Assembly (NCBI GenBank): GCA_963725805.1
Contig: CAVSAF010000023.1
Span: forward strand, 88,201-152,200
Direction of reading: 5' to 3'
Source of the DNA: an uncultured Chloroflexia bacterium
GTDB lineage: Bacteria > Chloroflexota > Anaerolineae > Anaerolineales > Villigracilaceae
DNA: 64,000 nucleotides
The translations under genes were made by a program, and so were the position numbers. Of this stretch, positions 1 to 64,000 are shown one piece after another. How positions within the stretch are numbered: the stretch's first letter is position 1; each line of letters opens with the position of its first letter. The notes under the pieces were generated by a model. That model was not told the DNA's origin and made no database searches. It worked only from the letters and a program-made list of their open reading frames with translations.

Positions 1-1493
1 TGACCGTGCGTTATTTCAGTGTCGCCATGTCCCAAAGTCTGGTGGTTTGTTTGCTTGTATGGATATTATTCTTTACACTGGGACAGGGACGCCCGCGCTG
101 GCAAATTGTTGTCGGAGGGATGCTGACAGGCATTATGGTGATGACGCGTCAGAACATGGTGCCGGTTTTATTCATTCTTGCGGCATATATTTTCTGGCAG
201 CATGGTTGGAAGGTTGGAGCAATTCTGACAGCTGCTTGCATTCTTCCAATCTTGATCATGCACGTGATCTATTGGCCGGACATATTAAAAATGTGGGCGA
301 TTTACCTGCCAGTGCGATTGACGCCTTTTCTTGAACCATGGAGGCCGCCGGTTTTAATAGCAATTCAAAACCATCCGGATATATCTGCAATATGGCAGAG
401 TCTTCTGGACGGATTCCGTTATCATTTCGTGGCTCTGACCGGTGGGTTGCTGGCTCTATTTTTCTGGCCGGCTCGTAAAAACTGGAAAGACGGCAGCCAA
501 TTTCGCAATGTGGTCTTTCTGGCCACCTTGTTTGTAGTTCTTCTTGTACTCCATGCTTGGGCTGGACTTGGAAATACCGCCGCGAACAATAACAATGTGT
601 TTACGTTCAGCCCCTACCTGGCTTTCTTCGATTTCCTGGGTATCCTGGTCTTTATCAGCATCTTCAGTACTATTAAATATCGCCGCATTTCATTTGCAAA
701 AAGTGGCCTGGTTATTCTATTTTTAACGCTGCTCTCGGCTGGCATAGGAAGAGGGGATTTTGAGGTTATTGGCGATAAACTGGCGACCATCTCACTGCCA
801 CGCTTCCGTGACTTTTTCACAACGCTTCAATTCTTACCGGGCAAAGCTTACTTGTGGCAAATTCTCTTTAATAAATTTGGAATTGAATATGATACTTCCC
901 GCGTGCTCATACCAACAATCGTGGGGTTCCTGGCTGGCTTGTTGATAATTCTTCTCGGTTGGCTATTCTGGCTCTACCTGCGACGGAGATTCCCGCCACA
1001 GCTCACTTTTGCTTTGTTCATTGCCATGGGATTCCTGGTTACTGGTGTTATATTCACCCCTACCGTCATATTGGGAGGAGGTTTTCAGGAATGGAAATGC
1101 AACGGAAACACCCTGGAGGCCTATGAGAAGAGTGGTCATTACCTGGTTGAAGTAATTCCTCCGGGAAGCCGGGTGTTTTGGGGCGGGGGGAATGCTGCCG
1201 CGGCACTTTTGTACCTCCCGGAAATTCGGATATTTCCCCAGCAATTGGATTATCCCTATAATTTTTATCAAACCGGAAATTCTGACGAATTGGCCCGATA
1301 TGGATATTGGAATAAAGACCTGGCGCTACACTGGCAGGATGAAGCGGATGTGTTCATATTTCAAGAAATGGAATACACGCAAACATGGCAGGCGTACGTC
1401 AACACTGATGGTTTCACCGAGGCGCCTCAATTTACACAGGCACTTAATTGTGCCCCGGATACGTACCTGCGCGTATTTTTTCGGAAGCCTTAG
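1..1493 (+). CDS. Polytopic GT-C-like (ArnT/PMT_2-type) membrane glycosyltransferase candidate, 5'-truncated by the window edge; paralogue of 8555..10480
   Basis: The frame is open to the window edge (ORF track 6..1493 starts at an internal GTG). It has many hydrophobic helices. It aligns with the C-terminal ~495 aa of 8555..10480: TRQNMVPVLFILAAYIFWQHG vs TRQNMAPVLPVLLVYIFWQYG, GGGFQEWKCNGN vs GGGFNQWECSMN, PDTYLRVFFRKP vs PGTYLRIFIRKV. Confidence 0.6.
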   Translation, partial: TVRYFSVAMSQSLVVCLLVWILFFTLGQGRPRWQIVVGGMLTGIMVMTRQNMVPVLFILAAYIFWQHGWKVGAILTAACILPILIMHVIYWPDILKMWAIYLPVRLTPFLEPWRPPVLIAIQNHPDISAIWQSLLDGFRYHFVALTGGLLALFFWPARKNWKDGSQFRNVVFLATLFVVLLVLHAWAGLGNTAANNNNVFTFSPYLAFFDFLGILVFISIFSTIKYRRISFAKSGLVILFLTLLSAGIGRGDFEVIGDKLATISLPRFRDFFTTLQFLPGKAYLWQILFNKFGIEYDTSRVLIPTIVGFLAGLLIILLGWLFWLYLRRRFPPQLTFALFIAMGFLVTGVIFTPTVILGGGFQEWKCNGNTLEAYEKSGHYLVEVIPPGSRVFWGGGNAAAALLYLPEIRIFPQQLDYPYNFYQTGNSDELARYGYWNKDLALHWQDEADVFIFQEMEYTQTWQAYVNTDGFTEAPQFTQALNCAPDTYLRVFFRKP

Positions 1494-1499
1494 TTCGAC

Positions 1500-2732
1500 C
1501 TAGGTGACCCGAATGAACCAAAGTGTCCCAATAACATAGGAAATGATGGAGATCACGATAAGCAGGAGAATCAGCCATTTCGGCCATTTACGGAAACCGA
1601 TGGCAGTCAGCATCAAGAGCGGCATGGTAAAGTCCAGAGTGTAACGCGGTCCAAAGGTTTTCCATCCAGTCCCGATGTTCAAAAGGATTGGGATGGTAAC
1701 GGCTATCACGGTCAGCCATAATACGATGACCGAACTGCGCAGCTTGGGGATTAAAAGCGCCCAGAAACTGGCGAAGAAAAGCGGGCTAAGCAGGAATAGA
1801 CTTCCACCCATCAAGGTCATGTCAGATGCTGGAAATGGGTAGTAAATAAAGTTGTAGTAGAAATTCGTCAGCACATAATGTACATTGAAATGACCGTATT
1901 TCAGGAAATCCGGCTGGAAGAAATTTCCAAAGTCCTGGTAAGTGAGACCATATTCCAAAATGCTGCCAAAACGTAAATAGTTGTAGAGAAGGTTTAGAAG
2001 AACGCCAACCAGGATGGGTAGGGCAGCCACGAACAAATAGGAAATTATCTTCTTAATTTTTGCAGATTTGTGTGCCTGGATAAGGAACCAGGCGGGCCAT
2101 ATTCCAAGAAAAATCAGATGATTGCGAGTCAAGGTTGCGCATGCCAATGCCAGGCCGGTGAAGAAGAAGGCGGGATACCCTTTTAGCCGAACTGCAGCCA
2201 GGAAGGCCAGAATGCTGCACAGGAATGCGATCACCTGGCTGGTGAACCAGACGATGCCAAGGGAAGAAAGGAACAGGTGAACGGTTCCAAATGCAAAGAA
2301 AATGGTGAGAAGGCCGCGCTCACCGGCATCCACGGGGATCACGTTTTGTTTGTCGAGGACACGAAGAATATAAGCCACCAGCGCGACATTTAGCGCACCC
2401 AGGACCAGGGTGAAAAAAACATCACTGAATCCAACCCCAAAAATGGCAACAAATGGCATCATGAGAATGGCCGGGAAAGGGGGCCAGTACATGAAGTAAT
2501 GCCCGTTGAAAAGGGCTAGATCATGCAAGTTCGGCGGCACTACTCGTAAAGACAATTGTCCGTGTAAAAAAGCATCTGCCAGGTAATTAAAATAGGGGGA
2601 GCTGGATACACCGAATATAGGCCCACGCTTCGATGCAAACAGTGCATAAATACAGAAAGAAATTATTCCAGCAGAAATGGGTGATTCGAATAAATTCAGA
2701 AAGAACTTCCAGGCTCTGTCAAACCTATGCAT
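1500..2732 (-). CDS. Polytopic membrane protein, GT-C-like glycosyltransferase candidate
   Basis: 410-aa ORF and the only credible minus-strand gene. It is highly hydrophobic with many helices. The N-terminal loop YFNYLADAFLHGQLSL...FNGHYFMYWPPFPAIL resembles the first extracytoplasmic loop of ArnT/PMT_2-type enzymes. Confidence 0.5.
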   Translation of the reverse strand: MHRFDRAWKFFLNLFESPISAGIISFCIYALFASKRGPIFGVSSSPYFNYLADAFLHGQLSLRVVPPNLHDLALFNGHYFMYWPPFPAILMMPFVAIFGVGFSDVFFTLVLGALNVALVAYILRVLDKQNVIPVDAGERGLLTIFFAFGTVHLFLSSLGIVWFTSQVIAFLCSILAFLAAVRLKGYPAFFFTGLALACATLTRNHLIFLGIWPAWFLIQAHKSAKIKKIISYLFVAALPILVGVLLNLLYNYLRFGSILEYGLTYQDFGNFFQPDFLKYGHFNVHYVLTNFYYNFIYYPFPASDMTLMGGSLFLLSPLFFASFWALLIPKLRSSVIVLWLTVIAVTIPILLNIGTGWKTFGPRYTLDFTMPLLMLTAIGFRKWPKWLILLLIVISIISYVIGTLWFIRVT

Positions 2733-2839
2733 AACCCAGGCTCCTTATGTATATATGTTATGTGAGTATAATGGGTGTTCACACGGATTGGAAGGCCGAG
2801 GGCGCTGGCGTGCATGCAAATACCATCCGGGTATCCAAC

Positions 2840-4588
2840 ATGAAAACCTTTCGCTATTCCTCCTCTCAATCGCTCCACGATGTTCCAAGCAGCCAGGCCT
2901 CCCAAAAGAGCCGGCCTCTCTATGCGATTCGTTCCAACCCGCATGGGGTAAACAGGTGGGACTGGCTGTTCGTCTTGATTTTCCTGGCTTTCGCGGTCGT
3001 ATATTTCCTGGGACGTTTGCAAGGGAACTATCCGGTGGTCATCCTGACGGGCGATGGCGGAAATATTGCCAGTTATGCGGCTGCCCTTGATCACCCCGCC
3101 TGGTTTAAGTCCGACCCGGCCCTGGGCGCCTCAAATAATATCGGCATCTATGCCACCATCCATATTCCCCTGATCCGTGCCCTAAATCATCTGACCGGCG
3201 ACTACGGGCTGGCTTATGCCTGGCTGGTTCTTCCACAGACATTCCTGCAGCTGCTCGGCTTTTACATCCTGGGGCGCGTGCTCTTTAAGAACCGCTTCTG
3301 GGCTTTTTTGCTGGCCTTCCTGACCGCCATGACGGTCATCAATGTCGGCCTGGGTGAGATCTGGGGTGTCTGGCAGGATGCACTGCCGCGCGTCACCTTC
3401 CAGTCACTGCTGCCCTTCCTGCTTACGCTGACACTGGTCTGGAAAGACCGTCCCGGGCGCTGGCCCTGGCTGATGCTCTTTGCCGGTCTGCTGGTCTACG
3501 TCCACCCGATCAGCGCTCCGGCCTGGGGACTGGCCGTCTGGCTCAGCCTCTGGTTGTTGCTGCCCAAAGGTTGGTCCAGGAAACGACGAATCCTCACCAT
3601 GGTGGGACTGGGTGCCCTGTTCCTGGCAGTGCTCATACCTTTTACAATCAATTACCTGTCCTACCGTGGGCGCGACCAGGGTGCCGATTACAACACGGTT
3701 ATGGCAATTCTGCAAGCATTTTTGCCTGCCAACCTGCTCAATGTTCCGGCGGCGCTGGGGAGTTTTTTGTGGAATATGACCCGCAGCCTGCTCCTGCCAG
3801 TGGCATTGACCGGGATTGCGGCCACCTGGTTGCTGAAAAAGGACGACCGCACACCGGTCAAGATCGTTTTCCTGTGGATGGCAGGTATTTTCATCACCAG
3901 TGTCTTAATTCCATTTGCCGAGCAGTTGGTCGAGCAACGCTATCAAATCCTACCGCTCGAAACCGAACTGGTACGGTGTATCCGTTATTTCGTGCCCCTG
4001 CTCCTGCTGTTCTGGATTTGGCCTCTGGCGGAATGGACGCCGCGCCTCTCTACTCCGCTTGCCCGCCGGGCGGCCATAGCCCTGGGGATCGTGCTCTTGG
4101 GCTTTTGGAGTGCCACGAACCGTCCCGCCGTGCGGGATATTTACCAAACCTTCATCTGCTTCACGAAAGCGCGCCTGGTATGCGCGGCGCCAACTCCATT
4201 AAGTGAACTCATCCTTACCCTGCGTACCGGGACCCAGCCTGGCGAAGGAGTACTTTTTTTCAACCAGGATCCAGCCTACACATCCCAAACCCTGAGTGTT
4301 CGTTACGAGGCTTTGCGCCCGCTGGTTTACACGTCGCGTGATGGCGGTCTGCTGAGTTATGCCAACCGCTCTGCTCTCCCGGCCTGGATGGAGACTACCC
4401 GGCAGTGGGAAGCCTTGCGAGCCATGAATGATCCGCAGGAACGGCTGGTGGGATTAATTTCCATGGCAGGAACGCTCAAAGCTGATTACCTCATCATAGA
4501 TTTCAAAATTGCGCCAACATTTCTGGCTGGACTGCCGGTGAAGGTCTTGCTGCATAATGATGGATACACCCTGATTGAATTAAATTAG
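2840..4588 (+). CDS. Polytopic membrane protein with soluble C-terminal domain (GT-C-like or polymerase-like, function unknown)
   Basis: ORF track gives 2747..4588. I prefer the ATG at 2840 (MKTFRYSS) because the upstream part lies in the divergent intergenic region. More than 10 hydrophobic segments are followed by a ~150-aa hydrophilic tail. Confidence 0.45.
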   Translation: MKTFRYSSSQSLHDVPSSQASQKSRPLYAIRSNPHGVNRWDWLFVLIFLAFAVVYFLGRLQGNYPVVILTGDGGNIASYAAALDHPAWFKSDPALGASNNIGIYATIHIPLIRALNHLTGDYGLAYAWLVLPQTFLQLLGFYILGRVLFKNRFWAFLLAFLTAMTVINVGLGEIWGVWQDALPRVTFQSLLPFLLTLTLVWKDRPGRWPWLMLFAGLLVYVHPISAPAWGLAVWLSLWLLLPKGWSRKRRILTMVGLGALFLAVLIPFTINYLSYRGRDQGADYNTVMAILQAFLPANLLNVPAALGSFLWNMTRSLLLPVALTGIAATWLLKKDDRTPVKIVFLWMAGIFITSVLIPFAEQLVEQRYQILPLETELVRCIRYFVPLLLLFWIWPLAEWTPRLSTPLARRAAIALGIVLLGFWSATNRPAVRDIYQTFICFTKARLVCAAPTPLSELILTLRTGTQPGEGVLFFNQDPAYTSQTLSVRYEALRPLVYTSRDGGLLSYANRSALPAWMETTRQWEALRAMNDPQERLVGLISMAGTLKADYLIIDFKIAPTFLAGLPVKVLLHNDGYTLIELN

Positions 4589-4599
4589 CTTGATCGATC

Positions 4600-5703
4600 A
4601 TGAAAATAGTCTGTGTTTCTTTGTCGCATATCCCCTCTGATACAGCCAACAGCATCCAGGTGATGAAGGTCTGCCAGGCTTTTTCGCAAATGCAGCATGA
4701 AGTGATTCTGCTTGTCCCCGGCCTCCAACCTGAAGAGCTGGAGTCCGGTGCGCTGCAACGCCACTATGGTCTTCACACACTCTTCAAGATAGAATGGCTG
4801 GCCGCCCGTTCACGCCGGCTCTTCCCATGGACAGCCGTCAGGCATGCCCGCCGCCTTGGAGCGGATTTGTTGTACGTTTGGCCGCTCCAGGCCGCAGCGC
4901 TGGGCTTGCTGGTTGGTATTCCATCCATGCTGGAGTTACACGATTTTCCTGCCGGAAGGTTTGGACCGTTCTGGTTGCGTCTCTTCCTGTCTATCCCTGG
5001 CCGTAAACGTCTGCTACCGATCACCAACGCGCTGCGAGTTGCGTTGCACTTGCCAACTGCACAAACCGTCATTGTCCCCGACGGGGTGGACCTTGAGCGA
5101 TATGTCTCATTGCCGGATCCCCTATCCGCCCGTCATGAACTTGGCCTGCCTGATCTCCCCACTGTACTCTGCACAGGCCATCTTTATGAAGGTCGCGGGG
5201 TCGACTTGTTCCTGAGACTGGCGGATAAATTTCCACAGGCCAGTTTCGTCTGGGTGGGAGGGCGTTCTGCAGACGTGCAAATGTGGAAAGAACGCGCTTC
5301 CGTACAAGGCCTGACCAATGTCATCTTCACCGGCTTTGTTCCCAACGAGCGTATCCCGCTATACCAATCTGCTGCGGAAGTTTTGCTGATGCCCTACCAA
5401 CGGATTGTGGCTACCTCAAGCGGCGGGAATACTGCGGCGATATGCAGCCCAATGAAAATGTTTGAGTATATGGCTGCCGGAGGTGCCATCCTGACCAGCG
5501 ACCTGCCTGTCCTGCGCGAAGTATTGGATGAGAATGCCGCGGTATTCTGCCCGCCGGATGATGACGGAGTGTGGGAGTCTGCTCTTGGTGAGTTGCTGGT
5601 GGACAAAGAACGCAGGCAGGCTCTTGGTCAACGCGCACGCCAGCTTGTGGAACAATATACCTGGATCGAACGCGGCCGGCGTGCATTGGAAAACTTTTGG
5701 TAA
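4600..5703 (+). CDS. GT-B glycosyltransferase, family 1/GT4-like
   Basis: N-terminus MKIVCVSLSHIPSDTANSIQVMKVCQAF and C-terminal half ...LLMPYQ...SPMKMFEYMAAGGAILTSDLPVLREV are typical of the GT4 E-x7-E region. Confidence 0.75.
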   Translation: MKIVCVSLSHIPSDTANSIQVMKVCQAFSQMQHEVILLVPGLQPEELESGALQRHYGLHTLFKIEWLAARSRRLFPWTAVRHARRLGADLLYVWPLQAAALGLLVGIPSMLELHDFPAGRFGPFWLRLFLSIPGRKRLLPITNALRVALHLPTAQTVIVPDGVDLERYVSLPDPLSARHELGLPDLPTVLCTGHLYEGRGVDLFLRLADKFPQASFVWVGGRSADVQMWKERASVQGLTNVIFTGFVPNERIPLYQSAAEVLLMPYQRIVATSSGGNTAAICSPMKMFEYMAAGGAILTSDLPVLREVLDENAAVFCPPDDDGVWESALGELLVDKERRQALGQRARQLVEQYTWIERGRRALENFW

Positions 5704-5742
5704 GGTTCTTTGCTGCGATTATTATCCTTTACAGCCTGGAAA

Positions 5743-5770
5743 TTGAGAGGAATGAAAACCCCAGTATAAT
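5743..5770 (+). promoter_or_regulatory. Candidate sigma70-type promoter (TTGAGA-16 nt-TATAAT) upstream of the GT2 gene
   Basis: TTGAGA at 5743..5748 and TATAAT at 5765..5770 with a 16-nt spacer, inside the 147-bp AT-rich gap 5704..5850. Confidence 0.35.
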
Positions 5771-5850
5771 CAGGCAGAGCTTGTTTGGTTGAATTTGATC
5801 ATTATTCCAATAAAAGTGTAGGATAAGAACACCTCCCAATTCTGATAAAA

Positions 5851-6843
5851 ATGAATTCTTTTGTTGATCAATCCTTGCCTTCATTGGCAGTTGTCATTCC
5901 GGCATACCGCGTCGAACAAGAAATAGAAAGAGTTGTTCGTTCTATTCCTGTTTATGTACAGTATATTATTGTTGTTGATGATGCTTCCCCTGACCGGACA
6001 ACCGAGATTCTTAAGTCGCTGACGAGAGATGAACCGCGCCTCGTGCTTATTCGTCATGAGGTTAATCAAGGGGTTGGCGGCGCAGTGGTAAGCGGTTTTC
6101 GTAGAGCTCTTGAGCTGGGCGCGCAAATCGTGATAAAGATAGATGGCGATGGACAGATGGACCCTGCTTATATTATGGATTTGATCACCCCGCTCATGCT
6201 GGGTAAAGCGGATTATTCCAAAGGTAATCGCTTCCGCGACTTTGTCGCTTTACGCCATATGCCCATCATTCGTCGTTTTGGCAATATTATTCTGGGTTTT
6301 CTCACCAAAGTAGCCACTGGCTATTGGGGTATCTTCGACCCAACCAATGGTTACCTTGCCATTCGAACCGACATTCTGGCGCAGCTTCCGTTGGAGCGAA
6401 TCGCACGTGAGTATTATTTTGAAACCTCCATGTTGGCAGAACTATACCTTATCGATGCCTATGTTTTGGACATACCCATGCCAGCGCGCTATGGCGATCA
6501 GCCTTCCAGCCTGGTCATCCACCGGGTGTTGTTTGAGTTTCCTTTTCGGCTCTTGATCACTTTCTTAAGGCGAATGGCCTTGAGATATTTTCTTTACGAT
6601 TTCTCGCTGGTTTCAATTTATTTGCTGGGTGGAATTCCACTCTTTCTGTTTGGTCTGATCTTTGGCATTGTCAAATGGATCAAATATGCCACTTTAATGG
6701 TTCCAGCGCCAACGGGCACGGTTATTCTTCCGATGCTGTGTGTTATTCTCGGAATCCAATTTATTCTTTCAGCAATCCAAATCGACCTTCAATCCACTCC
6801 TCGTATTCCGCTTTCCCTGCCCTTGCAGAAAAACAATCTCTGA
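5851..6843 (+). CDS. GT2 polyprenyl-phosphate sugar synthase (GtrB/ArnC/DPM1-like) with C-terminal TM helices
   Basis: LAVVIPAYRVEQEI...IIVVDDASPDRT...IKIDGDGQMDP is the GT-A signature with DxD. Two C-terminal hydrophobic helices (LVSIYLLGGIPLFLFGLIFGIV, VILPMLCVILGIQFILSAI) match the GtrB/ArnC architecture. Confidence 0.7.
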   Translation: MNSFVDQSLPSLAVVIPAYRVEQEIERVVRSIPVYVQYIIVVDDASPDRTTEILKSLTRDEPRLVLIRHEVNQGVGGAVVSGFRRALELGAQIVIKIDGDGQMDPAYIMDLITPLMLGKADYSKGNRFRDFVALRHMPIIRRFGNIILGFLTKVATGYWGIFDPTNGYLAIRTDILAQLPLERIAREYYFETSMLAELYLIDAYVLDIPMPARYGDQPSSLVIHRVLFEFPFRLLITFLRRMALRYFLYDFSLVSIYLLGGIPLFLFGLIFGIVKWIKYATLMVPAPTGTVILPMLCVILGIQFILSAIQIDLQSTPRIPLSLPLQKNNL

Positions 6844-6971
6844 AAGCATCCTTTTCCATCATACAACCCCCACTTGACCATTGCCATAATCCAAATTTTC
6901 CGTTCCCATCCATGTTTTCATTAAATTGATCGCAACGTGTTGGGACGACTATCTCATGAACTGAACAATAA

Positions 6972-8558
6972 ATGAAAACCCTTCTGCGTGACCTGCGTTG
7001 GATCCTGCCTGCCAGTATTGGCCTGGGTCTGATTCTTTCCCTGCCCGGTCCGGGTATTTGGTGGATTGGATGGCTCGCTTACACCAGCCTGCTGTTTCTG
7101 GGCCTGTTGGCACTTTCGGCGTTATGGCGCTCGGCTGGTTCACCGCGAGCCTTGGGATGGATGTTGATATTGTCATTGGTTCTCCGCCTTGGGACAGGAA
7201 TTTTCTTCTCTTATGTGCTGCCTGTTTACGGAAATGTCAATGAGGTCCACCAGGGCGGCTACGTTTACCGGGATGCGTTCACTTACGATACCCAGGCCTG
7301 GAGTCTGGCTGCCTCGGGCGATCCGCTCTGGAAGGCTTTTGACCGATCCTATGGTATCGAAGAGCAGTATGGCGGGCTGACCTTCACTCTAAGCCTGGTT
7401 TATCGAGTGTTCAGCCCGGATGCGCACCGCCCCTGGCTGACCATTTTACTCTCCGCCTTGATGGGAGCACTCGGCGTGGGGCTGGCCTGGAAGGGAGCAC
7501 GGCAGGCCTGGGGGCAGGCTATGGCCCTGGCTCTGGGCTGGATCATGGCGCTCTACCCGGAAAGCCTGTTTTCAGGCGGTTCCCAGATCCGCGAACCGTT
7601 CCTGCTACTGTTCATTGCCATGCTCTTTTGGGCAATTACAACCTGGCTGGGAAACCGCCAACGCACAGCCTGGATCTGGCTTGCAGGAGGCACCCTTGGA
7701 TTGTTCCTGTTTTCGCCGGGTATTGCGGTAGCTGCTCTGGTTATTCTGGGTATCTGGGTCTGGCTGGCACGCAGGGAAGTTCATATCCGTTGGTGGTGGG
7801 TGGCGGGTGTGGCGGCAGTCATCCTGCTGGCAAGCTTTTTGTTCAGCCAGATTGTGGCTGGCACTCTCAAGGTCCAGGGGGGACCTCTGGCAAATCTGAT
7901 CAATTGGCTTAAATATTCAATGAATTTCGGCGCGTATGTCACAACGCTGAATTCCGGCTGGCTGCAAACGGTTTTTGAAACCTTGCCGAAATCATTGCAT
8001 CTCCCCTTTATCGTCGCATACGGGGTCGCACAACCGGTCCTTCCGGCTGCCGTTGCCGACCCGGCCGTATGGCCGGTGCGTTTGATTGGCATCTTGCGCG
8101 GCCTGGGGTGGTATGCATTACTGCCTCTCCTGGTCTACAGCCTGCGGCCAATCTGGAAGACGGAGGATAAACGCGAGCGGATGGCCTGGTTATGGCTATG
8201 GCTGGCAGTCTGGGTCTGGATTGTCGTGGCATCGGCGCGCGCCGGCGGCGACCAATGGGATAACCCGCGTTACCGGGTTATCCTGCTCATGTTCCAGGCG
8301 GTGCTGGCAGCTTACGCATTGATTTGGGCCCATCAGACCCGTGATCGCTGGCTGGGGCGCATCCTGGCCGTGGAGGGAGTCTTTCTGGTGCTGTTTGGTT
8401 ACTGGTATCTCAGTCGTTATTCCAGTGCGAATTTGAAAATCTTTAATATCTTCATTGTTTTTGCGGCCATCGCGGCCATCAGCCTGGCCATCCTTCTTGG
8501 CGGCTGGATCTGGGATCGGCGGCGTGTAAAAATGGAGATAAAGAAAGAAATGAGATGA
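6972..8558 (+). CDS. Polytopic membrane protein (GT-C-like or ligase/polymerase-like, function unknown)
   Basis: 528-aa ORF, W/L/G-rich with more than 10 hydrophobic helices. Its stop overlaps the next start (ATGA at 8555..8558). Confidence 0.4.
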   Translation: MKTLLRDLRWILPASIGLGLILSLPGPGIWWIGWLAYTSLLFLGLLALSALWRSAGSPRALGWMLILSLVLRLGTGIFFSYVLPVYGNVNEVHQGGYVYRDAFTYDTQAWSLAASGDPLWKAFDRSYGIEEQYGGLTFTLSLVYRVFSPDAHRPWLTILLSALMGALGVGLAWKGARQAWGQAMALALGWIMALYPESLFSGGSQIREPFLLLFIAMLFWAITTWLGNRQRTAWIWLAGGTLGLFLFSPGIAVAALVILGIWVWLARREVHIRWWWVAGVAAVILLASFLFSQIVAGTLKVQGGPLANLINWLKYSMNFGAYVTTLNSGWLQTVFETLPKSLHLPFIVAYGVAQPVLPAAVADPAVWPVRLIGILRGLGWYALLPLLVYSLRPIWKTEDKRERMAWLWLWLAVWVWIVVASARAGGDQWDNPRYRVILLMFQAVLAAYALIWAHQTRDRWLGRILAVEGVFLVLFGYWYLSRYSSANLKIFNIFIVFAAIAAISLAILLGGWIWDRRRVKMEIKKEMR

Positions 8559-10480
8559 CTTCCTTGTCAAAGCAGACGCTGGAGGGGCAAATAAAATCAT
8601 GGAGTTCAAAAGCTGTCATCGCACTAATATTCGCTTTGTTGGGCGCGGCGGTATACCTTGCGATTTCCATTCATTTTGCGAATACGCAGCGTTCGACCAT
8701 TGATGAAGGCCTTTATCTTTACAAAGGATACCTTTTTGCCAAGGGTGTCTACCATCCGTTCCAGGAATACGGTCTCCGGACGGAATACAGCCCCCTGTCA
8801 TATCTGATTCCAGGATATATCCAGCTGTGGTTTGGCCCCAGCCTGCTTACAGGACGGATTTTTGCCATTGTTGTCGGAGTCCTGGCCCTGTTGGGGTTAT
8901 GGGCTGCCGCCTGGAAACTGGCCGGAAGATGGTGGGCGGCCATGGCTGTTTGGGCAGTGGCGCTCAACCCGGCGATCATTCGTTTTTATAGTTTTGGCCT
9001 TTCACAAGGATTGGTGACCTGCCTGCTGATGTGGATGTTGGTCCTTGTGCTGGGAAAAAACCGGTCAGCCTGGCAGACCTCCTTGAGTGCGGTTTTGGCT
9101 GGGCTTATCCTGCTGACCCGCCAGAACATGGCCCCGGTCCTGCCGGTTCTTTTAGTTTACATCTTCTGGCAGTATGGCCGGAAGCAAGGTCTTATATCCA
9201 CACTGGCGGGTATAAGTGTTGTGATCGTGGTTAATGCAATTTTCTGGCCGGGAATTTTACTGGCTTGGGCTCCCTGGCTGCCGGCGAGTCTCACGCCATT
9301 CCTGAATAAGTGGCGGACGCCGCAGGGCGTCACGCCCGCTTTGGTTTTCTCGCCAAACGCGGTTACCCGGCTTTATACCCTGCTGGAGGGTCTTCGATTC
9401 CATTTTGTCTCCCTGGTGGGTTCCATGGTTGGACTCGTGCTCTGGCCTGCCCGGAAGGCTTGGAAAAGCGAGCAGCAGTTCAGATCCGGCGTATTCCTGG
9501 CTGTGCTTTTCTTCCTGCTTTTGGGATTGCATATCTGGGCTGGCCTGGGCTTGAGCGGGATCAATTACGGTAATGCCTACACAGTAAATCCCTATCTCGC
9601 ATTCTTTATATATATTGGTTTATTACTGGCAATTGCAGTGTTTACAAATCTTCAAAGGCATTTGTCTGTTGCGAGGCAAGTTGTTCTCAGTGCGATGATA
9701 CTCTTGATTTCCACCGGCGTTGGGTACGGAAGTTTTCTAAACATCGGCGATTTCTTATTGCATTTACGCGTTCCGCGCATCTGGAGTTTCCTCACAAGTG
9801 GGAAAATCCTTCCAGGTGTGCCAATTTGGGACACCCTCGCCAATAGATATGGCATTGCGTATAATACCTCCCTTCGGATGATTCCTTTGCTGGCTGGCTT
9901 GTTATGCGGCATCCTGGTTCTCTTGATCGGTCTCGCCATCCGAATGATCGTAAAGCATAAGAAAGTAACACCATTCTATTCCTTCGGAGTAATCACCGCA
10001 GTTGTTTTCTTGTTGGCCGGCATGATTCTCTCTCCCACGGCTGCGCTTGGCGGCGGCTTCAATCAATGGGAATGCAGTATGAATGTTATCAAGGCCTACG
10101 AGCAAACCGGCCAACTTCTTGCACGTAATCTCTCCACGGGCGATCGTGTTTATTGGGACGGCGGGAATTCTGTTGCAGTCCTGCTTTCGGTTCCAAACCT
10201 GCACATTTTTCCTCAACAAATGGATGACCAATGGAATTATTTTCATGGCGGCGTCAATAATGACCTTGCCCGCCTCGGCTTATGGAATGATGAGTTGGCA
10301 AACCTTTGGCGTGAAGAGGCTAATGTCTTCATCATTCAACAAGTCCATTTTTCGAGCTGGCAGACCTATTTGGACAACTCGAAGTTTATCGAACTTCCGA
10401 CTCCGAAAACCCCTTTGGATTGTGAACCGGGCACATACCTGAGGATATTCATCAGGAAAGTGAATGCCGCTGCAGGCTAG
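8555..10480 (+). CDS. Polytopic GT-C-like (ArnT/PMT_2-type) glycosyltransferase candidate, full-length paralogue of 1..1493
   Basis: 641 aa. N-terminal loop IDEGLYLYKGYLFAKGVYHPFQEYG is a D/E-x-x-Y type loop. It has multiple TM helices and a C-terminal soluble domain shared with the ORF at 1..1493. Confidence 0.6.
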   Translation: MTSLSKQTLEGQIKSWSSKAVIALIFALLGAAVYLAISIHFANTQRSTIDEGLYLYKGYLFAKGVYHPFQEYGLRTEYSPLSYLIPGYIQLWFGPSLLTGRIFAIVVGVLALLGLWAAAWKLAGRWWAAMAVWAVALNPAIIRFYSFGLSQGLVTCLLMWMLVLVLGKNRSAWQTSLSAVLAGLILLTRQNMAPVLPVLLVYIFWQYGRKQGLISTLAGISVVIVVNAIFWPGILLAWAPWLPASLTPFLNKWRTPQGVTPALVFSPNAVTRLYTLLEGLRFHFVSLVGSMVGLVLWPARKAWKSEQQFRSGVFLAVLFFLLLGLHIWAGLGLSGINYGNAYTVNPYLAFFIYIGLLLAIAVFTNLQRHLSVARQVVLSAMILLISTGVGYGSFLNIGDFLLHLRVPRIWSFLTSGKILPGVPIWDTLANRYGIAYNTSLRMIPLLAGLLCGILVLLIGLAIRMIVKHKKVTPFYSFGVITAVVFLLAGMILSPTAALGGGFNQWECSMNVIKAYEQTGQLLARNLSTGDRVYWDGGNSVAVLLSVPNLHIFPQQMDDQWNYFHGGVNNDLARLGLWNDELANLWREEANVFIIQQVHFSSWQTYLDNSKFIELPTPKTPLDCEPGTYLRIFIRKVNAAAG

Positions 10481-10494
10481 AGATACAGCACCAG

Positions 10495-12525
10495 ATGCAG
10501 GAAGAACTTGATCGTATGAAATCACTTTTATCATTTTGGCGGTCCCTGCTGGGAATAACCATAGCCATTTTTGTCATTGGCATGTGGCGAATATTCCTGG
10601 TATCAAGAGGCAGCATCGCGCTTTTTCATTCCAATTGGACAATTATTTGGGCGGTGCCATTCGGAGTCATCCTGTTTCTCTTCGGATACTCGTGGACAAA
10701 ACCCGGTGAAAGATGGCTTGGCTCGTTCCTGGCGAGAACCGACCGTCCTTTTGGATTTCTGGGTGTGCTTTGTGGCATTGCCTTTTTCGCTTCCCTTCCG
10801 GTCCTCTCCGTCTTGGTCTTTTACCCCGATTATGGTGCTCTTATTCAGCGTTTGAGCGAACCTCTTGGCGTAGCTCTTAAAAATTTTTCCACCGCCATCC
10901 GGTACATATCGGTGCGTATATTGTTATTCTGGGGATGTGTGCTTTTCGGGATGATCTGCTCCAGGATGGCCTGGAGGAAGTTGTCCTGGTTGACAGCGCT
11001 CACCCTATCCCTCCTGGCGAATGCCGGGGTATATTGCCTGGTCGTTATTTTCTCTGATGTGAATAATTATCCTTTCTCCCAGGGCTGGTCCGAGGTCAGC
11101 CGCTATTATGGCGCCTCACTCTTTTTTGCCAAACAGCTTTATGGTCAGAAATTCCCTCTGCCCGCCCTTCATCCAACCTGGCATCTCCTCTTAACTGTCC
11201 CATACTTCTTTGGCAACCTTCCCATTTGGATCCACCGTTTCTGGCAGGGATGTCTGCAATTATTGTTGATTCTTGCGACCGGGATTGTTTTCACCCGCCG
11301 ATTGCATACGCCCAGCCGTCTGGTTTTCTGGGGGGTGGTCCTCTGGGCATTCCTGTTCATGCGGCAGAGCATGGTCCTGTTCAGCCTGTTACCAGCAGCC
11401 ATCATTATCCTCGGATGGGTGGATCCTCGCAGATTCTGGCCAACCACGCTCCTGGTTCTACTTGCTTCCATTTGGGCCGGGTTGAGCAGAATCAACTGGT
11501 TCCCCATTCCCGGGATGCTGGCAGGGGTGATTTACCTGCTCGAAATCCCTTACAGGGATTCAAGGTCGTGGGTGCGATACCTCTGGAAACCAGCCACCTG
11601 GCTGCTTGCCGGGACCATCCTGGCATTCGGCGTCAATACCTTGTACAACGTTTTATCAGGTAATGCCGTTAGAGGGGGACAATTTGCATCCAGCCTGACT
11701 TCGGACCTGCTATGGTACCGCCTCCTGCCAAACGCCACTTATCCGCCAGGCATTCTCCTGGCAACGATCCTGGCATCCGCCCCGCTCCTGCTGATCATTC
11801 TCCTTGTTCTGCGCCGGTACCGGCAGACGTTACATCCCTTGCGACTGGCGGGCATATTTACCGCGATAGGACTCCTGCTGGTGGGGGGGCTGGTGGTCAG
11901 TATCAAGATCGGAGGCGGATCAGATTTACATAATCTGGATGCTTATTTTTTGATGCTCATGCTAAGTGGCGGATATATCTATTTTCGCCGCTGGGCACCG
12001 GAACTTCCGATGGATTTGCCAGCCTCGAGCGACCTCCCGGCACTGTTCCTGGTCATCATCCTTCCCATCTGGTTCATCCTCCAGACAGGCGGGGCATTAT
12101 TCACATGGGATCATGCCCTGGCGAACAAGATCGAGAACACCACTAAAGTCCGGGCGGAACAGGTTACCAAGGCAGGTGGCGAAGTCTTGTTCATTTCGCA
12201 GCGGCAATTACTGGCTCTGAAGACGGTGGATGTGCCACTCATCCCGGCTTTCGAACAGGATTACTTAATGGAAATGGCCATGTCTCACAACCAGGCTTAT
12301 CTTGGCCAATTCCAAAGTGATCTTCGCCAGCAGCGCTTCGCAATGATCGTGGCCGAACCCCAAGTTGATCATTTATACCAGCGCGACCGCGGCTTTGCGG
12401 AGGAGAACAACCTGTGGGTGCAGGATGTGTCCAGGCCACTTTTGTGTTACTATGAGTTGGCAAACCAGCCTGATTTGGAATTCGACGTGTCCGTATACAT
12501 TCCCAGAAGCCAGCCTTGCCAATAA
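10495..12525 (+). CDS. Polytopic membrane protein with ~130-aa C-terminal globular domain (function unknown)
   Basis: 676-aa ORF with about 14 hydrophobic segments and a hydrophilic tail (GGEVLFISQRQLLALKTVDVPLIPAFEQDYLMEMAMSHNQAY...). Confidence 0.4.
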   Translation: MQEELDRMKSLLSFWRSLLGITIAIFVIGMWRIFLVSRGSIALFHSNWTIIWAVPFGVILFLFGYSWTKPGERWLGSFLARTDRPFGFLGVLCGIAFFASLPVLSVLVFYPDYGALIQRLSEPLGVALKNFSTAIRYISVRILLFWGCVLFGMICSRMAWRKLSWLTALTLSLLANAGVYCLVVIFSDVNNYPFSQGWSEVSRYYGASLFFAKQLYGQKFPLPALHPTWHLLLTVPYFFGNLPIWIHRFWQGCLQLLLILATGIVFTRRLHTPSRLVFWGVVLWAFLFMRQSMVLFSLLPAAIIILGWVDPRRFWPTTLLVLLASIWAGLSRINWFPIPGMLAGVIYLLEIPYRDSRSWVRYLWKPATWLLAGTILAFGVNTLYNVLSGNAVRGGQFASSLTSDLLWYRLLPNATYPPGILLATILASAPLLLIILLVLRRYRQTLHPLRLAGIFTAIGLLLVGGLVVSIKIGGGSDLHNLDAYFLMLMLSGGYIYFRRWAPELPMDLPASSDLPALFLVIILPIWFILQTGGALFTWDHALANKIENTTKVRAEQVTKAGGEVLFISQRQLLALKTVDVPLIPAFEQDYLMEMAMSHNQAYLGQFQSDLRQQRFAMIVAEPQVDHLYQRDRGFAEENNLWVQDVSRPLLCYYELANQPDLEFDVSVYIPRSQPCQ

Positions 12526-12574
12526 ATGTGGCATGCTTTTTCAAGTCCACCCATAGCAATCCAGGATAGGAATT

Positions 12575-13795
12575 ATGGAGCCAACCGGGAAACTCAACGA
12601 TCAACCACACAGCACTTTCTGGGGAAAATTCAAAGAGCGTTGGCTCACTTTTATACACGGGATTCCATATGTGGATGTTCTTATCGTCGTCGTGGGGACG
12701 CTGCTGGCTTTGGCCCTGCGCTTTACCCTCCGGACATTTGAGACGCAGGATTTCACGTACTACTACCGCGGGTGGTATACGCTCATCAAGAACGAGGGTT
12801 TTACAGCACTGGGGAAAAACTTTTCGGATTACACTCCGCTGTCTTTGTATTTTTTGTATATTGTGTCCGTTCTCCTGCCAAAGGTATCGACAGTCACCGC
12901 GGTTAAACTGCCTTCCATCGCCTGCGACTTTATCATTGCCTGGTATGTATTCCGAATAGTGCGATTGAAATATGAGAAAGGCCCCTTTCCAATATTTGCC
13001 TTTCTTGCCATCCTGTTCGCCCCGACCGTCATTCTTAATAGTGCAGCCTGGACTCAGATTGAAAGCATTTATACGGCAGCCCTGGTTGCATTTCTCTATT
13101 ATTTATTGAAGAAACAGGGCTGGCGCGCTTGCATTGCTTATGGGATTGCTTTCTCCATCAAGCTTCAATCGATATACCTGGCCCCCTTATTGTTGGTTGT
13201 GCTGCTGAAGAAAGAGATTTCCTGGAAGCACCTCTTGGCCATTCCGGCTGTCTATCTCGTTTCAATCGTTCCAGCCTGGATAGCCGGCCGGCCCCTGGTG
13301 GAGCTGTTGACCATCTATGGCGGCCAGGTGAACGACTATGCCGGCCTGGTGAACAATGCCCCAAATATGTATACCTGGCTGCCGGCGGATATGAGCGCTC
13401 TATTGTACCCGGGCGGCGTTATCTTTGCGGTCAGTATTTGTCTCATTTACGCAGCAGTGGTTATCAAGAGTCGCGTCCGCCTGTCAAAACACTTGATTGT
13501 TCAACTGGCCTTGCTTTCCGCCCTGCTTGTGCCTTATTTTCTACCCAAGACCCATGACCGCTATTTTTACCCCGCCGACGTTCTTTCCATTGTGTATGGG
13601 TTTTTCTTCCCGGGCTATTTTTATATCCCGCTGGCTGCCAACCTGATCTCGTTTTTTATCTATGAGCCGTTCCTGTTTGGCACCAACATTTTCCCGCAAA
13701 CCGTTCTGGCCCTGGCCCTGCTGATTGTCATCATTATTTTAGTCCGCCACGTAATGCTGACCCTGTATAAACAGGGCACTGCTCCCTCGGAATAA
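12575..13795 (+). CDS. GT-C mannosyltransferase-like membrane protein (GT87 / PIG-V / DUF2029 type)
   Basis: 406 aa. Contains ...DFTYYYRGWYTLI..., KLPSIACDFIIAWYVFRIV and ...HDRYFYPADV. Size and helix layout match DUF2029/GPI-mannosyltransferase-2-like proteins. Confidence 0.5.
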   Translation: MEPTGKLNDQPHSTFWGKFKERWLTFIHGIPYVDVLIVVVGTLLALALRFTLRTFETQDFTYYYRGWYTLIKNEGFTALGKNFSDYTPLSLYFLYIVSVLLPKVSTVTAVKLPSIACDFIIAWYVFRIVRLKYEKGPFPIFAFLAILFAPTVILNSAAWTQIESIYTAALVAFLYYLLKKQGWRACIAYGIAFSIKLQSIYLAPLLLVVLLKKEISWKHLLAIPAVYLVSIVPAWIAGRPLVELLTIYGGQVNDYAGLVNNAPNMYTWLPADMSALLYPGGVIFAVSICLIYAAVVIKSRVRLSKHLIVQLALLSALLVPYFLPKTHDRYFYPADVLSIVYGFFFPGYFYIPLAANLISFFIYEPFLFGTNIFPQTVLALALLIVIIILVRHVMLTLYKQGTAPSE

Positions 13796-13842
13796 TTAGA
13801 GCTGCCAACAGAATCAAACCGGGTGGCGCCATGCAGCGCTCC

Positions 13843-13870
13843 TTGACGGATTCCCGTTTGCGTTTATAAT
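13843..13870 (+). promoter_or_regulatory. Near-consensus sigma70 promoter (TTGACG-16 nt-TATAAT) for the wHTH regulator and downstream operon
   Basis: TTGACG at 13843..13848 and TATAAT at 13865..13870 with a 16-nt spacer, 42 nt upstream of the ATG at 13912. Confidence 0.55.
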
Positions 13871-13884
13871 TCAGCAGCTGAATT
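13868..13884. promoter_or_regulatory. Perfect 8-1-8 palindrome AATTCAGC-A-GCTGAATT overlapping the -10 box; candidate operator
   Basis: Read directly: aattcagc (13868..13875), a (13876), gctgaatt (13877..13884). It overlaps the TATAAT at 13865..13870. Confidence 0.5.
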
Positions 13885-13911
13885 TTGCCCAAGGAAATGC
13901 CGTAAAATTAA

Positions 13912-14391
13912 ATGAATATCCCAACAGAAACGGCGCGCGAAATGGCGCTGCTCGAAAATATTGAAGGCGATCCAGATATAACCCAGGCCTCCCTCGCCAC
14001 CCGTCTCGGCGTGGCGGTTGGAACGGTGAACTGGCATCTTAAACGCTTGATCGATAAGGGCTATGTCAAGATCAAGCGCGCTGAGCGCAAGAAACTGCGC
14101 TATATTATCACGCCTGAAGGCATCGCCTTGCGCGCCCTCCTTACAGTGGATTATATTGAACAGCAGTTCCTGCTTTATCGGAACACGCGCCAGCGTGTAC
14201 GCGAGCATTTGCAGGAGATAAAAGCAGCCGGTTTTGAAAAAGTCTCCATTCGTGGCGAAGGTGATGTGGCTGATATTTGCCGGCTTTCCTGCCTGGAACA
14301 AGGTCTAACCTTCACTTCAGACGATAATGCACCAGTCCTTGAAATTGTTGGATTCAGGGTGCTTTTACACCTGAATGGCAGCCAGGATTAA
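13912..14391 (+). CDS. Winged-helix (MarR/wHTH-type) transcriptional regulator
   Basis: ITQASLATRLGVAVGTVNWHLKRLIDKGYVKIKRAERKKLRYIITPEG is a classic HTH plus wing. It is the only DNA-binding protein recognised in the window. Confidence 0.7.
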   Translation: MNIPTETAREMALLENIEGDPDITQASLATRLGVAVGTVNWHLKRLIDKGYVKIKRAERKKLRYIITPEGIALRALLTVDYIEQQFLLYRNTRQRVREHLQEIKAAGFEKVSIRGEGDVADICRLSCLEQGLTFTSDDNAPVLEIVGFRVLLHLNGSQD

Positions 14392-14442
14392 TGAGAAAGA
14401 TATCTTGATGATTGGAGGAATGGGCATCATTTCTTTGCCTGA

Positions 14443-15471
<1,029 letters not shown>

Positions 15472-15472
15472 G

Positions 15473-16357
15473 ATGGCTAGAACAGAGATGGCAAAATCCG
15501 AAATTGAACAAACCGATCCCGAAAAATGGGACATGGTCATCAGCCCAAAGCGCAACCTGTTTGACCTGCGCCTGCGGGAATTATGGCATTCGCGCGATCT
15601 GATCATGCTGTTTGTCCGGCGGGATTTCGTTTCCGTTTACAAACAGACCATTTTAGGCCCGCTCTGGTACCTGATCCAACCGCTGTTGACCACGATTGTA
15701 TTCACGGTTGTCTTTGGGAATATAGCCAAGCTGCCTACGGATGGGCTGCCGTCCTTCCTGTTCTACATGTCTGGAACGTTGATCTTTTCTTATTTTGCCA
15801 GCAGCCTTACCAAGACCTCCGAAACTTTTGTGAGCAATTCCAACCTGTTCGGCAAAGTCTATTTTCCTCGATTGACCGTTCCGGTGTCCATTTTATTCTC
15901 CAACCTGATCGCTTTTGTGATCCAATTCGGATTCTTCCTGGTATTCATGGCTTATTTTTTCTTGCGCGGAACGCCGTTGCACCCGAATTGGTGGATCCTT
16001 TTCACCCCGGTGCTGTTGCTGATGATGGCCGGCCTGGGCCTGGGATTTGGCATCATCGTGTCTTCACTAACGACCAAGTACCGTGACCTGCGTTTTCTGG
16101 TGCAGTTTGGGGTCCAGCTTCTGCAATACGTAACCCCGGTAATCTACCCGCTATCGGCCATGTCGCCCAAATACCAGGCGCTGATACGTTTGAACCCGCT
16201 CACATCTGTCGTCGAGGCTTTTCGCTATGCCTACCTCGGCTCCGGCTCCATAAACTTTATCCAACTCGGCTACAGTTTCGCCGTCATGCTGGTCGCGATC
16301 ACCATCGGTGCAGTGATCTTCAACCGTGTGGAAGCAACTTTCATGGATACGGTATGA
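15473..16357 (+). CDS. wzm: ABC-2 type polysaccharide export permease (Wzm/TagG-like), copy 1
   Basis: ELWHSRDLIMLFVRRDFVSVYKQTILGPLWYLIQPLL is the canonical ABC-2 N-terminal motif, followed by 6 TM helices. The start is set at ATG 15473 rather than ORF-track 15311, which overlaps fcl. Confidence 0.85.
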   Translation: MARTEMAKSEIEQTDPEKWDMVISPKRNLFDLRLRELWHSRDLIMLFVRRDFVSVYKQTILGPLWYLIQPLLTTIVFTVVFGNIAKLPTDGLPSFLFYMSGTLIFSYFASSLTKTSETFVSNSNLFGKVYFPRLTVPVSILFSNLIAFVIQFGFFLVFMAYFFLRGTPLHPNWWILFTPVLLLMMAGLGLGFGIIVSSLTTKYRDLRFLVQFGVQLLQYVTPVIYPLSAMSPKYQALIRLNPLTSVVEAFRYAYLGSGSINFIQLGYSFAVMLVAITIGAVIFNRVEATFMDTV

Positions 16358-17640
16358 GCACTACTGTCATCCAGGTGGAAAACCTGTCCAAGGCTTACCG
16401 GTTGGGCCAGATCAATTCCGGCACGCTCTCCGATGATATTAAAGTCTGGTGGGCCAAGGCACACGGCAAGCCCAATCCGCTGCTCAAGATAGGGCAGGAG
16501 AATCACTACAACCGGGAAGGCGAAACCCTTTGGGCGCTCAATGACGTCAGTTTTTCTGTTCGGCAGGGAAGTGTGCTGGGGATCATCGGGCGAAACGGGG
16601 CGGGAAAAAGCACCGTTCTTAAAATCCTCTCCCGCGTGACGGCGCCTACCAGTGGCCTGGTGAAAGTGAAAGGCCGGATTGCCAGCCTTCTGGAAGTGGG
16701 GACGGGATTCCACCCCGAATTGACCGGGCGTGAGAATATTTATTTGAACGGTGCCATCCTGGGTATGAAACGGTCGGAAATCGACCGCAAGTTCGATGAA
16801 ATCGTAGATTTTTCCGAAGTCGAGCAGTTCATCGACACTCCCGTGAAACGCTATTCTTCAGGGATGTACGTTCGCCTGGCTTTCGCGGTCGCGGCTCACC
16901 TCGAGCCTGAAATTCTGGTCGTGGATGAAGTGCTGGCAGTGGGAGATGCGGAATTCCAGCGGAAATCTCTCGGCAAAATGGGTGATGTGGCCCAGCAAGG
17001 TCGCACGGTCCTGTTTGTAAGTCACAATATGTCCGCAATCATGCGCCTGACCCAGGAGGCGATTGTGCTCGAGAAAGGTTGCCTGGCAATGCGGGCAGCC
17101 TCTCCTGAGGCAGTGGAATATTACCTCTCTGAAGGGGAGTCAAGGGCAGGGGAACGAATTTGGGATAGGGATGAAATTCCCTTGGATGCAGCACCTTTCC
17201 GACCGTCCGCCTTGCGCCTGCTTGATCAGAAAGGCCAGGTGGTGGAGACGGTTCGCTCGGTGGAACCATTTGCTGTGGAGATGGAATATTTCCTGGATGC
17301 TCCGCTGACGGGTTTGCGCATCGGCCTTTATCTTAATTCAACCCGGGGGGACCAGGTCCTGACCACTTTTGATACAGATGAAGGCGCCCGCTTTGAAAAA
17401 TACACCTCCCGCCCGGCTGGTCATTATGTCAGCCGCTGCGAATTCCCAAAGGATCTTTTGAATAACGGGCGGTATATTTTGGGCGTCAATGCCAGTTCCT
17501 ATCGCATCCGGCGTTACTTCATGGATGAGAAGGCCCTGGCTTTTAATGTGGATACTGCCGGGGCACCCGGGATGCAATGGTCCGAGCCGCGGCCCGGTGC
17601 ACTGCGTCCGCGCCTGGAATGGAAGATCGAGACGAAATGA
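16354..17640 (+). CDS. wzt: ABC exporter ATPase (Wzt/TagH-like) with C-terminal glycan-binding (Wzt_C-like) domain, copy 1
   Basis: Walker A GRNGAGKST, signature YSSGMYVRLAF and Walker B ILVVDEVL. A ~180-aa extra C-terminal domain (about 17104..17640) is beta-rich. The start has an ATGA overlap with wzm. Confidence 0.8.
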   Translation: MSTTVIQVENLSKAYRLGQINSGTLSDDIKVWWAKAHGKPNPLLKIGQENHYNREGETLWALNDVSFSVRQGSVLGIIGRNGAGKSTVLKILSRVTAPTSGLVKVKGRIASLLEVGTGFHPELTGRENIYLNGAILGMKRSEIDRKFDEIVDFSEVEQFIDTPVKRYSSGMYVRLAFAVAAHLEPEILVVDEVLAVGDAEFQRKSLGKMGDVAQQGRTVLFVSHNMSAIMRLTQEAIVLEKGCLAMRAASPEAVEYYLSEGESRAGERIWDRDEIPLDAAPFRPSALRLLDQKGQVVETVRSVEPFAVEMEYFLDAPLTGLRIGLYLNSTRGDQVLTTFDTDEGARFEKYTSRPAGHYVSRCEFPKDLLNNGRYILGVNASSYRIRRYFMDEKALAFNVDTAGAPGMQWSEPRPGALRPRLEWKIETK

Positions 17641-19229
17641 AACCGAAATCGCTCATCAAGAACGTGATGCGGGAGTTGCCATTCAGTGCGGATATCTACT
17701 GGTTATTGCGTGACCGCGATCATAAACCTCACAGCCGTTTTGATATGGAAGCCCTGGCAGGTGCGCTGCCAGAAATAATGGCACAGGCAAAGCCTTATAC
17801 AGAATCTGCTCCACAAGGCAGGAAGGTTTTTTTCTTTGCTTCCTGGCATTACTGGATCATGCACGCCGCCTTGAGCGGCCTCACTTTGCGTGGTCTGGGG
17901 CACGATGTAACCCTCGGTTACCTGCCATACGGTGATTATGACAAGCCAATCAGCCGTTTTGACTTGCGCCGGCAGGACTTGTACGCACACCAGATCTTGA
18001 AGAAGATGCAGCCCCTCTTGAAATCCATCTCTTTGCTGGATGTCAGACCAGCCGGTCAACTTCCGGAAGAACTGGCTGAAGCGCTGGAACAGCTCACGTT
18101 TATTGATACCCAATATATCAGGCAAAGGGAGGATGTAACCGGAACAGAACCGATCTATCTGCTTCGAAAGGAACGCAACCTTGAGGCCGCCCGCCGGGCT
18201 TTGGCTTATTTTGCGGAAAACCGCCCGGATGTGGTCATCATTCCGAATGGAATGATCCTGGAATACGGCGCCATTTACGAAACTGCCCGCCACCTCGGTA
18301 TCCCGACGGTCACTTATGAATTCGGGGAACAGGACCAGCGCATGTGGTTGGGCCAGAACCACCAGGTCATGTACTACGAATCTTTCAACGATCTGTGGAA
18401 GACCCGCCAAAACCGTAAATTGAATAAAGAACAACGCAACTGGTTGGAAGATTTCCTGCTTGGACGGCAGGGGCTTTCCAAGGGCGGGAAATTTGCCCAT
18501 TTATGGCAAAAGGCCGGCCGCGAGGGGGGTGCGAAAATTCGAGCTTCGCTTGGTCTGGATGACCGGCCGGTCGTGCTGTTACCAACCAACGTGCTGGGAG
18601 ATTCTGCCACACTTGGCCGGACAGTCTTCAGCCGGTCAATGACCGATTGGATTGAACAGGTAATCCCCTTTTTTGCGAACAGGTCCGAGGTCCAGTTGGT
18701 GGTGCGGATCCATCCCGCCGAATCCTGGACGGTCGGCCCATCGGTGGCGGAAATTATTTACAAGTTACTGCCAGAACTGCCCCCTCATATCCATCTGATC
18801 GGTCCCAAGGAGAAGGTCAACACCTACGACCTGATGGAAATGGCCGATCTGGCGTTGGTTTACACAACGACCGCCGGGGTGGAGATGGCGACACGCGGCA
18901 TCCCGTTGTTGGTGAGCGGGCGGGCTACCTACCGAAAACGGGGATTTACCCTTGATGCGGATAGCTGGGAGGAATATTTTCAGAAACTGGAACAAACATT
19001 GGCCAACCTGCCAGCCAATCGATTATCGCAAGAGCAAATTGACCAGGCCTGGAATTATGCCTATGCATATTTCCACGAGTTTACACGCCCTTTCCCATGG
19101 CACCTTGAGAAGATCATGGCTGATCTGGCCAAGCGCCCAATTTCTTATGTGCTCAGTCCGGAAGGCCGCCGGGAATATGAAACCACCTTCCAGGAATTGG
19201 CCGGGGCTCCAATTGATTGGCAGTCCTGA
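17637..19229 (+). CDS. KpsC/KpsS (Capsule_synth)-like GT-B protein; candidate CMP-ulosonic acid (beta-Kdo-type) transferase
   Basis: ...RPVVLLPTNVLGDSATL...FFANRSEVQLVVRIHPAE...TYDLMEMADLALVYTTTAGVEMATRGIPLLVSG echoes the LQVxxDSQ...LxxKxHPxD layout of Capsule_synth proteins. It is homologous to 38305..39942. ATGA overlap with the wzt stop. Confidence 0.45.
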   Translation: MKPKSLIKNVMRELPFSADIYWLLRDRDHKPHSRFDMEALAGALPEIMAQAKPYTESAPQGRKVFFFASWHYWIMHAALSGLTLRGLGHDVTLGYLPYGDYDKPISRFDLRRQDLYAHQILKKMQPLLKSISLLDVRPAGQLPEELAEALEQLTFIDTQYIRQREDVTGTEPIYLLRKERNLEAARRALAYFAENRPDVVIIPNGMILEYGAIYETARHLGIPTVTYEFGEQDQRMWLGQNHQVMYYESFNDLWKTRQNRKLNKEQRNWLEDFLLGRQGLSKGGKFAHLWQKAGREGGAKIRASLGLDDRPVVLLPTNVLGDSATLGRTVFSRSMTDWIEQVIPFFANRSEVQLVVRIHPAESWTVGPSVAEIIYKLLPELPPHIHLIGPKEKVNTYDLMEMADLALVYTTTAGVEMATRGIPLLVSGRATYRKRGFTLDADSWEEYFQKLEQTLANLPANRLSQEQIDQAWNYAYAYFHEFTRPFPWHLEKIMADLAKRPISYVLSPEGRREYETTFQELAGAPIDWQS

Positions 19230-19253
19230 ACAGAATTCAGACCAGGAATTCTT

Positions 19254-19943
19254 ATGATCAAATCATTTACCTTGAGTCTCAAACAGCGCTTTCCCGGACT
19301 GGCTGCATTCGCAGGGAAATTGCTGCGCGGTGAGGCCGGACAGGTACGCAAGACCATTCGCGGGCAGGGTAATGTATTTACCGCAGATGGCGCCAAGCTT
19401 TCGGGCGCGCATGTGGATATCATCGGTGACAACAACCTGATTGAGATTGGTTCAGGCAGCACCCTCACAAATGTCCATTTCCGCCTACGCGGCTCAGGTC
19501 ATAAAATCGAATTTGGCAGGAATTGCCGCGTCAGCCGTGGGGCAGTGCTCTGGTTTGAAGATCATGATGGAGTATTGCGGGTCGGTTCTGGCACCACGAT
19601 GGTTGAAGTCCACGTAGCAGTAACGGAGAATTCCAGCGTGAGTATCGGCGAGGATTGCATGCTGGCCAACGATATTGACATCCGCACTGGCGACAGCCAT
19701 TCTGTGATTGACACGCAGACCGGCGAACGGCTGAACTTTGCCGGGGACGTTGTCCTGGGCCGGCATGTCTGGATTGCCCCGCATACGGTTGTATTGAAAG
19801 GTGTAAATATTGGTGAAAATTCGATCATTGCAACGGGTGCGGTTGTCACCAAATCGTGTGGACCCGGCGTTATCGTTGGCGGAAATCCTGCCAGGGTGAT
19901 CAAGACAGGCGTTTCCTGGAAGCGGGAACGAATTTCAAGGTAG
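19254..19943 (+). CDS. Left-handed beta-helix (hexapeptide-repeat) O-acetyltransferase
   Basis: Imperfect hexapeptide repeats (IIGDNNLIEIGSGS..., VVLGRHVWIAPHTVVLKGVNIGENSIIATGAVVTKS...GVIVGGNPARVI). Confidence 0.75.
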   Translation: MIKSFTLSLKQRFPGLAAFAGKLLRGEAGQVRKTIRGQGNVFTADGAKLSGAHVDIIGDNNLIEIGSGSTLTNVHFRLRGSGHKIEFGRNCRVSRGAVLWFEDHDGVLRVGSGTTMVEVHVAVTENSSVSIGEDCMLANDIDIRTGDSHSVIDTQTGERLNFAGDVVLGRHVWIAPHTVVLKGVNIGENSIIATGAVVTKSCGPGVIVGGNPARVIKTGVSWKRERISR

Positions 19944-20021
19944 ACAAGCTCAATGGCAAAGAATCATTGGATGCCAGGCAAGAAATATTTTGTCATATCA
20001 ACGAATTAAGGAGATGAATCC

Positions 20022-21005
20022 ATGACTCAAACACGTGTCCTTGTTACTGGTGCAGGCGGCTTCATTGGCCACCACCTGGTGACGTTCCTGCGCGAAAAAG
20101 GCTACTGGGTGCGCGGCGTTGACATTAAGAAGCCTGAATTCAGCCAAATGGACGCGGATGAATTTGAATTGCTTGACCTGCGGCGTTGGGATAACTGCCT
20201 GCAGGCCACGCGCGGAATCGATGAAGTCTATGGCCTGGCTGCTGATATGGGTGGGATGGGCTTTATTTCCTCCCACCATTCGCAGATCCTGCACAACAAT
20301 TCCCTGATAAATATTCATACGCTCGAAGCCGCCCGCCTCAACGGCGTCAAGCGTTACTTCTATACCTCATCCGCCTGCGTGTATCCTGAATTCAAACAGA
20401 CTGAAACAAACGTGGTCCCGCTAAAGGAAGAGGACGCCTATCCTGCCATGCCGCAGGATGCCTATGGATGGGAAAAGCTGGTCATGGAAAGGCTGTGTAC
20501 ACATTACCGGGAAGATTACGGCCTGGAAACCCGCATCGTCCGTTTCCATAATATTTTCGGCGAAGAGGGCACCTGGGAGGGCGGGCGCGAAAAAGCGCCG
20601 GCAGCCATGTCCCGAAAAATCGCTTTTGCCAAGTTGACCGGCAATCACGAGATTGAAATGTGGGGCGACGGCGAACAGACGCGTTCCTTCTGCCACATCA
20701 ACGATTGCCTGGAGGGCATTTACCGCCTGATGCGCTCCGATTACAAGTCCCCCCTTAACCTCGGTTCCGACCGCATGGTGACTATCAACGAGTTGGCCCA
20801 TATCATTGCCGGGATTGCCGGTATCGAGATCACCATCAAGCACATCTCCGGGCCGATGGGCGTGCGCGGCCGCAATTCAGACAACACCCGCCTGCGTGAG
20901 GTGCTCCAATGGGAACCGCAGCTTACCCTGGAAGCGGGTCTCCAACGAACCTATCCATGGATAGAAAAGCAGGTGGCGCAGAAACTGGAGATGGAACACC
21001 AGTAG
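20022..21005 (+). CDS. gme: GDP-mannose 3,5-epimerase homologue (GDP-L-galactose/GDP-L-gulose forming)
   Basis: Near-collinear with plant GME: VTGAGGFIGHHL, LAADMGGMGFI, SSACVYPEFKQ (catalytic Cys), QDAYGWEKL (Tyr), RFHNIFGEEGTWEGGREKAPAAM (Lys). Confidence 0.8.
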   Translation: MTQTRVLVTGAGGFIGHHLVTFLREKGYWVRGVDIKKPEFSQMDADEFELLDLRRWDNCLQATRGIDEVYGLAADMGGMGFISSHHSQILHNNSLINIHTLEAARLNGVKRYFYTSSACVYPEFKQTETNVVPLKEEDAYPAMPQDAYGWEKLVMERLCTHYREDYGLETRIVRFHNIFGEEGTWEGGREKAPAAMSRKIAFAKLTGNHEIEMWGDGEQTRSFCHINDCLEGIYRLMRSDYKSPLNLGSDRMVTINELAHIIAGIAGIEITIKHISGPMGVRGRNSDNTRLREVLQWEPQLTLEAGLQRTYPWIEKQVAQKLEMEHQ

Positions 21006-21007
21006 TT

Positions 21008-21907
21008 ATGGCATTTTTAACCATCTTTACGGCACCCAAGCCATTCACCAACCCACATATCGCTGTCATTCAGCGCAATGCTGTCCAGGCATGGAAGTTG
21101 CTGCCGGATGTCGAGGTCATCTTGATAGGCGATGAAGCCGGTATCCCGGAAGCGGCCAGGGAATTTGGCATTAAAAATGTGCCGGAGGTGGAACGCGACG
21201 AAAAAGGCATTCCTCTGGTCAATTCGGTTTTGGAGATTGGACACAAATATAGTGACAGTCCTTTCTTGTGCTATGCCAATGCTGACATGATCCTGATGTC
21301 GGACCTGATACGGGCTGCAAGACAGGTCTCGGAACAGGCCAGCGACTTCCTGGTGGTTGGCCAGCGCTGGGACCTGGACCAGAAAGAGCCGCTTGATTTC
21401 AGCGGTGATTGGGAATCCCGCCTGCGGCTGGACGTGGCCCAGCGCGGCAAGTTTTATTCACCCTGGGGCATCGATTATTTCATCTTCCCGCGCCATCTCT
21501 ATACCGATGTACCCAATTTCACCATTGGTCGCCCGGCCTGGGATAACTGGATGGTTTACCGCGCTCACACGACCTTTGGTATGGCCATCGACGCATCCCG
21601 GGATGTCCTGGTTGTTCACCAGAACCATGATTACAGCCACCTGCCTGGCAATAAGCCTCCCTATGGCTCGGACGTGGCCAGGTCGAACCTGGCCAAGGCC
21701 GGCGGGCGGAAACGTGTCTACAACATCCTGGATACCGATCACGAACTCGTCGGCGGGCGCATCCGCAGGCCGCAGGTCAGGCTCGTGCGCCTGCTGCGCC
21801 TCTTGGAGCGGATGTTCATCAACGACGAGCAAAAAGGTTGGGGGTGGTTGATCTCCGTGAAGCTTCAGCAGATGCAGCGTCCGCTGGCGGTAAAACCGAG
21901 GAGATGA
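21008..21907 (+). CDS. Conserved hypothetical protein, possibly a GT-A-like glycosyltransferase
   Basis: Start ATG 21008 (MAFLTIFTAPKPF) is 3 nt after the gme stop; ORF-track 20909 overlaps gme. ...CYANADMILMSD...GIDYFIFPR... is suggestive of a GT-A fold, but I do not recognise the family. Confidence 0.3.
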   Translation: MAFLTIFTAPKPFTNPHIAVIQRNAVQAWKLLPDVEVILIGDEAGIPEAAREFGIKNVPEVERDEKGIPLVNSVLEIGHKYSDSPFLCYANADMILMSDLIRAARQVSEQASDFLVVGQRWDLDQKEPLDFSGDWESRLRLDVAQRGKFYSPWGIDYFIFPRHLYTDVPNFTIGRPAWDNWMVYRAHTTFGMAIDASRDVLVVHQNHDYSHLPGNKPPYGSDVARSNLAKAGGRKRVYNILDTDHELVGGRIRRPQVRLVRLLRLLERMFINDEQKGWGWLISVKLQQMQRPLAVKPRR

Positions 21908-21910
21908 GCC

Positions 21911-22867
21911 ATGCGCATAGGTCATAACCCTGCCAGGTTTGTTGAAAAGGTGGCTCAACCGGCCGAAATTACTGTGACGGTCGTGAACTGTATCCCATTT
22001 TTGAGTGGATATTACGAGCAGAGTCTGGAGGTATTAAAGGCTTGCCTAAACAGCATTCATGCAAACACCCCGGAACCGCATGATTTGATGGTGTTCGATA
22101 ACCATTCCTGCCGGGAAGTGCGGGATTACCTAAAAGAAGCTTATGAGCAGGGTATTATCCAGTACCTGTTGCTTTCGGACAAGAATATAGGCAAGATCGG
22201 GGCCTGGAATTTCATGTTCGGCGCGGCGCAAGGCAAGTATGTTATTTTTTCCGACGGCGATATCACCTTCCGGCCGGGCTGGCTTGGGGCCTCTCTTGAA
22301 CTATTCGAAACCTTTCCGAATGTCGGCATGGTGACCGCCCGACCATATCGGGCCTCCCAGAGATATTCCGAGGCTACATTTGAATGGGCGCAGCAGCAGG
22401 GTCCGGGTGTGCTTGAAGAGGGGATATTCCTGGATTGGGAGACCGTTTTCGAACATGCGAGCAGCATCGGTGTGACTGAAGCGAAAGCACGTGATGACTA
22501 TTCAAAAGGACGCGACTACCGTCTGACCTATCATGGCAAGACTGCCTTCATCGGTGCAAGCCACTTCCAGTTCATGGCCCCGCGCGACCTGCTGCGCAAA
22601 GTCATCCCGCTTCCGTCGGAACAGCCCATGCGTGGGGAGCGCGGCCTCGATATTGCAGTTAACAAGATGGGCTGCTTGCGCCTGACGACCGAAATGCCGC
22701 TGGTTTTGCACATGGGTAACCGTCTGCCAGAATCCACCCGGACTGCCGGGACAGGACCAAGGCAAAAAAACCTGCTCCAGCGAATCTTGTGGTTGCCGGG
22801 CATCCGTCACTTTTTGCTGTGGTTGAATAATCGAATTTTTCAACTGTACTTTTTCAATGTGGAGTAA
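21911..22867 (+). CDS. GT2-family glycosyltransferase (paralogue of 24720..25760)
   Basis: ITVTVVNCIPFLSGYYEQSLEVLKACLNSI...LMVFDNHSCREV...FSDGDITFRPGW. It shares end-to-end architecture with 24720..25760 (GIAVLSYIPSHEGYFAQSLEILK...LLVFDNGSSLEV...YADGDVLFRPGW). Confidence 0.65.
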   Translation: MRIGHNPARFVEKVAQPAEITVTVVNCIPFLSGYYEQSLEVLKACLNSIHANTPEPHDLMVFDNHSCREVRDYLKEAYEQGIIQYLLLSDKNIGKIGAWNFMFGAAQGKYVIFSDGDITFRPGWLGASLELFETFPNVGMVTARPYRASQRYSEATFEWAQQQGPGVLEEGIFLDWETVFEHASSIGVTEAKARDDYSKGRDYRLTYHGKTAFIGASHFQFMAPRDLLRKVIPLPSEQPMRGERGLDIAVNKMGCLRLTTEMPLVLHMGNRLPESTRTAGTGPRQKNLLQRILWLPGIRHFLLWLNNRIFQLYFFNVE

Positions 22868-22870
22868 GCC

Positions 22871-23752
22871 GTGACCGAAGCTGTACCCGCCTGTCCATTG
22901 TGCGCAGATGACCGCAGTAAATTCTTCGAACAAAGCGAATTCCGCGGTCAAAATGTGACCTACCGGATCTGTGAGAATTGTGGACTGGTTTACCAATCCC
23001 CGCGCATGACCCAGGCCGAATCTACCGCTTTTTATCCGCAGGAGTACCGCCTTCTCAACGAAGGCAGTGCCTTGCCAACCCAGCGTAATCTTGCCAACCA
23101 GCGCGGGCGTGCAGCCTCGCTCCTGGCATTTTCCAGGCCTTCTATGGGTGCGATCAGGCGCCATCTGGATATTGGCTGTTCAACGGGGTTGCTTTTGCAG
23201 ATTTTTCAGGAGACCTACCATTGCCAGTCAATCGGTATTGAACCGGGTGAAGCCCACCGCGACAATGCCCGTAAAGCTGGTTTGACCGTTTACGCTTCGC
23301 TGGATGAATTGGAACGAAACGAGACAGGCCTCTTTGATCTGATCAGCATGGCTCACGTTCTCGAACATTTACCTGATCCAGTCAGGTATCTGGCCCACTT
23401 GCGCGATAACCTTTTGGAGCCCACCGGATTGCTCTTGATCGAAGTTCCTAATCTTTATGCTCACGATTCTTTCGAACCAGCCCATTTGGTCGCTTACAGT
23501 GCTCATACTCTAAGGCAGATAATGGAAAAGACTGGCTTTGAGATCCTTCGACTGGAAGAGCATGGACGGCCGCGTTCGGCCTGGCTGCCGCTCTATATCA
23601 CCTTGCTGGCCCGTCCAGGGTCGGATCCAAAAGAGACATTCCGCCTGCGACCCGAAGGAAGCGTGAAATTTAAGCGCCGGGTTGGTATTTTTTCCCGGCA
23701 CGTCCTTGAACGGCTTTTTAATCGATGGATATGGGACGCGAATGGAGAATAA
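22871..23752 (+). CDS. Class I SAM-dependent methyltransferase with N-terminal Cys4 zinc ribbon
   Basis: GTG start. CPLC...(x22)...CENC is followed by the SAM motif HLDIGCSTGLLL and then DLISMAHVLEHLPDP. Confidence 0.75.
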   Translation: MTEAVPACPLCADDRSKFFEQSEFRGQNVTYRICENCGLVYQSPRMTQAESTAFYPQEYRLLNEGSALPTQRNLANQRGRAASLLAFSRPSMGAIRRHLDIGCSTGLLLQIFQETYHCQSIGIEPGEAHRDNARKAGLTVYASLDELERNETGLFDLISMAHVLEHLPDPVRYLAHLRDNLLEPTGLLLIEVPNLYAHDSFEPAHLVAYSAHTLRQIMEKTGFEILRLEEHGRPRSAWLPLYITLLARPGSDPKETFRLRPEGSVKFKRRVGIFSRHVLERLFNRWIWDANGE

Positions 23753-23816
23753 CTTACGATGCATCTTTCTGTTCTTCTTCATTTTTGTCTGCATGCCTCA
23801 GGCAGAGTCTGGATAG

Positions 23817-24659
23817 ATGAACAAGTATATCTATAGGCTCCAACATATGGCTGCTTCAGTCATTGGCAGTGTTTCCCACAAGCCAAGGATGGATGCTTGT
23901 TGGGCGAACAAGGAATTGAATGCCGGCGATCTTGTCACGCCAATGTTGTTGAGACGTTATGGATTTACACCTGTTTTTAGTTATCGTAATGAAGCTATAC
24001 TCTTCTCGTGTGGAAGCCTGTTGGACAAGGTCTCAGAGGATTTTACGGGCTTTGTGCTGGGCACAGGGCTGATGCGCGGCGATGTGTTCAAATCATTTCC
24101 TTATGCAAGGATTCTGGCAGTCAGAGGTGAATTGACCAGGAATAACATCGCTGCCCCAAAAGATACCATTCTGGGGGACCCGGGTCTTTTGGTCGCTAAT
24201 TACATGACAAAAAGACATCACAAGCGATATGTTCTTGGCTTGATTCCCCATTTTACTGACAGACAGGACCCACGTTTACGCCAACTGCTTGTCAGATACA
24301 AGAAAGAGATCATCTTCATTAACATCCAAACGAGTCCGATGGCCGTGCTCGAACTCATAGACCAATGCGAATATATCCTCTCCTCATCTTTACATGGCAT
24401 GGTTTTTGCGGATTCTCTGGGCGTACCCAATTTGTGGACGATACTATCTGACCGGGTGTCAGGAAAAGGTTTTAAGTTCCAGGATTACCTCTCCGCATTG
24501 AAATGGGAGCGAAACCCGGTTCCCGTCTCCGGGGATGAAAAATTATCGGGCCTTATTTCTCAAGCCAGTCTTTCGCCTTTATCAGCAATAGCAGAGACAC
24601 AGAACAACCTGGATGGCGCGTATCAAATATTGAAACAGGAATTTCAAACCCGGAGATGA
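23817..24659 (+). CDS. Polysaccharide pyruvyl transferase (CsaB/WcaK family)
   Basis: ...ILAVRGELTR...ILGDPGLLV...YILSSSLHGMVFADSLGVPN is characteristic of the PS_pyruv_trans family. Confidence 0.7.
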   Translation: MNKYIYRLQHMAASVIGSVSHKPRMDACWANKELNAGDLVTPMLLRRYGFTPVFSYRNEAILFSCGSLLDKVSEDFTGFVLGTGLMRGDVFKSFPYARILAVRGELTRNNIAAPKDTILGDPGLLVANYMTKRHHKRYVLGLIPHFTDRQDPRLRQLLVRYKKEIIFINIQTSPMAVLELIDQCEYILSSSLHGMVFADSLGVPNLWTILSDRVSGKGFKFQDYLSALKWERNPVPVSGDEKLSGLISQASLSPLSAIAETQNNLDGAYQILKQEFQTRR

Positions 24660-24719
24660 TCGGTTTTGGTCAGCCGTATGGATATCCGGGTATCAGCAGT
24701 GATTGGATGAAAAGATAAA

Positions 24720-25760
24720 ATGCGTCAAGGACAGAATCCTGCCAAAATGGGGCTCCCCGCTTACGATCCCAAGCGATTGGGTATTGCAGTGCTTTCTTAT
24801 ATTCCTTCCCATGAGGGGTACTTCGCTCAATCCCTGGAAATCCTCAAATTTCAAATTGCCAGTATTCATCGCACCACGCGGGAATTTGATTTATTGGTTT
24901 TTGATAACGGCTCTTCTCTCGAAGTACAGCAGGAACTGCAGAGTTTACAAAAGGAAGGTCTGATTCATTTTCTTATTCTCTCCAGGTTTAATCTTGGAAA
25001 AACCGGGGCTTTGAACTGGATTTTGGCCGGTTTACAGAACGAATTAATTGGTTATGCTGATGGAGACGTGCTTTTTCGACCCGGTTGGTTTGAAAAATCA
25101 TTGGAAATCCTGCAGGCGTTTCCAAGTGCAGGAATGATCTCGGCCCAACCTTGTTTCTTTGATCCCTTGCGCGGTAAAGGGCAGGCCCATTTGGCACTGA
25201 AAAAAAACGGTGATCATTTCAAAATAACCAATGAAACTCTCGATCCATCTGCCGTTGAAGAATATGGACATGGAATTGGTTTGTCGTCGAAGGAGATTGA
25301 GGATTTGAAGAAGACCTCCAACCAGGTCATTGAAGAACACAAATCGGGTGTAAGAGCGGTAATGGGTGCTTCCCATATGCAATTTCTCATGCCGAGGGAA
25401 GTTGCCAGGCGTGTCATTCCCCTGCCTGCCACGTTTGCTCTCAGCCCCAAGGAGGACACGGTTCTGAACACCAATATTGACCAGGCTGGTTTTCTCCATC
25501 TCTCCACGTTGAAGCCCTATGTCCATCATATGGGAAATCGTTTGGATCAAGCTTTCATGGAGGAGATCCAACAGATGGATTTATCATCCATCCTTGGGAA
25601 TCCGCTTGCCAGGCAAGTGGTAAATACTTCGATGGACATGGGAAAAAATCAGCGATCGGCGGTCCGATTTCTCAGCACTATGTCCAGGCTCCCCTTTATG
25701 AAAAAATTGTTGCGGCGCTTTTACAATCTATTGTTTTATTACTACTCCCAATTAAAATGA
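24720..25760 (+). CDS. GT2-family glycosyltransferase (paralogue of 21911..22867), AT-richer
   Basis: See 21911..22867. One hand-counted line (24841-24900) is about 38% GC. Confidence 0.65.
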   Translation: MRQGQNPAKMGLPAYDPKRLGIAVLSYIPSHEGYFAQSLEILKFQIASIHRTTREFDLLVFDNGSSLEVQQELQSLQKEGLIHFLILSRFNLGKTGALNWILAGLQNELIGYADGDVLFRPGWFEKSLEILQAFPSAGMISAQPCFFDPLRGKGQAHLALKKNGDHFKITNETLDPSAVEEYGHGIGLSSKEIEDLKKTSNQVIEEHKSGVRAVMGASHMQFLMPREVARRVIPLPATFALSPKEDTVLNTNIDQAGFLHLSTLKPYVHHMGNRLDQAFMEEIQQMDLSSILGNPLARQVVNTSMDMGKNQRSAVRFLSTMSRLPFMKKLLRRFYNLLFYYYSQLK

Positions 25761-27199
25761 ATAAACGCATTTTCATCATCGCCGACCACGGCCTGGCGCT
25801 GATCTACTTCCTTCAATCCGATGTCATCCCCACCCTGCTTAAAGCCGGCGTGGAAGTGATCATGTTTACGGATGATGATGCTCGCCAGGCCATCCAGGAA
25901 CGTTTCCAACAGCCCGGCCTGACTTTCGAGGGCCTGCGGCTGGACCAGTGCGAACGCTATTTCCAGTCGACGCAGCCGTTTCTGCAGCGCTGCCTGGTCA
26001 TGTTGCGCTGGGCGGGCGGTTCCAAACGCATCAATACCACCGCCATGGACGGCAATTACCATCTCCAGGCGATGAGTTTTACGGGGCGCGGCCGGTTTGC
26101 CCTGCCGTTCCTGCGCCTCTTGATCTGGCTGATGCGCCGTTCGCACCTCCTGCGCAACCTTGTCGTCCGTGCTCAGAATCGCTTCACTCCCAATATCTAT
26201 GCCGACCTTTTTGAGAAATACCAGCCTGAACTGGTCGTTGCCCGCACACCTGGATGGCGCATGGATCGCTACATCCTGCGCGAAGCTGCTTCCAAAGGAG
26301 TCCGGACAGTGGCAGCCATTGCCGGTTGGGATAACCCATCATCCTATAATCTTAGTGGCGCACCGATGGACCATATCACCTGCTGGTCTGAAATCCAGAA
26401 AGAAGAGCTGGTGCTGGGTTCGGACTGGGACCCGCAGCGGGTTAACATATCCGGCATTCCGGCATATGATGGTTACTTCCTGCGTTCCTGGTTGATCCCG
26501 CGCGACGAATACTTCCGCCAGCATGGTCTCGATCCGCAGCGTAAACTGCTTTCTTATGCTTGCAGCTTCGAGACCCTCCATCCCAACTTCCCGAACATGG
26601 CTGCCATCATCGAACTGGTCAATCATAACGAGTTGACCGAACCTTGCCAGTTGCTGATCCGTTTCCATCCCAATCACTTCATCAAAGGCTCGCGCTTCGA
26701 GGCGGAGCGGCTGCGTACGGTTGAATATGTGAAGGACATGCCGCTCGTCCACATCGTGGAACCGGTTTCTTTGGGCGGCGGGCTGGGACATTACTCGGGT
26801 GAAGATATGCCCGAAAAAGCCTCCATGATGGCTTACACGGATGTCTTCCTGACGGTCTATTCCACCATGGTGGTCGAGACAGCCATCCACGATAAACCCA
26901 TCATCAGCGTAACCATTGATACACCCGGCGGATGGAATATGAAGGATGTCTATTCCCTGCCCTTGACCGCCATTGGCGATTGGCCCACCCACCAGCGCTT
27001 TCGCCAGTCGGGAGCAGGGCGCGTGGCTGCCAATAAGGAGCAGGTGCGCCAACTGGTCAATCATTATCTCAAGGATCCGGCTGCCGATACCGAGAAACGC
27101 CGTAAGTTCATCCAGGATGAATGCACCTTTACGGATGGCAGCGCCGGAAGACGAACGGGTTTGTACCTGCTCAACCTGCTGGATGGTTCCAAACTATGA
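25757..27199 (+). CDS. GT-B-fold protein of unknown specificity, distantly similar to the KpsC/S-like proteins
   Basis: Rossmann-like N-terminus KRIFIIADHGLALIYF. ...LLSYACSFETLHPNF...CQLLIRFHPNHF...YTDVFLTVYSTMVVETAIHDKPIISV has the same HP-motif layout as 17637..19229 and 38305..39942. ATGA overlaps at both ends. Confidence 0.3.
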   Translation: MNKRIFIIADHGLALIYFLQSDVIPTLLKAGVEVIMFTDDDARQAIQERFQQPGLTFEGLRLDQCERYFQSTQPFLQRCLVMLRWAGGSKRINTTAMDGNYHLQAMSFTGRGRFALPFLRLLIWLMRRSHLLRNLVVRAQNRFTPNIYADLFEKYQPELVVARTPGWRMDRYILREAASKGVRTVAAIAGWDNPSSYNLSGAPMDHITCWSEIQKEELVLGSDWDPQRVNISGIPAYDGYFLRSWLIPRDEYFRQHGLDPQRKLLSYACSFETLHPNFPNMAAIIELVNHNELTEPCQLLIRFHPNHFIKGSRFEAERLRTVEYVKDMPLVHIVEPVSLGGGLGHYSGEDMPEKASMMAYTDVFLTVYSTMVVETAIHDKPIISVTIDTPGGWNMKDVYSLPLTAIGDWPTHQRFRQSGAGRVAANKEQVRQLVNHYLKDPAADTEKRRKFIQDECTFTDGSAGRRTGLYLLNLLDGSKL

Positions 27200-27951
27200 T
27201 AACTCCCCAGGTCCTCGCCTTGATTCCTGCACGCGGAGGCTCGAAGGGCATCCCTCGTAAGAACATTCGTGCCTTTGCCGGTCATCCTTTGATTGCTTAC
27301 AGTATTGCCGCGGCTTTGCAGGCAGAGACAGTCACACGTGTGGTGGTTTCCACTGATGATCCGGAAATTGCCGAAGTTGCCCGTGCCTGGGGGGCAGAGA
27401 TACCCTTTATGCGTCCGGCAGGGCTGGCTGCAGACCGAACCACGGATCTGCCGGTCTTCCAGCATGCCCTGACCAGGCTGGCGGAGCACGAAAACTATCA
27501 CCCGGAGATCGTCCTGCACTTGCACGCCACCAGTCCGGTCCGGCCGCCGGGCTTTGTCGATCAGGCGGTCCGCCTGCTGCAAGAACATCCGCAGGCTGAA
27601 TGTGTGCGCAGTGTGGTTGCGCCTGGACAGAACCCCTATAAAATGTGGCGGATCGATCCTCAGTCTGGACATATGCTCCCGCTGCTGACCATTCCGGGAA
27701 TAGCTGAGCCTTATAATACCCCCCGCCAGCAGCTCCCTGCGGTATATCTGCAGACAGGCCACGTGAATGCCATCCGCCCGGCAGCCATTCTGGCCGGTTC
27801 GATGACCGGCCAGGTGATCCTGCCAATCATCATAAATGCCAGGTATGAAGTGGACCTGGATACTCCGGCAGATTGGGAACGCGGTGAATGGCTGGTCACT
27901 AATAATCCCCTGAATATGGTTCATCCGAGGAGAAAAGATGAGCAAGCCTGA
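27196..27951 (+). CDS. Acylneuraminate (CMP-ulosonic acid) cytidylyltransferase-like, copy 1
   Basis: LALIPARGGSKGIPRKNIRAFAGHPLIAYSI is the CTP_transf_3/NeuA-KdsB P-loop. Start ATG 27196 overlaps the previous stop (ATGA). Confidence 0.8.
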   Translation: MITPQVLALIPARGGSKGIPRKNIRAFAGHPLIAYSIAAALQAETVTRVVVSTDDPEIAEVARAWGAEIPFMRPAGLAADRTTDLPVFQHALTRLAEHENYHPEIVLHLHATSPVRPPGFVDQAVRLLQEHPQAECVRSVVAPGQNPYKMWRIDPQSGHMLPLLTIPGIAEPYNTPRQQLPAVYLQTGHVNAIRPAAILAGSMTGQVILPIIINARYEVDLDTPADWERGEWLVTNNPLNMVHPRRKDEQA

Positions 27952-29188
27952 GGTACTCGCCCTGATTCCGGCGCGTGGTGGCTCGAAGGGGATTCCGCGC
28001 AAGAACATCCGTCCATTTGCAGGTCAGCCCCTGATCGCCTTCAGTATTGCCGCGGGATTGCAGGCTCATTCAGTGACACGCGTGATCGTTACGACGGATG
28101 ATCAGGAAATTGCCCGAGTGGCGCGTGACTGCGGCGCTGAGACGCCATTCCTGCGACCGCCCGGGCTTGCCCAGGACCGCACGCTCGACCTGCCGGTCTT
28201 CCAGCATGCCCTGAATTGGCTGGCTCAACACGAAGATTATCATCCTGAAGTCGTCGTACACCTGCGCCCGACCACTCCCATTCGTCCTCCGGACCTGGTG
28301 GATCGCGCAGTAGCCCTGCTGCTGGCCCATCCCGAAGCGGACTCCGTGCGCGGGATAACGCCTGCTCATCAAAACCCGTTCAAGATGTGGCTTATGGATG
28401 GGGATGACAGGCCTATACGTCCATTGACAACCGTCTCGGGGATCGACGAGCCGTATAACTCGCCCCGTCAGGTTTTACCAACGGCCTACACCCACACTGG
28501 CCTGATCGACATCATTCGCCCGGCGACCATTCTGGACCAAAATTCGATGAGTGGCAGGACAATTTTGCCAATCCTGTTCGATCCGGCTTACGATGCAGAC
28601 CTGGATACTCCTCAGGATTGGAAACGTGCCGAACAAAGAATCCTTCACGATCCGCTCAAGATGGTCTGGCCGGGGAAACCACCCCGTGGCATGCCTGAAA
28701 CCGTCCGCCTGCTGATCCTTGATTTTGATGGCGTCCTGACCGATAACCGCGTCTGGGTGGACCAGGATGGGCGTGAGATGGTCGCAGCCAACCGCAGTGA
28801 CAGTCTGGGCATCCGGCAGCTTCAACAGGCTGGAGTGGAAACGGTTGTGATTTCCTTGGAAACCAACCCGGTTGTTGCGGCGCGTTGCCGGAAGATGAAC
28901 GTCCCCTTCATCCAGGGGGAAAGTGACAAGGCGGCCGCATTGAACAGGCTTCTCAGCGAGCGCAATCTGGATGCCAGCCAGGCTGTGTATCTGGGGAACG
29001 ATGTCAACGACCTGCCGTGCTTCCCGTTGGTGGGCTGGGCGGTGGCAGTCGCCGATGCCATGCACGAGGTGGCACGCCAGGCCGATTTTGTCTTGACTCG
29101 ACCCGGAGGTCACGCGGCAGTGCGTGAGTTATGCGATATGCTTATGGAGAAGTTGTCAAACAAACCGGGCTCTCAACACAGGGCCTGA
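27938..29188 (+). CDS. Bifunctional NeuA-like cytidylyltransferase fused to KdsC-type HAD phosphatase, copy 2
   Basis: The N-terminal 250 aa are a tandem paralogue of 27196..27951 (LALIPARGGSKGIPRKNIRPFAGQPLIAFSI). The C-terminal domain (about 28700..29188) is LLILDFDGVLTDNRVWVDQDGREMVAANRSDSLGIRQL...YLGNDVNDL, carrying the DxD HAD motif I and the KdsC/Kdn-9-P phosphatase pattern. Confidence 0.8.
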   Translation: MSKPEVLALIPARGGSKGIPRKNIRPFAGQPLIAFSIAAGLQAHSVTRVIVTTDDQEIARVARDCGAETPFLRPPGLAQDRTLDLPVFQHALNWLAQHEDYHPEVVVHLRPTTPIRPPDLVDRAVALLLAHPEADSVRGITPAHQNPFKMWLMDGDDRPIRPLTTVSGIDEPYNSPRQVLPTAYTHTGLIDIIRPATILDQNSMSGRTILPILFDPAYDADLDTPQDWKRAEQRILHDPLKMVWPGKPPRGMPETVRLLILDFDGVLTDNRVWVDQDGREMVAANRSDSLGIRQLQQAGVETVVISLETNPVVAARCRKMNVPFIQGESDKAAALNRLLSERNLDASQAVYLGNDVNDLPCFPLVGWAVAVADAMHEVARQADFVLTRPGGHAAVRELCDMLMEKLSNKPGSQHRA

Positions 29189-29274
29189 CTTCTGAATTAC
29201 AATTGCGCCCGCTCATCGGTTTGGCAGGCGAATCTTTTTCGGGTGACTGTTGAGGATCATCATTTTGGAGGAAC

Positions 29275-30162
29275 ATGCTGTCAGAAATTAAGATCGGAAA
29301 TTCTTTGGTTGGTGAAGGAAATCCTTGTTATGTTATTGCCGAGATCGGCATCAACCACAACGGAAATATTGACCTCGCCAAAAAACTCATCGATGCGGCT
29401 GTGGCAGCCAGGTGCAATGCCGTCAAATTCCAGAAGCGCACAATTAATATTGTCTATTCTGCTGAGGAATTGGCGCGCCCGCGTGAAAGCCCCTTCGGTA
29501 CTACGAACGGGGATTTAAAGTACGGCCTGGAATTCGATCAGGAAGATTACGCCGAGATCGATCGTTATTGCCGGCAGAACAATATTGCCTGGCTGGCCTC
29601 CTGCTGGGATGAACGATCGGTTGATTTTATCGAGCAATTTAATGTGCCCTGCTACAAGGTCGCCTCGGCCTCCCTCACCGATGACGGCCTGCTGCGTCAC
29701 ACCCGCAGTAAAGGCCGCCCGATCCTGGTGTCCACTGGCATGAGTACGCTGGGGCAGATCGACCATGCTGTGGATGTGCTGGGAAAAGAACAGCTGGTGA
29801 TCATGCACACCACCAGCACTTACCCTGCCTACTATGAAGAATTGAATTTGCGCGTAATCCCCATGTTGAAACAGCGCTACGGCTTGCCAATCGGATATTC
29901 CGGACACGAAACCGGGCTTTCCACAACCATTGCTTCTGTAGCCATGGGCGCTTGCGTGGTGGAGCGCCATATCACTCTTGACCGCGCCATGTGGGGCTCC
30001 GACCAGGCTGCCTCCGTCGAGCCACAGGGTTTCACTCACCTGGTCCGTGATATCCGCCTGGTCGAGACGGCCATGGGCGACGGCGTCAAACGTGTGGTTG
30101 AACGCGAAGTGCCGATCATGCAGAAACTGCGCCGGGTCGATTCAAAGGGTAACGGCGCATAA
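29275..30162 (+). CDS. NeuB-family (PEP-condensing ulosonic acid synthase) protein lacking the SAF domain, copy a
   Basis: CYVIAEIGINHNGNIDLAKKLIDAAVAARCNAVKFQKR...YKVASASLTD...ILVSTGMST...YPAYYEELNL...GYSGHETG...VERHITLDR. It ends at 295 aa with no antifreeze-like SAF domain. Confidence 0.75.
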   Translation: MLSEIKIGNSLVGEGNPCYVIAEIGINHNGNIDLAKKLIDAAVAARCNAVKFQKRTINIVYSAEELARPRESPFGTTNGDLKYGLEFDQEDYAEIDRYCRQNNIAWLASCWDERSVDFIEQFNVPCYKVASASLTDDGLLRHTRSKGRPILVSTGMSTLGQIDHAVDVLGKEQLVIMHTTSTYPAYYEELNLRVIPMLKQRYGLPIGYSGHETGLSTTIASVAMGACVVERHITLDRAMWGSDQAASVEPQGFTHLVRDIRLVETAMGDGVKRVVEREVPIMQKLRRVDSKGNGA

Positions 30163-30292
30163 CCGGTTCAATTCGAGATGTCTCCAACGGGAAAGCGTTC
30201 CTTTCCGGCCTTGAATGCTTTCTGCCTTGGCAGCGGGGCATTCAAGACGAAACCCGCCCGCTAATTCATCTGCTGGATATATGCGGAGAAGA

Positions 30293-31138
30293 ATGACCCA
30301 TATTGGTATCATGCAAGGCCGCCTTGTTCCCCCAACGGATAACCGTATCCAGTGTTTTCCGCGTGAGCGCTGGGCGGATGAGTTTGCGCTTGCCAGCCAG
30401 GCTGGACTGGACTGCATCGAATGGATCTATGACCTGTATGGGGCCGACATCAACCCGCTTGCAACAGATACCGGCATTAAGAAAATCAAGGATCTTTCCC
30501 AGCAACATCAGGTCAAAATCCTTTCCATTTGTGCAGATTATTTTATGGACAGGCCACTTGTACGAGCCAGCCAGGCGGAACTGGATGACCGTCTCAATAC
30601 GTTCTACTGGTTATTGGAGCGCGGCCGCTTGATTGGCATCAACCGGATGGTGATACCCTTCGTGGATGCATCCCGCATCGACACCCAGGCTGAATTTGAC
30701 GGGGTGGTGCTTCTCCTGAAACGCATTCTCCGGAAGGTCGGGAAGACTGGAATTGAAATTCATCTGGAGACATCCCTGAATCCGCTTCGTTTTGCCGGGC
30801 TTCTGGTGCAAATACCTCATCCGTTGCTCAAGGCCAACTACGATTCCGGGAACAGTTCTTCCCTGGGGTATGACCCGCGCGAGGAATTTACTGCCTATGG
30901 GGACCGGGTGGGCAGCGTCCACATTAAGGACCGCCTCAAGGGTGCAAGCACGGTGCCGCTCGGGAAGGGCGACGCGGATTTCCCGGCCCTGGCAGAAAGC
31001 CTGAGGAAGGTTGCCTATGCTGGGGATTTCATTTTGCAGGTGGCACGCGGAACCAGCGGAGACGAAGTGGCTTGGGCCAGGCAGAACCGTAATTTTGTTT
31101 TGAAGCATTTTGTTCATAATGATGGTGTACAACTCTGA
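30293..31138 (+). CDS. Xylose-isomerase-like TIM-barrel sugar(-phosphate) isomerase/epimerase
   Basis: IGIMQGRLVPP...CFPRERWADEFALASQAGLDCIEW...VHIKDR...PLGKGDADF is AP_endonuc_2-like. The ATG at 30293 follows GGAG; alternative ATG at 30281 (ORF track 30215). Confidence 0.6.
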   Translation: MTHIGIMQGRLVPPTDNRIQCFPRERWADEFALASQAGLDCIEWIYDLYGADINPLATDTGIKKIKDLSQQHQVKILSICADYFMDRPLVRASQAELDDRLNTFYWLLERGRLIGINRMVIPFVDASRIDTQAEFDGVVLLLKRILRKVGKTGIEIHLETSLNPLRFAGLLVQIPHPLLKANYDSGNSSSLGYDPREEFTAYGDRVGSVHIKDRLKGASTVPLGKGDADFPALAESLRKVAYAGDFILQVARGTSGDEVAWARQNRNFVLKHFVHNDGVQL

Positions 31139-31150
31139 GGATAAAGAAAG

Positions 31151-32191
31151 ATGAAAATATTGATCATGGGTCTCGGCGGTATTGGACAGCGTCACCTGCG
31201 TAACCTGCGCAGGTTGCAGGGTGATGATCTGGAAATCATCGCATATGATCCCCGCCCCAATCCACCGGTTCTCACTGACCAGCTTAAAATTGAAGAGGGG
31301 CTGAGCCTGGAGAAAAAGTTCGGCCTGGCAATCTTCCCGGATGCCGAACAAGCTTTGGCCCAAAAACCACAGGCCGTCTTTGTGTGCAACCCCACCAGCC
31401 TGCATATCCCGGCGTCTATCCGGGCGGCTCAGCAAGGCTGCGCCTTGTTCATCGAGAAACCGCTCTCGCACAACCTGGAAAATGTGGACGAATTGATCAG
31501 CCTGGTGGAAAGCCGAGGCCTGACAGCCGCGGTTGGCTACCAGATGCGTTTCCACCCCTGCCTGCAGCGCCTGCATGCCCTGGTTCAGGAGAAAAAAGTC
31601 GGCCGGATTCTATCTGTTCGGGCGGTGGTTGGAGAGTACCTGCCTGGCTGGCACACCTACGAGGATTACCGTCAGAGTTATGCTTCGAGAACGGACCTGG
31701 GAGGAGGTGTGATCCTTACGCAAATCCACGAGCTGGATTATCTTTACTGGCTGTTTGGCCTGCCCCGGCGCATATTTGCGCTGGGCGGGCATCTGAGCAG
31801 CCTGGAAGTTGATGTGGAAGACACCGCCGATATTCTGATGGAGTGCATGCTGGATGGTCATCCGATTCCTGTCAGCCTGCATCAAGATTACATACAAAAT
31901 CCGCCCAGTCGTTCCTGTGAGATCGTCGGGGATGCCGGGAAGATCCTGGTTGATCTTCGTGCGTTGACGGTGGATGTTTTCGATGGCCGGGGTAATCGGA
32001 TCGAGACCACTTCTTACGAAGGATTCCAGCGCAACCAGTTATTCCTGGACGAATTGAAGTATTTTCTGGATGGCATGCAGGGAAAACCGACTCCGCTGGT
32101 CAATCTGCGAGACGGGGCGCAAAGCTTGCGCATGGCCCTCGCTGCGAAGGAATCCCTGGTCACCGAGAAGGTTGTTGAAATTGAAAGGTAA
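31151..32191 (+). CDS. Gfo/Idh/MocA-family NAD(P)-dependent oxidoreductase
   Basis: MKILIMGLGGIGQRHLRNL Rossmann N-terminus, ...VFVCNPTSLH...FIEKPL... Confidence 0.75.
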   Translation: MKILIMGLGGIGQRHLRNLRRLQGDDLEIIAYDPRPNPPVLTDQLKIEEGLSLEKKFGLAIFPDAEQALAQKPQAVFVCNPTSLHIPASIRAAQQGCALFIEKPLSHNLENVDELISLVESRGLTAAVGYQMRFHPCLQRLHALVQEKKVGRILSVRAVVGEYLPGWHTYEDYRQSYASRTDLGGGVILTQIHELDYLYWLFGLPRRIFALGGHLSSLEVDVEDTADILMECMLDGHPIPVSLHQDYIQNPPSRSCEIVGDAGKILVDLRALTVDVFDGRGNRIETTSYEGFQRNQLFLDELKYFLDGMQGKPTPLVNLRDGAQSLRMALAAKESLVTEKVVEIER

Positions 32192-32196
32192 GATAA

Positions 32197-33027
32197 ATGG
32201 AGAATACTAAGGACTTATTCAGTTTGGCCGGCCGGGTGGCGGTCATCACCGGCGGGACCGGGTTGCTGGGCCGGCAGCATGCAGAAGCCATCGCCCGGGC
32301 AGGTGGTATTCCTGTCCTGGCGGATATCCACATCAATGGGGTGGACCAGCACAGCCAGGATTGGAAAGAGCGCTTTGGCGGGCAAGCCTGTGCCATGCAG
32401 ACGGATATCACCGATTTGACGAGTGTCAAAAATCTGCTTGCCGCAGTACTGGATCGGTTCGGCCGGGTTGACATCCTGATAAACAATGCTGCCAACAATC
32501 CCAAGATGGAAAACAGGACGGATGTGGAATTCTCCCGCCTGGAATTCTTCCCGCTTGAACAGTGGGAGGCTGACCTGAATGTTGGCCTCAAGGGGGCCTT
32601 CCTATGCTCACAGGTAATTGGCAGTGAAATGGCCCGCCGCAAGCAGGGCGTGATCGTCAATGTGGCCTCCGACCTGGCGGTCATCGCCCCTGACCAGCGC
32701 CTTTATCGCAAACCAGGCCTGCCCGAGGACCGGCAGCCGGTCAAGCCAGTCACCTATTCGGTGGTGAAGACCGGTCTGATCGGCCTGACGCGTTATCTGG
32801 CCACCTATTGGGCTGATAGCGGCATCCGTGTCAATGCGATCTCCCCTGGCGGTGTGTACAATGAACAGCCGGGTGATTTTGTCGAGCGGCTTGCCAGGCT
32901 GATCCCCCTGGGCCGTATGGCCACTGCCAATGAATATCAGGCCGCCATCCTGTTCCTGTGTTCGGACGCCTCTTCCTACATGACAGGCGCCAATCTGGTG
33001 ATCGATGGCGGACGAAGCTGCTGGTAG
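32197..33027 (+). CDS. Short-chain dehydrogenase/reductase (SDR)
   Basis: VAVITGGTGLLGRQ, NNAANNP, YSVVKTG (YxxxK), ISPGGV. Confidence 0.8.
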   Translation: MENTKDLFSLAGRVAVITGGTGLLGRQHAEAIARAGGIPVLADIHINGVDQHSQDWKERFGGQACAMQTDITDLTSVKNLLAAVLDRFGRVDILINNAANNPKMENRTDVEFSRLEFFPLEQWEADLNVGLKGAFLCSQVIGSEMARRKQGVIVNVASDLAVIAPDQRLYRKPGLPEDRQPVKPVTYSVVKTGLIGLTRYLATYWADSGIRVNAISPGGVYNEQPGDFVERLARLIPLGRMATANEYQAAILFLCSDASSYMTGANLVIDGGRSCW

Positions 33028-33051
33028 GTTCTGATTTGGAGAAAGTGGATT

Positions 33052-33631
33052 GTGATTAGTCCTATGAAACTTGAAGAGGAATTGAAGATCCATACACGGA
33101 TCATGGAACAGACCGTTAAAGAGAGCTCACAGGTCATTCACGCGATTGCCGGATGCCTGGTGGAATGCTTTCGCAAAGGCAACAAAGTGATGGTCTGTGG
33201 CAACGGCGGCAGTGCGGCCGATTCTACAGCATATGGTGGCCGAATTTGTCAACCGCTTTCGCATGGACCGGGCTGCCTTGCCCGCCATTGCGCTGACGGT
33301 GGACACATCCACCCTGACAGCCATTGGGAACGATGCATCCTTCGAATTCACCTTCTCGCGCCAGGTGGAAGCCCTGGCCAGAGCCGGCGATGTTTTGATC
33401 GCGTTCAGCACGAGCGGTGGTTCGCCCAACGTTCTGAAGGCACTGGACGTGGCGCAGGCGCGTGAAGTCAAGATAATTGGCTTTACAGGCGAAAAAGGAA
33501 ATCCCACGATGACTATGAAATGTGATTTCTGCCTGGTCGTCCCCTCCGCAGATACGCCCCGGGTCCAGGAAGTTCACGAATTTGTCTGGCATGTCATCTG
33601 CGGTATGGTGGAACAGGCATTGTTCGAATAG
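33052..33631 (+). pseudogene. GmhA-like SIS-domain sugar-phosphate isomerase, interrupted by a +1 frame disruption near 33226
   Basis: Frame 1 reads ...KVMVCGNGGSAADS then nonsense (TAYGGRICQ...). Frame 2 continues QHMVAEFVNRFRMDRAALPAIALTVDTSTLTAIGNDASFEFTFSRQVEALARAGDVLIAFSTSGGSPNVLKAL...RVQEVHEF, collinear with E. coli GmhA ([21 protein letters not shown]...). Removing one base at GAT TCT [A] CAG CAT restores the frame. Confidence 0.75.
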
Positions 33632-33690
33632 GATTGATTCCGGCAAGATTGTGGCGGCAGGAAAGCCATTCCACATGCCGGAGGATCCAT

Positions 33691-35430
33691 ATGCGATCAT
33701 TCACTAGGAAGCTTCTGGGATTTGTGCGGCAACCGTCCTTGCTGGCGTTTGTCTATTTTGTTATTCTGAGCATCATCATGACCTATCCTCTGGTGGCCAG
33801 GATGGGCAGAGCTGCGGCAGGGGCAGGCGGGGATGGCAGTTATTTCATCTGGCTGGTGGGTTGGTACCAGAAGGCGCTCTTCCAGTTGAAGATCAGTCCG
33901 TTCTTTGCTCCTTATCTGAATTATCCGCAGGGTTGGAACCTGGCGACCACGGATATCACGCCGGCGATGGTGGGATTGGCATTGCCGGGGAGCCTGCTGT
34001 TTGGGCCGACCTGGGGGTACAACTTTGCGATGCTGCTCAGCTTTATTCTCTCAGGCTGGGGGATGTACCTGTGGGTGAGACACCTGACGGATGACAATTG
34101 GGCCGGACTGGTTGCCGGGACGGTCTTTGCCTTCCTGCCGTACCGCATGGCCCATTTTATTGTCGGGCACTTGAGTCTGGCGGGTACGCAGTGGTTCCCG
34201 TTCTATTTCTGGGGATTGTTCGACCTGCTGAAGCAGGAGAAGTTTTCGTGGAAGCCGGTTCTGATGGCGGGGATTGCGGCAGGGTTAATCGGTTTGACCA
34301 GCCCGTATTATGTTTACATGACCATACTGATTACGGTGGTCTTCCTGCTGGGTTTCGTGATCTTCAAGGGGTACAAGCGTTTGAGGCATGCGGTGTTCTG
34401 GGAGAGCCTGGTGGCATTTGGTCTGCTGGCGATGGTTCTGGTGGGGCTTTCGATGCTGCCCTATCTCCGCCTGAATGCCCAGGGAGGCCTGCAAGAGCGC
34501 TCTGTGGAATACATGAACCGTTACTCGGCCAGCCCGACGGACTTTGTGATCCCGTCGATCAAGCAGTTCTTGTGGGGGGGATGGATCGACAGAACCTTCA
34601 ACCCGGAAATATTCCAGGAAGCGACCCTGTATATCGGTGTGGTGGCTTTGGTGTTGGTGGTGATTGCCTGGATCAAACGGCGCCGGTTGCGGCACCCGGA
34701 ACTGTTGGGGATTGCCAGCCTGGTGGCGGTGGTTGCGTTCGTGCTGGCCCTGGGAATGCAGTTGCACTGGCTGGGGACCACCACTCTGCCGAAGGTTTTA
34801 CAATCCCTATTTCACCGAACAAATCTTCCTTATTTTTACCTGCCAGCCTACTACCTGAGCCGCTACTTGCCCTACTTTTCCAAGATGCGGGTAATGATGC
34901 GCTTTGGGTTGTTCACGCTGATCTTCACCAGCCTGATGGCCGGACTGGGGGCCTATGTGTTGACGAAAACGGCCTCTTCCAAAGCCAGGCGCTGGGTCGG
35001 GGTTGGCCTGCTGGTGCTCGTTTTTATCGACTTCTATCCGGGTGTGTTGAGTGATTTCAAAACGGTGCAGGCTCGCCCGGTGGATACCTGGCTGGCGGCC
35101 CAGCCCAACACAGGCGCAGTGGCACAGTTCCCCTTCGATGAGGAATCAAACCAGGGCCAGGTGTATGACACGCTGGTCCATCAAAAGCCCTTCCTGGGTG
35201 GCAATTTCAGTGCCAACTCGCCGGAACAGTACACCCGCATCCAGCCGGTCATGGACACATTCCCATCTCAGGAAAGCGTTGATTTGCTCAGGCAGTTGGG
35301 TGTGAGCTATGTGGTGGTGGATTCTTCCCGCTACCCGGATTTCACCAGTGTTGATGGAAAGATCCGGTCTTTGGGTCTGCCGCTCTTGCATGTCAGTCAA
35401 GCCGAGTATGTTTACGGATTAAGCAAATGA
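33691..35430 (+). CDS. Polytopic membrane protein, GT-C / YfhO-like candidate
   Basis: ATG 33691 is preceded by GGAGGA. N-terminus ...IIMTYPLVARMG...GDGSYFIWLVGWYQKALF... is followed by about 12 helices and a C-terminal soluble domain. Confidence 0.45.
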   Translation: MRSFTRKLLGFVRQPSLLAFVYFVILSIIMTYPLVARMGRAAAGAGGDGSYFIWLVGWYQKALFQLKISPFFAPYLNYPQGWNLATTDITPAMVGLALPGSLLFGPTWGYNFAMLLSFILSGWGMYLWVRHLTDDNWAGLVAGTVFAFLPYRMAHFIVGHLSLAGTQWFPFYFWGLFDLLKQEKFSWKPVLMAGIAAGLIGLTSPYYVYMTILITVVFLLGFVIFKGYKRLRHAVFWESLVAFGLLAMVLVGLSMLPYLRLNAQGGLQERSVEYMNRYSASPTDFVIPSIKQFLWGGWIDRTFNPEIFQEATLYIGVVALVLVVIAWIKRRRLRHPELLGIASLVAVVAFVLALGMQLHWLGTTTLPKVLQSLFHRTNLPYFYLPAYYLSRYLPYFSKMRVMMRFGLFTLIFTSLMAGLGAYVLTKTASSKARRWVGVGLLVLVFIDFYPGVLSDFKTVQARPVDTWLAAQPNTGAVAQFPFDEESNQGQVYDTLVHQKPFLGGNFSANSPEQYTRIQPVMDTFPSQESVDLLRQLGVSYVVVDSSRYPDFTSVDGKIRSLGLPLLHVSQAEYVYGLSK

Positions 35431-35514
35431 TTCACCTTTTTCAGGCAAGGAAACGGAATTGGCGCCAGGATACAATCGCATGTTTTCTGTTCTGTCTATA
35501 CTCAGGAGGTTTTT

Positions 35515-36393
35515 GTGGCTGAGATCAAGATTGGAGATCGCCTTGTTGGAGATGGTCACCCTACTTATATCATCGCCGAGATCGGCAACAATCACAACGG
35601 CGATTTGGATGTCTGCAAACAAATGATTGACGCGGCCGTCCACGCCGGAGTGGACGCGGTCAAATTCCAGAAGCGTACACCGGAAGTCTCCACCCCGCTT
35701 GGTCAACAGAACCAGATGCGCGAGACCCCCTGGGGATATATCACCTACCTGGAATACCGTTACAAGGTTGAATTTGGCCAGGAACAATATCGTGAGATTG
35801 ACCGGTATTGTAAACAAAAGGGGATCACTTGGTTCACATCTGTTTGGGACGAACAAGCCGTGGATTTTATGGAGCAGTTCAACACCCCGATATACAAGAT
35901 CCCATCGGCTTCCCTGACTGACCATGACCTGCTCCGTCATGTTCGAAAAACAGGCCGCCCTCTGGTGATTTCCACCGGCATGTCCACCATGGAACAGATC
36001 CGGGCGTCAGTCAAGGTTGTCGGGACCGGGGACTTGGTCATCATGCACTGTACCAGTACTTATCCTTGCGAGCCTGAAGAACTCAACCTGCGCATGATCC
36101 GGACCCTGCAAAACGAATTTCCCTGCCCGGTCGGTTATTCCGGCCATGAGGTCGGTCTTGTTCCGCCACAGGTTGCAGTGGCTTTGGGCGCCTGCATCAT
36201 TGAAAGGCACCTGACCCTTGATCGGGCCATGTGGGGTTCCGATCAGGCCGCTTCGGTGGAACCAAGCGGCTTCGAGCGCCTGGTCAAATATGTGCGTACT
36301 GCAGAAGCCTCGCTGGGCGACGGCGTCAAGCGTGTCTACGAAAGCGAGAAGAGCACATTGAAGAAGCTGCGTAGAGTTGTAACGGAAGATTAG
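35515..36393 (+). CDS. NeuB-family synthase lacking the SAF domain, copy b
   Basis: GTG start after AGGAGG. TYIIAEIGNNHNGDLDVCKQMIDAAVHAGVDAVKFQKR...GYSGHEVG...IERHLTLDRAMWGSDQAASVEP. I estimate about 55% identity to copy a by eye. 292 aa. Confidence 0.75.
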   Translation: MAEIKIGDRLVGDGHPTYIIAEIGNNHNGDLDVCKQMIDAAVHAGVDAVKFQKRTPEVSTPLGQQNQMRETPWGYITYLEYRYKVEFGQEQYREIDRYCKQKGITWFTSVWDEQAVDFMEQFNTPIYKIPSASLTDHDLLRHVRKTGRPLVISTGMSTMEQIRASVKVVGTGDLVIMHCTSTYPCEPEELNLRMIRTLQNEFPCPVGYSGHEVGLVPPQVAVALGACIIERHLTLDRAMWGSDQAASVEPSGFERLVKYVRTAEASLGDGVKRVYESEKSTLKKLRRVVTED

Positions 36394-36414
36394 CACAGAA
36401 AATTAAGAGGTTCT

Positions 36415-38304
36415 ATGCCTGAGATCAAAATCGGTAATCGTTTAATAGGAGACGGCCATCCCACCTATATCATTGCAGAGATTGGCGTTAACCATAATGG
36501 TATTCCCCAACTGGCATTTGAGTTGATCGATATTGCCGTGGATGCGGGTGCGGATGCTGTAAAATTCCAGAAACGCAATTTAAAGACCCTTTATCCTCAA
36601 AAATACCTGGATAATGTCAATGCGGGCGAGAAGAGTCTGCGTTATCTGCTCCCTATCCTGCAGCAGGTGGAGTTGCCGGAAAGTACATATCACGAGATCG
36701 CCGCGTACTGCAAGAAAAAGGGCATAACTTTCTTGTGCTCGCCCTTTGATAAAGAAAGCGCCGACTTTTTGGAAACCCTCGGCGTACCGGCTTTCAAGGT
36801 GGCTTCTGCGGACTTGACGAACCTGCCCCTGCTTGACCACCTGGTCAAGAAAAAGAAACCCCTTATCCTGTCAACCGGCATGTCCCGTCCCGACGAGGTT
36901 GATTTTACGGTTGGATATCTGAAAGAGCGCCAGGCGCAGTTTGCTCTGTTGCACTGCAACAGCACCTATCCGGCTGCTTTTGAAGATATTAATCTGCGCT
37001 ACATGGATCAATTGCGTAAATACGCTGTGCCGGTGGGATATTCTGGTCACGAACGCGGCATTGCGGTTTCCACTGTTGCGGCCGCGCTGGGCGCCAATAT
37101 CATCGAACGGCATATCACCCTTGACCGCGCCATGGACGGTCCTGACCATGCTGCCAGCCTGGAGCCACAGGGATTCAAGAAAATGGTCAGGGATATCCAC
37201 CTTGTTTCTTTGGCGCTGGGAACCGGAGAAGAGAAATTTTTCTCGCGCGGCGAGATCCTTAATCGGGAGACCCTGGCAAAGAGTCTCGTTGCGACCCGGA
37301 ATATCGAACCAGGCGAGGTTATTACGGTTGAGATGGTATCTGTAAAAGGTCCAGGCCTGGGTCTTTCCCCGCAGCGCTACCCGGAATTACTTGGCAAGCG
37401 CGCAGCCCGGGCCATTGAAGCCGACGAGCCCTTCCTGGAGAGCGATCTCGGAATTCAACATGAATTGGACATGGAGCATATATTGCCCATGCAGTGGGGT
37501 TTTACCGTGCGCTTCCGCGATTACGAAGACTTGATGGTTTATAACCCCCGCTTCCTGGAATTTCATTTTACCGATGCCGACCTGAATGATGAATATCCAG
37601 GCGTTGATTACGATATGCCGCTGGTTGTGCACGCCCCGGAGTTTTGGGAGCGCACGCTGGTGGACCTGTGCGCCCGGGATAAAAAACGGCGCGTCGATTC
37701 CGTCGCCCTGATCCAGAAATCCATCGACCGGACGCGTGCCATGGCGAAGCACTTTAAAGGCATACCCAAGGTGGTCGTCCATTCCGGGGGCATGACCATA
37801 GACCAGCCCATTCAGGATAATCGGCCCCTGTACGAGAACCTCGGTCGCTCGGTTGAGCAGATTGATTCTGAAGGCGTGGAGATCTTACTTGAGAACCTGC
37901 CGCCTCATCCCTGGTACTTTGGCGGCCAGTGGGTCACGAACGCTTTCATGGATGCCAATGAAATCCGTGAATTCATTGTCCCGCGCAAGCTGAACATCTG
38001 TTTCGATACCAGCCATTCGAAACTTTATTGCAATTGGGCTCACCTGGATTTTTACGAGCAAGTGAAGATCCTCCTGCCCTTTACCCACCATTTGCACATC
38101 TCTGACGGCTCCGGTTTGGATGGGGAAGGTTTGCAAATTGGCGAAGGTAATATTGACTGGGTGCATTTCTTCCGAGTCACAAAGGATTACCACGGCACCA
38201 TGGTTCCCGAAATCTGGCGGGGTCACCAGCATGCCGGGCAGGGCTTCATCCAGGCCATCCAGCGTCTCTCGGAGGCGTTTTTCAAGGCCCAGGAAGAAAA
38301 ATGA
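36415..38304 (+). CDS. Three-domain fusion: NeuB-like synthase + SAF domain + xylose-isomerase-like TIM barrel
   Basis: aa 1-285: TYIIAEIGVNHNGIPQLAFELIDIAVDAGADAVKFQKR...GYSGHERG...IERHITLDRAMDGPDHAASLEP. SAF-like segment: LVATRNIEPGEVITVEMVSVKGPGLGLSP. From aa ~355: ...LVVHAP...VVVHSGG...ILLENLP...HHLHISDGSGLDGEGLQIGEGNIDW, an AP_endonuc_2-type TIM barrel. Confidence 0.7.
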   Translation: MPEIKIGNRLIGDGHPTYIIAEIGVNHNGIPQLAFELIDIAVDAGADAVKFQKRNLKTLYPQKYLDNVNAGEKSLRYLLPILQQVELPESTYHEIAAYCKKKGITFLCSPFDKESADFLETLGVPAFKVASADLTNLPLLDHLVKKKKPLILSTGMSRPDEVDFTVGYLKERQAQFALLHCNSTYPAAFEDINLRYMDQLRKYAVPVGYSGHERGIAVSTVAAALGANIIERHITLDRAMDGPDHAASLEPQGFKKMVRDIHLVSLALGTGEEKFFSRGEILNRETLAKSLVATRNIEPGEVITVEMVSVKGPGLGLSPQRYPELLGKRAARAIEADEPFLESDLGIQHELDMEHILPMQWGFTVRFRDYEDLMVYNPRFLEFHFTDADLNDEYPGVDYDMPLVVHAPEFWERTLVDLCARDKKRRVDSVALIQKSIDRTRAMAKHFKGIPKVVVHSGGMTIDQPIQDNRPLYENLGRSVEQIDSEGVEILLENLPPHPWYFGGQWVTNAFMDANEIREFIVPRKLNICFDTSHSKLYCNWAHLDFYEQVKILLPFTHHLHISDGSGLDGEGLQIGEGNIDWVHFFRVTKDYHGTMVPEIWRGHQHAGQGFIQAIQRLSEAFFKAQEEK

Positions 38305-39942
38305 ATGAATGCTGAGTCAAAAGTGAGTTTGCCTGGTTTCGTGCAGCCGATTCTTCGACGCCTCCAGACGGCTTCAAAGAGCCTGATGAATGACTGGCAG
38401 GTCATCCGCATGGCACGGCAGGTGGCAAGTCATGCCAGGGGAAACCGGGAAAGGCTGCCGGTGGTATTTTTTAATGCATCCACGCGTATCCGCGGAAACA
38501 GCCAGAACGCGGCTTTTTCATTGCTGGCATCCTGGGTGGTGCGGCTGGCTGGAGTAAGGGTCGTCCATTTTATCTGCTGGGCTGGGATGAGTCGTTGCGT
38601 TCTGGGTACGGATCAGGATGACCCTGAAAAGGCCATGCCGTGTTCAATGTGCATTCGCCAGTCAAAGGTGAACACCACCGCTGCGGAGGTGCGCCCGTTT
38701 TCCTATCAACAGGATAACCAACTGGCTGCGGCCCTGCAGTCCCTGAGTTTGAATGAACTCCTGCAGTACGAACACCCCTTTCCGGATTCTGCCGGGTCCA
38801 TCCCGCTGGGCAGGCTGGTCATGCCTTCCTTGCGGTGGAGATTGCGTCTCCAGACCCTGACCGATGACCAGGCGACCCGCTTCATCTGCCGCGAGTTCAT
38901 GCTCTCAGCCTGGAATGTGGCTCGTAAATTCAGTTACTTGTTGGAAAATGTCAAACCTCAGGCTGCCGTCCTGTTCAATGGGATGCATTTCCCTGAAGCC
39001 ACCGCAGCCTGGCTGTGCCGCCAGCGCGGTGTGCGCGTTATCACCCACGAGTCGGGCTTCCAGCCATTCAGCGGATATTTCGTGGAAGGCGACGTCACTG
39101 CTTATCCCATCACGATCCCTGACGTGGACCTCACCCCGGAACAGAACACCCGCCTGGACGTGGACCTGCAGAAACGCACGCAGGGAGACTTCAGCATGGC
39201 TGGTATTCAGTTCTGGAAGGCGATGCACAGTCTGCCGGATGAGCTTGTGCGAAAAGCTGCCGGGTTCAAGCAGGTGGCGGCGGTCTTCACCAACGTCATC
39301 TTTGATACCACCCAGTTGCACGCCAACGTGATCTTCAAAGACATGTTCACCTGGCTGGATGCCCTGCTGGAGGTTTTTAAGGCTCACCCGGAGACGCTCT
39401 TCGTGGTGCGCGCCCATCCCGACGAGGCCCGCCCGGGCAAACGCAGTCGCGAGTCTGTCGAGATGTGGTTTCAGCAGAAGGCCGCCTTCCTCCCCAATGC
39501 GGCCTTTATCCCGCCTCAGGAGCGCATCAGTTCGTATGAACTGATCAGGCTGTCCAAATTCGTGCTGACGTATAACTCGCAGATCGGACTGGAGTCTTTG
39601 TTGATGGGTATTCCTGCCTTGGGCGCGGGCCAGGCCCCATTCGTGGGATACGGAACGGTCTATTTCGAACGGGATCGGGAAGCTTATCTACGCAGGTTGG
39701 AATCCTTTTTATCGGCAACCCGGCTGGAGGTCCCGCAGGAGGCAGTCAGGCGAACCCGGCGCTTCATGTACTATCGTTATTATCGCTTTTCCCTGCCGTT
39801 TGGCGAATATATTGAGTCCACTGCCCCGACTGGATATGTGCGCCTGAAAAAATTTTCCCGGCGCTCTTTGGAGAAATCGCCCACCGCCCGTGCCTTGCAG
39901 AACGGCATTCTGCAAGATGGAAATTTCCTTCTGATGGAATGA
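38305..39942 (+). CDS. KpsC/KpsS (Capsule_synth)-like GT-B protein with a Cys4 insert; candidate ulosonic acid transferase
   Basis: Homologous to 17637..19229 (VAAVFTNVIFDTTQL...ETLFVVRAHPDE...SYELIRLSKFVLTYNSQIGLESLLMGIPALGAG). It has a unique C-x6-C-x14-C-x2-C at aa 91-116 (38575..38652). Confidence 0.45.
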   Translation: MNAESKVSLPGFVQPILRRLQTASKSLMNDWQVIRMARQVASHARGNRERLPVVFFNASTRIRGNSQNAAFSLLASWVVRLAGVRVVHFICWAGMSRCVLGTDQDDPEKAMPCSMCIRQSKVNTTAAEVRPFSYQQDNQLAAALQSLSLNELLQYEHPFPDSAGSIPLGRLVMPSLRWRLRLQTLTDDQATRFICREFMLSAWNVARKFSYLLENVKPQAAVLFNGMHFPEATAAWLCRQRGVRVITHESGFQPFSGYFVEGDVTAYPITIPDVDLTPEQNTRLDVDLQKRTQGDFSMAGIQFWKAMHSLPDELVRKAAGFKQVAAVFTNVIFDTTQLHANVIFKDMFTWLDALLEVFKAHPETLFVVRAHPDEARPGKRSRESVEMWFQQKAAFLPNAAFIPPQERISSYELIRLSKFVLTYNSQIGLESLLMGIPALGAGQAPFVGYGTVYFERDREAYLRRLESFLSATRLEVPQEAVRRTRRFMYYRYYRFSLPFGEYIESTAPTGYVRLKKFSRRSLEKSPTARALQNGILQDGNFLLME

Positions 39943-40024
39943 CTTGCATGGAAACCACTGGGCGTTTTTTTGATTGGAAGCATTCATAATAGCGTGACAT
40001 CATGATTTACAGAGGACCTTTGCG

Positions 40025-41723
40025 TTGAAACGGAATCCAGCCATGTTCCTGTTTGCTATCGTCCTCAGCTTCCTTTACGGTGTGATTGCCGTCAGCCAAA
40101 TTCTGGGGATCCTGGGGATCTATAAAGCCTTCCTTGTCATACCCCTGGCGCTGCTCCTGGGAGGCACGGTCTTCTACCTTTTTATACGGATCGGCAAGCC
40201 ATTCAACGATTCTTTTATCAAACCCTCCAAACTTCCAAGAAACCTTTGGTTGCCTTTGGCGTTTCTGGCCAGTGGATTGGCCTTGTATATCTTGTTGGTC
40301 TTCTTTCCCCTGGCGCATTGGCCATATTCACCCATTTCCAATGTGCTGCCTTGGGATGCCGGCCTGTACCATTTCCCAAAAGCTGCGGAGATGATATCCA
40401 CCGGGTCCGCCTGGGACCTTAGTATTTCTTATGGGGAATATCCTTTTGGCTACGAGTCTCTGGTTGCATTCGCACTTTCCCTCAACCACCCCGGCTTCTT
40501 GATCGGGTCTGTCCATGCTTTGCTATCCTTATTCCTCCTGCTTTCCATGGCGCTTTTGGTTGTGCGCTATACCCGGTTGCCCCTGGCTCCCGTTATCCTC
40601 TTGATCAGCCTTCTTTTCCTGGGATATCAATTGGCCCGGGGATTTGACAGCAATATCTGGTGGATCTTTTGGTCGCAAATCACTTTAATAGGGAAAAATG
40701 ACCTATTCCTGGGCGCTTCGCTCCTGGCAGTCCTTTTATTCACCCCGTTCTCCCGGGAAGGTCCATTCTTTCCATTTGGACTTGCACTGGCGAGTGCCCT
40801 GGCCATCAGCGTCAAGCCGAATGCGGCTCTGGTGATTTTGTTCGCCTGGCTGATAATGTTTTTCTTTATCTGGCGGTCAGGCCAGTTTGGCAGGTACCGT
40901 TGGCAGCTTATCGGCAGTGCAATTGCCATTTTGCCGGGGGCATTGTGGATTTATAGGAACCTGGTTTTACAGGGAGTCCTTTTCAGCCAGGCTTCCCTGG
41001 TCGCCTCAAAATGGAGCATTGCCAGCAACCTGACCAATCCGTTTTTTTATCATTACATTCCTAGAAACCTTTACTATGTTTTGGGCATCATTGCCGTCTC
41101 TGTTGTAGTCTCAATATTCCGACCGGCTCTGCGGTTTTATTGCCTGGCTGCTCTTGTGCTGTTGGTCACTTTTGCATTTACTCCTGCCTCGGCTTTCTTC
41201 CGCGATACCGGGGTGCCTGCCCAAATCGCCTGGCGGTTTGCGATTGCATTGCTGGCCTATCTTTTCGTGCTCCTCCTGGCGCTTTTTGAGCCAATCATCA
41301 TTCCGGTATATGCCTGGATTTCCAGGAAGGTGGTCCTATCCATCCTTCTTGCAGTCGGGGTGCTTGCCTTCGGCGGGTGGGGGGTATGGTCGCAGAGAGA
41401 TCTATTGAGTACCCATGCTCGGAATGCGATCGTTCTGCACGACCAATTTCTGCACACCTGTCGGCGTGGATGGTTATTACAGTGCCTACGATTATGTCCA
41501 GAAAAATGTTCATAACTCGGTGGTCATTACTGAAAATGGTTTACCGTACTACCTGTATGACGCAGGATTTACCAATACTGTCACCCGCTCCCGTCCGGCT
41601 GACTATGTTGTCTACCTTAAAGACCCGGGTGGTTATCCTGGTGCGCTTGACCAGCCGGATTGGTCGGCGGTTTGGCAATTGGTCTATAAAGACTCACAAG
41701 GTAGAGTCTATCAACGAAAATGA
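40025..41723 (+). pseudogene. Polytopic GT-C-like membrane protein whose C-terminal soluble domain is in the +1 frame (disruption between 41409 and 41515)
   Basis: ORF 40025..41515 ends in an implausible Cys/Arg-rich tail (LHTCRRGWLLQCLRLCPEKCS). The overlapping +1 frame, open from 41409, reads a well-formed domain PVGVDGYYSAYDYVQKNVHNSVVITENGLPYYLYDAGFTNTV...WQLVYKDSQGRVYQRK ending at 41723. Confidence 0.6.
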
Positions 41724-41794
41724 AATCCGGAGCGTGCTTGATGGGCAGTGCCAAGGTCTCGCCCTCAGGGTCGATTCGGTATAATGAGTGATCT

Positions 41795-42463
41795 ATGACA
41801 AAACTCGCAGCCCTTGTTCCAATGCGCCACCATTCGCAGCGGGTTCCCGGCAAGAACTTCCGCTCGCTGGCGGGTAAGCCACTCTACCAGCACATTATCG
41901 AGACTCTGCTGTCAGTTCCGGAGATTTCCACCGTCGTTGTGGATACTGATTCTGACCCGATTATGGACGGTCTTGGGCGGGATTTTCCCCAGGTGATTAT
42001 TCTGCCACGCCCGGAGAATCTTAGAGCAGACGCCATCTCCATGAATGAGATCCTTCTCTACGATACCTCCCGGGTCGAAGCTGATTTTTACCTCCAAACC
42101 CACAGCACCAATCCGCTGCTGCGCCCGGAGACCATCTCGAAAGCCGCCCAGACTTTTCTGGCCAATTATCCTGTGTATGACTCGCTCTTCTCGGTGACGC
42201 GGCTTCATACCCGTTTATATGACCAGGCCGGAAATGCCCTCAACCACGATCCCAACGTCCTGCTCCAGACTCAGGACCTGCCGCCGGTCTTTGAAGAGAA
42301 CTCCTGCATCTATATTTTTACCCGCGAAAACCTGGAAAGACGCCGCAACCGTCTGGGTGAGCACCCGTTCATGTACGAAATGGACCCTGGCGAAGCCTGG
42401 GATATTGACGAAGAGTTGGATTTTGCCATCACCGGCTTTCTGATGCAGCACCGTATGAAATGA
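41795..42463 (+). CDS. NeuA/KdsB-family cytidylyltransferase, copy 3 (divergent)
   Basis: AALVPMRHHSQRVPGKNFRSLAGKPLYQHII...VVVDTDSD is a CTP_transf_3-type P-loop with His/Gln substitutions relative to copies 1 and 2. Confidence 0.7.
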   Translation: MTKLAALVPMRHHSQRVPGKNFRSLAGKPLYQHIIETLLSVPEISTVVVDTDSDPIMDGLGRDFPQVIILPRPENLRADAISMNEILLYDTSRVEADFYLQTHSTNPLLRPETISKAAQTFLANYPVYDSLFSVTRLHTRLYDQAGNALNHDPNVLLQTQDLPPVFEENSCIYIFTRENLERRRNRLGEHPFMYEMDPGEAWDIDEELDFAITGFLMQHRMK

Positions 42464-42513
42464 ATTCATCCCACAAGAGATTAATAATATCCTCTTGAAT
42501 TGAGATCATCTTG

Positions 42514-44046
42514 ATGAAAAAACTGTTCAAGGCTTTTAACATTCCCTGGTATTTTGTATTTTTTGCTGCTTACCCGGTCCTGGCACTGCTCTCTCATAAC
42601 ATTTCGCAGGTCCGCTATACCGCCGGTATTCGGCCGCTGATCGTTTCGGTGGCAGCCGCCTTGTTGCTTTTCCTGCTTTTCCGGCTGCTCTATCGGAACT
42701 GGCACCGGGCGGCTTTCGCCACAAGCGCGATTTCGGTGCTGTTTTACACCTACGGTCACGTTTTTGACCTGCTACAAAACAACAAATGGAAAATCCCGCT
42801 TCCTGCCTGGCTGGGTGGATTGTGGCTTGTCCTCACGATCCTGGCATTGATCTGGGCAGGGCGACCTTCGAGCCACTTCCAGAATGCCGCGCTGACGCTG
42901 AATATCATCTCGCTTGGCCTGGTGTTGTTCGCGGCCGGTCAGGTGGTCAGGCGATCGATTCCGCCGGTTGCGCAGGCAGCTCAACCGGTTGACCCAAACG
43001 CCCCGATCCAGGCGCTTCAGGTCCCCAACGGGCAGATTCCGCCGGATATTTACTATTTCATCCTTGATTCGTATGGCCGGTCTGATCTTTTGAAGAACAA
43101 TTTTCAATATGACAATAGCGCATTTATATCAGACCTGGAGAAGATGGGGTTCTACATAGCGGAATGCAGCCAAAGCAATTATCCTCGCACGGATATCTCG
43201 CTGGGGTCTTCATTAAATTTGGATTATCTTCAAAACCTGAACGACAAGTTCACTCCCAAAAATGAGGATCGCACGCAGCTATGGGAGTCCATTCTCCATA
43301 GTACCGTTCGTTACGAGTTGGAGAGCGCTGGTTATCGAACGGTTGCATTTGCCAGCGGCTTTGCTTTTACAGAAATTACAACAGCCGATATGTATCTTTC
43401 ACCCTCGCCGGTATGGTCAGCGATGACTGAGTTCGAAACCTTGCTCCTTCGTACCACCCCGGCACGCCATCTGGAGGATCTTGGCCTGGTCGATCTTGGT
43501 CAGATTGACGGCCAGCGCTACCGGGACCGCACCCGGCTGGTATTGGGCAGCATGGGCAGGCTGGCGCACATGCCTGGTCCCAAGTTCGTTTTCATTCATC
43601 TTATTCAACCCCACCCTCTTTTTGTATTTGGGCCGGATGGGTCGCCCACCAATCCCGCTCCTTTCATGGATGCCAACGGTATTTACTCGCAGGAGAACTA
43701 TTCCAAAGGATATCGTAATCAGGTGGAGTTTATTTCCAGCCAATTGGAAAAAGCTATAACGACCCTTCAGGCTGGTTCCGCCACGCCGCCCATAATCATC
43801 CTCCAGGGCGACCATGGCCCCTGGCTTCAGACGGGCAGCGACGAATTTAAAATCCTTAACGCGTACTACCTGCCCGGCCATAATAACCTGCTCTATCCGA
43901 CCATTTCGCCAGTCAATACTTTCCGTCTGATATTTGACACTTATTTGGGAGCAGATTATCCTTTATTGGAAGATCTAAGTTACTCATCGCCCGTTCCGTT
44001 CGTTTTCAATTTCTCTCCAGCCCCGAATCCCTGTTCAGATCATTAG
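42514..44046 (+). CDS. Membrane-anchored sulfatase/alkaline-phosphatase superfamily transferase (LtaS / phospho-headgroup transferase-like), copy 1
   Basis: About 5 N-terminal TM helices, then IYYFILDSYGRSD (metal/nucleophile region) ...FVFIHLIQPHPLFVF...IIILQGDHGPW. ATG 42514 (ORF track TTG 42511). Confidence 0.6.
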   Translation: MKKLFKAFNIPWYFVFFAAYPVLALLSHNISQVRYTAGIRPLIVSVAAALLLFLLFRLLYRNWHRAAFATSAISVLFYTYGHVFDLLQNNKWKIPLPAWLGGLWLVLTILALIWAGRPSSHFQNAALTLNIISLGLVLFAAGQVVRRSIPPVAQAAQPVDPNAPIQALQVPNGQIPPDIYYFILDSYGRSDLLKNNFQYDNSAFISDLEKMGFYIAECSQSNYPRTDISLGSSLNLDYLQNLNDKFTPKNEDRTQLWESILHSTVRYELESAGYRTVAFASGFAFTEITTADMYLSPSPVWSAMTEFETLLLRTTPARHLEDLGLVDLGQIDGQRYRDRTRLVLGSMGRLAHMPGPKFVFIHLIQPHPLFVFGPDGSPTNPAPFMDANGIYSQENYSKGYRNQVEFISSQLEKAITTLQAGSATPPIIILQGDHGPWLQTGSDEFKILNAYYLPGHNNLLYPTISPVNTFRLIFDTYLGADYPLLEDLSYSSPVPFVFNFSPAPNPCSDH

Positions 44047-44053
44047 CCTTCCT

Positions 44054-45010
44054 ATGCCAACCATTCTTTTTTCTGCCCCTTACATGCTCTCTTCCCTTGA
44101 CCGATTCCGCCCGGTGTTCGATCAATATGGGTTGGATCTGATTACGCCGGAGGTCCACGAACGGCTTGAAGAAGCCGACCTGCTGAAATATGCCGGTCAG
44201 TTTGATGGAGCCATTTGCGGCGACGATCGATACACCTCCCGCGTGCTCGAGAAATGTACCCCGCGCTTGAAAGTCATCTCCAAGTGGGGTACTGGCATCG
44301 ATTCGATCGACGCAGTTGCCTGCACTCGCCTGGGCATAAAACTCTGCCGCACAATCAATGCCTTTACCTTGCCCGTGGCTGATACGGTGATGGGATACCT
44401 GCTGGCTTTCACCCGCCGCCAGCCATGGATGGACAAAGCCATGAAAGCCGGCGTATGGGATAAAATTCCCGGCCGCGCCTTGCATGAGTGCACGCTGGGG
44501 GTTATCGGAATCGGTAATATCGGTAAGGCTCTGACCCGTCGGGCGCGTGCCTTTGGAATGACCATCTATGGAAACGATATTGTTGAGATTGATCATGTTT
44601 TTATCGCCGAGACCGGCATCCAGATGGTCACTCTCGAGGCGCTTCTCTCAGCTTCTGACTTTGTTTCTGTTAATTGTGATTTGAATCCGACCAGTCACCA
44701 TCTCATTAACGCCCGTACATTGAGTTTGATGCGCAAGCATGCGGTGCTTATTAACACCGCACGTGGTCCCATCGTGGAGGAGACCGCTCTGGTGGCGGCG
44801 TTGAATGCGGGTACAATTGGCGGCGCTGCCCTGGATGTGTTCGAAGTCGAGCCGCTGCCAGATGCCAGTCCTCTCAAGCGGATGGACAACGTCCTGCTTG
44901 CCCCGCACAATGCCAATTCCAGCCCGGCAGCCTGGGAAAGGGTCCACTGGAATACGATCAAGAATCTGGTGGAAGGGCTGGGAATTCCATATCCGGGAAT
45001 GGATTCTTAA
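44054..45010 (+). CDS. D-isomer-specific 2-hydroxyacid dehydrogenase (PGDH/glycerate dehydrogenase-like)
   Basis: GVIGIGNIGKALTRRARAFGM NAD-binding motif, ...LINTARGPIVEE...LDVFEVEPLP...LLAPHNA. Confidence 0.8.
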   Translation: MPTILFSAPYMLSSLDRFRPVFDQYGLDLITPEVHERLEEADLLKYAGQFDGAICGDDRYTSRVLEKCTPRLKVISKWGTGIDSIDAVACTRLGIKLCRTINAFTLPVADTVMGYLLAFTRRQPWMDKAMKAGVWDKIPGRALHECTLGVIGIGNIGKALTRRARAFGMTIYGNDIVEIDHVFIAETGIQMVTLEALLSASDFVSVNCDLNPTSHHLINARTLSLMRKHAVLINTARGPIVEETALVAALNAGTIGGAALDVFEVEPLPDASPLKRMDNVLLAPHNANSSPAAWERVHWNTIKNLVEGLGIPYPGMDS

Positions 45011-45066
45011 CCTGATTCACGTGAGGCAAATTTGACACAAGGTACACCGTTGTTGGAAGCGATTGA

Positions 45067-46647
45067 ATGAAAGCTTTTCTTAAAGGGTTTCCCTGGTACT
45101 ATGTTTTAATCAGTATTTTCCCTCTACTGTTTTTGTGGAGGCTAAACGTTTTTGAGATTTCTACTTCTGTAGTTTTGCGTCCTTTCCTGGTCACTTTGTT
45201 GGGATCAGCGCTCATCATTGGTATTCTCTTTATAGTTGTTCGAAATGTGGGGAGAGCCGCGTTGATAGGGAGTTTGATTCTGGTGGCTTTCTTTTCATAC
45301 GGTCACGTTTACTATGAAGCCCGTACTTCGCCGGCGTTGAGGATTTTCAGCCATCACAGCACTTTAATTCCCATTTATCTGGTTGTCTTCGGCCTTGGTA
45401 TTTGGGGAATAATGCGAATCAAAAAATATGAGAAGGTGAGCCGTTATCTAAATATAGTGAGTCTGGTACTGGTTGTAATCCAGGTTGCTCAATTGAGCTA
45501 TTCATATATGGGAGCGTTTTATGGAGCTCACCGTCCGGTGACATTGCAGTCTGGCCTGACAGTTACGACTGCCCGCAGGGATTTGCCGGATATATATCTT
45601 ATTGTCTTGGATGGATATGCACGCGCAGATGCAATGCAGCAGGATTTGGGGTTTGACAACACACAATTTATTGAACAGTTGAAACAGATGGGGTTTTATG
45701 TGGCACGCTGCAGCCGCCCCAATTATCGATTCACTTTGGGCTCCATCGCCTCAACATTGAACATGAAATATATCCCCGGGGCGTATGCAGAAGATTTTTA
45801 TGGAAGTACTTTTTGGAGCAATATCAAGAACAATGAGGTGCGTCGTCAATTGGAAAGCGTTGGTTATAAAACTGTGTCTTTCCTGGGAGATGACCCAAGG
45901 GTTGCTTTTGATGATGCAAATATCCTTTTTGCAGTGGACCGTCCGGCAATGGATTTTGGATACTTATATTCATTTGAGGCCATGTACGTTAAAAGTACCG
46001 CGGCGATTATTCTGACAGATCTGGAATCCAAATTGAAGATATCTCAAAACTTTGACCGGAATTCCTCCAGTCAGCAAACCACCTCGGTGGATTTTTCCGG
46101 TATGGGTCCAGCCAACAGCGATCTTATCAGGGAGCATGTTACTGCGCAGTTGTTTTTTCTTGATAAACTACCTACGGTTCCTTCCATTGAAGGACAAAAA
46201 TTTACCTACGTTCATATCACCATGCCGCATTTTCCGTATGTCTTCAATCCAGACGGCAGGATGTTGACTGATCCCGGTTATTATGGTGGAGATCGCGGAG
46301 ATGCGGTGAACGCTGAATATCAAAAACAAGGCTATATTGATCAGGTGAAATATATTAACAAGCGAATTATCCCCATCCTGCAGACGATAATCCATGCATC
46401 AAAGACACCTCCCATTATCGTTCTTATGGGTGACCATGGTTTGAGAGGTAACAACCGCTTTGCAAATTTGAATGCCTATTATTTACCGAAAGGATATAAG
46501 GATTTGTACGAATCCATCACTCCTGTCAATTCATTCCGCATAATCCTTAATGAATACTTTGGTGCCAATTACCCCTTGTTGCCCGACGTAACATACGAAG
46601 CTGATGCTTTGATCGTCAATGAGACATATCCGGGCTGTACGCCATAA
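45067..46647 (+). CDS. Membrane-anchored sulfatase-superfamily transferase (LtaS-like), copy 2, AT-rich
   Basis: Same architecture as 42514..44046 (IYLIVLDGYARADAM...FTYVHITMPHFPYVF...IIVLMGDHGLRG...NAYYLP...ITPVNSFRIILNEYFGANYPLL). The hand-counted line 45121-45180 is 38% GC, against 57% for 44101-44160. Confidence 0.6.
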   Translation: MKAFLKGFPWYYVLISIFPLLFLWRLNVFEISTSVVLRPFLVTLLGSALIIGILFIVVRNVGRAALIGSLILVAFFSYGHVYYEARTSPALRIFSHHSTLIPIYLVVFGLGIWGIMRIKKYEKVSRYLNIVSLVLVVIQVAQLSYSYMGAFYGAHRPVTLQSGLTVTTARRDLPDIYLIVLDGYARADAMQQDLGFDNTQFIEQLKQMGFYVARCSRPNYRFTLGSIASTLNMKYIPGAYAEDFYGSTFWSNIKNNEVRRQLESVGYKTVSFLGDDPRVAFDDANILFAVDRPAMDFGYLYSFEAMYVKSTAAIILTDLESKLKISQNFDRNSSSQQTTSVDFSGMGPANSDLIREHVTAQLFFLDKLPTVPSIEGQKFTYVHITMPHFPYVFNPDGRMLTDPGYYGGDRGDAVNAEYQKQGYIDQVKYINKRIIPILQTIIHASKTPPIIVLMGDHGLRGNNRFANLNAYYLPKGYKDLYESITPVNSFRIILNEYFGANYPLLPDVTYEADALIVNETYPGCTP

Positions 46648-46716
46648 ACATAAAAGAGATGATCATATCTGAATGCCGTGAAAGCCAGGTCGTTGGAGAA
46701 GATTCCCGATTTTGTC

Positions 46717-46746
46717 TTGAAGGAGGGCACACTTTGGGTGTATAAC
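46717..46746 (+). promoter_or_regulatory. Candidate promoter TTGAAG-18 nt-TATAAC
   Basis: TTGAAG at 46717..46722 and TATAAC at 46741..46746, in the 128-bp gap before the SDR gene. Confidence 0.25.
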
Positions 46747-46775
46747 CAGGATGCGAATCCCACAGAGTGTGATCA

Positions 46776-47570
46776 ATGGAAAGCATGAACGGAGGTCGTG
46801 AAATGGTAGATCAACCTGCCAGGACTGTTCTCGTCACGGGCGCAGGCCGTGGAATTGGCCGCGCGACATTATTCCTCTTTGCTGAAAAAGGCTGGAAAGT
46901 CATCGGCCTGGATAGGAATCCCTTCCAGGGAGATTTTCCCGCCGGCGGGCTCTTCATACAATGTGAAGTCGCCCGGCCCGAATCCATGCAGCCGCTCTTC
47001 CAGCAGGTACAGGCTTTTACAACGACCCTGGACGCACTCGTGAACAATGCAGCCATCCAGGTGGCCAAACCTCTTGTCGATACTACTGTCGAAGAATGGG
47101 ATTTTGTCATTGCCAATAATCTACGTCCGGCCTTCCTGCTTGCCAGGCTGGCCTTCCCACTTTTCAAAGCGGCGGGTGGTGGAGCGATTGTCAACGTTTC
47201 TTCTGTCCATGCTGTGCAGACTTCGACGAATATTGCTGCCTATGCTGCCAGTAAGGGCGGTCTGCTGGCCTTGACGCGCGCCATCGCCATCGAGTTTGCC
47301 AGCGATAACATCCGGGTGAATGCTGTCCTCCCCGGGGCGGTGGATACACCCATGCTGCGCGCCGGGTTGGAGCGCGGCCACCTTGCCGGGGAGGATGTCT
47401 ATACCCGGTTGGATAACCTGGCCCGCAAGACTGTCAACGGGCGTATCGGCAAGCCGGAGGAAATAGCCCATGCGATCTATTTCCTGGCGGATAATACGCA
47501 ATCCTCCTTCATGACTGGTCAGGCCATAATTGTGGACGGCGGCGCGACAGCCAGGCTGAGCACCGAGTAA
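46776..47570 (+). CDS. Short-chain dehydrogenase/reductase (SDR)
   Basis: VLVTGAGRGIGRA, NNAAI, SSVHAV...YAASKGG (YxxxK), LPGAVDTPM. Alternative start ATG 46803. Confidence 0.8.
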   Translation: MESMNGGREMVDQPARTVLVTGAGRGIGRATLFLFAEKGWKVIGLDRNPFQGDFPAGGLFIQCEVARPESMQPLFQQVQAFTTTLDALVNNAAIQVAKPLVDTTVEEWDFVIANNLRPAFLLARLAFPLFKAAGGGAIVNVSSVHAVQTSTNIAAYAASKGGLLALTRAIAIEFASDNIRVNAVLPGAVDTPMLRAGLERGHLAGEDVYTRLDNLARKTVNGRIGKPEEIAHAIYFLADNTQSSFMTGQAIIVDGGATARLSTE

Positions 47571-47583
47571 TAGAGTAATCAAC

Positions 47584-48396
47584 ATGGGCGTAAAACAAAC
47601 CTTGAAGCAAATCATCCCGACCTCAGGTTGGACCGTTCTGCACAAGACCTACAGCGGGCTGATACATCTGCCTGACCTGCCTTCCGCATACTTGCACCCC
47701 TGGCGCAGAGCCAGCATGGTTAGATTGGCCGGTTTAAAAAATGCTCACAAGGGCCAGCGTGCTTTTATTATTGGCAACGGTCCCAGCCTTAAGCAGACTG
47801 ATTTGAACAAGCTTAGAGGTGAATTCACTTTCGGCCTGAACCGGATTTACCTTATGTTCCCCGAGCTTGGTTTCCATACCACGTATTTTGTCTCGGTCAA
47901 TGACCTGGTTATCCAGCAATGTGTCAATGACATTTCTGCCCTACCTATGCCGAAGTTTCTCTCCTGGCGCTCGCACCGGTTCTTCCCAGCAGGTCCACTC
48001 CCGGCCACGTTTCTTTACACTACGTACGATAACCCCGCCTTCGCCCGCGATGTCCGTCACCGGGTTTGGGAAAGCGCCACGGTAACGTATGTGGCGCTAC
48101 AATTGGCCTTCCATATGGGCTTTGAGCAGGTTATCCTGGTTGGCGTGGACCACAAAACGAATGTGCCCGGTAAAGCCAATGCCACAATTGTCTCGCAAGG
48201 CGATGACCCTAATCACTTCAACCCGGCTTATTTTGGCAAAGGCTTCCGTTGGCAACTTCCCGATTTTGAAACCTCCGAAATCGGATACCAGCTGGCCCGT
48301 CAGACCTATGAGGCCAACGGACGGCAGGTTCTGGATGCCACGATCGGCGGCAGGTTGACCGTCTTTCCCAAAGCTGATTACCTATCGCTGTTCTGA
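47584..48396 (+). CDS. DUF115 / GT42 (CstII, Maf)-like protein; candidate nonulosonic/ulosonic acid transferase
   Basis: RAFIIGNGPSLKQTDLNKLRGEFTFGLNRIY parallels CstII's IIAGNGPSLKEIDYSRLPNDFDVFRCNQFY. The later ...VTYVALQLAFHMGFEQVILVGVDH parallels ...YMCAVAIALGYKEIYLSGIDFY. Confidence 0.55.
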   Translation: MGVKQTLKQIIPTSGWTVLHKTYSGLIHLPDLPSAYLHPWRRASMVRLAGLKNAHKGQRAFIIGNGPSLKQTDLNKLRGEFTFGLNRIYLMFPELGFHTTYFVSVNDLVIQQCVNDISALPMPKFLSWRSHRFFPAGPLPATFLYTTYDNPAFARDVRHRVWESATVTYVALQLAFHMGFEQVILVGVDHKTNVPGKANATIVSQGDDPNHFNPAYFGKGFRWQLPDFETSEIGYQLARQTYEANGRQVLDATIGGRLTVFPKADYLSLF

Positions 48397-48398
48397 TC

Positions 48399-49346
48399 AT
48401 GGCTGCACTGCCGCTCGTTACGATTGTTACTCCATCCTATAACCAGGCGCGTTTTCTGGAAGCGACCTTGCGCTCGGTGTTGGAACAGGATTATCCAAGC
48501 ATTGAATATCTGGTTGTGGACGGCGCATCCACTGACGGAAGTGTGGAGATCATCCGTCGTTATGCCAACCGCCTGACCTGGTGGGTCTCCGAAAAGGACT
48601 CTGGTCAGCCGGAAGCGGTCAACAAGGGCTTGCAGCGGGCACGTGGTGAATTCGTTGGCTGGCTCAATTCTGATGATATCTACCTCCCGGGTGCACTGTC
48701 CGCAGCCGTAAAGACTTTCCAGTCTCACCCGGAGGCGGGCCTGGTCTATGGCGACGCCCTGGCGATCGACACGGACGGCAAGCCGTTCAACGTGATGCGC
48801 GCCCGCCAGTACACGCTGGCGGATTTGATGGCTTTCAATATTATTTGCCAGCCGGCGGCCTTCATGCGGCGGTCAGTCCTGGTTGAAGTGGGGTATCTCA
48901 ATCCAGCCTACCACCTGCTTATGGACAACCTCCTATGGATGAACATGGCACAGAAGGCTCCCATCCTGTACGCACCACAAACCTGGGCAGCCGCCCGCTA
49001 CCACGACCAGGCCAAGAACCGCACGCGCGGCGCAGCCTATGGACGGGAGGCCAGGGTATTGATTGCCGATTTGCAATCCCGATCGGAATTTTCCGATCTC
49101 ATCCGGTCGGATGAGAAGCGCATCCTCGCCGGGGTGGAACGCTTCGATGCCTTTTATCTCACTGATGCAGGTCATCCGTGGGAGGCGTTGCGTTCTTATG
49201 GGCGGGCCTTTCGTCTTCATCCTGCGACATCCGCCCAGGATTGGAAGCATATTCTTCTGGCATTTTTATCCCTGCTTGGGCTGGGGAAGATCCGCCAGTG
49301 GTACGATCGACTGCGCACCCGCCGCCTGAATTTAGGACAAAGATGA
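48399..49346 (+). CDS. GT2-family glycosyltransferase (paralogue of 52389..53171)
   Basis: LVTIVTPSYNQARFLEATLRSVLEQDYPSIEYLVVDGASTDGSVEIIRRYANRLTWWVSEKDSGQPEAVNKG...WLNSDD. Confidence 0.8.
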   Translation: MAALPLVTIVTPSYNQARFLEATLRSVLEQDYPSIEYLVVDGASTDGSVEIIRRYANRLTWWVSEKDSGQPEAVNKGLQRARGEFVGWLNSDDIYLPGALSAAVKTFQSHPEAGLVYGDALAIDTDGKPFNVMRARQYTLADLMAFNIICQPAAFMRRSVLVEVGYLNPAYHLLMDNLLWMNMAQKAPILYAPQTWAAARYHDQAKNRTRGAAYGREARVLIADLQSRSEFSDLIRSDEKRILAGVERFDAFYLTDAGHPWEALRSYGRAFRLHPATSAQDWKHILLAFLSLLGLGKIRQWYDRLRTRRLNLGQR

Positions 49347-50863
49347 AATTCCTGGTAAAAAGACCTTTTTTTGAACAACCCTGGGTGTGGAAAACCTTAC
49401 TGGCGGCAATTCTGCTGGGCAGCTTCGCTCTGCGCATGATCAACCTGAAAAATCCACCATTGGATTTCGCCGGCACCCGCCAGTTGTTTTCCGCCCTGAA
49501 AGCCCGCGGCATTTATTACCAGTACATGAGCAATGTTCCGGAAGCCACCCGGCAACTGGCGATCAACCTGGGTAATCTGGCGAATATCGAACCGCCTGTG
49601 CTGGATAATCTCGTTGCGCAAACTTACCGGGTAACCGGCGAGCATTTATGGATTGCCCGCATCTATTCTGCCTTCTTTTGGGTGATTGCCGGGTTGGCGC
49701 TTTTCCTGCTCATTCGGGAATTTGCCTCCACCAGCGCGGCCATGATCGGGACGATCTTTTACCTTTTTGTACCTTTCGGGGTGATTGCCAGCCGGGCTTT
49801 CATGCCAGATCCCTTGATGGTGTGCCTGATTATCTTCTCGCTGTGGGCGCTTTTCCGCTGGCAGGTTACCGCCAGTTGGAAATGGGCAATTGCATTTGGC
49901 ATCTTTGCAGGTTTGGCTTTGTTTGTCAAGAACCTGTCGGTATTTATTATCCTGGGGGGATTTGCCGGGGTCATCCTTGGGGCAAGAGGCTTGAAAAGAT
50001 CCATCCGCGACCCGCAGGTCTGGACGATGGCTGGGCTGATGATCCTGCCGGTGGGTATTTATACAATATATGGGATACTGAAACTGAATATGGCGGGACA
50101 ATTTGCCTTGCGTTTCTTCCCAAATATGTGGGTCGACCCGGCATTCTATTTTCGTTGGGCTTTTACAGTAAATGCCAACATCGGCTGGACGGCAGTCCTC
50201 GTGGCTGCCCTGAGCATTTTCCTGGCCGATTCGAAGCGTGAGCGGCCTCTTTTGATCGGATTATGGGTTGGCTATTTCCTTTTTGGGATGGTCTTTTCGT
50301 ACCATTTTTATTCACATGATTATTACCAGTTGCCTTTTATCCCCGTGGTTGCCATCTCGATGGCTCCAGGCTTGCGGCTGTTCTTTGAGCGCTTTTTCAA
50401 AATAAGTCCGGGCATCTTTCCCCGGCTGGTCTTGACTGCGGTGGTGCTGGTCGGGATGGCAATCCCGTCCTGGTACTCCCGCGATCTGATCATGGGTTCT
50501 GATTATTCCAATGAGCCCGGTTTCTGGGCCGGGATCGGTGATAAACTCGGCCATGCTGGCGGCGTGATTGGTCTGACCCAGGATTATGGCTACCGCCTGG
50601 CCTACTGGGGCTGGCAGGGCTCAACTGCCTGGCTTACCAGCGCTGATATCGACCTGCGCTACCTGGCTGGGCAGAACGTGAATCTTTTGCAAACCTTCCA
50701 GCAGGATACCGCCGGTTATAAGTACTTCCTTGTCACCATGTTCGGGGAGCTGGACAAGGAACCGGTCATAAAGGATTTGCTGTACAAGAATTATCCGATC
50801 TATGTCCAGACGGATGAATATATCATATTCGATCTCCAGCATCCTCTTTCGACCCATCCATAA
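49343..50863 (+). CDS. GT-C-like (ArnT/GT39-83 type) membrane glycosyltransferase candidate
   Basis: ATG 49343 overlaps the GT2 stop (ATGA); ORF-track 49178 overlaps the GT2. ...RMINLKNPPLDF...IARIYSAFFWVIAGLALFLLIREF...FVPFGVIASRAFMPDPLMV... Confidence 0.55.
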   Translation: MKFLVKRPFFEQPWVWKTLLAAILLGSFALRMINLKNPPLDFAGTRQLFSALKARGIYYQYMSNVPEATRQLAINLGNLANIEPPVLDNLVAQTYRVTGEHLWIARIYSAFFWVIAGLALFLLIREFASTSAAMIGTIFYLFVPFGVIASRAFMPDPLMVCLIIFSLWALFRWQVTASWKWAIAFGIFAGLALFVKNLSVFIILGGFAGVILGARGLKRSIRDPQVWTMAGLMILPVGIYTIYGILKLNMAGQFALRFFPNMWVDPAFYFRWAFTVNANIGWTAVLVAALSIFLADSKRERPLLIGLWVGYFLFGMVFSYHFYSHDYYQLPFIPVVAISMAPGLRLFFERFFKISPGIFPRLVLTAVVLVGMAIPSWYSRDLIMGSDYSNEPGFWAGIGDKLGHAGGVIGLTQDYGYRLAYWGWQGSTAWLTSADIDLRYLAGQNVNLLQTFQQDTAGYKYFLVTMFGELDKEPVIKDLLYKNYPIYVQTDEYIIFDLQHPLSTHP

Positions 50864-50878
50864 GGATAATGGCCAAGA

Positions 50879-52385
50879 ATGGACAGTGTTAGGGAACACA
50901 AATTATTTGCTAGACCTTGGCTGATGACAGTTCTGCTGGTAGTGCTTTTTGTTGCCGCCCTCGGCATCCGGCTGTATGATCTGACCGACCTGCCGAATGA
51001 TTTCTATATGACACGCCAGTATCGTTCGCTGCTGATTGCCCGCGGTATGTATTATCAACATCTGACCACCATCCCGGATTGGCAGCGCAGCATGGCAGTC
51101 TCCCAGTGGAAAGCGGAAGGGCTGATTGAGCCTCCCATCATGGAAGGCATCGTCGCACTGACTTATAACCTGACCGGCGTGCAAACCTGGATGGGCCGCG
51201 TTGTATGCTTCCCTTTTCTGGCTGGCTGGCGGCTTCGCCATCTGGCTTCTGGCAAAAGAGATGTCCATGCGGGCCGGCGGCATCATCGCCCTGGCTTATT
51301 TTTTGTTCGTTCCATTTGGGGTGACAGTCAGCCGGGCTTTTCTGCCCGATCCATTGATGGTGGCGATGATCGCCTGGTCGCTTTGGGCGCTCTATCGTTG
51401 GGAGAAGTATCGGACCTGGAAAATGGCCATCCTGGCCGGCGTGTTGACCGGTTTGACGATTCTTGTTAAATCGGTGGCAGTTTTTCCGCTGTTGGGCGCA
51501 GCCGCCGGATTGGTGATCAGTCGGGTCTCCTGGAAGCGCATTTTTGCCGATAAACAAACCTGGCTCGTGGTTGGCATTACGATTGTCCCGACCATTATCT
51601 ACTATGTATATGGGATCATTACCAGTAACCTGGGCAGCCAATTTGGGCTGCGCTTCTTTCCCTCATATTGGATGGATCCATCTTTCTACGGTCGCTGGAT
51701 TTTTATGGCAGCTGGTTTCGCCGGGTTTGCGGCCATGTTCGCCGCGTTGATCGGTATCCTGTTATATCCCACCAATCGCCAGCGTTTCATCGCCATCGGC
51801 CTGTGGGTTGGATACATTGCTTACGGTTTCACTTTCCCTTATCACTTCATCACCCATGATTATTATCACCTGCCGATTCTCCTGGTGGTGGCCTTCGGCC
51901 TGGTCCCGGTGGCAGATTTCCTGGTGCGAGGCCTGTTGGAGCAGAAAGGCTGGGTTTGGCGGGCCGGATTCGTCGGAGTTTTGTTGCTCGGTGTAGCTAT
52001 GCAAATGTGGGGAGAGCGCAATACCATGGCAGTGGCTAATTATCGGGATGACATCCCTTATTATCAGAATCTTGGGAATTTGATCGGACATGATAAAAAA
52101 ATAATCGAAGTTTCTGGCGATTATGGTTACAGGCTGGCTTATTGGGGCTGGATAAGCGGGGAATATTGGCCAAGTAACATGGATACCAACCTGCGTTCCC
52201 TGGCTGGGCAGGCTGCCCCGGTATTCTCGTCCGAGTTTTCCCGCTATACAGCCGGCATGGATGAATTTGTCATCACGTCCCTTGGTGAACTCGATGCGCA
52301 GCCTCAACTGCGTGATTACCTGGCTGATGGTTATCCAATTTTTGCTAAGGGTGAAGGTTACCTGATCTACAATCTCAAGCCGTGA
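50879..52385 (+). pseudogene. Paralogue of 49343..50863, split by a +1 frame disruption at ~51200
   Basis: ORF 50879..51469 matches the paralogue only up to ...LTGVQTWMGRV. ORF 51201..52385 resumes at YASLFWLAGGFAIWLLAKEMS...FVPFGVTVSRAFLPDPLMV, exactly where the paralogue has IYSAFFWVIAGLALFLLIREFAS. The junction is GGC CGC GTT [G] TAT GCT. Confidence 0.7.
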
Positions 52386-52388
52386 CCT

Positions 52389-53171
52389 ATGTCTGACACA
52401 AATTTGCCTCTCGTCTCGATTATCACACCGTCCTTTAACCAGGCGCATTTCCTGGAAAGCACCATATGCTCGGTCTTGGATCAGGATTATCCCAACATTG
52501 AATACATCATTGTGGACGGCGGGTCCAACGATGGTAGTGTGGAAATCATCCGGCGTTACTCGGATCGGTTGGCCTGGTGGGTTTCGGAAAAAGACCGCGG
52601 CCAGACCGATGCCATCAACAAAGGCTTCGCCCACGCAAAAGGCGCAATCCTGGCCTGGCTTAACTCCGACGATACTTACGAAAAAAACGCCGTGAGGGAG
52701 GCGGTCGCGTTTTTACTCGACCACCCCGAGGTTGGCCTGGTGTATGGTAATGCCAATTTTATAGATGAGGCCGGCCAAATGATCGGTCATTTTCCTGCTG
52801 CCCAGACCAGTTACAGGCGTTTAAGACGCGGCTATGTCCACATCCCTCAGCAGTCCTCCTTCTGGCGTGCGGACTTATGGCGCAAGGTTGGTCCGCTCGA
52901 CCCTTCGTTTTATTTTGCAATGGATTACGATTTGTGGGTCCGGCTGGCAGCTTTGGCTCCCGTACAATATTTACCACGGCTCTGGGCAAATTTTCGCCTT
53001 CACACTCGCGGAAAAACGATCACCGCAGATGATCGCTGCTGGCCGGAAATGCTCAAGGTACATTATCGTGATGGTGGCTCATGGTTCGGGGTATTGCCAG
53101 CCAAGTACCTCCTTCGCAAGGCGGTTGGACCGCTGCTCAGTGCGCGCCGCCGCGCAAAATTATCAGGATAG
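52389..53171 (+). CDS. GT2-family glycosyltransferase (paralogue of 48399..49346)
   Basis: LVSIITPSFNQAHFLESTICSVLDQDYPNIEYIIVDGGSNDGSVEIIRRYSDRLAWWVSEKDRGQTDAINKG...WLNSDD. Confidence 0.8.
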   Translation: MSDTNLPLVSIITPSFNQAHFLESTICSVLDQDYPNIEYIIVDGGSNDGSVEIIRRYSDRLAWWVSEKDRGQTDAINKGFAHAKGAILAWLNSDDTYEKNAVREAVAFLLDHPEVGLVYGNANFIDEAGQMIGHFPAAQTSYRRLRRGYVHIPQQSSFWRADLWRKVGPLDPSFYFAMDYDLWVRLAALAPVQYLPRLWANFRLHTRGKTITADDRCWPEMLKVHYRDGGSWFGVLPAKYLLRKAVGPLLSARRRAKLSG

Positions 53172-53313
53172 ATGATCTTTCACGAACTGAACCAGTGAAT
53201 CTATCGCCTGCTGTGATTGGCACCAGCCTTGGCGCGTTCCATTTTCCTGCTGGTCGCCCTGTCTGTGTTCCATGGTAAAATCCTCCCGTCTTTCAGCAAA
53301 TCTATAGGTAATC

Positions 53314-54132
53314 ATGCAATCAACCCCGATTTATGATTCAGCCCAATTAATTCCGCACGCCCTCCAGGAACTGAAGGAAGCATTGAATTACCGTCACCTG
53401 CTTTTCCAACTGGTGCGACGTGATATTGTTGCTCGCTATAAACGCTCCTTCCTTGGCGTGGCCTGGACCATGCTCAGCCCACTGGGTATCATGCTGGTTC
53501 TCAGCTTCGTCTTTTCTCAACTGTTTGGCCAGATCCGCGCATACCCTGCCTACATATTATGTGGCCTGATGGCCTGGAATTTCTTTTCCCAGAGCACCAT
53601 GATGGCAATAAGCAGCCTGGTTTGGGGAGGCGGATTGCTGCAACGCATTTATATCCCGCGTGCTGCTTTTGGCATCTCCGCGATTGGATCGGGCATGGTT
53701 AACCTGATCTTATCCTTTGTACCACTCATTATTGTGATGGCCATCACAGGGGTATCGCTCCGGATCACAGTAGCTTTCCTGCCAGTTTCTCTACTATTAC
53801 TGGCCTGTTTCACCCTCGGCCTGGGCCTGACGATTTCGACACTGGCAGTCTATTTCCCTGATGTGGCCGAGATGTACCAGATCATCCTGACTGCCTGGAT
53901 GTACCTGACTCCGATCATTTATCCGGAGACGATCTTTCCGGCCAAATACGCATTGATCTTGCATCTAAATCCCTTATATTACCTGGTCAAACTCTGGCGC
54001 CTGCCATTGTATGATGGGCGTTGGCCCACTTGGGGTGAGATCTGGCCGGCCATGGTGATAGCTTTCGGGATGTTGTTGGTGGGATGGCTCATCTTTACCT
54101 CAAAATCCGATGAATTTGCCTATCGTGTCTGA
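53314..54132 (+). CDS. wzm: ABC-2 type polysaccharide export permease (Wzm-like), copy 2
   Basis: YRHLLFQLVRRDIVARYKRSFLGVAWTMLSPL motif plus 6 TM helices. Confidence 0.85.
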   Translation: MQSTPIYDSAQLIPHALQELKEALNYRHLLFQLVRRDIVARYKRSFLGVAWTMLSPLGIMLVLSFVFSQLFGQIRAYPAYILCGLMAWNFFSQSTMMAISSLVWGGGLLQRIYIPRAAFGISAIGSGMVNLILSFVPLIIVMAITGVSLRITVAFLPVSLLLLACFTLGLGLTISTLAVYFPDVAEMYQIILTAWMYLTPIIYPETIFPAKYALILHLNPLYYLVKLWRLPLYDGRWPTWGEIWPAMVIAFGMLLVGWLIFTSKSDEFAYRV

Positions 54133-54904
54133 GTCGCTTAGGATAATTGCTGAGGATTCTGTGACTAATCTTGTGGAGGCTGTTCATCTCGAGGCTGTTT
54201 CAGTACGCTACCGTGTGCCCAGCGAACGTGTTGGCAGCTTTAAAGAATATTTTATCCGCCGGCTGAAAGGCCAGGTCCAAATGCGTACGTTCTGGGCACT
54301 ACAGGATGTCAGCTTTGAGGTTAACCGGGGCGAGGTGTTCGGACTGGTAGGGGTTAACGGAGCCGGCAAGAGCACACTTCTCAAGGTGGTGGCACGCGTC
54401 CTGCGTCCCACCCGGGGCCGGGTGGTGGTTAGAGGCAGGGTGGCACCTCTGCTGGAGCTGGGCGCTGGTTTCCACCCGGAACTGACTGGTGAAGAGAATA
54501 TCTACCTGAACGGTGCCTTGCTGGGTTTCAGTCGCCATGAAATGCAGGAAAAATATGACCAGATCGTGGATTTCTCCGAACTGGGTGAGTTCATCAATGC
54601 TCCCATCCGGACCTATTCCTCTGGTATGTACGCTCGCCTGGGCTTTTCAGTCGCCACTGCCAGCGAGCCGGATGTCTTGATCGTGGACGAAGTTCTATCC
54701 GTCGGGGACGAGGCCTTCCAGAAGAAATGTGAGGCGCGTATCAATGCCTTTCGCCAACGCGGCGCAGCCATTTTGTTGGTCTCTCACACCATGGCCACGA
54801 TCGAGGAAATGTGCCAGCGGGCTGCCTGGCTGGATCATGGGACCTTAAAGGCCATTGGAGAGCCTACCCAGGTCATCCAGGCTTATCGGGAAAGGGGAAG
54901 TTGA
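54110..54904 (+). CDS. wzt: ABC exporter ATPase (Wzt-like), copy 2, no C-terminal binding domain
   Basis: Walker A GVNGAGKST, signature YSSGMYARLGF, Walker B VLIVDEVL. It ends about 20 aa after the H-loop (264 aa). The exact start is uncertain (23-nt overlap with wzm). Confidence 0.8.
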   Translation: MNLPIVSESLRIIAEDSVTNLVEAVHLEAVSVRYRVPSERVGSFKEYFIRRLKGQVQMRTFWALQDVSFEVNRGEVFGLVGVNGAGKSTLLKVVARVLRPTRGRVVVRGRVAPLLELGAGFHPELTGEENIYLNGALLGFSRHEMQEKYDQIVDFSELGEFINAPIRTYSSGMYARLGFSVATASEPDVLIVDEVLSVGDEAFQKKCEARINAFRQRGAAILLVSHTMATIEEMCQRAAWLDHGTLKAIGEPTQVIQAYRERGS

Positions 54905-54908
54905 ACTT

Positions 54909-55457
54909 ATGGTGTTCGAAAAGACCGACATACCTGATGTATTGATAATTCAACCCAAGGTCTTTGGTGATAAGCGGGGTTTCAACCTGGAAACTTTTCG
55001 CTCGGACATCTTTGCCAGATCAGGCATACCCGGACCTTTCGTTCAGGACAATCATTCCGGTTCCCAGCAAGGTATTTTACGTGGGCTGCACTACCAGATT
55101 CGCCAAAGTCAGGGAAAACTGGTCCGTGCTGTTGTAGGGGTGATCTTTGATGTCGCAGTGGACCTGCGGCGAAGCTCGCCGACTTTCGGCCGCTGGGTGG
55201 GGGTACTTCTTTCCGCAGAAAACAAGCTGCAGGTGTGGATACCGATGGGTTTTGCACATGGGTTTTATGTTTTAAGTGATTGGGCGGAAGTGATCTATAA
55301 AACCACGGATTATTATGCCCCTGAATGGGAACGCTCGCTGAAATGGAACGATCCAACCTTGGGGATAAAATGGCCGCTGCTGCATGGAAGGGAACCGGTT
55401 CTCTCGGAAAGAGATTCACATGGGAAATTATTATCCGAGGCGGAACTCTTCGATTAG
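54909..55457 (+). CDS. rmlC: dTDP-4-dehydrorhamnose 3,5-epimerase
   Basis: IPDVLIIQPKVFGDKRGFNLETF...QDNHSGSQQGILRGLHYQ...GKLVRAVVGVIFDVAVDLR...GFAHGF. Confidence 0.9.
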   Translation: MVFEKTDIPDVLIIQPKVFGDKRGFNLETFRSDIFARSGIPGPFVQDNHSGSQQGILRGLHYQIRQSQGKLVRAVVGVIFDVAVDLRRSSPTFGRWVGVLLSAENKLQVWIPMGFAHGFYVLSDWAEVIYKTTDYYAPEWERSLKWNDPTLGIKWPLLHGREPVLSERDSHGKLLSEAELFD

Positions 55458-55467
55458 GAGTTGCACA

Positions 55468-56556
55468 ATGAGGACCATTCTGGTTACCGGCGGCGCAGGG
55501 TTTATTGGCTCAAATTTCGTTCGTTACGTTTTAAGGACCCAGCCCGATTCTTTCGTTGTCAATCTGGATCTGCTGACCTATGCCGGCAGCCTGGAAAACC
55601 TGAAGGATTTGCCCTCATCTGAACGCTACGAATTTATTAAGGGTGACATTTGCGATCAATCCCTGGCAGAGGACATCCTTCGGCGCAATGCGGTGGATAC
55701 CATTGTACATTTTGCCGCAGAAACACATGTTGACCGGTCCATCATTGGCCCCGCTGCATTTGTGCGGACCAACATCTTTGGTACTTTTTCCCTTCTGGAA
55801 GCAGCCCGCAAGGTCTGGTTGGATGAAAACGAGGCAGATGGTAAAACTGTCCGCTTTCATCATGTGTCCACAGATGAAGTCTTTGGTTCGTTGACCGCGG
55901 ACGCACCTGCTTTCGAGGAGACTACTCCTTATTCCCCGAATTCACCTTATGCGGCTTCTAAAGCCAGTAGTGATCATCTGGTTCGCGCTTATTTGCATAC
56001 TTATGGCTTGCCCATCACGCTCACCAACTGCTCGAATAATTATGGGCCATACCAGTTCCCTGAAAAGCTTATTCCATTGGTCACTTTCAATGCATTGGAG
56101 GGAAAACCCTTGCCCATCTATGGCGACGGGAAACAGATTCGTGACTGGCTGTATGTGGAGGATCATTGCGAGGCCATCTGGCAGGTTCTGGAACATGGGC
56201 AGATTGGCGAGAGCTACAATATTGGTGGGAACAACCAACCCACAAATCTGGAAATTGTGGATACCATCTGTGAGATTCTGGACGAGTTGAAGCCTGGATC
56301 GCCCTATCACCCCCATGCCGGTTTGAAGAAATTTGTGAACGACCGGCCGGGACATGATCGGCGTTATGGCATGAATATTAATAAAATCAAGCGGGAATTG
56401 GGCTGGCATCCGAAATATACTTTGAGGGAAGGCCTCTTGAAAACAATTGCTTGGTATCTGGAGCATGATGATTGGATCAAGACCATACGTAAGCAAAAAG
56501 AATACCAGTCGTGGCTTGACCAGAACTATGCTGAACGTGTGGAGGGCCAGAAATGA
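55468..56556 (+). CDS. rmlB: dTDP-glucose 4,6-dehydratase
   Basis: [14 protein letters not shown]...[11 protein letters not shown]...[19 protein letters not shown]...[20 protein letters not shown] 55468 follows AGGAG. Confidence 0.9.
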
Positions 56557-57428
56557 AAGGAATCATCCTGGCGGGAGGCAAAGGAACACGTTTGCACCCA
56601 CTTACCCTGGCAGTGAGCAAGCAGCTCCTCCCGGTGTACGATAAACCTTTGATTTATTATCCGCTTTCAATGCTGATGCTTGCAGGAATTCGTGAAGTTC
56701 TGGTCATCAGCACCCCGGATGATCTGCCGCTTTTCAGACATTTATTGGGCAGTGGCCAGCAGTGGGGGATGCAGTTCAGTTATGCTGAACAAGCCGAGCC
56801 GCGCGGCTTGGCAGATGCTTTTATCGTCGGAGAGCAGTTTGTGGGTGAAAATCCGGCCTGCCTGATCCTGGGAGATAATATCTTCTTCGGCCACGGGCTG
56901 GCTGATCAAATGCAAGCGGCTGCAGCATTAAAAATGGGTGCACTGGTGTTCGCCTATCCGGTGCGCGACCCCCAGCGTTATGGCGTGATTGAATTCGATG
57001 ATCGCGGGCGTGCGATCAGCATTGAAGAAAAGCCAGCCAGGCCGCGCTCGAATTTCGCTGTTCCGGGGTTGTATTTCTACGATCATCGCGTGGTGTCCTT
57101 TGCCAGGGCACTCAAGCCCTCCGCACGCGGCGAGATCGAGATCACGGATTTGAACAAGATCTATCTTGAAATGGGCCAATTGCAGGTTCAACAACTGGGA
57201 CGCGGCATTGCCTGGTTGGATGCAGGCACGCATGAATCACTCTTGCAGGCGGCTAATTTTATCCAGACCGTGCAGGAAAGGCAGGGAATTATGATTTCCT
57301 GCCCGGAGGAGATTGCCTATCGAAAGGGTTTCATCTCCCGGGAAGCGTTAATCGCGATAGCTGGTTCGTACAAGCATAATGGCTATGGCGATTACCTGTT
57401 CCGGTTGATTGAGATGGAAGTTTCATGA
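56553..57428 (+). CDS. rmlA: Glucose-1-phosphate thymidylyltransferase
   Basis: [39 protein letters not shown]...RGLADAF...LGDNIF...YGVIEFD. Confidence 0.9.
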
Positions 57429-58285
57429 GACTGCTCCTTTTGGGCAACACCGGCCAGCTCGGTTGGGAATTACAGCGCACCTTGCAGCCACTTGGGGTTG
57501 TAGGCGCGTGCGATTACCCCGAGATTGATCTGGCAGATTCAGCCAGCATCCGGGAAACAGTACGTGGATGTCGCCCGGACGTGATTGTCAATGCCGCCGC
57601 TTATACCGCCGTGGATAAAGCCGAGAGTGAACCGGAACTCGCTGAAGCCATTAATAATTTCGGGCCGGGCCTGCTGGCAGAAGAAGCCCGTAATCTGAAT
57701 GCCATCCTTGTTCATTACTCTACTGACTATGTTTTCGATGGCGATAAAGGCATCCCCTATCAAGAGGCCGATCCTCCCCATCCAATCAATGTATATGGCG
57801 CGAGCAAACTGGCCGGGGAGCAGGCCATCCAATCAGTGGGCGGGGATTACCTGATATTTCGCACGGCCTGGGTCTACAGCCTTCGCCGGGACAGTTTCGT
57901 TTCAAAGGTATTGGGCTGGGCTCGAAATAACGAAACCCTGCGAATAGTGGATGATCAAGTCAGCAATCCCACCTGGGCGCGCATGCTGGCCGAGGTGACT
58001 GCACAGGTTCTAGCCCGGGGCATGGATTATATGCGGGAGCGGGCTGGTCTGTACCACCTGGCTGGAGATGGTTACACAAGCAGATACGCCTGGGCAAAAG
58101 AAATTCTCAGCCTTGATCCCAAAAAGCAGGAGCACAAAATGATACAATTGCTTCCCGCAAAGAGCGCTGATTTTCCCACCCCGGCGCAACGCCCACTTTT
58201 CTCGGCTTTGGAATGTGGAAAGTTCACCGCCTCATTTGGATTATGTTTGCCTGCATGGGCAAAGGCGCTCAGTTTGGCTATGTAA
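57425..58285 (+). CDS. rmlD: dTDP-4-dehydrorhamnose reductase
   Basis: [13 protein letters not shown]...[12 protein letters not shown]...STDYVFDG...YGASKLAGE...RTAWVY. Confidence 0.88.
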
Positions 58286-58465
58286 TAAACTTGATTCTGC
58301 AATATCGAACAGAATTATGCTCTCTTAGTTAATGGTTTGTTTACAGAGCTTGTTAAAGAGATTTGCAGAGCCCAGGTGATTATTGAAGCCATTCGATATT
58401 GTGGAAATAAAAGAATCTGAACTTGCGGCTTGGCATTCTCTGGTCGCAAATAGAGATTATGTAAT

Positions 58466-61400
58466 ATGAATAATAAACATAAAACGCTGGCACAACTATA
58501 TTCAGAACATAAGGGTAAAGTATCTGACAAGTGGACACGTTACTTCTCGGAGTATGATACCCTTTTTGAGGAATTTCGTGACAGATCTGTTCGAATGCTG
58601 GAAATTGGTGTTCAAAATGGTGGAGGATTGGAGATCTGGGCACGTTATTTTAGGAATGGGTTGAAATTTATCGGCTGCGACATCGATCCAAACTGTGCCG
58701 CTCTTCGTTTTGATGATCCGCGCATCGAATTGGTGATAGGGGATGCCAACGACGATTCAACTCAAAAAGAGATTCTGTCTCACAGCCCGGAGTTGGACAT
58801 AGTGATCGATGATGGGTCACACTGGTCGGGCGATATAGTCCGTTCCTTTCTGAGATACTTTTCCAATTTGGTGGATGGCGGTGTGTATGTGGTGGAAGAT
58901 CTGCACACCAGTTACTGGAAGGAATATGAGGGAGGCCTGTTTGACCCATTTTCCTCCATCACTTTCTTCAAGCGACTGATAGATATTGTTAACTCCGAGC
59001 ATTGGGGGGTTGAGCGACCGCCTGCAGACATTTTGGCGGGCTTCCAGGAAAAGTATGGCGTGAGAGTCACTGCAGAAATATTGCAGCATATACACTCCAT
59101 TAAATTTACCAACTCGTTGTGTGTCATCATGAAATCCCGGTCGTCCGATAATAAACTGGGGAGGCGTTTTGTTGTTGGCGATGTTGCGGCTGTTAAATCC
59201 GATTTGAAGCAATATGATGAGAGTTTCATTGTGCCTTTGCCGCAAAATCAAAATCCCTGGTCCGTGCGAATTCGTCCGCCTGATGAAGAACTTCCCGAGC
59301 GCGAGCAGGAGGTGATGGCGCTGACAGAACAAATGGAAGCGAAAGAACAGGCTCTCCAGGCCATGGCAGAACAGGTGACGGAAAAGGAGCGGTCCATGCA
59401 GGGGCTCTCAGCGCAGCTGGCAGAGAAGGAGCAGGCCGTTCACATGCTCTCAGCGCAGCTGGCAGAGATTAATAATAGCAGGGCATGGAAGATCGCGTTA
59501 TTGTTACGCCGAATCCGCATCTTGTTTGCTCCTCCCAATAGCCGTCGCGCAAGGGTGTTACGGCGAATGATCAATGCGATATTTTCCCCATTTATCAAAA
59601 TCAGAAGAAACCTGAAATCCAAAAGAGAATCCGCCTTAATCAAGTCATCAGGTTTATTTGATGAAACATGGTATTTAGCCCAAAATCCTGACGTCGCCCT
59701 GGCAAAGGAGAATCCACTTCTTCATTATCTTCACAATGGTGGTTTCGAAGGTCGCGACCCCAGCCCAGGTTTTTCCAGCCAGAGATATCTGGACAATAAT
59801 CCGGATGTGCGGGCCGCAGGAATCAACCCGCTGGTGCATTACTTACGATTTGGTAAGAAAGAAGAACGATCGCCATTTCGCGACCAGATAATAAACACCC
59901 ATTTACAGAACAAAACCTCTGAAGAGAGCAAATTTTCACATTCTTTGCGGATGTTTCGAAGATATTTACTGCAACAACATCCACGTTTTTTTCATTTTTT
60001 GCGTAACATAATACCTCCTGCGATCCGTCTGAAAATTACTAAATATTTGGTTGGCGATGAGGACAATACCATTAGAGCACCATTATCTCGTGGAAGCTCT
60101 AAATTGTTGGAGAACCCCTTGGTACATGAAGAAAACGTTAAGGAATATGAAACTCTGTTACGAAGGATTCAAGAGATTTCCCAACTGAATACGAAAGAGG
60201 TTTCTATTAAAGCTCCCAGGCTAATCTCGTTGAGAGAGGACCACTTAGCTCTGATGCAAGCTGCTCAAACCATCAAATTACCATCAAGCCAGACGCCGAA
60301 AGTATCTGTCGTGATCCCGGTTCATAATAACGCGAAGCTTTTATTGGAGTGTTTAAGCTCCCTGCAAAATGACGTAACATTGAATGATTTTGAAATTTGT
60401 GTGGTGGACGATTCTTCTGATGGTGAGAATCGGGAAATTATTGAAAACATAACCGGAATCAAGCAGGTTCACAATCAAGAACGCATAGGTTTTGGGCGTT
60501 CATGTAATATCGGTGCTCAAATATCCGAAGGAGAGTTTCTCCTATTCTTAAATGACGATGCACAAATGATGGAAGGTGCAATCAATTCCTTGTTGCACAC
60601 CTTTGAAACACATTCAGAGACAGGAGCTGCGGGACCGAAGATGTTATATCCGTCCGGCCTTCTACAGGAAGCCGGCTGCGCAATAAATATCGATGGGACG
60701 GTCACCATGATCGGGCATGGGGATGATCCGGTATTGCAACGATACAATTACTTGCGAGAAGTAGATTATGTCTCGGGTGTTTGCTTAATGGTGAGGAAGG
60801 ATCATTTTAATGCAGTGGGGGGTTTTGAGGAGGCTTACACCCCTGCATATTATGAAGACGTCGATTTGTGCTTGAAATTACGGGAAAAGGGACTAAAGAT
60901 CTTTTATAACCCCGACTCCGTTGTCGTGCATCATCTAAGTGCTACTACTTCTGGATTATACGGTCAAAAAACCAAATTGGACCTTGTGGCTCGTAATCGA
61001 CAGAAGCTGCTGGAACGCTGGCAACCAAAAATTGATGAACTGAATCAAATACGATTGATTGCATTTTACTTGCCCCAGTTTCATCCCATCCCAGAAAATG
61101 ATATATGGTGGGGGAAAGGGTTTACTGAGTGGCAAAATGTTGTTAGTGCTCATCCTTTTTTTGGTGGACATTATCAACCTCACTTGCCAGCAGATTTGGG
61201 TTTCTATGATTTGCGGGTACCCGAGGTCATGGAACAACAGGCAGAGTTGGCGAAACGGTATGGTATTTATGGGTTTTGTTACCATTATTACTGGTTTAAT
61301 GGTAAACGCCTTTTAGAGATGCCCTTGGAGAGAATGCTTGAGACCGGACGTCCCGATTTCCCCTTTTGCTTATGCTGGGCCAATGAGAATTGGTCGCGCA

Positions 61401-62110
61401 AGTGGGATGGCGGCGAGAAAGACATCTTGATTGCGCAAAAGCATTCTGATGAAGATGATTTGTCCGTTATCCTGGATTTGATCAGGTATTTTAAGCATCC
61501 CAATTATATAAGGGTGGATGGGAAACCCATGTTTTTGGTGTATCAGGTTAATTTATTCCCTGACTTTAAAAGGACAGCCCGGATTTGGCGCGAAGAGTGC
61601 CGTAGACAACGAATTGGTGAAATCCATTTGGTGATGGCTGAGACTTTTTCGCTGTCGTTGGAGCAATCAGATCCCAAAGAGTTTGGTATGGATGCGGCAG
61701 TACAATTTCCTCCCCATGGATATTGGGAGCCCATAGGCCCTGCAAATATGGCCTCTGACTTTAGAGGCCAAGTATTGGATTATAAAAACACAGCATTACA
61801 TTTCATCAAGAAAAAATTTCCGGGTTTTGTTTATTACCAGACTGTAATGCCATCCTGGGATAATACCGCGCGAATGAAAAACAGGGCTGTTATTTTTGCC
61901 AACTCCTCGCCAGGAACTTACCAGGCCTGGCTGGAGGAAGCCATTCGGAATACGCGCGAACAATATTCAGGTGATCATCGTATCGTCTTTATTAATGCCT
62001 GGAATGAGTGGGCGGAAGGAAATCACCTTGAACCAGACCAGCGTTATGGACACGATTTTTTGCAGGCAACGCGTAATGCTGTGGAATATTGGTTGATAGG
62101 AACAGGATAA
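58466..62110 (+). CDS. Multidomain SAM-methyltransferase / coiled coil / NPDV-repeat / GT2 / WbsX-like protein; candidate chain-terminating and chain-extending enzyme (WsaE/WbdD-like logic)
   Basis: aa 1-225: CmcI-type MTase (MLEIGVQNGGGLEIW...GCDIDP...VIDDGSH...VVEDL). aa ~275-340: heptad-rich EQMEAKEQALQAMAEQVTEKERSMQGLSAQLAEKEQAVHMLSAQLAE. aa 398-470: two ~37-aa YLxxNPDV...NPLxHYL repeats. aa 612-835: GT2 (VSVVIPVHNN...VVDDSSDG...FLNDD). aa 862-1214: WbsX-type (IAFYLPQFHPIPENDIWWGKGFTEWQNV). Confidence 0.7.
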   Translation: MNNKHKTLAQLYSEHKGKVSDKWTRYFSEYDTLFEEFRDRSVRMLEIGVQNGGGLEIWARYFRNGLKFIGCDIDPNCAALRFDDPRIELVIGDANDDSTQKEILSHSPELDIVIDDGSHWSGDIVRSFLRYFSNLVDGGVYVVEDLHTSYWKEYEGGLFDPFSSITFFKRLIDIVNSEHWGVERPPADILAGFQEKYGVRVTAEILQHIHSIKFTNSLCVIMKSRSSDNKLGRRFVVGDVAAVKSDLKQYDESFIVPLPQNQNPWSVRIRPPDEELPEREQEVMALTEQMEAKEQALQAMAEQVTEKERSMQGLSAQLAEKEQAVHMLSAQLAEINNSRAWKIALLLRRIRILFAPPNSRRARVLRRMINAIFSPFIKIRRNLKSKRESALIKSSGLFDETWYLAQNPDVALAKENPLLHYLHNGGFEGRDPSPGFSSQRYLDNNPDVRAAGINPLVHYLRFGKKEERSPFRDQIINTHLQNKTSEESKFSHSLRMFRRYLLQQHPRFFHFLRNIIPPAIRLKITKYLVGDEDNTIRAPLSRGSSKLLENPLVHEENVKEYETLLRRIQEISQLNTKEVSIKAPRLISLREDHLALMQAAQTIKLPSSQTPKVSVVIPVHNNAKLLLECLSSLQNDVTLNDFEICVVDDSSDGENREIIENITGIKQVHNQERIGFGRSCNIGAQISEGEFLLFLNDDAQMMEGAINSLLHTFETHSETGAAGPKMLYPSGLLQEAGCAINIDGTVTMIGHGDDPVLQRYNYLREVDYVSGVCLMVRKDHFNAVGGFEEAYTPAYYEDVDLCLKLREKGLKIFYNPDSVVVHHLSATTSGLYGQKTKLDLVARNRQKLLERWQPKIDELNQIRLIAFYLPQFHPIPENDIWWGKGFTEWQNVVSAHPFFGGHYQPHLPADLGFYDLRVPEVMEQQAELAKRYGIYGFCYHYYWFNGKRLLEMPLERMLETGRPDFPFCLCWANENWSRKWDGGEKDILIAQKHSDEDDLSVILDLIRYFKHPNYIRVDGKPMFLVYQVNLFPDFKRTARIWREECRRQRIGEIHLVMAETFSLSLEQSDPKEFGMDAAVQFPPHGYWEPIGPANMASDFRGQVLDYKNTALHFIKKKFPGFVYYQTVMPSWDNTARMKNRAVIFANSSPGTYQAWLEEAIRNTREQYSGDHRIVFINAWNEWAEGNHLEPDQRYGHDFLQATRNAVEYWLIGTG
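59404..59468 (+). repeat. Perfect 23-bp direct repeat (gctctcagcgcagctggcagaga) at 59404..59426 and 59446..59468, offset 42 bp
   Basis: Read directly from the sequence. It encodes LSAQLAE twice, 14 codons (two heptads) apart, inside the coiled-coil segment. Confidence 0.9.
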
Positions 62111-62120
62111 TCAAAAGAAA

Positions 62121-63263
62121 ATGACAACCAATTCCTTGGACAATCCCGTGATTGTTGGCAAGCCTTTTGCACCCACGGGAAGAGGTGTTACAGCTCTGAG
62201 CCATTTTAGGGCTCTTCGCCAGGCGGGTGTTTCGACCTCGGTCTGTGACGTGGGTTCAAGACAGGAGATAAATCAGCCCAGGCCTGGCATTGCAAATGAG
62301 CTGGGAAAATTTCTTATAAACAAACCCGGCCGTTCGATCAATATTTATCATTTAAATGCGGATGAGATAGAGCACGCACAGGCAGTATTGAAGCATTCTT
62401 TGCCGGACGGCGCCTACAATATAATCTACCCATTCTGGGAGTTAAGTAAGTATCCCCAAAAGTATCTGGATTCCTTGGCGGTTTTTGATGAAGTCTGGGC
62501 ACCGTCGAAGTTTATTGAAGATGCCCTCCGTGATGGAATCTCCAAACCGATCTATCACATGCCCTTGCCAGTGGAAATCAGCCTATCCTCTTTTCTCGGG
62601 AGAAGTTATTTTGGCATCCCGGATAGCTCATATGTCCTCCTTTTTTTCTTCGATTTCCGATCCTATCTTGAACGGAAGAATCCGCAGGCCCTGCTTCAGG
62701 TTGTTGAGAAAGTTTTATCCTCACGGCCGTACGGAGATATTCGCATAGTTCTTAAAGTGCATGGTATCGACGTCTCTCCAAAAACAGCCGGCGATTATAG
62801 GGATTTCCTTGATCAAATCCGCGAGAGAAATATTAAGGATCGGGTGATTGTTCTAGAGAAAGTTTATTCAGATAATGAAATGAGAAATTTGGTCCGTTGC
62901 TGCGATTGTTTTGTTTCTCTTCATCGCTCTGAAGGCTTTGGGCTCGGCATGGCCGAGGCGATGTACCTGGGGAAACCCGTCGTTGCAACCGCATATTCTG
63001 GTAACATGGATTTTATGAACGAAAACATATCCTGTCTGGTTGATTATAGACTTATTCCAGTTGAGGAAGGACAATATCCATTTCCGGATGGACAGGTTTG
63101 GGCGGACCCGGATCTGGATCAGGCTGCATATTTCGTACAGAAGCTTTTCGATGACCGTAATTATGGGAGAGAGATTGGTCAACTCGCTAGTCGCCATATC
63201 CGTACCAATTTCAGTTATTTATCGATGGGTTTACGCTATAAATGGCGGCTTGACCAGTTATAA
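62121..63263 (+). CDS. GT-B glycosyltransferase, family 1/GT4-like
   Basis: ...CFVSLHRSEGFGLGMAEAMYLGKPVVATAYSGNMDFM is the GT4 E-x7-E region. Confidence 0.7.
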   Translation: MTTNSLDNPVIVGKPFAPTGRGVTALSHFRALRQAGVSTSVCDVGSRQEINQPRPGIANELGKFLINKPGRSINIYHLNADEIEHAQAVLKHSLPDGAYNIIYPFWELSKYPQKYLDSLAVFDEVWAPSKFIEDALRDGISKPIYHMPLPVEISLSSFLGRSYFGIPDSSYVLLFFFDFRSYLERKNPQALLQVVEKVLSSRPYGDIRIVLKVHGIDVSPKTAGDYRDFLDQIRERNIKDRVIVLEKVYSDNEMRNLVRCCDCFVSLHRSEGFGLGMAEAMYLGKPVVATAYSGNMDFMNENISCLVDYRLIPVEEGQYPFPDGQVWADPDLDQAAYFVQKLFDDRNYGREIGQLASRHIRTNFSYLSMGLRYKWRLDQL

Positions 63264-63358
63264 TTTGCTATGCTTAACAATTGCTTTCATCATCATGTTA
63301 GGAAACTTTATTGCCACAATCGGTATCCCGAAAGAGTAACGGCAAAATCCTGCAAGGT

Positions 63359-63378
63359 AAATAATCGAGAGATTATTT
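63359..63378. repeat. 8-4-8 perfect inverted repeat AAATAATC-GAGA-GATTATTT in a 272-bp AT-rich intergenic region
   Basis: Read directly: 63359..63366 and 63371..63378 are reverse complements. Confidence 0.8.
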
Positions 63379-63535
63379 CAGGAGTCTTGCAAAGTGCAGT
63401 AATTTATGCTCAACAATTAAAATTAGCCCCTGGATTTCGGGGAAAATAAAGGGCATATCTGCATCAACACTGGAATGATTCTTATCCAAAAGTAAGCGTA
63501 TTATTTAGGTCATAAAGCCAAGGATCTTTCGTTTT

Positions 63536-64000
63536 ATGTTAAAAAATAAGTCATCTTTCTTATTATCAAATATTGGTTCATTTTTATTTCTTTTCTTGTT
63601 TATTGCTTTGGCATTATGCCTGGTTTTTTCAAAAGGTGTGTGTTGTGCTGACGATGCTTATTATGCAATGACTGCCAAGAACCTTGCCAATGGATTAGGG
63701 TATGCTAATTCTTTACCGCAAGATCAAGCTCGGTTTACCCTGCAACCATTTGATGCTTGGTCCGGAGTAGGCCCTACAATTATCCTTCCGGCTGCTCTTT
63801 TTATAAAGGTTTTTGGCAATACCTATTGGGCACCAGGTTTGGCGAGTGTTTTTCTTTGGTCTTTGTTGCTCGTTCTTATAGGATTTTACATAAGAAAAAA
63901 AGAGCATGGGTTTGGATTTATCTTTTTCACTTTATCTTTTTTATTTCTCAGTTATTCTTTAATGACATGGCATTTTGAGCAGTGGTATGCACTGCTTGGT
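63536..64000 (+). CDS. GT-C (ArnT/GT39-83-like) membrane glycosyltransferase, 3'-truncated by the window edge
   Basis: Not in the ORF track because no stop is reached. My translation from ATG 63536 is MLKNKSSFLLSNIGSFLFLFLFIALALCLVFSKGVCCADDAYYAMTAKNLANGLGYANS...PTIILPAALFIKVFGNTYWAPGLASVFLWSLLLVLIGFY. The DDAYY loop after TM1 is the ArnT/PMT-type catalytic-loop signature. Confidence 0.55.
   Translation, partial: MLKNKSSFLLSNIGSFLFLFLFIALALCLVFSKGVCCADDAYYAMTAKNLANGLGYANSLPQDQARFTLQPFDAWSGVGPTIILPAALFIKVFGNTYWAPGLASVFLWSLLLVLIGFYIRKKEHGFGFIFFTLSFLFLSYSLMTWHFEQWYALLG

What the first reader, a model, noticed from the sequence alone, without database searches (positions are those of the whole stretch)
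27196..42463. Triplicated ulosonic-acid toolkit (3 NeuB-like, 3 NeuA-like) without the canonical sialic, legionaminic or pseudaminic precursor genes
Within 15 kb there are three PEP-condensing NeuB-family synthases (29275, 35515, 36415) and three CTP_transf_3 cytidylyltransferases (27196, 27938, 41795). There is also a KdsC-type phosphatase domain, a GmhA-like SIS isomerase, two xylose-isomerase-like TIM barrels, a Gfo/Idh/MocA oxidoreductase and an SDR. I found no NeuC-type hydrolysing 2-epimerase, no DegT/PseC aminotransferase, no PseB/PglF-type dehydratase and no N-acetyltransferase of the Pse/Leg pathways. The phosphatase implies a sugar-phosphate plus PEP route (Kdn-9-P/Kdo-8-P logic). 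The isomerase/oxidoreductase set suggests the acceptor sugar-phosphate is remodelled first. That would be up to three different, possibly undescribed 3-deoxy-ulosonic acids made in one locus.
Basis: partly seen in the sequence, partly recalled or inferred. Interest (0 to 1): 0.85.

Follow-up and report, generated by a model that had tools for sequence, protein, structure and literature searches.

The report
Amino-free ulosonic-acid gene cassettes in Anaerolineales
A soil or sludge Chloroflexi bacterium carries a cell-surface sugar locus with three sialic-acid-type synthases but no amino-sugar genes; the gene cassettes involved are found in many phyla, have never been characterised, and probably make Kdn-like or larger acidic sugars not yet described.

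Summary
Three NeuB-family synthases, three CTP_transf_3 cytidylyltransferases, a KdsC-type phosphatase, a GmhA-like isomerase, two xylose-isomerase-like TIM barrels, a Gfo/Idh/MocA enzyme and an SDR lie in one + strand block. No aminotransferase, NeuC, PseB/LegB or NeuD/PglD homologue occurs anywhere in the 64 kb.

Corrections: the second TIM barrel is fused to NeuB3; the isomerase gene carries a 1-nt frameshift; NeuB1 and NeuB2 lack the SAF domain.

The host is an Anaerolineales bacterium. Dozens of related genomes share the layout, but the baseline is two synthases. NeuB1 is always present. The slot before a KpsC/TagB-like transferase holds NeuB2, the NeuB3-TIM fusion, or both.

NeuB1-TIM-Gfo-SDR is a cassette found across phyla and apparently uncharacterised. 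The NeuB-SAF-TIM fusion forms at least 77 clusters at 50% identity. None of the NeuBs reaches the NeuB/LegI or PseI model cut-offs, and all lack the SAF arginine (R314).

The Gfo/SDR/extra-NeuA trio matches the ElaA/ElaC/ElaB (PtmF/PtmA/LegF) pattern. That points to tailoring after condensation rather than precursor remodelling.

Verdict: a new variant of a known kind, with the products unknown.

The parts
27196..27951 (+). NeuA1, a CMP-ulosonate synthetase-like cytidylyltransferase (251 aa from 27196; the ORF opens at 27121)
   Evidence: CTP_transf_3 E 1.4e-21. PseF model 157.7 bits, below the 205.7 cut-off. Best solved relatives are NeuA 9ftb, 6ifd and 1eyr. 62% identical to NeuA2.
27938..29188 (+). 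NeuA2 fused to a KdsC-type HAD phosphatase (416 aa)
   Evidence: CTP_transf_3 plus Hydrolase_3. KdsC-phosphatase subfamily 111.4 bits, above the 106.95 cut-off; KDN-9-P phosphatase model 81.7 bits, below 180. HAD motifs intact.
29275..30162 (+). NeuB1, a SAF-less NeuB-family PEP-condensing synthase (295 aa)
   Evidence: NeuB E 2.8e-78. NeuB_NnaB model 261 bits, below 399.65. Catalytic and metal residues conserved, with E134 replaced by S. Orthologues 65-87% identical across phyla, next to TIM1.
30293..31138 (+). TIM1, a xylose-isomerase-like TIM barrel with a ketose-3-epimerase fold (281 aa; the ORF opens at 30215)
   Evidence: AP_endonuc_2 E 1.2e-19. AF2 model pLDDT 80, pTM 0.82. Foldseek top hits are UlaE 3cqh/3cqi/3cqj (TM 0.74-0.82), then tagatose/allulose 3-epimerases. 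Three UlaE metal ligands are kept, but the fourth (E251) is an invariant Gln in 22 family members.
31151..32191 (+). Gfo/Idh/MocA NAD(P) oxidoreductase (346 aa), of the ElaA/PtmF type
   Evidence: Pfam. Best NCBIfam hit is IolG, 120 bits, far below cut-off. Best PDB hit is 3EZY, the same nearest structure reported for ElaA (PMC13656337).
32197..33027 (+). SDR1, a short-chain reductase with a long insertion between the catalytic Ser and Tyr (276 aa), of the ElaC/PtmA type
   Evidence: adh_short matched in two stretches. 16-aa insertion between S158 and Y187 relative to SDR2. ElaC has an elongated loop at the same place (PMC13656337). The most conserved cassette member, 51-91% identical.
33052..33631 (+). 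GmhA-like SIS sugar-phosphate isomerase, frameshifted by a 1-nt insertion near 33227
   Evidence: SIS_2 hits in two frames. tblastn against the intact L001 orthologue. Sequence comparison. The intact orthologue scores 192.9 on GmhA TIGR00441, just below the 209.45 cut-off.
33634..35430 (+). Polytopic membrane protein (598 aa; the L001 orthologue carries DUF6311); variable member of the block
   Evidence: No Pfam hit here. PF19830 is on record for the L001 orthologue. Present in many but not all related loci.
35515..36393 (+). NeuB2, a second SAF-less NeuB-family synthase (292 aa); an optional paralogue
   Evidence: NeuB E 2.7e-83. NeuB_NnaB model 270 bits, below 399.65. 58% identical to NeuB1. 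Found only in Chloroflexi loci; sometimes the sole synthase in front of Cap2.
36415..38304 (+). NeuB3, a NeuB-SAF-TIM barrel fusion (629 aa)
   Evidence: NeuB 7.9e-85, SAF 9.6e-12, AP_endonuc_2 5.4e-26. NeuB_NnaB model 347 bits, below 399.65. R314 position is Gly. The fused TIM keeps the E-D-H-E tetrad. More than 120 clusters at 74-90% identity in Anaerolineales. At least 77 clusters at 50% identity share the architecture.
38305..39942 (+). Cap2, a KpsC/KpsS- and TagB-like GT-B protein; candidate ulosonic-acid transferase (545 aa)
   Evidence: Capsule_synth 26.8 bits, above the cut-off of 20. Weak hit to the BFO_1060 NulO-transferase domain (PMC5420450). Always directly downstream of NeuB2 or NeuB3.
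40025..41515 (+). Polytopic membrane protein (496 aa), function unknown
   Evidence: No family hit. An orthologue is present in L004.
41795..42463 (+). NeuA3, a divergent CMP-ulosonate synthetase-like protein (222 aa)
   Evidence: CTP_transf_3 E 9.1e-30 over the full length. Best solved relative is PpNeuA 9t4z, the Prymnesium CMP-Kdn synthetase, then mouse CMAS (PMC12934254). Co-conserved with NeuB3 and Cap2.
17577..19229 (+).
   Evidence: Capsule_synth 26.8 bits. 25% identical to Cap2. Weak BFO_1060 hit.
25757..27199 (+). TagB/TagF-like GT-B protein directly upstream of NeuA1; candidate transferase
   Evidence: Glyphos_transf 22.6 bits. BFO_1060 domain 47 bits. Conserved upstream of NeuA1 in most Chloroflexi loci.
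47584..48396 (+). MptE-like (Maf/DUF115-type) protein; a possible further CMP-sugar transferase
   Evidence: PF01973 36.5 bits. Weak WaaZ Kdo-transferase hit. Conserved with NeuA3, 2-Hacid_dh and SDR2 in L001, L002 and L026.

Best explanation
The region is the sugar-precursor core of a roughly 50-kb, single-strand cell-envelope glycopolymer locus in an Anaerolineales (Chloroflexota) bacterium. It encodes at least two pathways for CMP-activated 3-deoxy-2-ulosonic acids that carry no amino groups.

Pathway 1 (27196-33631) is the Chloroflexi flavour of a cassette found across phyla. Every step below is inferred; none is shown.
- A GmhA-like isomerase supplies an aldose phosphate.
- SAF-less NeuB1 condenses it with PEP.
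- The KdsC-type phosphatase domain removes the terminal phosphate.
- NeuA1 or NeuA2 makes the CMP-sugar.
- The Gfo/Idh/MocA dehydrogenase oxidises a side-chain hydroxyl and the long-loop SDR reduces it again, as ElaA and ElaC do.
- TIM1 carries out one-base enolisation chemistry next to that carbonyl, either epimerisation or dehydration.

Pathway 2 (35515-42463) uses NeuB2 and/or the NeuB3-SAF-TIM fusion. In the fusion the TIM domain is inferred to turn a ketose into the aldose that NeuB3 condenses, without a phosphate. NeuA3 then activates the acid and the KpsC/TagB-like Cap2 transfers it.

Shown here: domain content, conservation, catalytic residues, and the absence of amino-sugar genes. Inferred: substrates, order of steps, and products.
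For: - Domains and thresholds.
- Host and wider locus: homologues are named Anaerolineales. The window also holds two Wzm/Wzt-type ABC pairs, many glycosyltransferases, LtaS-like proteins and rmlABCD.
- Conserved order in 32 Chloroflexi loci: NeuB1 31, TIM1 32, Gfo 30, SDR1 31, SIS 29, HAD 27, NeuA 27, TPP 1, DegT 1.
- Phosphate route: a KdsC-like HAD directly follows the NeuB1 orthologue in 16 of 19 non-Chloroflexi loci.
- Alternative front ends: NeuB1+HAD or the NeuB-SAF-TIM fusion precedes the same TIM1-Gfo-SDR1 block in different phyla.
- Slot before Cap2: filled by NeuB2, NeuB3 or both.
- Catalytic residues: intact in all three NeuBs. R314 is missing, and E134 is S, S and D in NeuB1, NeuB2 and NeuB3 (residue roles from PMC8208679).
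- Ela/Ptm analogy: PMC13656337 and PMC4481668. SDR1 has a loop insertion. The Gfo-SDR1-NeuA1 triad sits next to the fusion in L002 and L005.
- TIM1: ketose-3-epimerase fold with the second Glu replaced by Gln. The fused TIM keeps E-D-H-E.
- NeuA3: closest solved relative is a CMP-Kdn synthetase.
Against: - No biochemical data exist for any member.
- The isomerase gene is frameshifted in this window. Pathway 1 may therefore be impaired here, or the isomerase may be dispensable.
- The order 'condense, then tailor' rests on analogy. TIM1's nearest structures act on ketose phosphates, which also fits remodelling before condensation.
- Pairing each NeuA with a particular NeuB is based on co-occurrence only. 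L004 has NeuA3 but no NeuA1 type; L005 has both.
- Precursor genes for amino sugars could lie elsewhere in the genome, which I could not inspect.
- Related cassettes in other phyla often do carry a DegT aminotransferase and a TPP enzyme, so the family as a whole is not strictly amino-free.
Confidence: 0.55

Rival explanations
1. Three distinct, undescribed ulosonic acids are made. The TIM barrels, the Gfo enzyme, the SDR and the SIS isomerase remodel the sugar phosphate before NeuB condensation.
For: - TIM1's closest structures are ketose(-phosphate) 3-epimerases.
- The isomerase is GmhA-like.
- The three NeuBs are old paralogues, 46-58% identical, each conserved as its own orthologue group.
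- There are three NeuA-like genes and three or four candidate transferases.
Against: - NeuB2 and NeuB3 replace each other in the same slot across genomes.
- Gfo + SDR + an extra NeuA is the Ela/Ptm arrangement, thought to act on the CMP-sugar (PMC13656337).
- The triad occurs without TIM1 or SIS in L002 and L005.
- TIM1 lacks the second catalytic Glu of true 3-epimerases.
Confidence: 0.2
2. Plain Kdn. The locus simply makes CMP-Kdn from mannose-6-phosphate, as Bacteroides thetaiotaomicron and Prymnesium do. The paralogues are redundant, and the oxidoreductases serve other sugars of the polymer.
For: - NeuB + KdsC-type phosphatase + NeuA is all that Kdn needs (PMC6200933).
- NeuA3's nearest solved relative is a CMP-Kdn synthetase.
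- Kdn is the second most abundant nonulosonic acid in granular-sludge EPS (PMC10483923).
Against: - TIM1, Gfo, SDR1 and the isomerase are linked to NeuB1 in nearly all of the 73 loci, across phyla. That argues they work on the same sugar.
- The KDN-9-P phosphatase equivalog is not reached (81.7 bits against 180).
- A GmhA-like isomerase is not needed for Man-6-P.
Confidence: 0.15
3. An ordinary legionaminic, pseudaminic or neuraminic acid locus whose precursor genes (dehydratase, aminotransferase, acetyltransferase, NeuC-type epimerase) lie elsewhere in the genome.
For: - The best HMM for all three NeuBs is NeuB_NnaB.
- The Gfo/SDR/NeuA trio is typical of Leg clusters (PMC4481668).
- I could not read the rest of the genome.
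Against: - All three NeuBs score below the equivalog cut-offs.
- R314 is absent.
- A phosphatase is fused to NeuA2.
- There is no precursor gene in 64 kb or in 31 of 32 related Chloroflexi loci.
- Identity to NmNeuB, CjPseI and BsSpsE is only 27-34%.
Confidence: 0.07

Closest known systems
Kdn pathway of Bacteroides thetaiotaomicron (Kdn-9-P synthase with Kdn-9-P phosphatase) and of Prymnesium parvum (PMC6200933, PMC12934254)
   Same: A NeuB-family synthase is paired with a KdsC-type C0 HAD phosphatase and a CMP-synthetase. No amino-sugar genes are involved. NeuA3's nearest solved relative is the Prymnesium CMP-Kdn synthetase.
   Different: - This locus adds a tightly linked TIM barrel, a Gfo enzyme, a long-loop SDR and a GmhA-like isomerase.
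- The phosphatase is fused to NeuA.
- The KDN-9-P phosphatase equivalog cut-off is not reached.
- A second synthase type is fused to a TIM barrel and has no phosphatase.
ElaA/ElaB/ElaC of Acinetobacter baumannii KL49, corresponding to PtmF/LegF/PtmA of Campylobacter, Vibrio and Plesiomonas Leg clusters (PMC13656337, PMC4481668); also Aci and EpaAB (PMC5595891, PMC12053666)
   Same: A Gfo/Idh/MocA oxidoreductase, an SDR with an elongated loop and an additional CTP_transf_3 enzyme sit next to a NeuB gene. The logic is oxidation and re-reduction of a side-chain carbon on the CMP-sugar.
   Different: - Those systems act on 5,7-diacetamido acids made by lga/leg genes, which are absent here.
- A TIM barrel is an extra member here.
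- I could not align the window proteins directly with Ela sequences.
Leptospira interrogans nonulosonic acid cluster (PMC3438082)
   Same: One cluster holds several NulO synthases and several CMP-synthetases. A phosphatase fusion implies a phosphorylated route. There is a SAF-less NeuB homologue (6ncs is NeuB1's best PDB hit).
   Different: Leptospira also encodes aminotransferases, NeuC and NeuD, and makes di-N-acetylated acids and Neu5Ac. Its phosphatase is fused to NeuB, not to NeuA.
KpsC/KpsS beta-Kdo transferases and the Tannerella forsythia NulO transferases Tanf_01245/BFO_1060 (PMC5420450)
   Same: Cap1, Cap2 and the 25757 protein pass or approach these models. Cap2 always follows the synthase gene.
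   Different: The scores are weak (27-47 bits; the BFO_1060 cut-off is 200). Donor and acceptor are unknown.
Teichulosonic acids (Kdn-containing wall polymers of Streptomyces and other actinobacteria; from my own knowledge, with the term confirmed in the literature search)
   Same: A bacterium presumed to be monoderm (lineage knowledge, not tested here) that would display a non-amino ulosonic acid in an ABC-exported wall polymer.
   Different: The Chloroflexi polymer has not been studied chemically.

Membership tests
N-acetylneuraminate/legionaminate synthase (NeuB_NnaB, TIGR03569) | Score at or above the curated equivalog cut-off (399.65 bits) | tested here: not met
   261.1, 269.9 and 347.2 bits for NeuB1, NeuB2 and NeuB3.
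N-acetylneuraminate/legionaminate synthase (NeuB_NnaB, TIGR03569) | TIM-barrel catalytic and metal residues (E25, K53, Q55, K129, S132, S154, Y186, S213, H215, E234, H236, D247 in N. meningitidis numbering) | tested here: met
   All are conserved in the three copies. E134 is S, S and D.
N-acetylneuraminate/legionaminate synthase (NeuB_NnaB, TIGR03569) | C-terminal SAF domain contributing Arg314 to the neighbouring active site | tested here: not met
   NeuB1 and NeuB2 have no SAF domain. NeuB3 has Gly at that position. PMC8208679 calls R314 the only conserved catalytic SAF residue.
N-acetylneuraminate/legionaminate synthase (NeuB_NnaB, TIGR03569) | Linked NeuC/LegG-type hydrolysing 2-epimerase and, for Leg, LegB/LegC/LegH | tested here: not met
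   None in 64 kb. The rest of the genome was not available.
Pseudaminic acid synthase PseI (TIGR03586) | Score at or above 340.25 bits, with linked PseB/C/H/G | tested here: not met
   199.6, 236.8 and 255.8 bits. No Pse genes found.
Kdn-9-P synthase / Kdn-9-P phosphatase pathway | NeuB-family synthase adjacent to a KdsC-type C0 HAD phosphatase | tested here: met
   The HAD domain lies directly upstream of NeuB1 and passes TIGR01670. Adjacency is seen in 16 of 19 loci in other phyla.
Kdn-9-P synthase / Kdn-9-P phosphatase pathway | Phosphatase reaches the KDN-9-P phosphatase equivalog (NF058599, 180 bits) | tested here: not met
   81.7 bits.
Kdn-9-P synthase / Kdn-9-P phosphatase pathway | Mannose-6-phosphate is the substrate and Kdn the product | not testable with these tools
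   Needs enzyme assays.
ElaABC / PtmF-PtmA-LegF CMP-nonulosonate oxidoreductase module | Adjacent Gfo/Idh/MocA, SDR and CTP_transf_3 genes in a NeuB cluster | tested here: met
   Family assignments of ElaA, ElaB and ElaC come from PMC13656337.
ElaABC / PtmF-PtmA-LegF CMP-nonulosonate oxidoreductase module | SDR with an elongated loop between the catalytic Ser and Tyr (proposed CMP pocket) | tested here: met
   16-aa insertion between S158 and Y187.
ElaABC / PtmF-PtmA-LegF CMP-nonulosonate oxidoreductase module | Direct sequence homology to ElaA/ElaC and activity on CMP-Leg | not tested
   No entry that I could identify as ElaA or ElaC appeared among the PDB hits. The shared nearest structure, 3EZY, is only indirect evidence.
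GmhA sedoheptulose-7-phosphate isomerase (TIGR00441) | Score at or above 209.45 bits and an intact reading frame | tested here: inconclusive
   The window gene is frameshifted. The intact L001 orthologue scores 192.9, just below the cut-off.
Ketose 3-epimerase (UlaE / D-tagatose 3-epimerase type) | Fold and the E-D-H-E metal/catalytic tetrad | tested here: not met
   TIM1 has the fold, but the fourth residue is an invariant Gln. The TIM domain fused to NeuB3 keeps all four.
KpsC/KpsS capsule beta-Kdo transferases (PF05159) | Pfam gathering score (20 bits) | tested here: met
   26.8 bits for both the 17577 and 38305 proteins. These are marginal matches.

The most novel reading that the evidence does not exclude
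The NeuB1 cassette makes a ten-carbon 3-deoxy-dec-2-ulosonic acid. The GmhA-like isomerase would turn sedoheptulose-7-phosphate into D-glycero-D-manno-heptose-7-phosphate. SAF-less NeuB1 would condense this with PEP, the KdsC-type domain would dephosphorylate the product, and NeuA would activate it. Gfo, TIM1 and SDR1 would then alter the side chain.

Points in favour:
- This would give a gene-level route to the 'higher-carbon' CMP-ulosonic acids recently seen by mass spectrometry in Magnetospirillum, although those carry N-acetyl groups (bioRxiv 10.64898/2026.04.20.719630).
- The isomerase is present in 29 of 32 Chloroflexi loci and in 8 loci from other phyla.
- No kinase, GmhB or heptose nucleotidyltransferase that could otherwise use heptose-7-phosphate is encoded in the window.

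Separately, the NeuB-SAF-TIM fusion would be a phosphate-free 'isomerise, then condense' machine.
Probability: 0.17. Interest if true: 0.85.

Novelty: new variant of a known kind. Interest (0 to 1): 0.6.

Why it matters
Ulosonic acids (sialic acids, Kdn, Leg, Pse, Kdo) shape how cell surfaces are recognised. Their known bacterial routes nearly all start from amino sugars or from Man-6-P or Ara-5-P.

This locus, and the families it led to, define two large uncharacterised enzyme sets. One is a SAF-less NeuB with a phosphatase, a TIM barrel, a Gfo enzyme and an SDR, found in at least eight phyla or classes. The other is a NeuB-SAF-TIM fusion with at least 77 clusters at 50% identity.

Several hosts are cultured: Ectopseudomonas guguanensis JCM 18416, Panacagrimonas perspica DSM 26377 and Paraburkholderia fungorum. 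The products can therefore be determined directly.

Anaerolineales are abundant in soils and wastewater granules, where Kdn-type acids are prominent in the matrix but have not been assigned to producers. If the products are new stereoisomers or longer-chain acids, that would extend the known chemistry and supply new enzymes for glyco-engineering.

Tried and rejected
- Exact-sequence look-ups of the window's NeuB3 and of P0121 found nothing on record. The source contig and the rest of the genome could not be read.
- A full phylogeny against characterised LegI, NeuB, PseI and Kdn-9-P synthases was not possible because no reference sequences were available. I used curated HMM cut-offs and an identity and residue comparison with four PDB sequences rebuilt from HMMER alignments.
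- The Kenyon 2015 Aci paper and the B. thetaiotaomicron Kdn paper are not held. The families of AciC and AciD remain unknown to me.
- No entry that I could identify as ElaA or ElaC appeared among the PDB sequence-search hits.
- My first Pfam census of 147 ORFs from 14 loci in other phyla suggested that aminotransferases are not part of the cassette. This was wrong, because my ORF picking missed them. A direct tblastn found DegT in 22 of 41 non-Chloroflexi loci, nearly always together with a TPP enzyme. The corrected statement is that the window's flavour, not the whole family, lacks them.
- I considered an inositol-catabolism reading (IolG/IolE/IolD-like). I set it aside because the genes are embedded between NeuB, NeuA and transferases, and the scores are far below the cut-offs.
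- Literature searches for the cassette itself returned nothing relevant.

Full report
**1. What is in the window**

Nearly every long ORF lies on the + strand. Pfam confirms three NeuB-family genes:
- 29275-30162, E 2.8e-78
- 35515-36393, E 2.7e-83
- 36415-38304, E 7.9e-85

It also confirms three CTP_transf_3 genes, at 27196-27951, 27938-29188 and 41795-42463.

The 27938 gene carries a C-terminal HAD domain that passes the KdsC-phosphatase subfamily cut-off (111.4 against 106.95 bits). Its HAD motifs are intact. Between NeuB1 and NeuB2 lie five genes: a xylose-isomerase-like TIM barrel, a Gfo/Idh/MocA oxidoreductase, an SDR, a SIS gene and a polytopic membrane protein.

- The second TIM barrel is the C-terminal domain of a 629-aa NeuB-SAF-TIM fusion.
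- NeuB1 and NeuB2 have no SAF domain.
- The SIS gene is broken by one inserted A near 33227, compared with an intact 192-aa orthologue.
- TIM1 probably starts at 30293.

The copies are old paralogues. NeuB1/NeuB2 are 58% identical and NeuB3 is 46% identical to both. NeuA1/NeuA2 are 62% identical and NeuA3 is 28-30% identical to the others.

**2. The absences hold for the whole 64 kb**

- Pfam scans of all long ORFs found no DegT aminotransferase and no NeuC-type epimerase.
- The only hexapeptide transferase (19254) resembles O-acetyltransferases. It scores 38.8 on the NeuD/PglD model, whose cut-off is 160.8.
- The SDRs at 14449 and 20022 resemble GDP-fucose synthase. They score 82-84 on the LegB model, whose cut-off is 475.
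- A DegT protein taken from a related cassette finds nothing in the window (best E 0.06).

I could not read the rest of the genome. The exact-match look-ups failed.

**3. Host and setting**

The NeuB3 fusion has more than 120 cluster representatives at 74-90% identity over its full length. The ones that carry names are Anaerolineales or Chloroflexota MAGs.

The window as a whole is a glycopolymer locus. It contains:
- two ABC-2/ATPase exporter pairs
- many GT2, GT4 and GT-C-like proteins
- LtaS/sulfatase-like proteins
- methyl- and pyruvyl-transferases
- rmlCBAD

**4. Comparative genomics**

*Contexts of five NeuB3 orthologues.* L001 has the same order as the window. L002, L004 and L005 keep only a core:
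- the NeuB3 fusion
- the KpsC-like protein (Cap2)
- NeuA3
- a sulfatase-like protein
- a 2-hydroxyacid dehydrogenase (in L002 and L004; the L005 stretch ends before that position)

L002 and L005 also have a Gfo-SDR1-NeuA1-type triad directly upstream of the fusion.

*Scan of species-representative genomes with TIM1.* The scan returned 73 loci.

*The 32 Chloroflexi loci.* The block is almost invariant:

| Gene | Loci (of 32) |
|---|---|
| NeuB1 | 31 |
| TIM1 | 32 |
| Gfo | 30 |
| SDR1 | 31 |
| GmhA-like SIS | 29 |
| HAD | 27 |
| NeuA | 27 |
| TPP enzyme | 1 |
| DegT | 1 |

The slot just before Cap2 varies:
- NeuB2 only: L018, L019, L021, L026, L029, L045
- NeuB3 fusion only (counting loci long enough to show the slot): L006-L008, L010, L017, L024, L058, L066
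- both: the window, L001, L009, L012-L016

The baseline is therefore two synthases. The triplication is one of three configurations.

*The 41 loci from other phyla.* These come from Acidobacteriota, Nitrospirota, Planctomycetota, Thermoleophilia, Myxococcota, SAR116, Devosia, Panacagrimonas, Burkholderia/Paraburkholderia and the Pseudomonas group.
- TIM1 and SDR1 are again together (41 and 40 loci), and Gfo is present in 25.
- The synthase is one of two kinds. It is either a NeuB1-type SAF-less enzyme at 65-72% identity, with a stand-alone KdsC-like phosphatase directly after it in 16 of those 19 loci, or a NeuB-SAF-TIM fusion, present in about 20 loci.
- The two synthase types are therefore alternative front ends to the same tailoring block.
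- These loci often add an acetolactate-synthase-like TPP enzyme (31 loci) and a DegT aminotransferase (22 loci, 21 of them with TPP). They rarely have a CTP_transf_3 gene (6 loci).
- The window belongs to the other flavour: isomerase plus NeuA-HAD, with no TPP enzyme and no DegT.

*Spread of the fusion architecture.* At least 77 of the best 150 clusters at 50% identity match across the whole fusion. Many carry an extra N-terminal stretch of about 115 aa.

**5. Sequence and structure details**

*NeuBs.* None of the three reaches the NeuB_NnaB cut-off (261, 270 and 347 bits against 399.65) or the PseI cut-off. They are 27-36% identical to N. meningitidis NeuB, C. jejuni PseI, B. subtilis SpsE and the SAF-less 6ncs protein.
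- The metal and catalytic residues of the barrel are conserved.
- E134 is Ser in NeuB1 and NeuB2 and Asp in NeuB3.
- R314 is missing. NeuB1 and NeuB2 have no SAF domain, and NeuB3 has Gly at that position. A large survey found R314 to be the only conserved catalytic residue of the SAF domain (PMC8208679).

*TIM1.* The AlphaFold model has pLDDT 80 and pTM 0.82. Its nearest structures are UlaE and other ketose 3-epimerases (TM 0.74-0.82). In an alignment with E. coli UlaE, the ligands E155, D185 and H211 are kept. E251 is an invariant Gln in all 22 TIM1-family sequences from all phyla. The TIM domain fused to NeuB3 keeps all four. TIM1 is therefore unlikely to be a classical two-base epimerase. 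One-base enolisation next to a carbonyl, giving isomerisation or beta-elimination, fits better. This is inference.

*SDR1.* It has a 16-residue insertion between the catalytic Ser and Tyr.

*Other proteins.*
- The intact isomerase orthologue scores 192.9 on the GmhA model, just under the cut-off of 209.45.
- NeuA3's best solved relative is PpNeuA, the Prymnesium parvum CMP-Kdn synthetase, followed by mouse CMAS (PMC12934254).
- NeuA1's best solved relatives are bacterial NeuA enzymes.
- Cap1 and Cap2 pass the Capsule_synth threshold. Together with the 25757 protein they weakly match the BFO_1060 domain. The Tannerella members of that family are nonulosonic-acid transferases (PMC5420450).

**6. 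How it most likely works**

*Shown.* The locus encodes catalytically intact NeuB-family synthases, cytidylyltransferases and a KdsC-type phosphatase. It encodes no amino-sugar genes. The synteny is conserved across phyla.

*Inferred, pathway 1.*
- An aldose phosphate is condensed with PEP by NeuB1. The aldose phosphate comes from the GmhA-like isomerase, or is Man-6-P from central metabolism.
- The product is dephosphorylated by the HAD domain.
- It is CMP-activated by NeuA1 or NeuA2.
- It is then tailored by Gfo (oxidation), TIM1 (chemistry at the neighbouring carbon) and SDR1 (reduction).

The tailoring order follows the ElaA/ElaB/ElaC model for 8-epi-legionaminic acid. There, ElaA is a Gfo/Idh/MocA enzyme proposed to oxidise C8 of CMP-Leg. 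ElaC is a long-loop SDR that reduces the ketone (PMC13656337). It also follows the homologous PtmF/LegF/PtmA trio of Leg clusters (PMC4481668).

*Inferred, pathway 2.*
- NeuB2 and/or the NeuB3 fusion make a second acid.
- In the fusion, the intact TIM domain probably supplies the aldose from a ketose, with no phosphate step. Fusion of two enzymes usually indicates consecutive steps.
- NeuA3 activates the acid and Cap2 transfers it.

Because NeuB2 and NeuB3 substitute for each other, they may give the same or very similar products.

**7. Comparison with known systems and novelty**

- The closest known logic is the Kdn pathway (synthase, phosphatase, CMP-synthetase; PMC6200933) combined with an Ela/Ptm-type redox module.
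- Clusters with several synthases and a phosphatase fusion have a precedent in Leptospira (PMC3438082).
- Membership in the NeuB/LegI and PseI equivalogs fails on score, on R314 and on gene context.
- Membership in the Kdn pathway is met for architecture only.
- I found no paper describing the NeuB-TIM-Gfo-SDR cassette or the NeuB-SAF-TIM fusion.

I rate it a new variant of a known kind. The enzyme families are familiar, but the combinations and very likely the products are not.

The most novel reading not excluded is a C10 acid made from heptose-7-phosphate. Higher-carbon CMP-ulosonic acids of unknown origin have just been reported, although those carry N-acetyl groups (bioRxiv 10.64898/2026.04.20.719630).

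**8. Caveats**

- All functional statements beyond domain content are inference.
- The isomerase frameshift may reflect an assembly error, since other possibly split genes occur in the window, or it may be real decay.
- NeuA-to-NeuB pairings rest on co-occurrence only.
- Amino-sugar genes elsewhere in the genome cannot be excluded.

Noticed in passing
window 33200-33250: A single inserted A (TCT-A-CAG, against TCC-CAG in L001) splits the GmhA-like gene into two frames. It is either a real pseudogene or an assembly error.
   Followed up: yes
window 41795-49346: A conserved downstream module: NeuA3, a sulfatase/LtaS-like protein (42511), a 2-hydroxyacid dehydrogenase (44054; nearest models are PGDH and glyoxylate reductase, below cut-off), a second sulfatase-like protein (45067), an SDR (46776), an MptE/Maf-like protein (47584) and a GT2 (48399). 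The same set recurs in L001, L002 and L026. The dehydrogenase, cytidylyltransferase and phosphotransferase-like proteins together could install a phospho-linked hydroxy-acid substituent. This is untested.
   Followed up: partly
loci L046-L056, e.g. L048 (Ectopseudomonas guguanensis JCM 18416) 600-17000: Cultured Pseudomonas-group species carry the following gene set: an SDR dehydratase, DegT, an HddC-like nucleotidyltransferase, a CBS + HddA-like GHMP kinase, a NeuB-SAF-TIM fusion, FkbM methyltransferases, an acetolactate-synthase-like TPP enzyme, TIM1, Gfo, SDR1 and a pyruvyl transferase. No CTP_transf_3 gene lies within 10 kb. The TPP enzyme might decarboxylate the alpha-keto acid, so that the final sugar is activated through a kinase and a nucleotidyltransferase rather than through CMP. 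This is speculation.
   Followed up: partly
non-Chloroflexi loci L032-L078: The TPP enzyme and a 470-aa DegT aminotransferase (48-59% identical across phyla) co-occur: 21 loci have both, 10 have TPP only and 1 has DegT only. They are nearly absent from loci that have the GmhA-like isomerase or a NeuA-HAD fusion. The cassette therefore comes in two flavours.
   Followed up: yes
window 50879-52385: ORFs 50879-51469 and 51201-52385 overlap by about 270 nt in different frames. The second starts in the middle of the PMT_2 profile. This may be another frameshifted GT-C gene. Likewise, 14449-15471 (GDP-fucose-synthase-like) has an unmatched stretch of about 55 aa after its N-terminal Rossmann motif.
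   Followed up: no
window 58001-64000 and 24001-26000: G+C drops to 0.42-0.46 over the last 6 kb, which holds a 1214-aa methyltransferase-GT2-WbsX protein and a GT4. It drops to 0.47 at 24-26 kb, against 0.51-0.57 elsewhere. This may reflect mosaic acquisition of glycosyltransferase genes.
   Followed up: no
window 15311-17640 and 53314-54904: Two separate ABC-2 permease/ATPase exporter pairs are present. The first has a Wzt_C carbohydrate-binding domain. This suggests that two different polymers, or a polymer plus a lipid-linked glycan, are exported from this one locus.
   Followed up: no
one search hit list (P0255-P0390): Many distant NeuB-SAF-TIM fusions are 735-775 aa long, with an extra N-terminal domain of about 115 aa. 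I did not identify this domain.
   Followed up: no

What the first reader, a model, noticed from the sequence alone, without database searches (positions are those of the whole stretch)
36415..38304. NeuB-SAF-TIM-barrel three-domain fusion
A complete NeuB synthase with its SAF domain is fused in frame to a ~275-aa AP_endonuc_2/xylose-isomerase-like TIM barrel (HISDGSG...GEGNIDW). In the first module the same two functions are separate neighbouring genes (29275..30162 and 30293..31138). This gives Rosetta-stone style evidence that the TIM-barrel enzyme acts directly before or after the condensation step, for example isomerising or epimerising the sugar(-phosphate) substrate or the ulosonate product. 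I do not know of a characterised NeuB with this partner.
Basis: partly seen in the sequence, partly recalled or inferred. Interest (0 to 1): 0.7.

Follow-up and report, generated by a model that had tools for sequence, protein, structure and literature searches.

The report
Sugar-acid synthase fused to metallo-TIM barrel
This gene encodes a real, widespread but never-studied two-enzyme fusion: a sialic-acid-type sugar-acid synthase joined to a metal-binding barrel domain that resembles a DNA-repair phosphodiesterase more than a sugar isomerase, which points to an undescribed step in how many bacteria build surface sugar acids.

Summary
ORF 36415..38304 (+) encodes 629 aa with NeuB (37-272), SAF (289-345) and AP_endonuc_2 TIM barrel (~360-629). 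It is not a sequencing artefact: the frame is uninterrupted in 74/80 Anaerolineae species loci, and dozens of 50%-identity clusters share the architecture. A CBS-extended form occurs in cultured Vibrio, Marinobacter, Prochlorococcus and Ensifer.

The in-window "split pair" (29275, 30215) is not a split version: that TIM barrel shows no similarity to the fused one. True split orthologues exist elsewhere (L090-L092), so the Rosetta-stone logic holds. The conserved partners are a cytidylyltransferase, often a GFO/IDH/MocA oxidoreductase and an SDR, and a KpsS/C-like protein.

The NeuB core is intact but lacks the ManNAc-contacting Arg314, so it is probably not a Neu5Ac synthase. The TIM domain is closest to MJ1311 and endonuclease IV and keeps 7 of 9 Endo IV metal-ligand positions.

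Best guess (about 0.4): a metallo-phosphoesterase that removes the phosphate from the ulosonate-phosphate product, replacing the HAD phosphatase. Isomerase or epimerase roles remain live rivals. No publication on it was found.

The parts
36415..38304 (+). Whole fusion gene (629 aa): NeuB-SAF-TIM bifunctional protein
   Evidence: ORF; Pfam; architecture conserved
36405..36410 (+). Shine-Dalgarno-like AAGAGG, 4 nt before the ATG
   Evidence: Sequence read
36415..37230 (+). NeuB catalytic (beta/alpha)8 domain, residues 1-272. It keeps the equivalents of N. meningitidis E25, K53, Q55, K129, S132, S154, Y186, S213, H215, E234, H236 and D247
   Evidence: Pfam; alignment to 1xuu; residue conservation
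37279..37449 (+). SAF (antifreeze-like) lid domain, residues 289-345. It has Gly312 where NmeNeuB has the essential Arg314
   Evidence: Pfam
37450..37491 (+). Short linker, residues 346-359. Split-form TIM genes start at the position equivalent to about residue 359
   Evidence: AF2 secondary structure; split-gene N-termini
37492..38301 (+). Endo IV/MJ1311-like metallo-TIM barrel, residues 360-629. Family-invariant residues: E382, H384, D389, H406, D531, H534, H561, D564, E571, E599, H604. Clade-specific pair: H456 and E493
   Evidence: AF2 pLDDT 94.1; Foldseek; profile vs PDB; conservation; ligand map
27121..27951 (+). CTP_transf_3 cytidylyltransferase, orthologue of the gene that sits directly upstream of the fusion in most relatives
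   Evidence: Pfam; 57.6% median id, directly upstream of the fusion in about 42/80 loci; best match of the partner CTP in L081 and L087
31151..32191 (+). GFO/IDH/MocA oxidoreductase, recurrent partner of the fusion or split pair
   Evidence: Pfam; 34-36% id (E 7e-58 and 3e-83) to the GFO genes next to the fusion in L081 and the split pair in L091; present in 47/80 loci
32197..33027 (+). SDR oxidoreductase, recurrent partner
   Evidence: Pfam; homologues beside the fusion in L081, L088, L089 and L091; 62/80 loci
38305..39942 (+). Capsule_synth (KpsS/KpsC-like) 545-aa protein whose start abuts the fusion's stop. Candidate transferase for the CMP-activated product
   Evidence: Pfam; found in 68/80 loci, directly downstream in about 56; 45-48% id in L088 and L089

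Best explanation
The gene encodes a bifunctional enzyme of a large, uncharacterised family.

The N-terminal NeuB-SAF module condenses phosphoenolpyruvate with an aldose to give a 3-deoxy-2-ulosonic acid. The aldose is not ManNAc. It is probably a sugar phosphate taken straight from central metabolism, with mannose-6-phosphate (giving Kdn-9-P) as the leading candidate.

The C-terminal domain is a catalytically competent metallo-TIM barrel derived from the endonuclease IV/MJ1311 branch of the AP_endonuc_2 superfamily. It performs the step next to the condensation. I think that step is most likely hydrolysis of the terminal phosphate ester of the ulosonate-phosphate, the job done by HAD phosphatases (KdsC, NANP, BT1713) in known pathways. 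The free ulosonate is then CMP-activated by the adjacent CTP_transf_3 enzyme. In many lineages it is tailored by the GFO/IDH/MocA and SDR oxidoreductases, and it is transferred by the KpsS/C-like protein (Maf-type proteins in flagellar loci).

Shown: the architecture, an intact NeuB catalytic set, loss of Arg314, invariant metal-type residues in the TIM domain, affinity to Endo IV/MJ1311, and the conserved gene partnership. Inferred: the sugar identity, the use of a phosphorylated substrate, and the phosphatase chemistry.
For: (1) Coupling of the two halves. They are fused in Chloroflexota, Gammaproteobacteria, Cyanobacteria, Alphaproteobacteria and Bdellovibrionota. They are adjacent separate genes in L090-L092. 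The TIM sub-family has no other partner.

(2) The NeuB catalytic residues are at least 96% conserved, but Arg314 is replaced by Ser in 61/80 and by Gly in the window protein. R314 is otherwise the only conserved catalytic SAF residue in NulO synthases (PMC8208679). The protein scores below the NeuB and PseI equivalog cut-offs.

(3) A profile of the TIM domain hits MJ1311 at 7e-14 and Endo IV at 6e-7 to 1e-5. The best sugar enzymes score 4e-3 to 0.5. The top three Foldseek hits are MJ1311, M. tuberculosis Endo IV and T. maritima Endo IV.

(4) Seven of the nine Endo IV zinc-ligand positions are kept in the window protein: H406, H456, E493, D531, H534, H561, E599. That includes the Zn1 pair, for which the window's own sugar-epimerase-like TIM (30215) shows no His at the H456 position (low-confidence alignment).

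(5) The superfamily already contains a small-molecule phosphodiesterase, CbiR (PMC7733943). Two family members hit the CbiR model.

(6) Minimal islands (cytidylyltransferase + fusion +/- one transferase) have no NeuC-type hydrolase, aminotransferase or HAD phosphatase (L085, L086, L087, L095). A CBS regulatory domain sits on the proteobacterial and cyanobacterial forms, as on the first committed enzyme KdsD (the KdsD comparison is my own knowledge).

(7) In this window the other ulosonate module carries a KdsC-type HAD fused to its cytidylyltransferase (27938..29188). The fusion's partner cytidylyltransferase has none. The HAD is within reach in only 18/80 Anaerolineae loci and in no other lineage.

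(8) A ManC (PMI/GDP-Man pyrophosphorylase) gene sits directly upstream of the pair in Ensifer and nearby in L085. Kdn-9-P synthases are NeuB homologues that need a separate phosphatase, which is missing in some organisms (PMC6200933).
Against: No biochemical data exist.

The two Zn3 ligands of Endo IV (D229, H231) are absent and replaced by an invariant Glu.

In three quarters of the family the Zn1/Zn2 residues H456 and E493 are Asn/Ser/Thr and Gln. That is odd for a binuclear hydrolase.

Foldseek scores for ketose 3-epimerases and UlaE are only 1-3 orders of magnitude weaker, and UlaE has the best TM-score, 0.70. Single-sequence NCBIfam hits include fructoselysine and L-ribulose-5-P 3-epimerases.

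Most characterised PF01261 members are isomerases, epimerases or dehydratases (my own knowledge).

Use of a phosphorylated substrate is inferred from context only. ManC linkage is seen in only two to four loci.
Confidence: 0.4

Rival explanations
1. The TIM domain is a sugar or sugar-phosphate aldose-ketose isomerase or 2-epimerase. It makes the aldose substrate for the NeuB module from a more abundant sugar, and the irreversible condensation pulls the equilibrium.
For: It belongs to Pfam PF01261. There are NCBIfam hits to fructoselysine 3-epimerase and L-ribulose-5-P 3-epimerases. Foldseek hits ketose 3-epimerases, UlaE (TM 0.70) and xylose isomerases. The E493-D531-H561-E599 tetrad is present in the window protein. 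JGI annotates it as sugar phosphate isomerase/epimerase. A fusion of consecutive steps is plausible.
Against: E493 is Gln in 61/81 family members. That would remove one of the two catalytic bases of the DTE/UlaE mechanism. The closest relatives are Endo IV/MJ1311, not isomerases. Extra invariant His residues (H384, H406, H534, H604) are not explained. If the substrate is a sugar phosphate, a phosphatase is still missing from the minimal islands.
Confidence: 0.2
2. The TIM domain works with the GFO/IDH/MocA dehydrogenase and the SDR as a keto-intermediate epimerase or dehydratase (YcjQRS-, IolG/IolE- or LgdA/LgdB-like logic). This would convert the ulosonate or its precursor to a different stereoisomer or a deoxy form.
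For: GFO and SDR genes flank the fusion or the split pair in Anaerolineae, a marine lineage and a groundwater lineage, and they are mutually homologous. The 3-keto-D-glucoside 4-epimerase YcjR appears among the profile hits (E 0.034). That GFO-type dehydrogenase + AP_endonuc_2 TIM pairs are a known functional unit is my own knowledge of the YcjQRS, Iol and Lgd pathways.
Against: GFO and SDR are absent around the fusion in L084-L087, L090 and Ensifer L095. The TIM-NeuB link is universal, so the TIM role appears tied to NeuB and not to the redox pair. The E493Q issue applies here too.
Confidence: 0.15
3. The TIM domain is a degenerate, non-catalytic scaffold or oligomerisation module.
For: Part of the Endo IV site is lost (D229/H231), and H456/E493 vary.
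Against: Eleven polar His/Asp/Glu residues at barrel-end positions are 98-100% conserved across sequences only 25-42% identical. The model is a confident complete barrel (pLDDT 94). Stand-alone copies are maintained as separate genes.
Confidence: 0.03
4. Sequencing or assembly artefact that joins two genes.
For: Six of 80 related loci show a broken frame.
Against: All six are from one MAG series (MFD). The other 74 loci, together with hundreds of independent assemblies and complete genomes of cultured Vibrio, Marinobacter, Prochlorococcus and Ensifer, carry the intact fusion.
Confidence: 0.01

Closest known systems
N. meningitidis NeuB (Neu5Ac synthase; PDB 1xuu) and C. jejuni PseI (8h2c)
   Same: About 32% identity over residues 3-335. 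The TIM-barrel + SAF architecture is the same, as are all metal- and PEP-binding residues.
   Different: There is an extra 270-aa C-terminal metallo-TIM barrel. Arg314 is replaced by Gly/Ser, N184 by Ser and E134 by Asp. The protein scores below both equivalog cut-offs. No NeuC, PseB, PseC or PseG-type genes are obligatorily linked.
Kdn pathway of Bacteroides thetaiotaomicron and Prymnesium parvum (Kdn-9-P synthase + HAD Kdn-9-P phosphatase + CMP-Kdn synthetase)
   Same: It uses a NeuB-type synthase on a central sugar phosphate, followed by a phosphatase and then a cytidylyltransferase. There are no amino-sugar tailoring genes. A ManC gene neighbours the fusion in Ensifer and L085.
   Different: Here the proposed phosphatase would be an Endo IV-like TIM barrel fused to the synthase instead of a separate HAD enzyme. 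The substrate was not tested.
MJ1311 (PDB 3wqo, 'D-tagatose 3-epimerase-like protein') of M. jannaschii
   Same: It is the best sequence-profile hit (7e-14) and the best structural hit (1e-11). It shares the H, H, E, D, H, H ligand pattern, and the two align without the 4-residue Endo IV insert. It is listed as the predicted Endo IV homologue of M. jannaschii (PMC2770678).
   Different: MJ1311 is stand-alone, its function is unknown, and it keeps D-x-H where the fusion family has G-E-G. Identity is about 21%.
Endonuclease IV (Nfo; PDB 1qtw, 5zhz, 4hno)
   Same: The fold is the same. Seven of nine zinc-ligand positions and the DxxH, HxxD and GEGxI motifs are shared.
   Different: It lacks D229/H231 and the insert that carries them. 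It scores far below the nfo family cut-offs (16-18 vs 333 bits). It is fused to a sugar-acid synthase, so DNA is an implausible substrate.
CbiR cobamide-remodelling phosphodiesterase (Akkermansia)
   Same: It is an AP_endonuc_2 member that hydrolyses a phospho-ester in a small molecule and depends on metal (PMC7733943). Two family members hit its model weakly.
   Different: The similarity is only distant, and the substrate and context are different.
YcjR / UlaE / D-tagatose 3-epimerase type sugar epimerases
   Same: The fold is the same. The window protein has an E-D-H-E tetrad, and it often has a GFO-type dehydrogenase as neighbour.
   Different: The first Glu is Gln in most of the family, and there are extra invariant His residues. 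Profile E-values are weak (0.03-0.5).

Membership tests
NeuB family (PF03102) PEP:aldose condensing synthases | Pfam score above gathering threshold | tested here: met
   284.6 bits against a cut-off of 22.1
NeuB family (PF03102) PEP:aldose condensing synthases | Two metal-binding His (Nme H215, H236) plus the PEP/sugar-binding residues E25, K53, Q55, K129, S132, S154, Y186, S213, E234, D247 | tested here: met
   H212 and H233 and all the others are present in the window protein and at least 96% conserved in 80 fusion representatives
NeuB family (PF03102) PEP:aldose condensing synthases | C-terminal SAF/antifreeze-like lid domain | tested here: met
   PF08666 at 45.7 bits against a cut-off of 21, residues 289-345
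N-acetylneuraminate synthase sensu stricto (TIGR03569 equivalog) | Score at or above the curated cut-off | tested here: not met
   347.2 bits, below 399.65
N-acetylneuraminate synthase sensu stricto (TIGR03569 equivalog) | SAF-domain Arg314 contacting ManNAc | tested here: not met
   Gly312 in the window protein; Ser in 61/80 of the family. R314 is reported as conserved in SAF-bearing NulO synthases (PMC8208679)
Pseudaminic acid synthase PseI (TIGR03586 equivalog) | Score at or above the curated cut-off | tested here: not met
   255.8 bits, below 340.25
AP_endonuc_2 / xylose-isomerase-like TIM barrel superfamily (PF01261) | Pfam score above threshold and a (beta/alpha)8 fold | tested here: met
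   92.2 bits against 31.1. All 28 diverse members match. The AF2 model has pLDDT 94 with eight strands. Foldseek probability is 1.00 to many family structures
Endonuclease IV (Nfo) | Nine ligands of the trinuclear zinc site (H69, H109, E145, D179, H182, H216, D229, H231, E261) | tested here: not met
   Seven of nine are present in the window protein. D229 and H231 lie in an Nfo-specific insert that is absent here. H109 and E145 become N/S/T and Q in 61/81 of the family
Endonuclease IV (Nfo) | NCBIfam nfo / PRK01060 cut-off | tested here: not met
   16-18 bits against 333
Endonuclease IV (Nfo) | DNA-binding groove and AP-site recognition loops | not testable with these tools
   No coordinates were available for surface analysis. 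Nfo Y72 has no conserved counterpart in the alignment
Ketose / ketose-phosphate 3-epimerases (DTE, UlaE, FrlC) | E-D-H-E metal tetrad in which both Glu act as catalytic bases | tested here: inconclusive
   The window protein has E493, D531, H561 and E599, but the first Glu is Gln in 61/81 family members
Ketose / ketose-phosphate 3-epimerases (DTE, UlaE, FrlC) | NCBIfam equivalog cut-offs | tested here: not met
   FrlC 25-28 bits against 305. Other family members reach E 2e-4 to the L-ribulose-5-P 3-epimerase model; the window protein itself does not match it at E <= 0.01
Kdn-9-P synthase / phosphatase type pathway | Synthase uses a sugar phosphate (Man-6-P) and the product is dephosphorylated before CMP activation | not testable with these tools
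   Context only. There is no NeuC or aminotransferase in the minimal islands, ManC is adjacent in Ensifer and L085, and the partner cytidylyltransferase has no HAD domain

The most novel reading that the evidence does not exclude
The C-terminal domain is a new kind of sugar-acid phosphate phosphatase: an endonuclease IV-derived metallo-TIM barrel recruited to small-molecule chemistry. The protein would then be a one-polypeptide ulosonate-phosphate synthase/phosphatase. This is a non-HAD solution to the dephosphorylation step of Kdn/sialic-acid-type pathways. It would define a previously unrecognised, cross-phylum route (Chloroflexota, Vibrio, Marinobacter, Prochlorococcus, Ensifer) to a CMP-activated deaminated nonulosonic, or related, acid.
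Probability: 0.35. Interest if true: 0.7.

Novelty: new variant of a known kind. Interest (0 to 1): 0.58.

Why it matters
Nonulosonic and related ulosonic acids decorate capsules, LPS, flagella and S-layers, and they shape host, phage and environmental interactions. Large surveys of NulO synthases classify sequences as Neu/Leg/Pse types and have not noted this architecture (PMC8208679).

This family is abundant in peat and soil Anaerolineae, and it is present in tractable organisms: Vibrio alginolyticus, V. harveyi, Marinobacter salsuginis, Prochlorococcus MIT 1307 and Ensifer canadensis. It has an intact synthase that lacks the ManNAc-specific arginine, and an obligate partner domain of unknown chemistry.

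Working out what the TIM domain does would add a missing enzymatic step to ulosonic-acid biosynthesis. It would probably reveal which sugar acid these bacteria display. If the domain is a phosphatase, it would extend the catalytic range of the Endo IV fold. It would also correct the routine annotation of these genes as 'N-acetylneuraminate synthase'.

Tried and rejected
(1) The in-window split pair. I compared the fused TIM with gene 30215..31138 and found no similarity, so it is rejected as the split form.

(2) Full-length AF2 model (pLDDT 73.6, pTM 0.56). It is too uncertain to judge whether the two active sites face each other, and its Foldseek output was dominated by NeuB. I replaced it with a domain-only model.

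(3) P0335, an apparent CBS-NeuB-HAD fusion that would have supported non-orthologous replacement of TIM by a phosphatase. Its NeuB domain is truncated at profile position 163/241 on a low-coverage contig (cov 5.75) where synteny breaks. I treat it as a probable chimera and do not use it.

(4) Three-way alignment of the fused TIM, Nfo and the 30215 protein. The registers were unreliable in the N-terminal half, so I used only the beta4, beta5, beta7 and beta8 positions.

(5) hmmalign of Nfo to the family HMM aligned only from E145 onward. The H69 and H109 mapping comes from MAFFT L-INS-i and from the profile-PDB alignments to other Endo IVs.

(6) Taxon names through cluster look-ups of the representatives: mostly unnamed metagenome contigs. 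This was solved with a seeded homologue search and a plasmid tblastn.

(7) Context look-up of the stand-alone TIM P0455: not on record. P0163 sat on a 910-bp contig.

(8) Literature searches for NeuB + xylose-isomerase-like TIM barrel, sialic acid synthase + endonuclease IV, sialic acid synthase + phosphatase + fused + TIM barrel, and the MJ1311 structure paper returned nothing relevant. My recollection that the MJ1311 paper reports conservation of all nine Endo IV ligands without a DNA groove could not be verified in the library and is marked as memory.

(9) ManC as a universal neighbour: found in only two to four loci, so it is a hint and not a rule.
Full report
OBSERVATION. The window has an ATG-initiated ORF at 36415..38304 (+) of 629 aa. 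It is preceded by AAGAGG at 36405-36410. It ends in a TGA that abuts the ATG of the next gene. Pfam places NeuB at residues 37-272 (E 7.9e-85), SAF at 289-345 (9.6e-12) and AP_endonuc_2 at 398-618 (5.4e-26).

IS THE FUSION REAL? Yes.
- All 120 best 90%-identity clusters (73-90% id) are 625-642 aa with the same three Pfam domains. They come from JGI, ENA, NCBI and Logan assemblies, and the named ones are Anaerolineales/Chloroflexota MAGs.
- A scan of GTDB species genomes with the TIM domain alone found 267 relatives. The best 80 are essentially all Anaerolineae/Chloroflexota.
- In 74 of those 80 the TIM domain lies in an uninterrupted frame of at least 625 codons. The six exceptions all come from one MAG series.
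- In the exhaustive 50%-identity library, about 97 of the top 150 representatives contain the TIM domain, and 80 are full-length fusions at 25-42% identity over that domain.
- A subclass of 740-780 aa adds an N-terminal CBS domain. That form occurs in cultured Vibrio alginolyticus, V. harveyi, Marinobacter salsuginis and Prochlorococcus sp. MIT 1307, in M. excellens, Colwellia and Porticoccaceae MAGs, in Cyanobium PCC 7001 and on Ensifer canadensis replicon pT173e. A Bdellovibrionales MAG has the short form.

The gene at 30215..31138 is also PF01261, but it shows no pairwise similarity to the fused TIM (BLASTP E 2.6) and does not hit an HMM built from 81 fused TIM domains. Its NCBIfam affinities are to L-ribulose-5-P 3-epimerases. 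NeuB29275 and NeuB35515 are SAF-less paralogues, 46% and 45% identical to the fusion's NeuB part.

True split forms do exist elsewhere.
- In L090, a flagellar island (FliD-FliS-Maf), a 360-aa NeuB-SAF gene overlaps by 38 nt a 266-aa TIM gene.
- In L091 and L092, a 345-aa NeuB-SAF gene is followed 4 nt later by a 273-aa TIM gene.
- These TIMs are 42% and 39% identical to the fused domain (E 1e-77 and 7e-72) and score 287 and 274 bits on the family HMM.
- A profile search with the TIM domain found only three architectures: TIM alone, SAF+TIM, and NeuB+SAF+TIM.

GENOMIC CONTEXT.
- In Anaerolineae the usual order is GFO/IDH/MocA - SDR - CTP_transf_3 - fusion - Capsule_synth-like protein.
- The cytidylyltransferase is directly upstream in about 42/80 loci. 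The KpsS/C-like protein is directly downstream in about 56/80.
- The window's layout, with NeuB35515, an unknown 598-aa protein, a SIS gene and TIM30215 inserted, is shared by about 13/80 loci.
- The window's CTP27121, GFO31151 and SDR32197 are the best homologues of the genes that flank the fusion or the split pair in a marine lineage (L081), a groundwater lineage (L091) and L087. They belong functionally with the fusion rather than forming a separate 'first module'.
- Across distant lineages the one constant neighbour is the cytidylyltransferase (L081, L085, L086, L087, L095).
- In L086 the pair plus one DUF6716 protein sits among housekeeping genes. No NeuC-type hydrolysing epimerase, aminotransferase, dehydratase or HAD phosphatase is obligatorily linked.
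- In Ensifer the operon is ManC (PMI/GDP-Man pyrophosphorylase) - CTP_transf_3 - fusion - glycosyltransferases. ManC is also near the fusion in L085, but it is not general.

THE NeuB HALF. Equivalents of N. meningitidis E25, K53, Q55, K129, S132, S154, Y186, S213, H215, E234, H236 and D247 are present. They are at least 96% conserved in 80 fusion representatives, so the condensation chemistry should be intact. Arg314 is different: it is Gly312 here and Ser in 61/80. A 13,941-sequence survey found R314 to be the only conserved catalytic residue of the SAF domain (PMC8208679). The protein also scores below the NeuB_NnaB and PseI equivalog cut-offs. It is a NeuB-family synthase but probably not a Neu5Ac synthase. 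A non-acetamido substrate of the mannose type (Kdn-like) is a reasonable inference.

THE TIM HALF. A domain-only AlphaFold model built on a 28-sequence diverse alignment is confident (pLDDT 94.1, pTM 0.93) and shows a complete eight-stranded barrel.
- Foldseek ranks MJ1311 (3wqo, 1e-11), M. tuberculosis Endo IV (7e-11) and T. maritima Endo IV (4e-10) first. Ketose 3-epimerases, APN1, UlaE (best TM, 0.70) and xylose isomerases follow.
- A sequence profile gives MJ1311 7e-14 and Endo IVs 6e-7 to 1e-5. Sugar enzymes score much lower: 3lmz 4e-3, YcjR 0.034, UlaE 0.065, DTE 0.5.
- MJ1311 is listed as the predicted Endo IV homologue of M. jannaschii (PMC2770678).
- Across 81 domains only 25-42% identical to the query, these residues are 98-100% conserved: E382, H384, D389, H406, D531, H534, H561, D564, E571, E599 and H604.

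I validated an E. coli Nfo sequence as 100% identical to 1qtw and used it to map the ligands:
- H69 = H406
- H109 = H456
- E145 = E493
- D179 = D531
- H182 = H534
- H216 = H561
- E261 = E599
- D229 and H231 lie in an Nfo-specific four-residue insert. They are replaced by G-E571-G.

The window protein therefore keeps the full Zn1 and Zn2 ligand sets and part of Zn3.

Positions 456 and 493 covary perfectly. H+E occurs in 20/81 members, all of them short forms, including the window protein; the split genes of L090 and L091 carry the same H+E motifs. N/S/T+Q occurs in 61/81 members, including all 45 CBS-type proteins and the named Vibrio, Marinobacter, Prochlorococcus, Cyanobium and Bdellovibrionales proteins.

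MECHANISM. It is established that the two modules act together and next to a cytidylyltransferase. The chemistry of the TIM module is not established. I favour a phospho-ester hydrolase acting on the product of the condensation, at about 0.4, for these reasons:
- The nearest relatives are phosphodiesterase-type metallo-barrels.
- The Endo IV-specific Zn1 histidines are retained.
- The superfamily already contains a small-molecule phosphodiesterase, CbiR (PMC7733943; weak hits).
- Minimal islands have no way of making a free, unphosphorylated sugar and no other phosphatase.
- A CBS domain suggests a first committed enzyme that draws on a central metabolite.
- In this window the other ulosonate module carries a KdsC-type HAD fused to its cytidylyltransferase, while the fusion's partner has none.
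- The documented Kdn route (Man-6-P + PEP -> Kdn-9-P -> Kdn -> CMP-Kdn) needs such a phosphatase, and none was identifiable in P. parvum (PMC6200933).

Against this:
- The Zn3 ligands are lost.
- Most of the family has N/Q at the Zn1/Zn2 positions.
- Structural scores for epimerases are close.
- Most PF01261 enzymes are isomerases, epimerases or dehydratases.
- The phosphorylated substrate is itself an inference.

Rivals:
- A substrate-supplying isomerase or 2-epimerase (about 0.2).
- A keto-intermediate epimerase or dehydratase working with GFO and SDR, as in YcjQRS or IolG/IolE (about 0.15). This is weakened because GFO and SDR are absent in several lineages that keep the NeuB-TIM link.
- A scaffold (about 0.03).
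- An artefact (about 0.01).
- The remainder is unanticipated chemistry.

COMPARISON WITH KNOWN SYSTEMS AND NOVELTY. The protein is a member of the NeuB family and of the PF01261 superfamily. It fails the membership tests for Neu5Ac synthase, PseI, endonuclease IV and the curated epimerase families. Databases annotate it automatically as 'N-acetylneuraminate synthase (family protein)' or 'SpsE/sugar phosphate isomerase/epimerase' or 'SpsE/endonuclease IV'. I found no paper that describes or tests the architecture. I classify it as a new variant of a known kind: a NulO-type synthase with an obligate, uncharacterised catalytic partner domain. It is not unique to this window. It is a broad family, which lowers the surprise of this one instance and raises the value of solving it. 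Interest is about 0.58.

Noticed in passing
window 33052..33631 (+): A GmhA-like SIS-domain gene is split into two overlapping ORFs (33052..33465 and 33197..33631) by a frameshift right after the motif GGSAADS, at about 33207-33212. Most related Anaerolineae loci checked show a single uninterrupted frame of about 195-235 codons (L011 gave 379). It is either a pseudogene or an indel error in this assembly.
   Followed up: yes
window 27121..36393 (+): The cluster holds three NeuB paralogues and three CTP_transf_3 genes. The NeuBs are 29275 and 35515, both without SAF, plus the fusion. The CTP genes are 27121, 27938 and 41795. The one at 27938..29188 is fused to a KdsC-type HAD phosphatase (TIGR01670 111 bits, above its cut-off). 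This suggests up to three distinct CMP-activated acids are made from one locus.
   Followed up: partly
window 30215..31138 (+): The stand-alone AP_endonuc_2 gene belongs to a different, L-ribulose-5-P-3-epimerase-like sub-family. It sits beside a SAF-less NeuB and the CTP-HAD fusion. Orthologues (82% id) occur in only 13/80 related loci, together with the SIS gene and the unknown 598-aa protein at 33634..35430.
   Followed up: partly
Fusion family (A2; representatives P0121-P0270): There is perfect covariation between TIM positions 456 and 493. H+E occurs only in short (<700 aa) forms (the split genes of L090/L091 carry the same motifs). N/S/T+Q occurs in all 45 CBS-bearing forms and in 16 short forms. 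This defines two clades that probably differ in metal stoichiometry.
   Followed up: partly
window 41795..48396 (+); also L088 13670-18894 and L089 15389-17797: A second block is conserved: CTP_transf_3 - (sulfatase-like) - D-2-hydroxyacid dehydrogenase - SDR - MptE/Maf-like protein. It recurs downstream of the fusion in related genomes. It has a cytidylyltransferase but no NeuB of its own. A Maf-like protein in Anaerolineae hints at protein glycosylation.
   Followed up: no
P0209 (963 aa): A different multi-domain relative: two NeuB stretches + SAF + CTP_transf_3 in one polypeptide, that is, a synthase fused to the cytidylyltransferase rather than to the TIM barrel.
   Followed up: no
L094 4493-5869 (P0335): An apparent CBS-NeuB(truncated)-HAD hybrid ORF in a locus otherwise syntenic with L081 up to that gene. 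It is on a contig with coverage 5.75, so it is probably an assembly chimera or a recombination scar.
   Followed up: partly
window 33634..35430 and 40025..41515 (+): Two large ORFs (598 and 496 aa) inside the glycan cluster have no Pfam or NCBIfam match. The first is 78% conserved in 13 related loci. The 596-aa PF27859 (LIC12162) protein in marine locus L081 showed no BLASTP similarity to it.
   Followed up: partly
L090 (Logan SRR14699989_68243) and L084 (Bdellovibrionales JAGRAT010000113.1): The split pair (L090) and the fusion (L084) lie next to flagellar genes: FliD, FliS and Maf in L090, and flagellin in L084. In some lineages the product is therefore probably used for flagellin glycosylation.
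   Followed up: no

Follow-up and report, generated by a model that had tools for sequence, protein, structure and literature searches.

The 1214-aa protein encoded at 58466..62110 of the window (the whole 64-kb stretch of DNA that was analysed) is, with a rough probability of 0.6, a methyl-capping, coiled-coil synthase of an ABC-transporter-dependent surface polysaccharide that is most likely rich in L-rhamnose. Sequence comparison gives strong support, at the family level, to the reading that the head of such proteins terminates the chain and is joined through a coiled-coil stalk to a polymerase. The family pattern matches a published principle of ABC-transporter-dependent assembly, in which a coiled-coil ruler holds the terminator at its distal end; the terminator is sometimes fused to polymerase glycosyltransferase (GT) modules (PMC11231755).

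Gene neighbourhood and domain architecture

The gene is an ORF of 1214 aa starting with ATG, as described in the first-pass annotation, and its described context also holds, with wzm-wzt-rmlCBAD upstream and a GT4 gene downstream:

53314..54132, + strand: Wzm2, ABC-2 permease of the exporter (PF01061, E 1.7e-17)
54110..54904, + strand: Wzt2, nucleotide-binding subunit, 264 aa (PF00005 as sole match)
54855..58285, + strand: rmlCBAD, dTDP-L-rhamnose pathway (Pfam matches to all four)
54855-55457, + strand: rmlC (PF00908, E 3.9e-69)
55384-56556, + strand: rmlB (PF16363, E 1.7e-91)
56553-57428, + strand: rmlA (PF00483, E 3.8e-72)
57425-58285, + strand: rmlD (PF04321, E 2.7e-95)
58466..62110, + strand: the 1214-aa protein
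62121..63263, + strand: GT4 (GT-B) glycosyltransferase (PF00534, E 4.9e-16)

Translation of rmlC and rmlB probably begins further downstream than the ORF starts given here. Wzm2 is 29% identical to Wzm1 (15311-16357). The GT4 is a partner that is conserved with the GT2-WbsX module: in 25 out of 30 related loci, and likewise in L085, the gene immediately downstream of GT2-WbsX codes for a homolog. Taken as a whole, the window is a glycan island that encodes several GT-C enzymes and contains a second ABC locus, and no initiating transferase or ligase was identified within its 64 kb. Both observations, as well as the fact that WsaE-type systems make S-layer glycans (PMC2943079), favour a product other than an LPS O antigen, for example an S-layer glycan, a glycan linked to protein, a capsule-like polymer or an exopolysaccharide, possibly not even a rhamnan. 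We consider this rather unlikely. A different destination of the glycan would leave the mechanism as it is, and a non-rhamnan product is at odds with the position of rmlCBAD directly between exporter and synthase and with the recurrence of rml genes beside homologs (13 other loci).

From N- to C-terminus, the domains of the protein are:

58466..59170, + strand: head, aa 1-235, Mg-dependent SAM sugar O-methyltransferase of the MycE/TylE/SpnK type (phmmer, AlphaFold2 (AF2), Foldseek, conservation)
59279..59476, + strand: 8-heptad coiled-coil stalk, aa 272-337 (AF2 helix, heptad phasing, sub-threshold Pfam coiled-coil matches)
59477..59650, + strand: basic amphipathic segment, aa 338-395, net charge +16 (charge, hydrophobic moment)
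59651..59875, + strand: two NPDV repeats, aa 396-470 (AF2, pLDDT >90)
60266..61030, + strand: GT2 (GT-A) domain, aa ~601-855 (PF00535, AF2 fold, Foldseek, alignment columns)
61040..62107, + strand: PF14307 'WbsX' domain, aa 859-1214 (Pfam, AF2 barrel, family profile)

Methyltransferase head

The methyltransferase assignment is solid despite a weak Methyltransf_24 match at aa 45-145 (E 2.4e-3; 19.2 bits against a Pfam cut-off of 26.3). The head matches MycE 3ssm (E 6.4e-19) and 8ia9 (E 5.6e-17) in phmmer searches of the PDB, and Foldseek on its AF2 model returns MycE (4e-14) and SpnK (6e-14). Motif I consists of E46-G48-N51-G52-G53, the metal ligands are D116 and E144-D145, and H119 is the catalytic base. 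D116, H119 and E144-D145 align with D275, H278 and E303-D304 of MycE (active-site residues of the family from PMC9275233). The SAM-binding residues, named beforehand as a test of the methyltransferase, are present and, like the metal- and base-binding residues, invariant in 49 relatives. For this methyltransferase, MycE/TylE/SpnK-type is a better name than the earlier designation 'CmcI-type'.

Enzymes of this family methylate the 2'- or 3'-OH of rhamnose or 6-deoxyallose and act on glycosides after glycosyl transfer, not on NDP-sugars (PMC9275233). The head has the catalytic domain, the fold, the Mg ligands and the catalytic His in common with MycE, TylE, SpnK and ThnM1, at ~26-28% identity over the aligned structure. 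The MycE match begins at chain residue ~183-203 and hence covers the catalytic domain only; the region N-terminal of it is unmatched, and Tyr208 of MycE sits in an insert or loop that is missing from the head. The substrate of the head would be a polymer end and not a macrolide.

Stalk, basic segment and NPDV repeats

The AF2 model, which is a monomer, contains one unbroken helix at aa 272-336. Eight heptads in a single register span aa 282-337 as four 14-residue repeats (net charge -6), with L/I/V/M/F at 13 of 16 a/d positions versus two of the 40 other positions, and none of 20000 shuffles matched this heptad phasing. The stalk was called from helix and phasing together, and with the shuffles they bear out the coiled-coil propensity that had been set as a test for segment 275-340. 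It is shorter than in many relatives (family range ~28 to >200 aa). The basic segment that follows opens with an S-x-x-W-[RK] junction motif, which recurs at the coiled-coil end in many homologs, and reaches a hydrophobic moment (muH) of 0.69 at aa 362-379. A search for transmembrane segments in the 1214-aa protein returned none; the basic segment may act as a membrane-proximal anchor. The NPDV repeats (~37 aa and three short helices each) match no Pfam family and occur in 0-14 copies in homologs.

GT2 domain and GH99-like barrel

Glycos_transf_2 (PF00535) matches aa 614-729 (E 2.9e-23). In the AF2 model, which has Foldseek matches to GT-A enzymes, the fold is GT-A and continues to ~aa 855. 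Conserved alignment columns hold the motifs D648-D649, N696-D697-D698 (DXD-type) and E797-D798, and there is a weak match to TIGR01556 'rhamnosyltran' (2.4e-10).

The C-terminal domain is covered by the full Glyco_tran_WbsX model (PF14307, aa 864-1202, E 9.5e-136). AF2 folds it as a (beta/alpha)8 barrel with the invariant motifs W-A-N-E974-N-W, W-D1132-N1133 and N1180-E1181-W-A-E1184. The PDB matches of the family profile are exclusively GH99 chains. NEWxE aligns onto N332-E333-W-H-E336 of BxGH99, such that the invariant E1181 and E1184 correspond to E333 and E336, the general base and acid glutamates of GH99 (PMC6055899). Judging by the predicted fold, WbsX is a GH99-like TIM barrel that keeps the catalytic Glu-x-x-Glu pair. 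It shares barrel and N-E-W-x-E with the endo-alpha-1,2-mannosidases/mannanases BxGH99 and BtGH99, with three collinear matched stretches, but is a very distant relative of them (E 0.015-0.29 for PDB sequences; 17.8 bits for Pfam GH99, whose cut-off is 33 bits; sub-threshold PF16317 matches). Unlike GH99, the WbsX domain is predicted to be cytoplasmic and is fused to biosynthetic enzymes.

An alternative is that WbsX is a true nucleotide-sugar glycosyltransferase, in which case GT2 and WbsX (with or without GT4) would form a Leloir polymerase for two or three linkages, analogous to WsaE or O7 ORF6. This is possible, yet we would not bet on it. The Pfam name says as much, in polysaccharide loci the domain always has GT domains around it, and for Burkholderia gladioli wbsX, annotated as an O-antigen glycosyltransferase (ORF of >1346 codons in which glycosyltransferase domains are predicted), nonsense and frameshift mutations are predicted to cause an aberrant O-antigen (PMC13391952). 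The barrel, however, is neither GT-A nor GT-B, the only PDB relatives found are GH99 endo-alpha-mannosidases whose base/acid pair is kept, NCBI names the members 'GH99-like domain-containing', and no biochemical demonstration of transferase activity was found in the literature searched. The 'two glycosyltransferase-type domains' proposed earlier therefore reduce to GT2 as an established one, because WbsX is a GH99-related (beta/alpha)8 barrel.

Head and stalk as a mobile cassette

The same methyltransferase is N-terminal in 49 of the best 120 matches, and a heptad-like segment follows it in 45 of these 49. Their C-terminal ends vary (GT2-WbsX, WbsX-GT4-GT2, 2xGT2, RgpF, WsaF-like or none), and the nearest heads (60-63% identity) belong to fusions with RgpF and WsaF, which are families of rhamnan synthesis. 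Conversely, in homologs of the polymerase module this slot is taken by other heads (sulfotransferase, pyruvyltransferase, Methyltransf_11/25 or GT4). P0002 shows no relationship to the 1214-aa protein up to ~aa 305, and from mid-coiled-coil onward the two are closely similar down to the C-terminus (67% identity across the full alignment); P0002 differs solely by a head swap with a breakpoint inside the coiled coil. Methyltransferase and coiled coil are thus a mobile N-terminal head carried by many polymerase types.

Wzt partners and proposed chain termination

The Wzt carries a carbohydrate-binding module (CBM) in every characterised terminated system (PMC11231755). Wzt2 has none: PF00005 alone matches, and the protein ends with its nucleotide-binding domain (NBD), with a C-terminal extension of 0 aa versus 167-228 aa in CBM-bearing Wzts. 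Since a cap-reading module is lacking, export from this locus is not expected to be gated. The sole CBM-bearing Wzt of the window sits in the other locus, and its CBM is unrelated to those of head-bearing loci. The Wzt2 NBD is 53-57% identical to CBM-bearing Wzts compared to ~40% to CBM-less ones, which suggests that the module was lost recently and not that the system is of another kind.

The Wzt CBM co-varies with head chemistry in related loci, the pattern of a head that installs the cap. Extensions of 170-230 aa occur in 12 of 16 head-bearing loci, among which the best match has the same head type in 10 out of 12. L001, with the same architecture as the 1214-aa protein, reads wzm-wzt(CBM)-synthase-GT4. 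Across six loci with similar polymerase modules (50-66% identity) and NBDs (47-70%), methyltransferase-head loci have extensions that align with one another (E 1e-8 to 1e-57), but those of four of the five methyltransferase-head loci barely align with that of the sulfotransferase-head locus (E 0.001 to 6.9); the exception is L005-L008 (1.6e-11).

The missing CBM, together with the short Wzts of four other head-bearing loci (L014, L042, L061 and L076), argues for decoration instead of termination. O-methylation would then be non-stoichiometric or per repeat, the methyltransferase possibly modifying internal residues instead of the chain end, and the coiled coil would only oligomerise or scaffold; chain length would be set by the way synthesis is coupled to an exporter without CBM, as for Klebsiella O2a/O1. 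Indeed, the terminal pyruvate of Klebsiella O1 only diversifies the structure, and a CBM-less transporter exports both forms (PMC11231755). We hold this combined scenario to be unlikely, as the head and stalk cassette is a hallmark of terminators (PMC11231755), the CBMs co-vary with the heads, Wzt2 points to module loss, and a methylated acceptor hydroxyl would stop extension whether export is gated or not. The terminator-ruler-polymerase of the first-pass annotation hence survives at the family level, through cassette modularity and head/CBM covariation, while Wzt2 without CBM and a WbsX domain that is not a proven GT weaken it.

Proposed mechanism

In the scheme that we infer for substrate, rhamnose specificity, methylation site, oligomeric state, membrane binding, ruler action and any WbsX role, the capping synthase would be cytoplasmic and peripherally membrane-bound. 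GT2, the WbsX barrel and the separate GT4 would extend an undecaprenyl-linked chain at the membrane, with dTDP-L-rhamnose supplied by the adjacent rmlCBAD. The basic amphipathic segment would keep the base of the stalk at the membrane, and the O-methyltransferase would sit at the far end of eight heptads, putatively ~8-10 nm away at 0.15 nm per residue. Only chains reaching the head would be O-methylated, on a hydroxyl of the terminal 6-deoxyhexose. As this would block extension, stalk length is proposed to bias chain length. Export would probably not be cap-gated.

Comparison with known systems

One of the closest descriptions is that of Klebsiella pneumoniae O7 ORF6 (Kelly et al. 2024, PMC11231755), a single polypeptide that likewise starts with a terminator containing a methyltransferase, continues with a coiled-coil ruler and ends in GT2 module(s). 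Its GT2 modules are dTDP-Rha-dependent, as proposed here, and a stand-alone polymerase partner lies next door in an ABC-transporter locus, as here. The O7 head, however, is a methyltransferase-kinase that adds a methyl-phosphate cap, compared to a MycE-type O-methyltransferase alone; O7 ORF6 has two GT2 modules instead of one GT2 and a GH99-like barrel; and its partner is a ribofuranosyltransferase instead of a GT4. Characterised terminated systems also have a CBM-bearing Wzt, which Wzt2 is not. WsaE of Geobacillus stearothermophilus NRS 2004/3a (PMC2943079) similarly fuses an N-terminal O-methyltransferase to rhamnosyltransferase domains. It methylates rhamnose (2-O-methyl cap), and its locus contains wzm, wzt and rml, which are matched here. 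WsaE differs in its two GT domains and in lacking a WbsX barrel, and homologs composed of methyltransferase, coiled coil and 2xGT2 (P0075, P0088, P0099 and others) look closer to it than the 1214-aa protein does. The likeness of O7 ORF6 and WsaE to the 1214-aa protein is one of described architecture.

WbbB (K. pneumoniae O12/Raoultella terrigena) also unites terminator, coiled-coil ruler and polymerase GTs in one protein, and its polymer contains rhamnose, as proposed here. Its terminator, though, transfers beta-Kdo (GT99), and its polymerase modules come from GT102/GT103. In WbdD (with WbdA; E. coli O9a/Klebsiella O3), a coiled coil with a membrane-proximal base carries a terminator that adds methyl at its distal end, similar to the arrangement proposed here, but WbdD combines a kinase with a different class I methyltransferase, and its polymerase is a separate protein. 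P0040, P0069, P0081, P0085 and P0114, which consist of head and stalk only, resemble this WbdD arrangement. The parallel drawn earlier with WbdD and WbbB applies to design and not to sequence homology: phmmer against PDB chains (E <= 0.01) gave no WbdD- or WbbB-labelled match for the 1214-aa protein, and nothing outside the methyltransferase and GT2 domains. The design principle is thus already established by WbbB, Klebsiella O7 ORF6, WbdD and WsaE; what differs here is that the known Klebsiella/E. coli design would be built from other parts, including a glycosidase-like barrel.

Gene context of the synthase

The gene under study, hereafter the synthase, is an open reading frame (ORF) of 1214 aa that begins at the first ATG past a stop, where the first-pass annotation had placed it. 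A domain HMM scan (Pfam) of its product matched Glyco_tran_WbsX, GT2 and, below threshold, Methyltransf_24. Its reported location after a second Wzm/Wzt pair and rml genes was confirmed with Pfam on the neighbouring ORFs:

53314-54132, plus strand: Wzm2, upstream of the synthase
54110-54904, plus strand: Wzt2, upstream of the synthase
54855-58285, plus strand: rmlC, rmlB, rmlA and rmlD, upstream of the synthase
58466-62110, plus strand: the synthase
62121-63263: GT4 gene, 3' of the synthase

The ABC exporter of the locus (Wzm2 and Wzt2) shares the strand of the synthase and lies 3.5 kb upstream of it, with rmlCBAD placed between wzt and the synthase gene. In L001, a locus whose synthase has the same architecture and whose order is wzm, wzt (with Wzt_C), synthase and GT4, wzt and the synthase gene abut. 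A pseudogene or fusion artefact was rejected in view of the intact ORF, the retention of every catalytic motif and the existence of two homologs (P0004 and P0006) with the same architecture. A promoter and terminator scan of the 53-64 kb region gave counts equal to those of shuffled sequence and is thus uninformative. A GT4 homolog follows the GT2-WbsX gene on its 3' side in 25 of 30 loci, so the synthase and the downstream GT4 probably act together. This partner was also considered as a WsaF-like rhamnosyltransferase, a candidate that was dropped because PDB gave generic GT4 matches only. Complete rml sets adjoin synthase homologs in 13 loci. Both this and the N-terminal enzyme domain (the head, see below), whose family is directed at rhamnose, support a rhamnose-containing polymer.

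Other glycan genes in the window

A separate ABC-transporter glycan locus occupies 14449-44046, and its exporter comprises Wzm1 and Wzt1, the latter carrying Wzt_C. The following genes lie in or at the edge of this locus:

12575-13795: GT87/PIG-U-like polytopic membrane protein, at the edge of the locus
13912-14391: MarR/winged-helix regulator, after the GT87/PIG-U-like gene at the same edge
15311-17640: Wzm1/Wzt1, the first Wzm/Wzt copy in the window
17577-19229 and 38305-39942: two KpsC/KpsS-like Capsule_synth proteins
29275-30162, 35515-36393 and 36415-38304: three NeuB paralogs, the third of which is fused to SAF and to a xylose-isomerase-like barrel

With three CMP-sugar cytidylyltransferases, a Methyltransf_23 protein, a pyruvyl transferase and a Glyphos_transf protein in addition, it looks like a locus that makes a nonulosonic-acid/Kdo-type polymer and exports it through a cap-reading transporter of its own. 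Two proteins of about 510-530 aa that lie between the two glycan loci (42511-44046 and 45067-46647) show weak sulfatase/alkaline-phosphatase-superfamily matches and could be phospho-substituent transferases. Several PMT_2-type GT-C membrane proteins are found beside small DPM1-like GT2 proteins (8555-10480, 49178-50863, 51201-52385 and 63557-64000; also 48399-49346 and 52389-53171), which suggests a periplasmic, polyprenyl-phosphate-sugar-dependent decoration of exported glycans. One of the PMT_2-type proteins may extend past the window end.

The methyltransferase head

The Methyltransf_24 match spans aa 45-145 of the synthase (E 2.4e-3). Searching the PDB chains with phmmer linked aa 20-178 to the methyltransferase MycE (3ssm, E 6.4e-19; 8ia9, E 5.6e-17), and the domain is modelled confidently by AlphaFold2 (AF2; aa 1-600). 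Foldseek places it next to MycE (4e-14) and the spinosyn methyltransferase SpnK (6e-14), with other methyltransferases scoring far lower. Residues D116, H119 and E144-D145 align on MycE D275, H278 and E303-D304, the positions that coordinate Mg and act as catalytic base in this family, which methylates rhamnose or 6-deoxyallose at the 2'-OH when the sugar is part of a glycoside and not of an NDP-sugar (PMC9275233). Across 49 relatives (46-72% identity), motif I (E46, G48, N51-G53) as well as D115, D116, S118, H119, E144 and D145 are invariant, while D72 and D93 are kept in at least 90%. With these residues in place, the first-pass reading of a ruler-type terminator-polymerase, which a methyltransferase devoid of SAM-binding residues would have refuted, is not overturned on this count. 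Two parts of MycE find no match in the head: Tyr208 lies within a 7-residue insert that is missing from the synthase in the phmmer alignment, and the region N-terminal of the catalytic domain is left out, as the alignment begins at MycE chain residue 183-203. As judged from alignment and model, the head is a sugar O-methyltransferase of the metal-dependent MycE/TylE/SpnK type with a class I SAM fold and a predicted intact active site.

Stalk, basic segment and NPDV repeats

The coiled coil claimed in the first-pass annotation is borne out by prediction, as AF2 models aa 272-336 as one helix and the heptad phasing is not matched by shuffled sequence. Residues 282-337 form four 14-residue repeats, or eight heptads in a single register, with L, I, V, M or F at 13 of 16 a/d positions versus 2 of 40 other positions, a contrast reached by none of 20,000 shuffles. 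The stalk is acidic (net charge -6). With the methyltransferase domain (aa 1-235) followed by this 65-residue helix of eight phased heptads, the synthase appears to carry a domain of the cap-adding type at the end of a coiled coil. Directly after the stalk, a conserved S-x-x-W-[RK] motif leads into a segment (aa 338-395) with a net charge of +16 and a hydrophobic moment of up to 0.69. No transmembrane segment was found in the synthase, and the basic segment may serve as a peripheral membrane anchor at the stalk base.

Two NPDV repeats follow (aa 396-470; window positions 59651-59875), modelled with a pLDDT above 90 and succeeded by a low-confidence linker. The repeat has no Pfam family. It measures about 37 aa, with the consensus LFDxxWYLxxNPDVxxAGxNPLxHYLxxGxxEGRxP and a confident fold of three short helices. 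Relatives (e.g., P0039, P0018) carry 0 to 14 copies of it, placed between stalk and catalytic domains.

The GT2 domain and the WbsX barrel

The C-terminal part was proposed to hold two glycosyltransferase-type domains. One of them stands: the GT2 match (aa 614-729, E 2.9e-23; PF00535, 83 bits versus a cut-off of 23.3) has a GT-A fold, with a DXD-type N696-D697-D698 and E797-D798 in conserved columns. For the second, a transferase role is not established, given the barrel fold, the GH99 motifs and the lack of PF14307 biochemistry in the searchable literature. It matches Glyco_tran_WbsX (PF14307) over aa 864-1202 with an E of 9.5e-136 and 453 bits (cut-off 25.1), covering model positions 1-350 of 350. 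In the AF2 model of aa 556-1214 (pLDDT 84, pTM 0.87), the GT-A fold is followed by an alternating beta/alpha barrel. All top 50 Foldseek matches for this two-domain model are GT-A enzymes. As this precluded a fold comparison for the barrel, a sequence profile against PDB sequences was used instead. The profile was built from 66 WbsX domains and run against all PDB sequences; apart from one unrelated weak match, everything it retrieved was a GH99 endo-alpha-mannosidase (E 0.015, 0.02 and 0.29). The WbsX-to-GH99 matches comprise three collinear stretches. The invariant N-E-W-x-E motif (N1180-E1181-W-A-E1184), which comes after a barrel beta-strand at model residues 618-621, aligns on N332-E333-W-H-E336 of BxGH99 (4ad1), taking chain index as native numbering; in BxGH99, E333 acts as general base and E336 as catalytic acid (PMC6055899). 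The GH99 model PF16317 scores below threshold on the synthase domain (E 0.0019), reaching 14-17.8 bits versus a cut-off of 33 bits, with an E of at most 0.1 in six of 66 family members including the synthase. Several PF14307 members are named 'GH99-like domain-containing' by NCBI. Modelled fold and motifs point to a barrel with GH99-like chemistry.

PF14307 is widespread, and the searchable literature yielded annotation-level mentions only and no biochemical work on PF14307 or GH99-like domains in O-antigen synthesis. The sole functional hint found for WbsX comes from Burkholderia gladioli, in which phage selection yielded nonsense and frameshift mutations in the annotated O-antigen glycosyltransferase gene wbsX (an ORF of more than 1346 codons), with a predicted aberrant O antigen (PMC13391952). 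A WbsX gene was also sought in E. coli, where it might have tied the domain to an O antigen of known structure, by distant blastn with an enterobacterial WbsX gene as a query, which gave no match.

A joint reading that goes further is unlikely in our estimation, with roughly one chance in seven of being correct as a whole. The WbsX barrel would then be a cytoplasmic GH99-type retaining enzyme acting on the nascent alpha-manno-configured (rhamnan) chain, and not a nucleotide-sugar transferase. It would proceed via a 1,2-anhydro-sugar intermediate, for which a free 2-OH is required, and would serve either as a transglycosylase aiding polymerisation or as an endo-acting editor for trimming or releasing the chain. 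In this locus, whose exporter has no cap-reading carbohydrate-binding module (CBM), head, stalk and barrel would on their own determine chain length, with no proofreading at export. If so, the synthase would be a Leloir and non-Leloir hybrid, and O-methylation by the head would also shield the chain end from the barrel. The role of a GH99-like barrel with an intact Glu pair inside a cytoplasmic polysaccharide synthase can now be addressed.

Exchangeable cassettes in the synthase family

A whole-protein search with the synthase returned 1167 matches, the best 120 of which were mapped with domain probes from the window and from the matches; coiled coils were flagged by an in-house heptad heuristic. 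Among these best 120, 49 have an N-terminal MycE-type methyltransferase, followed in 45 by a heptad-like segment that mostly ends at S-x-x-W-[RK]. Only three of the best 120 (the synthase, P0004 and P0006) carry GT2-WbsX behind methyltransferase and stalk. Elsewhere, this position is taken by WbsX-GT4-GT2, by two GT2 domains (a WsaE-like layout), by RgpF, by WsaF-like modules or by nothing (P0040, a WbdD-like layout). The most similar heads (60-63% identity) are fused to the rhamnan-synthesis families RgpF and WsaF_N/WsaF_C. Conversely, GT2-WbsX modules occur with other heads in the same position (Methyltransf_11/25, a second Methyltransf_24 type, sulfotransferase, pyruvyltransferase, GT4, TPR), and some are headless. 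The closest relative (P0002, locus L083; 67% identity over the whole alignment) is closely similar to the synthase from halfway along the coiled coil through to the C-terminal end and shows no similarity before about aa 305 (window position ~59380), which places the breakpoint of a head exchange (methyltransferase for GT4) inside the stalk. Among otherwise conserved relatives, the shortest stalks measure about 28 aa and the longest exceed 200 aa. With head and stalk (aa 1-400) as a query, 869 clusters at 50% identity were matched at E <= 1e-30 and 5464 at E <= 1e-10, the match being N-terminal in nearly all clusters among the matches listed. Heads, stalk lengths and polymerase sets have apparently been recombined across the family at the coiled coil, and some of these family-level patterns may already be published.

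Head chemistry and the carbohydrate-binding module of Wzt

The related loci that were compared comprise 80 from GTDB genomes and two from metagenomes. Where a Wzt is visible in a head-bearing locus, it has a C-terminal extension of 170-230 aa in 12 of 16 cases; the extension is absent in four (L014, L042, L061, L076), and in headless GT2-WbsX loci the Wzt is mostly short (L015, L017, L018, L024). The extensions group by head chemistry, as those of sulfotransferase-head loci match one another and those of methyltransferase-head loci do likewise (L001, L003, L005, L007, L008, L011, L044, L047, L055, L056 and L059), with 10 of 12 best matches to the same head type in a small sample without phylogenetic correction. 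As a control, six loci were taken with polymerase modules 50-66% identical and nucleotide-binding domains (NBDs) of Wzt 47-70% identical. Extensions align between methyltransferase-head loci (E 1e-8 to 1e-57), while that of the sulfotransferase-head locus L008 hardly aligns with four of five methyltransferase-head loci (E 0.001 to 6.9), the exception being L005 (E 1.6e-11). L001 and L008 have the most similar polymerases (66%) and unrelated extensions. The grouping by head chemistry persists at equal similarity of polymerase modules and NBDs. A terminal epitope made by the head and read by the CBM would be expected to produce such a pattern. The pattern also conforms to what has been published on terminators, namely that they occupy the far end of a coiled-coil ruler and that polymerase modules may be fused or separate (PMC11231755).

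The Wzt2 beside the synthase has no CBM: it counts 264 aa and stops exactly where the NBD ends, at the NBD/CBM junction and overlapping the rmlC start. Its NBD is 53-57% identical to those of CBM-bearing Wzts (L059, L044, L008) and about 40% to CBM-less ones, which suggests, from sequence, that Wzt2 lost its CBM. These features would fit a loss of the CBM at the time rmlCBAD was placed between wzt and the synthase gene. Wzt1, which does carry a CBM, was weighed as the exporter of the synthase glycan and judged unlikely, being 40 kb off in a locus of nonulosonic-acid/Kdo type and having a CBM that matches none of those from the head-bearing loci compared. With Wzt2 in the exporter, the cap probably does not gate export, and methylation could still halt extension chemically. 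In no characterised system does a CBM-less transporter go together with a coiled-coil terminator (PMC11231755). Chain-length control by a terminator on a stalk, with an exporter devoid of a cap-reading module, can be addressed at this locus.

Comparison with known systems

To our knowledge, only a few enterobacterial O antigens are proven cases of chain-length control by a coiled-coil ruler. The locus described here belongs to a very large, highly modular and uncharacterised family, in which the recombination of heads, stalks and polymerases makes the ruler idea testable far beyond Klebsiella and offers ready parts for glycoengineering.

By analogy, the synthase would work like the class of WbbB, Klebsiella O7 ORF6 and WbdD and would resemble WsaE in its chemistry. 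The proposed likeness to WbdD and WbbB holds for the design, a head on a coiled coil, but does not extend to sequence kinship, as phmmer against all PDB chains (E <= 0.01) found no homology to either and returned only MycE/SpnK-type methyltransferases and GT-A enzymes. Of the WsaE layout, an N-terminal rhamnose O-methyltransferase with two rhamnosyltransferase domains, a methyltransferase and one GT2 are seen in the synthase; in place of another GT2 it has the predicted GH99-like barrel. Measured against the WbdD/WbbB/Klebsiella O4/O7 class, the locus has the exporter and the cap-type domain on a coiled coil, but it lacks one defining feature, the CBM on Wzt. With its MycE-type methyl head, short stalk, polymerase set of GT2, GH99-like barrel and GT4, and CBM-less exporter, the synthase is best placed as a variant of this known class.
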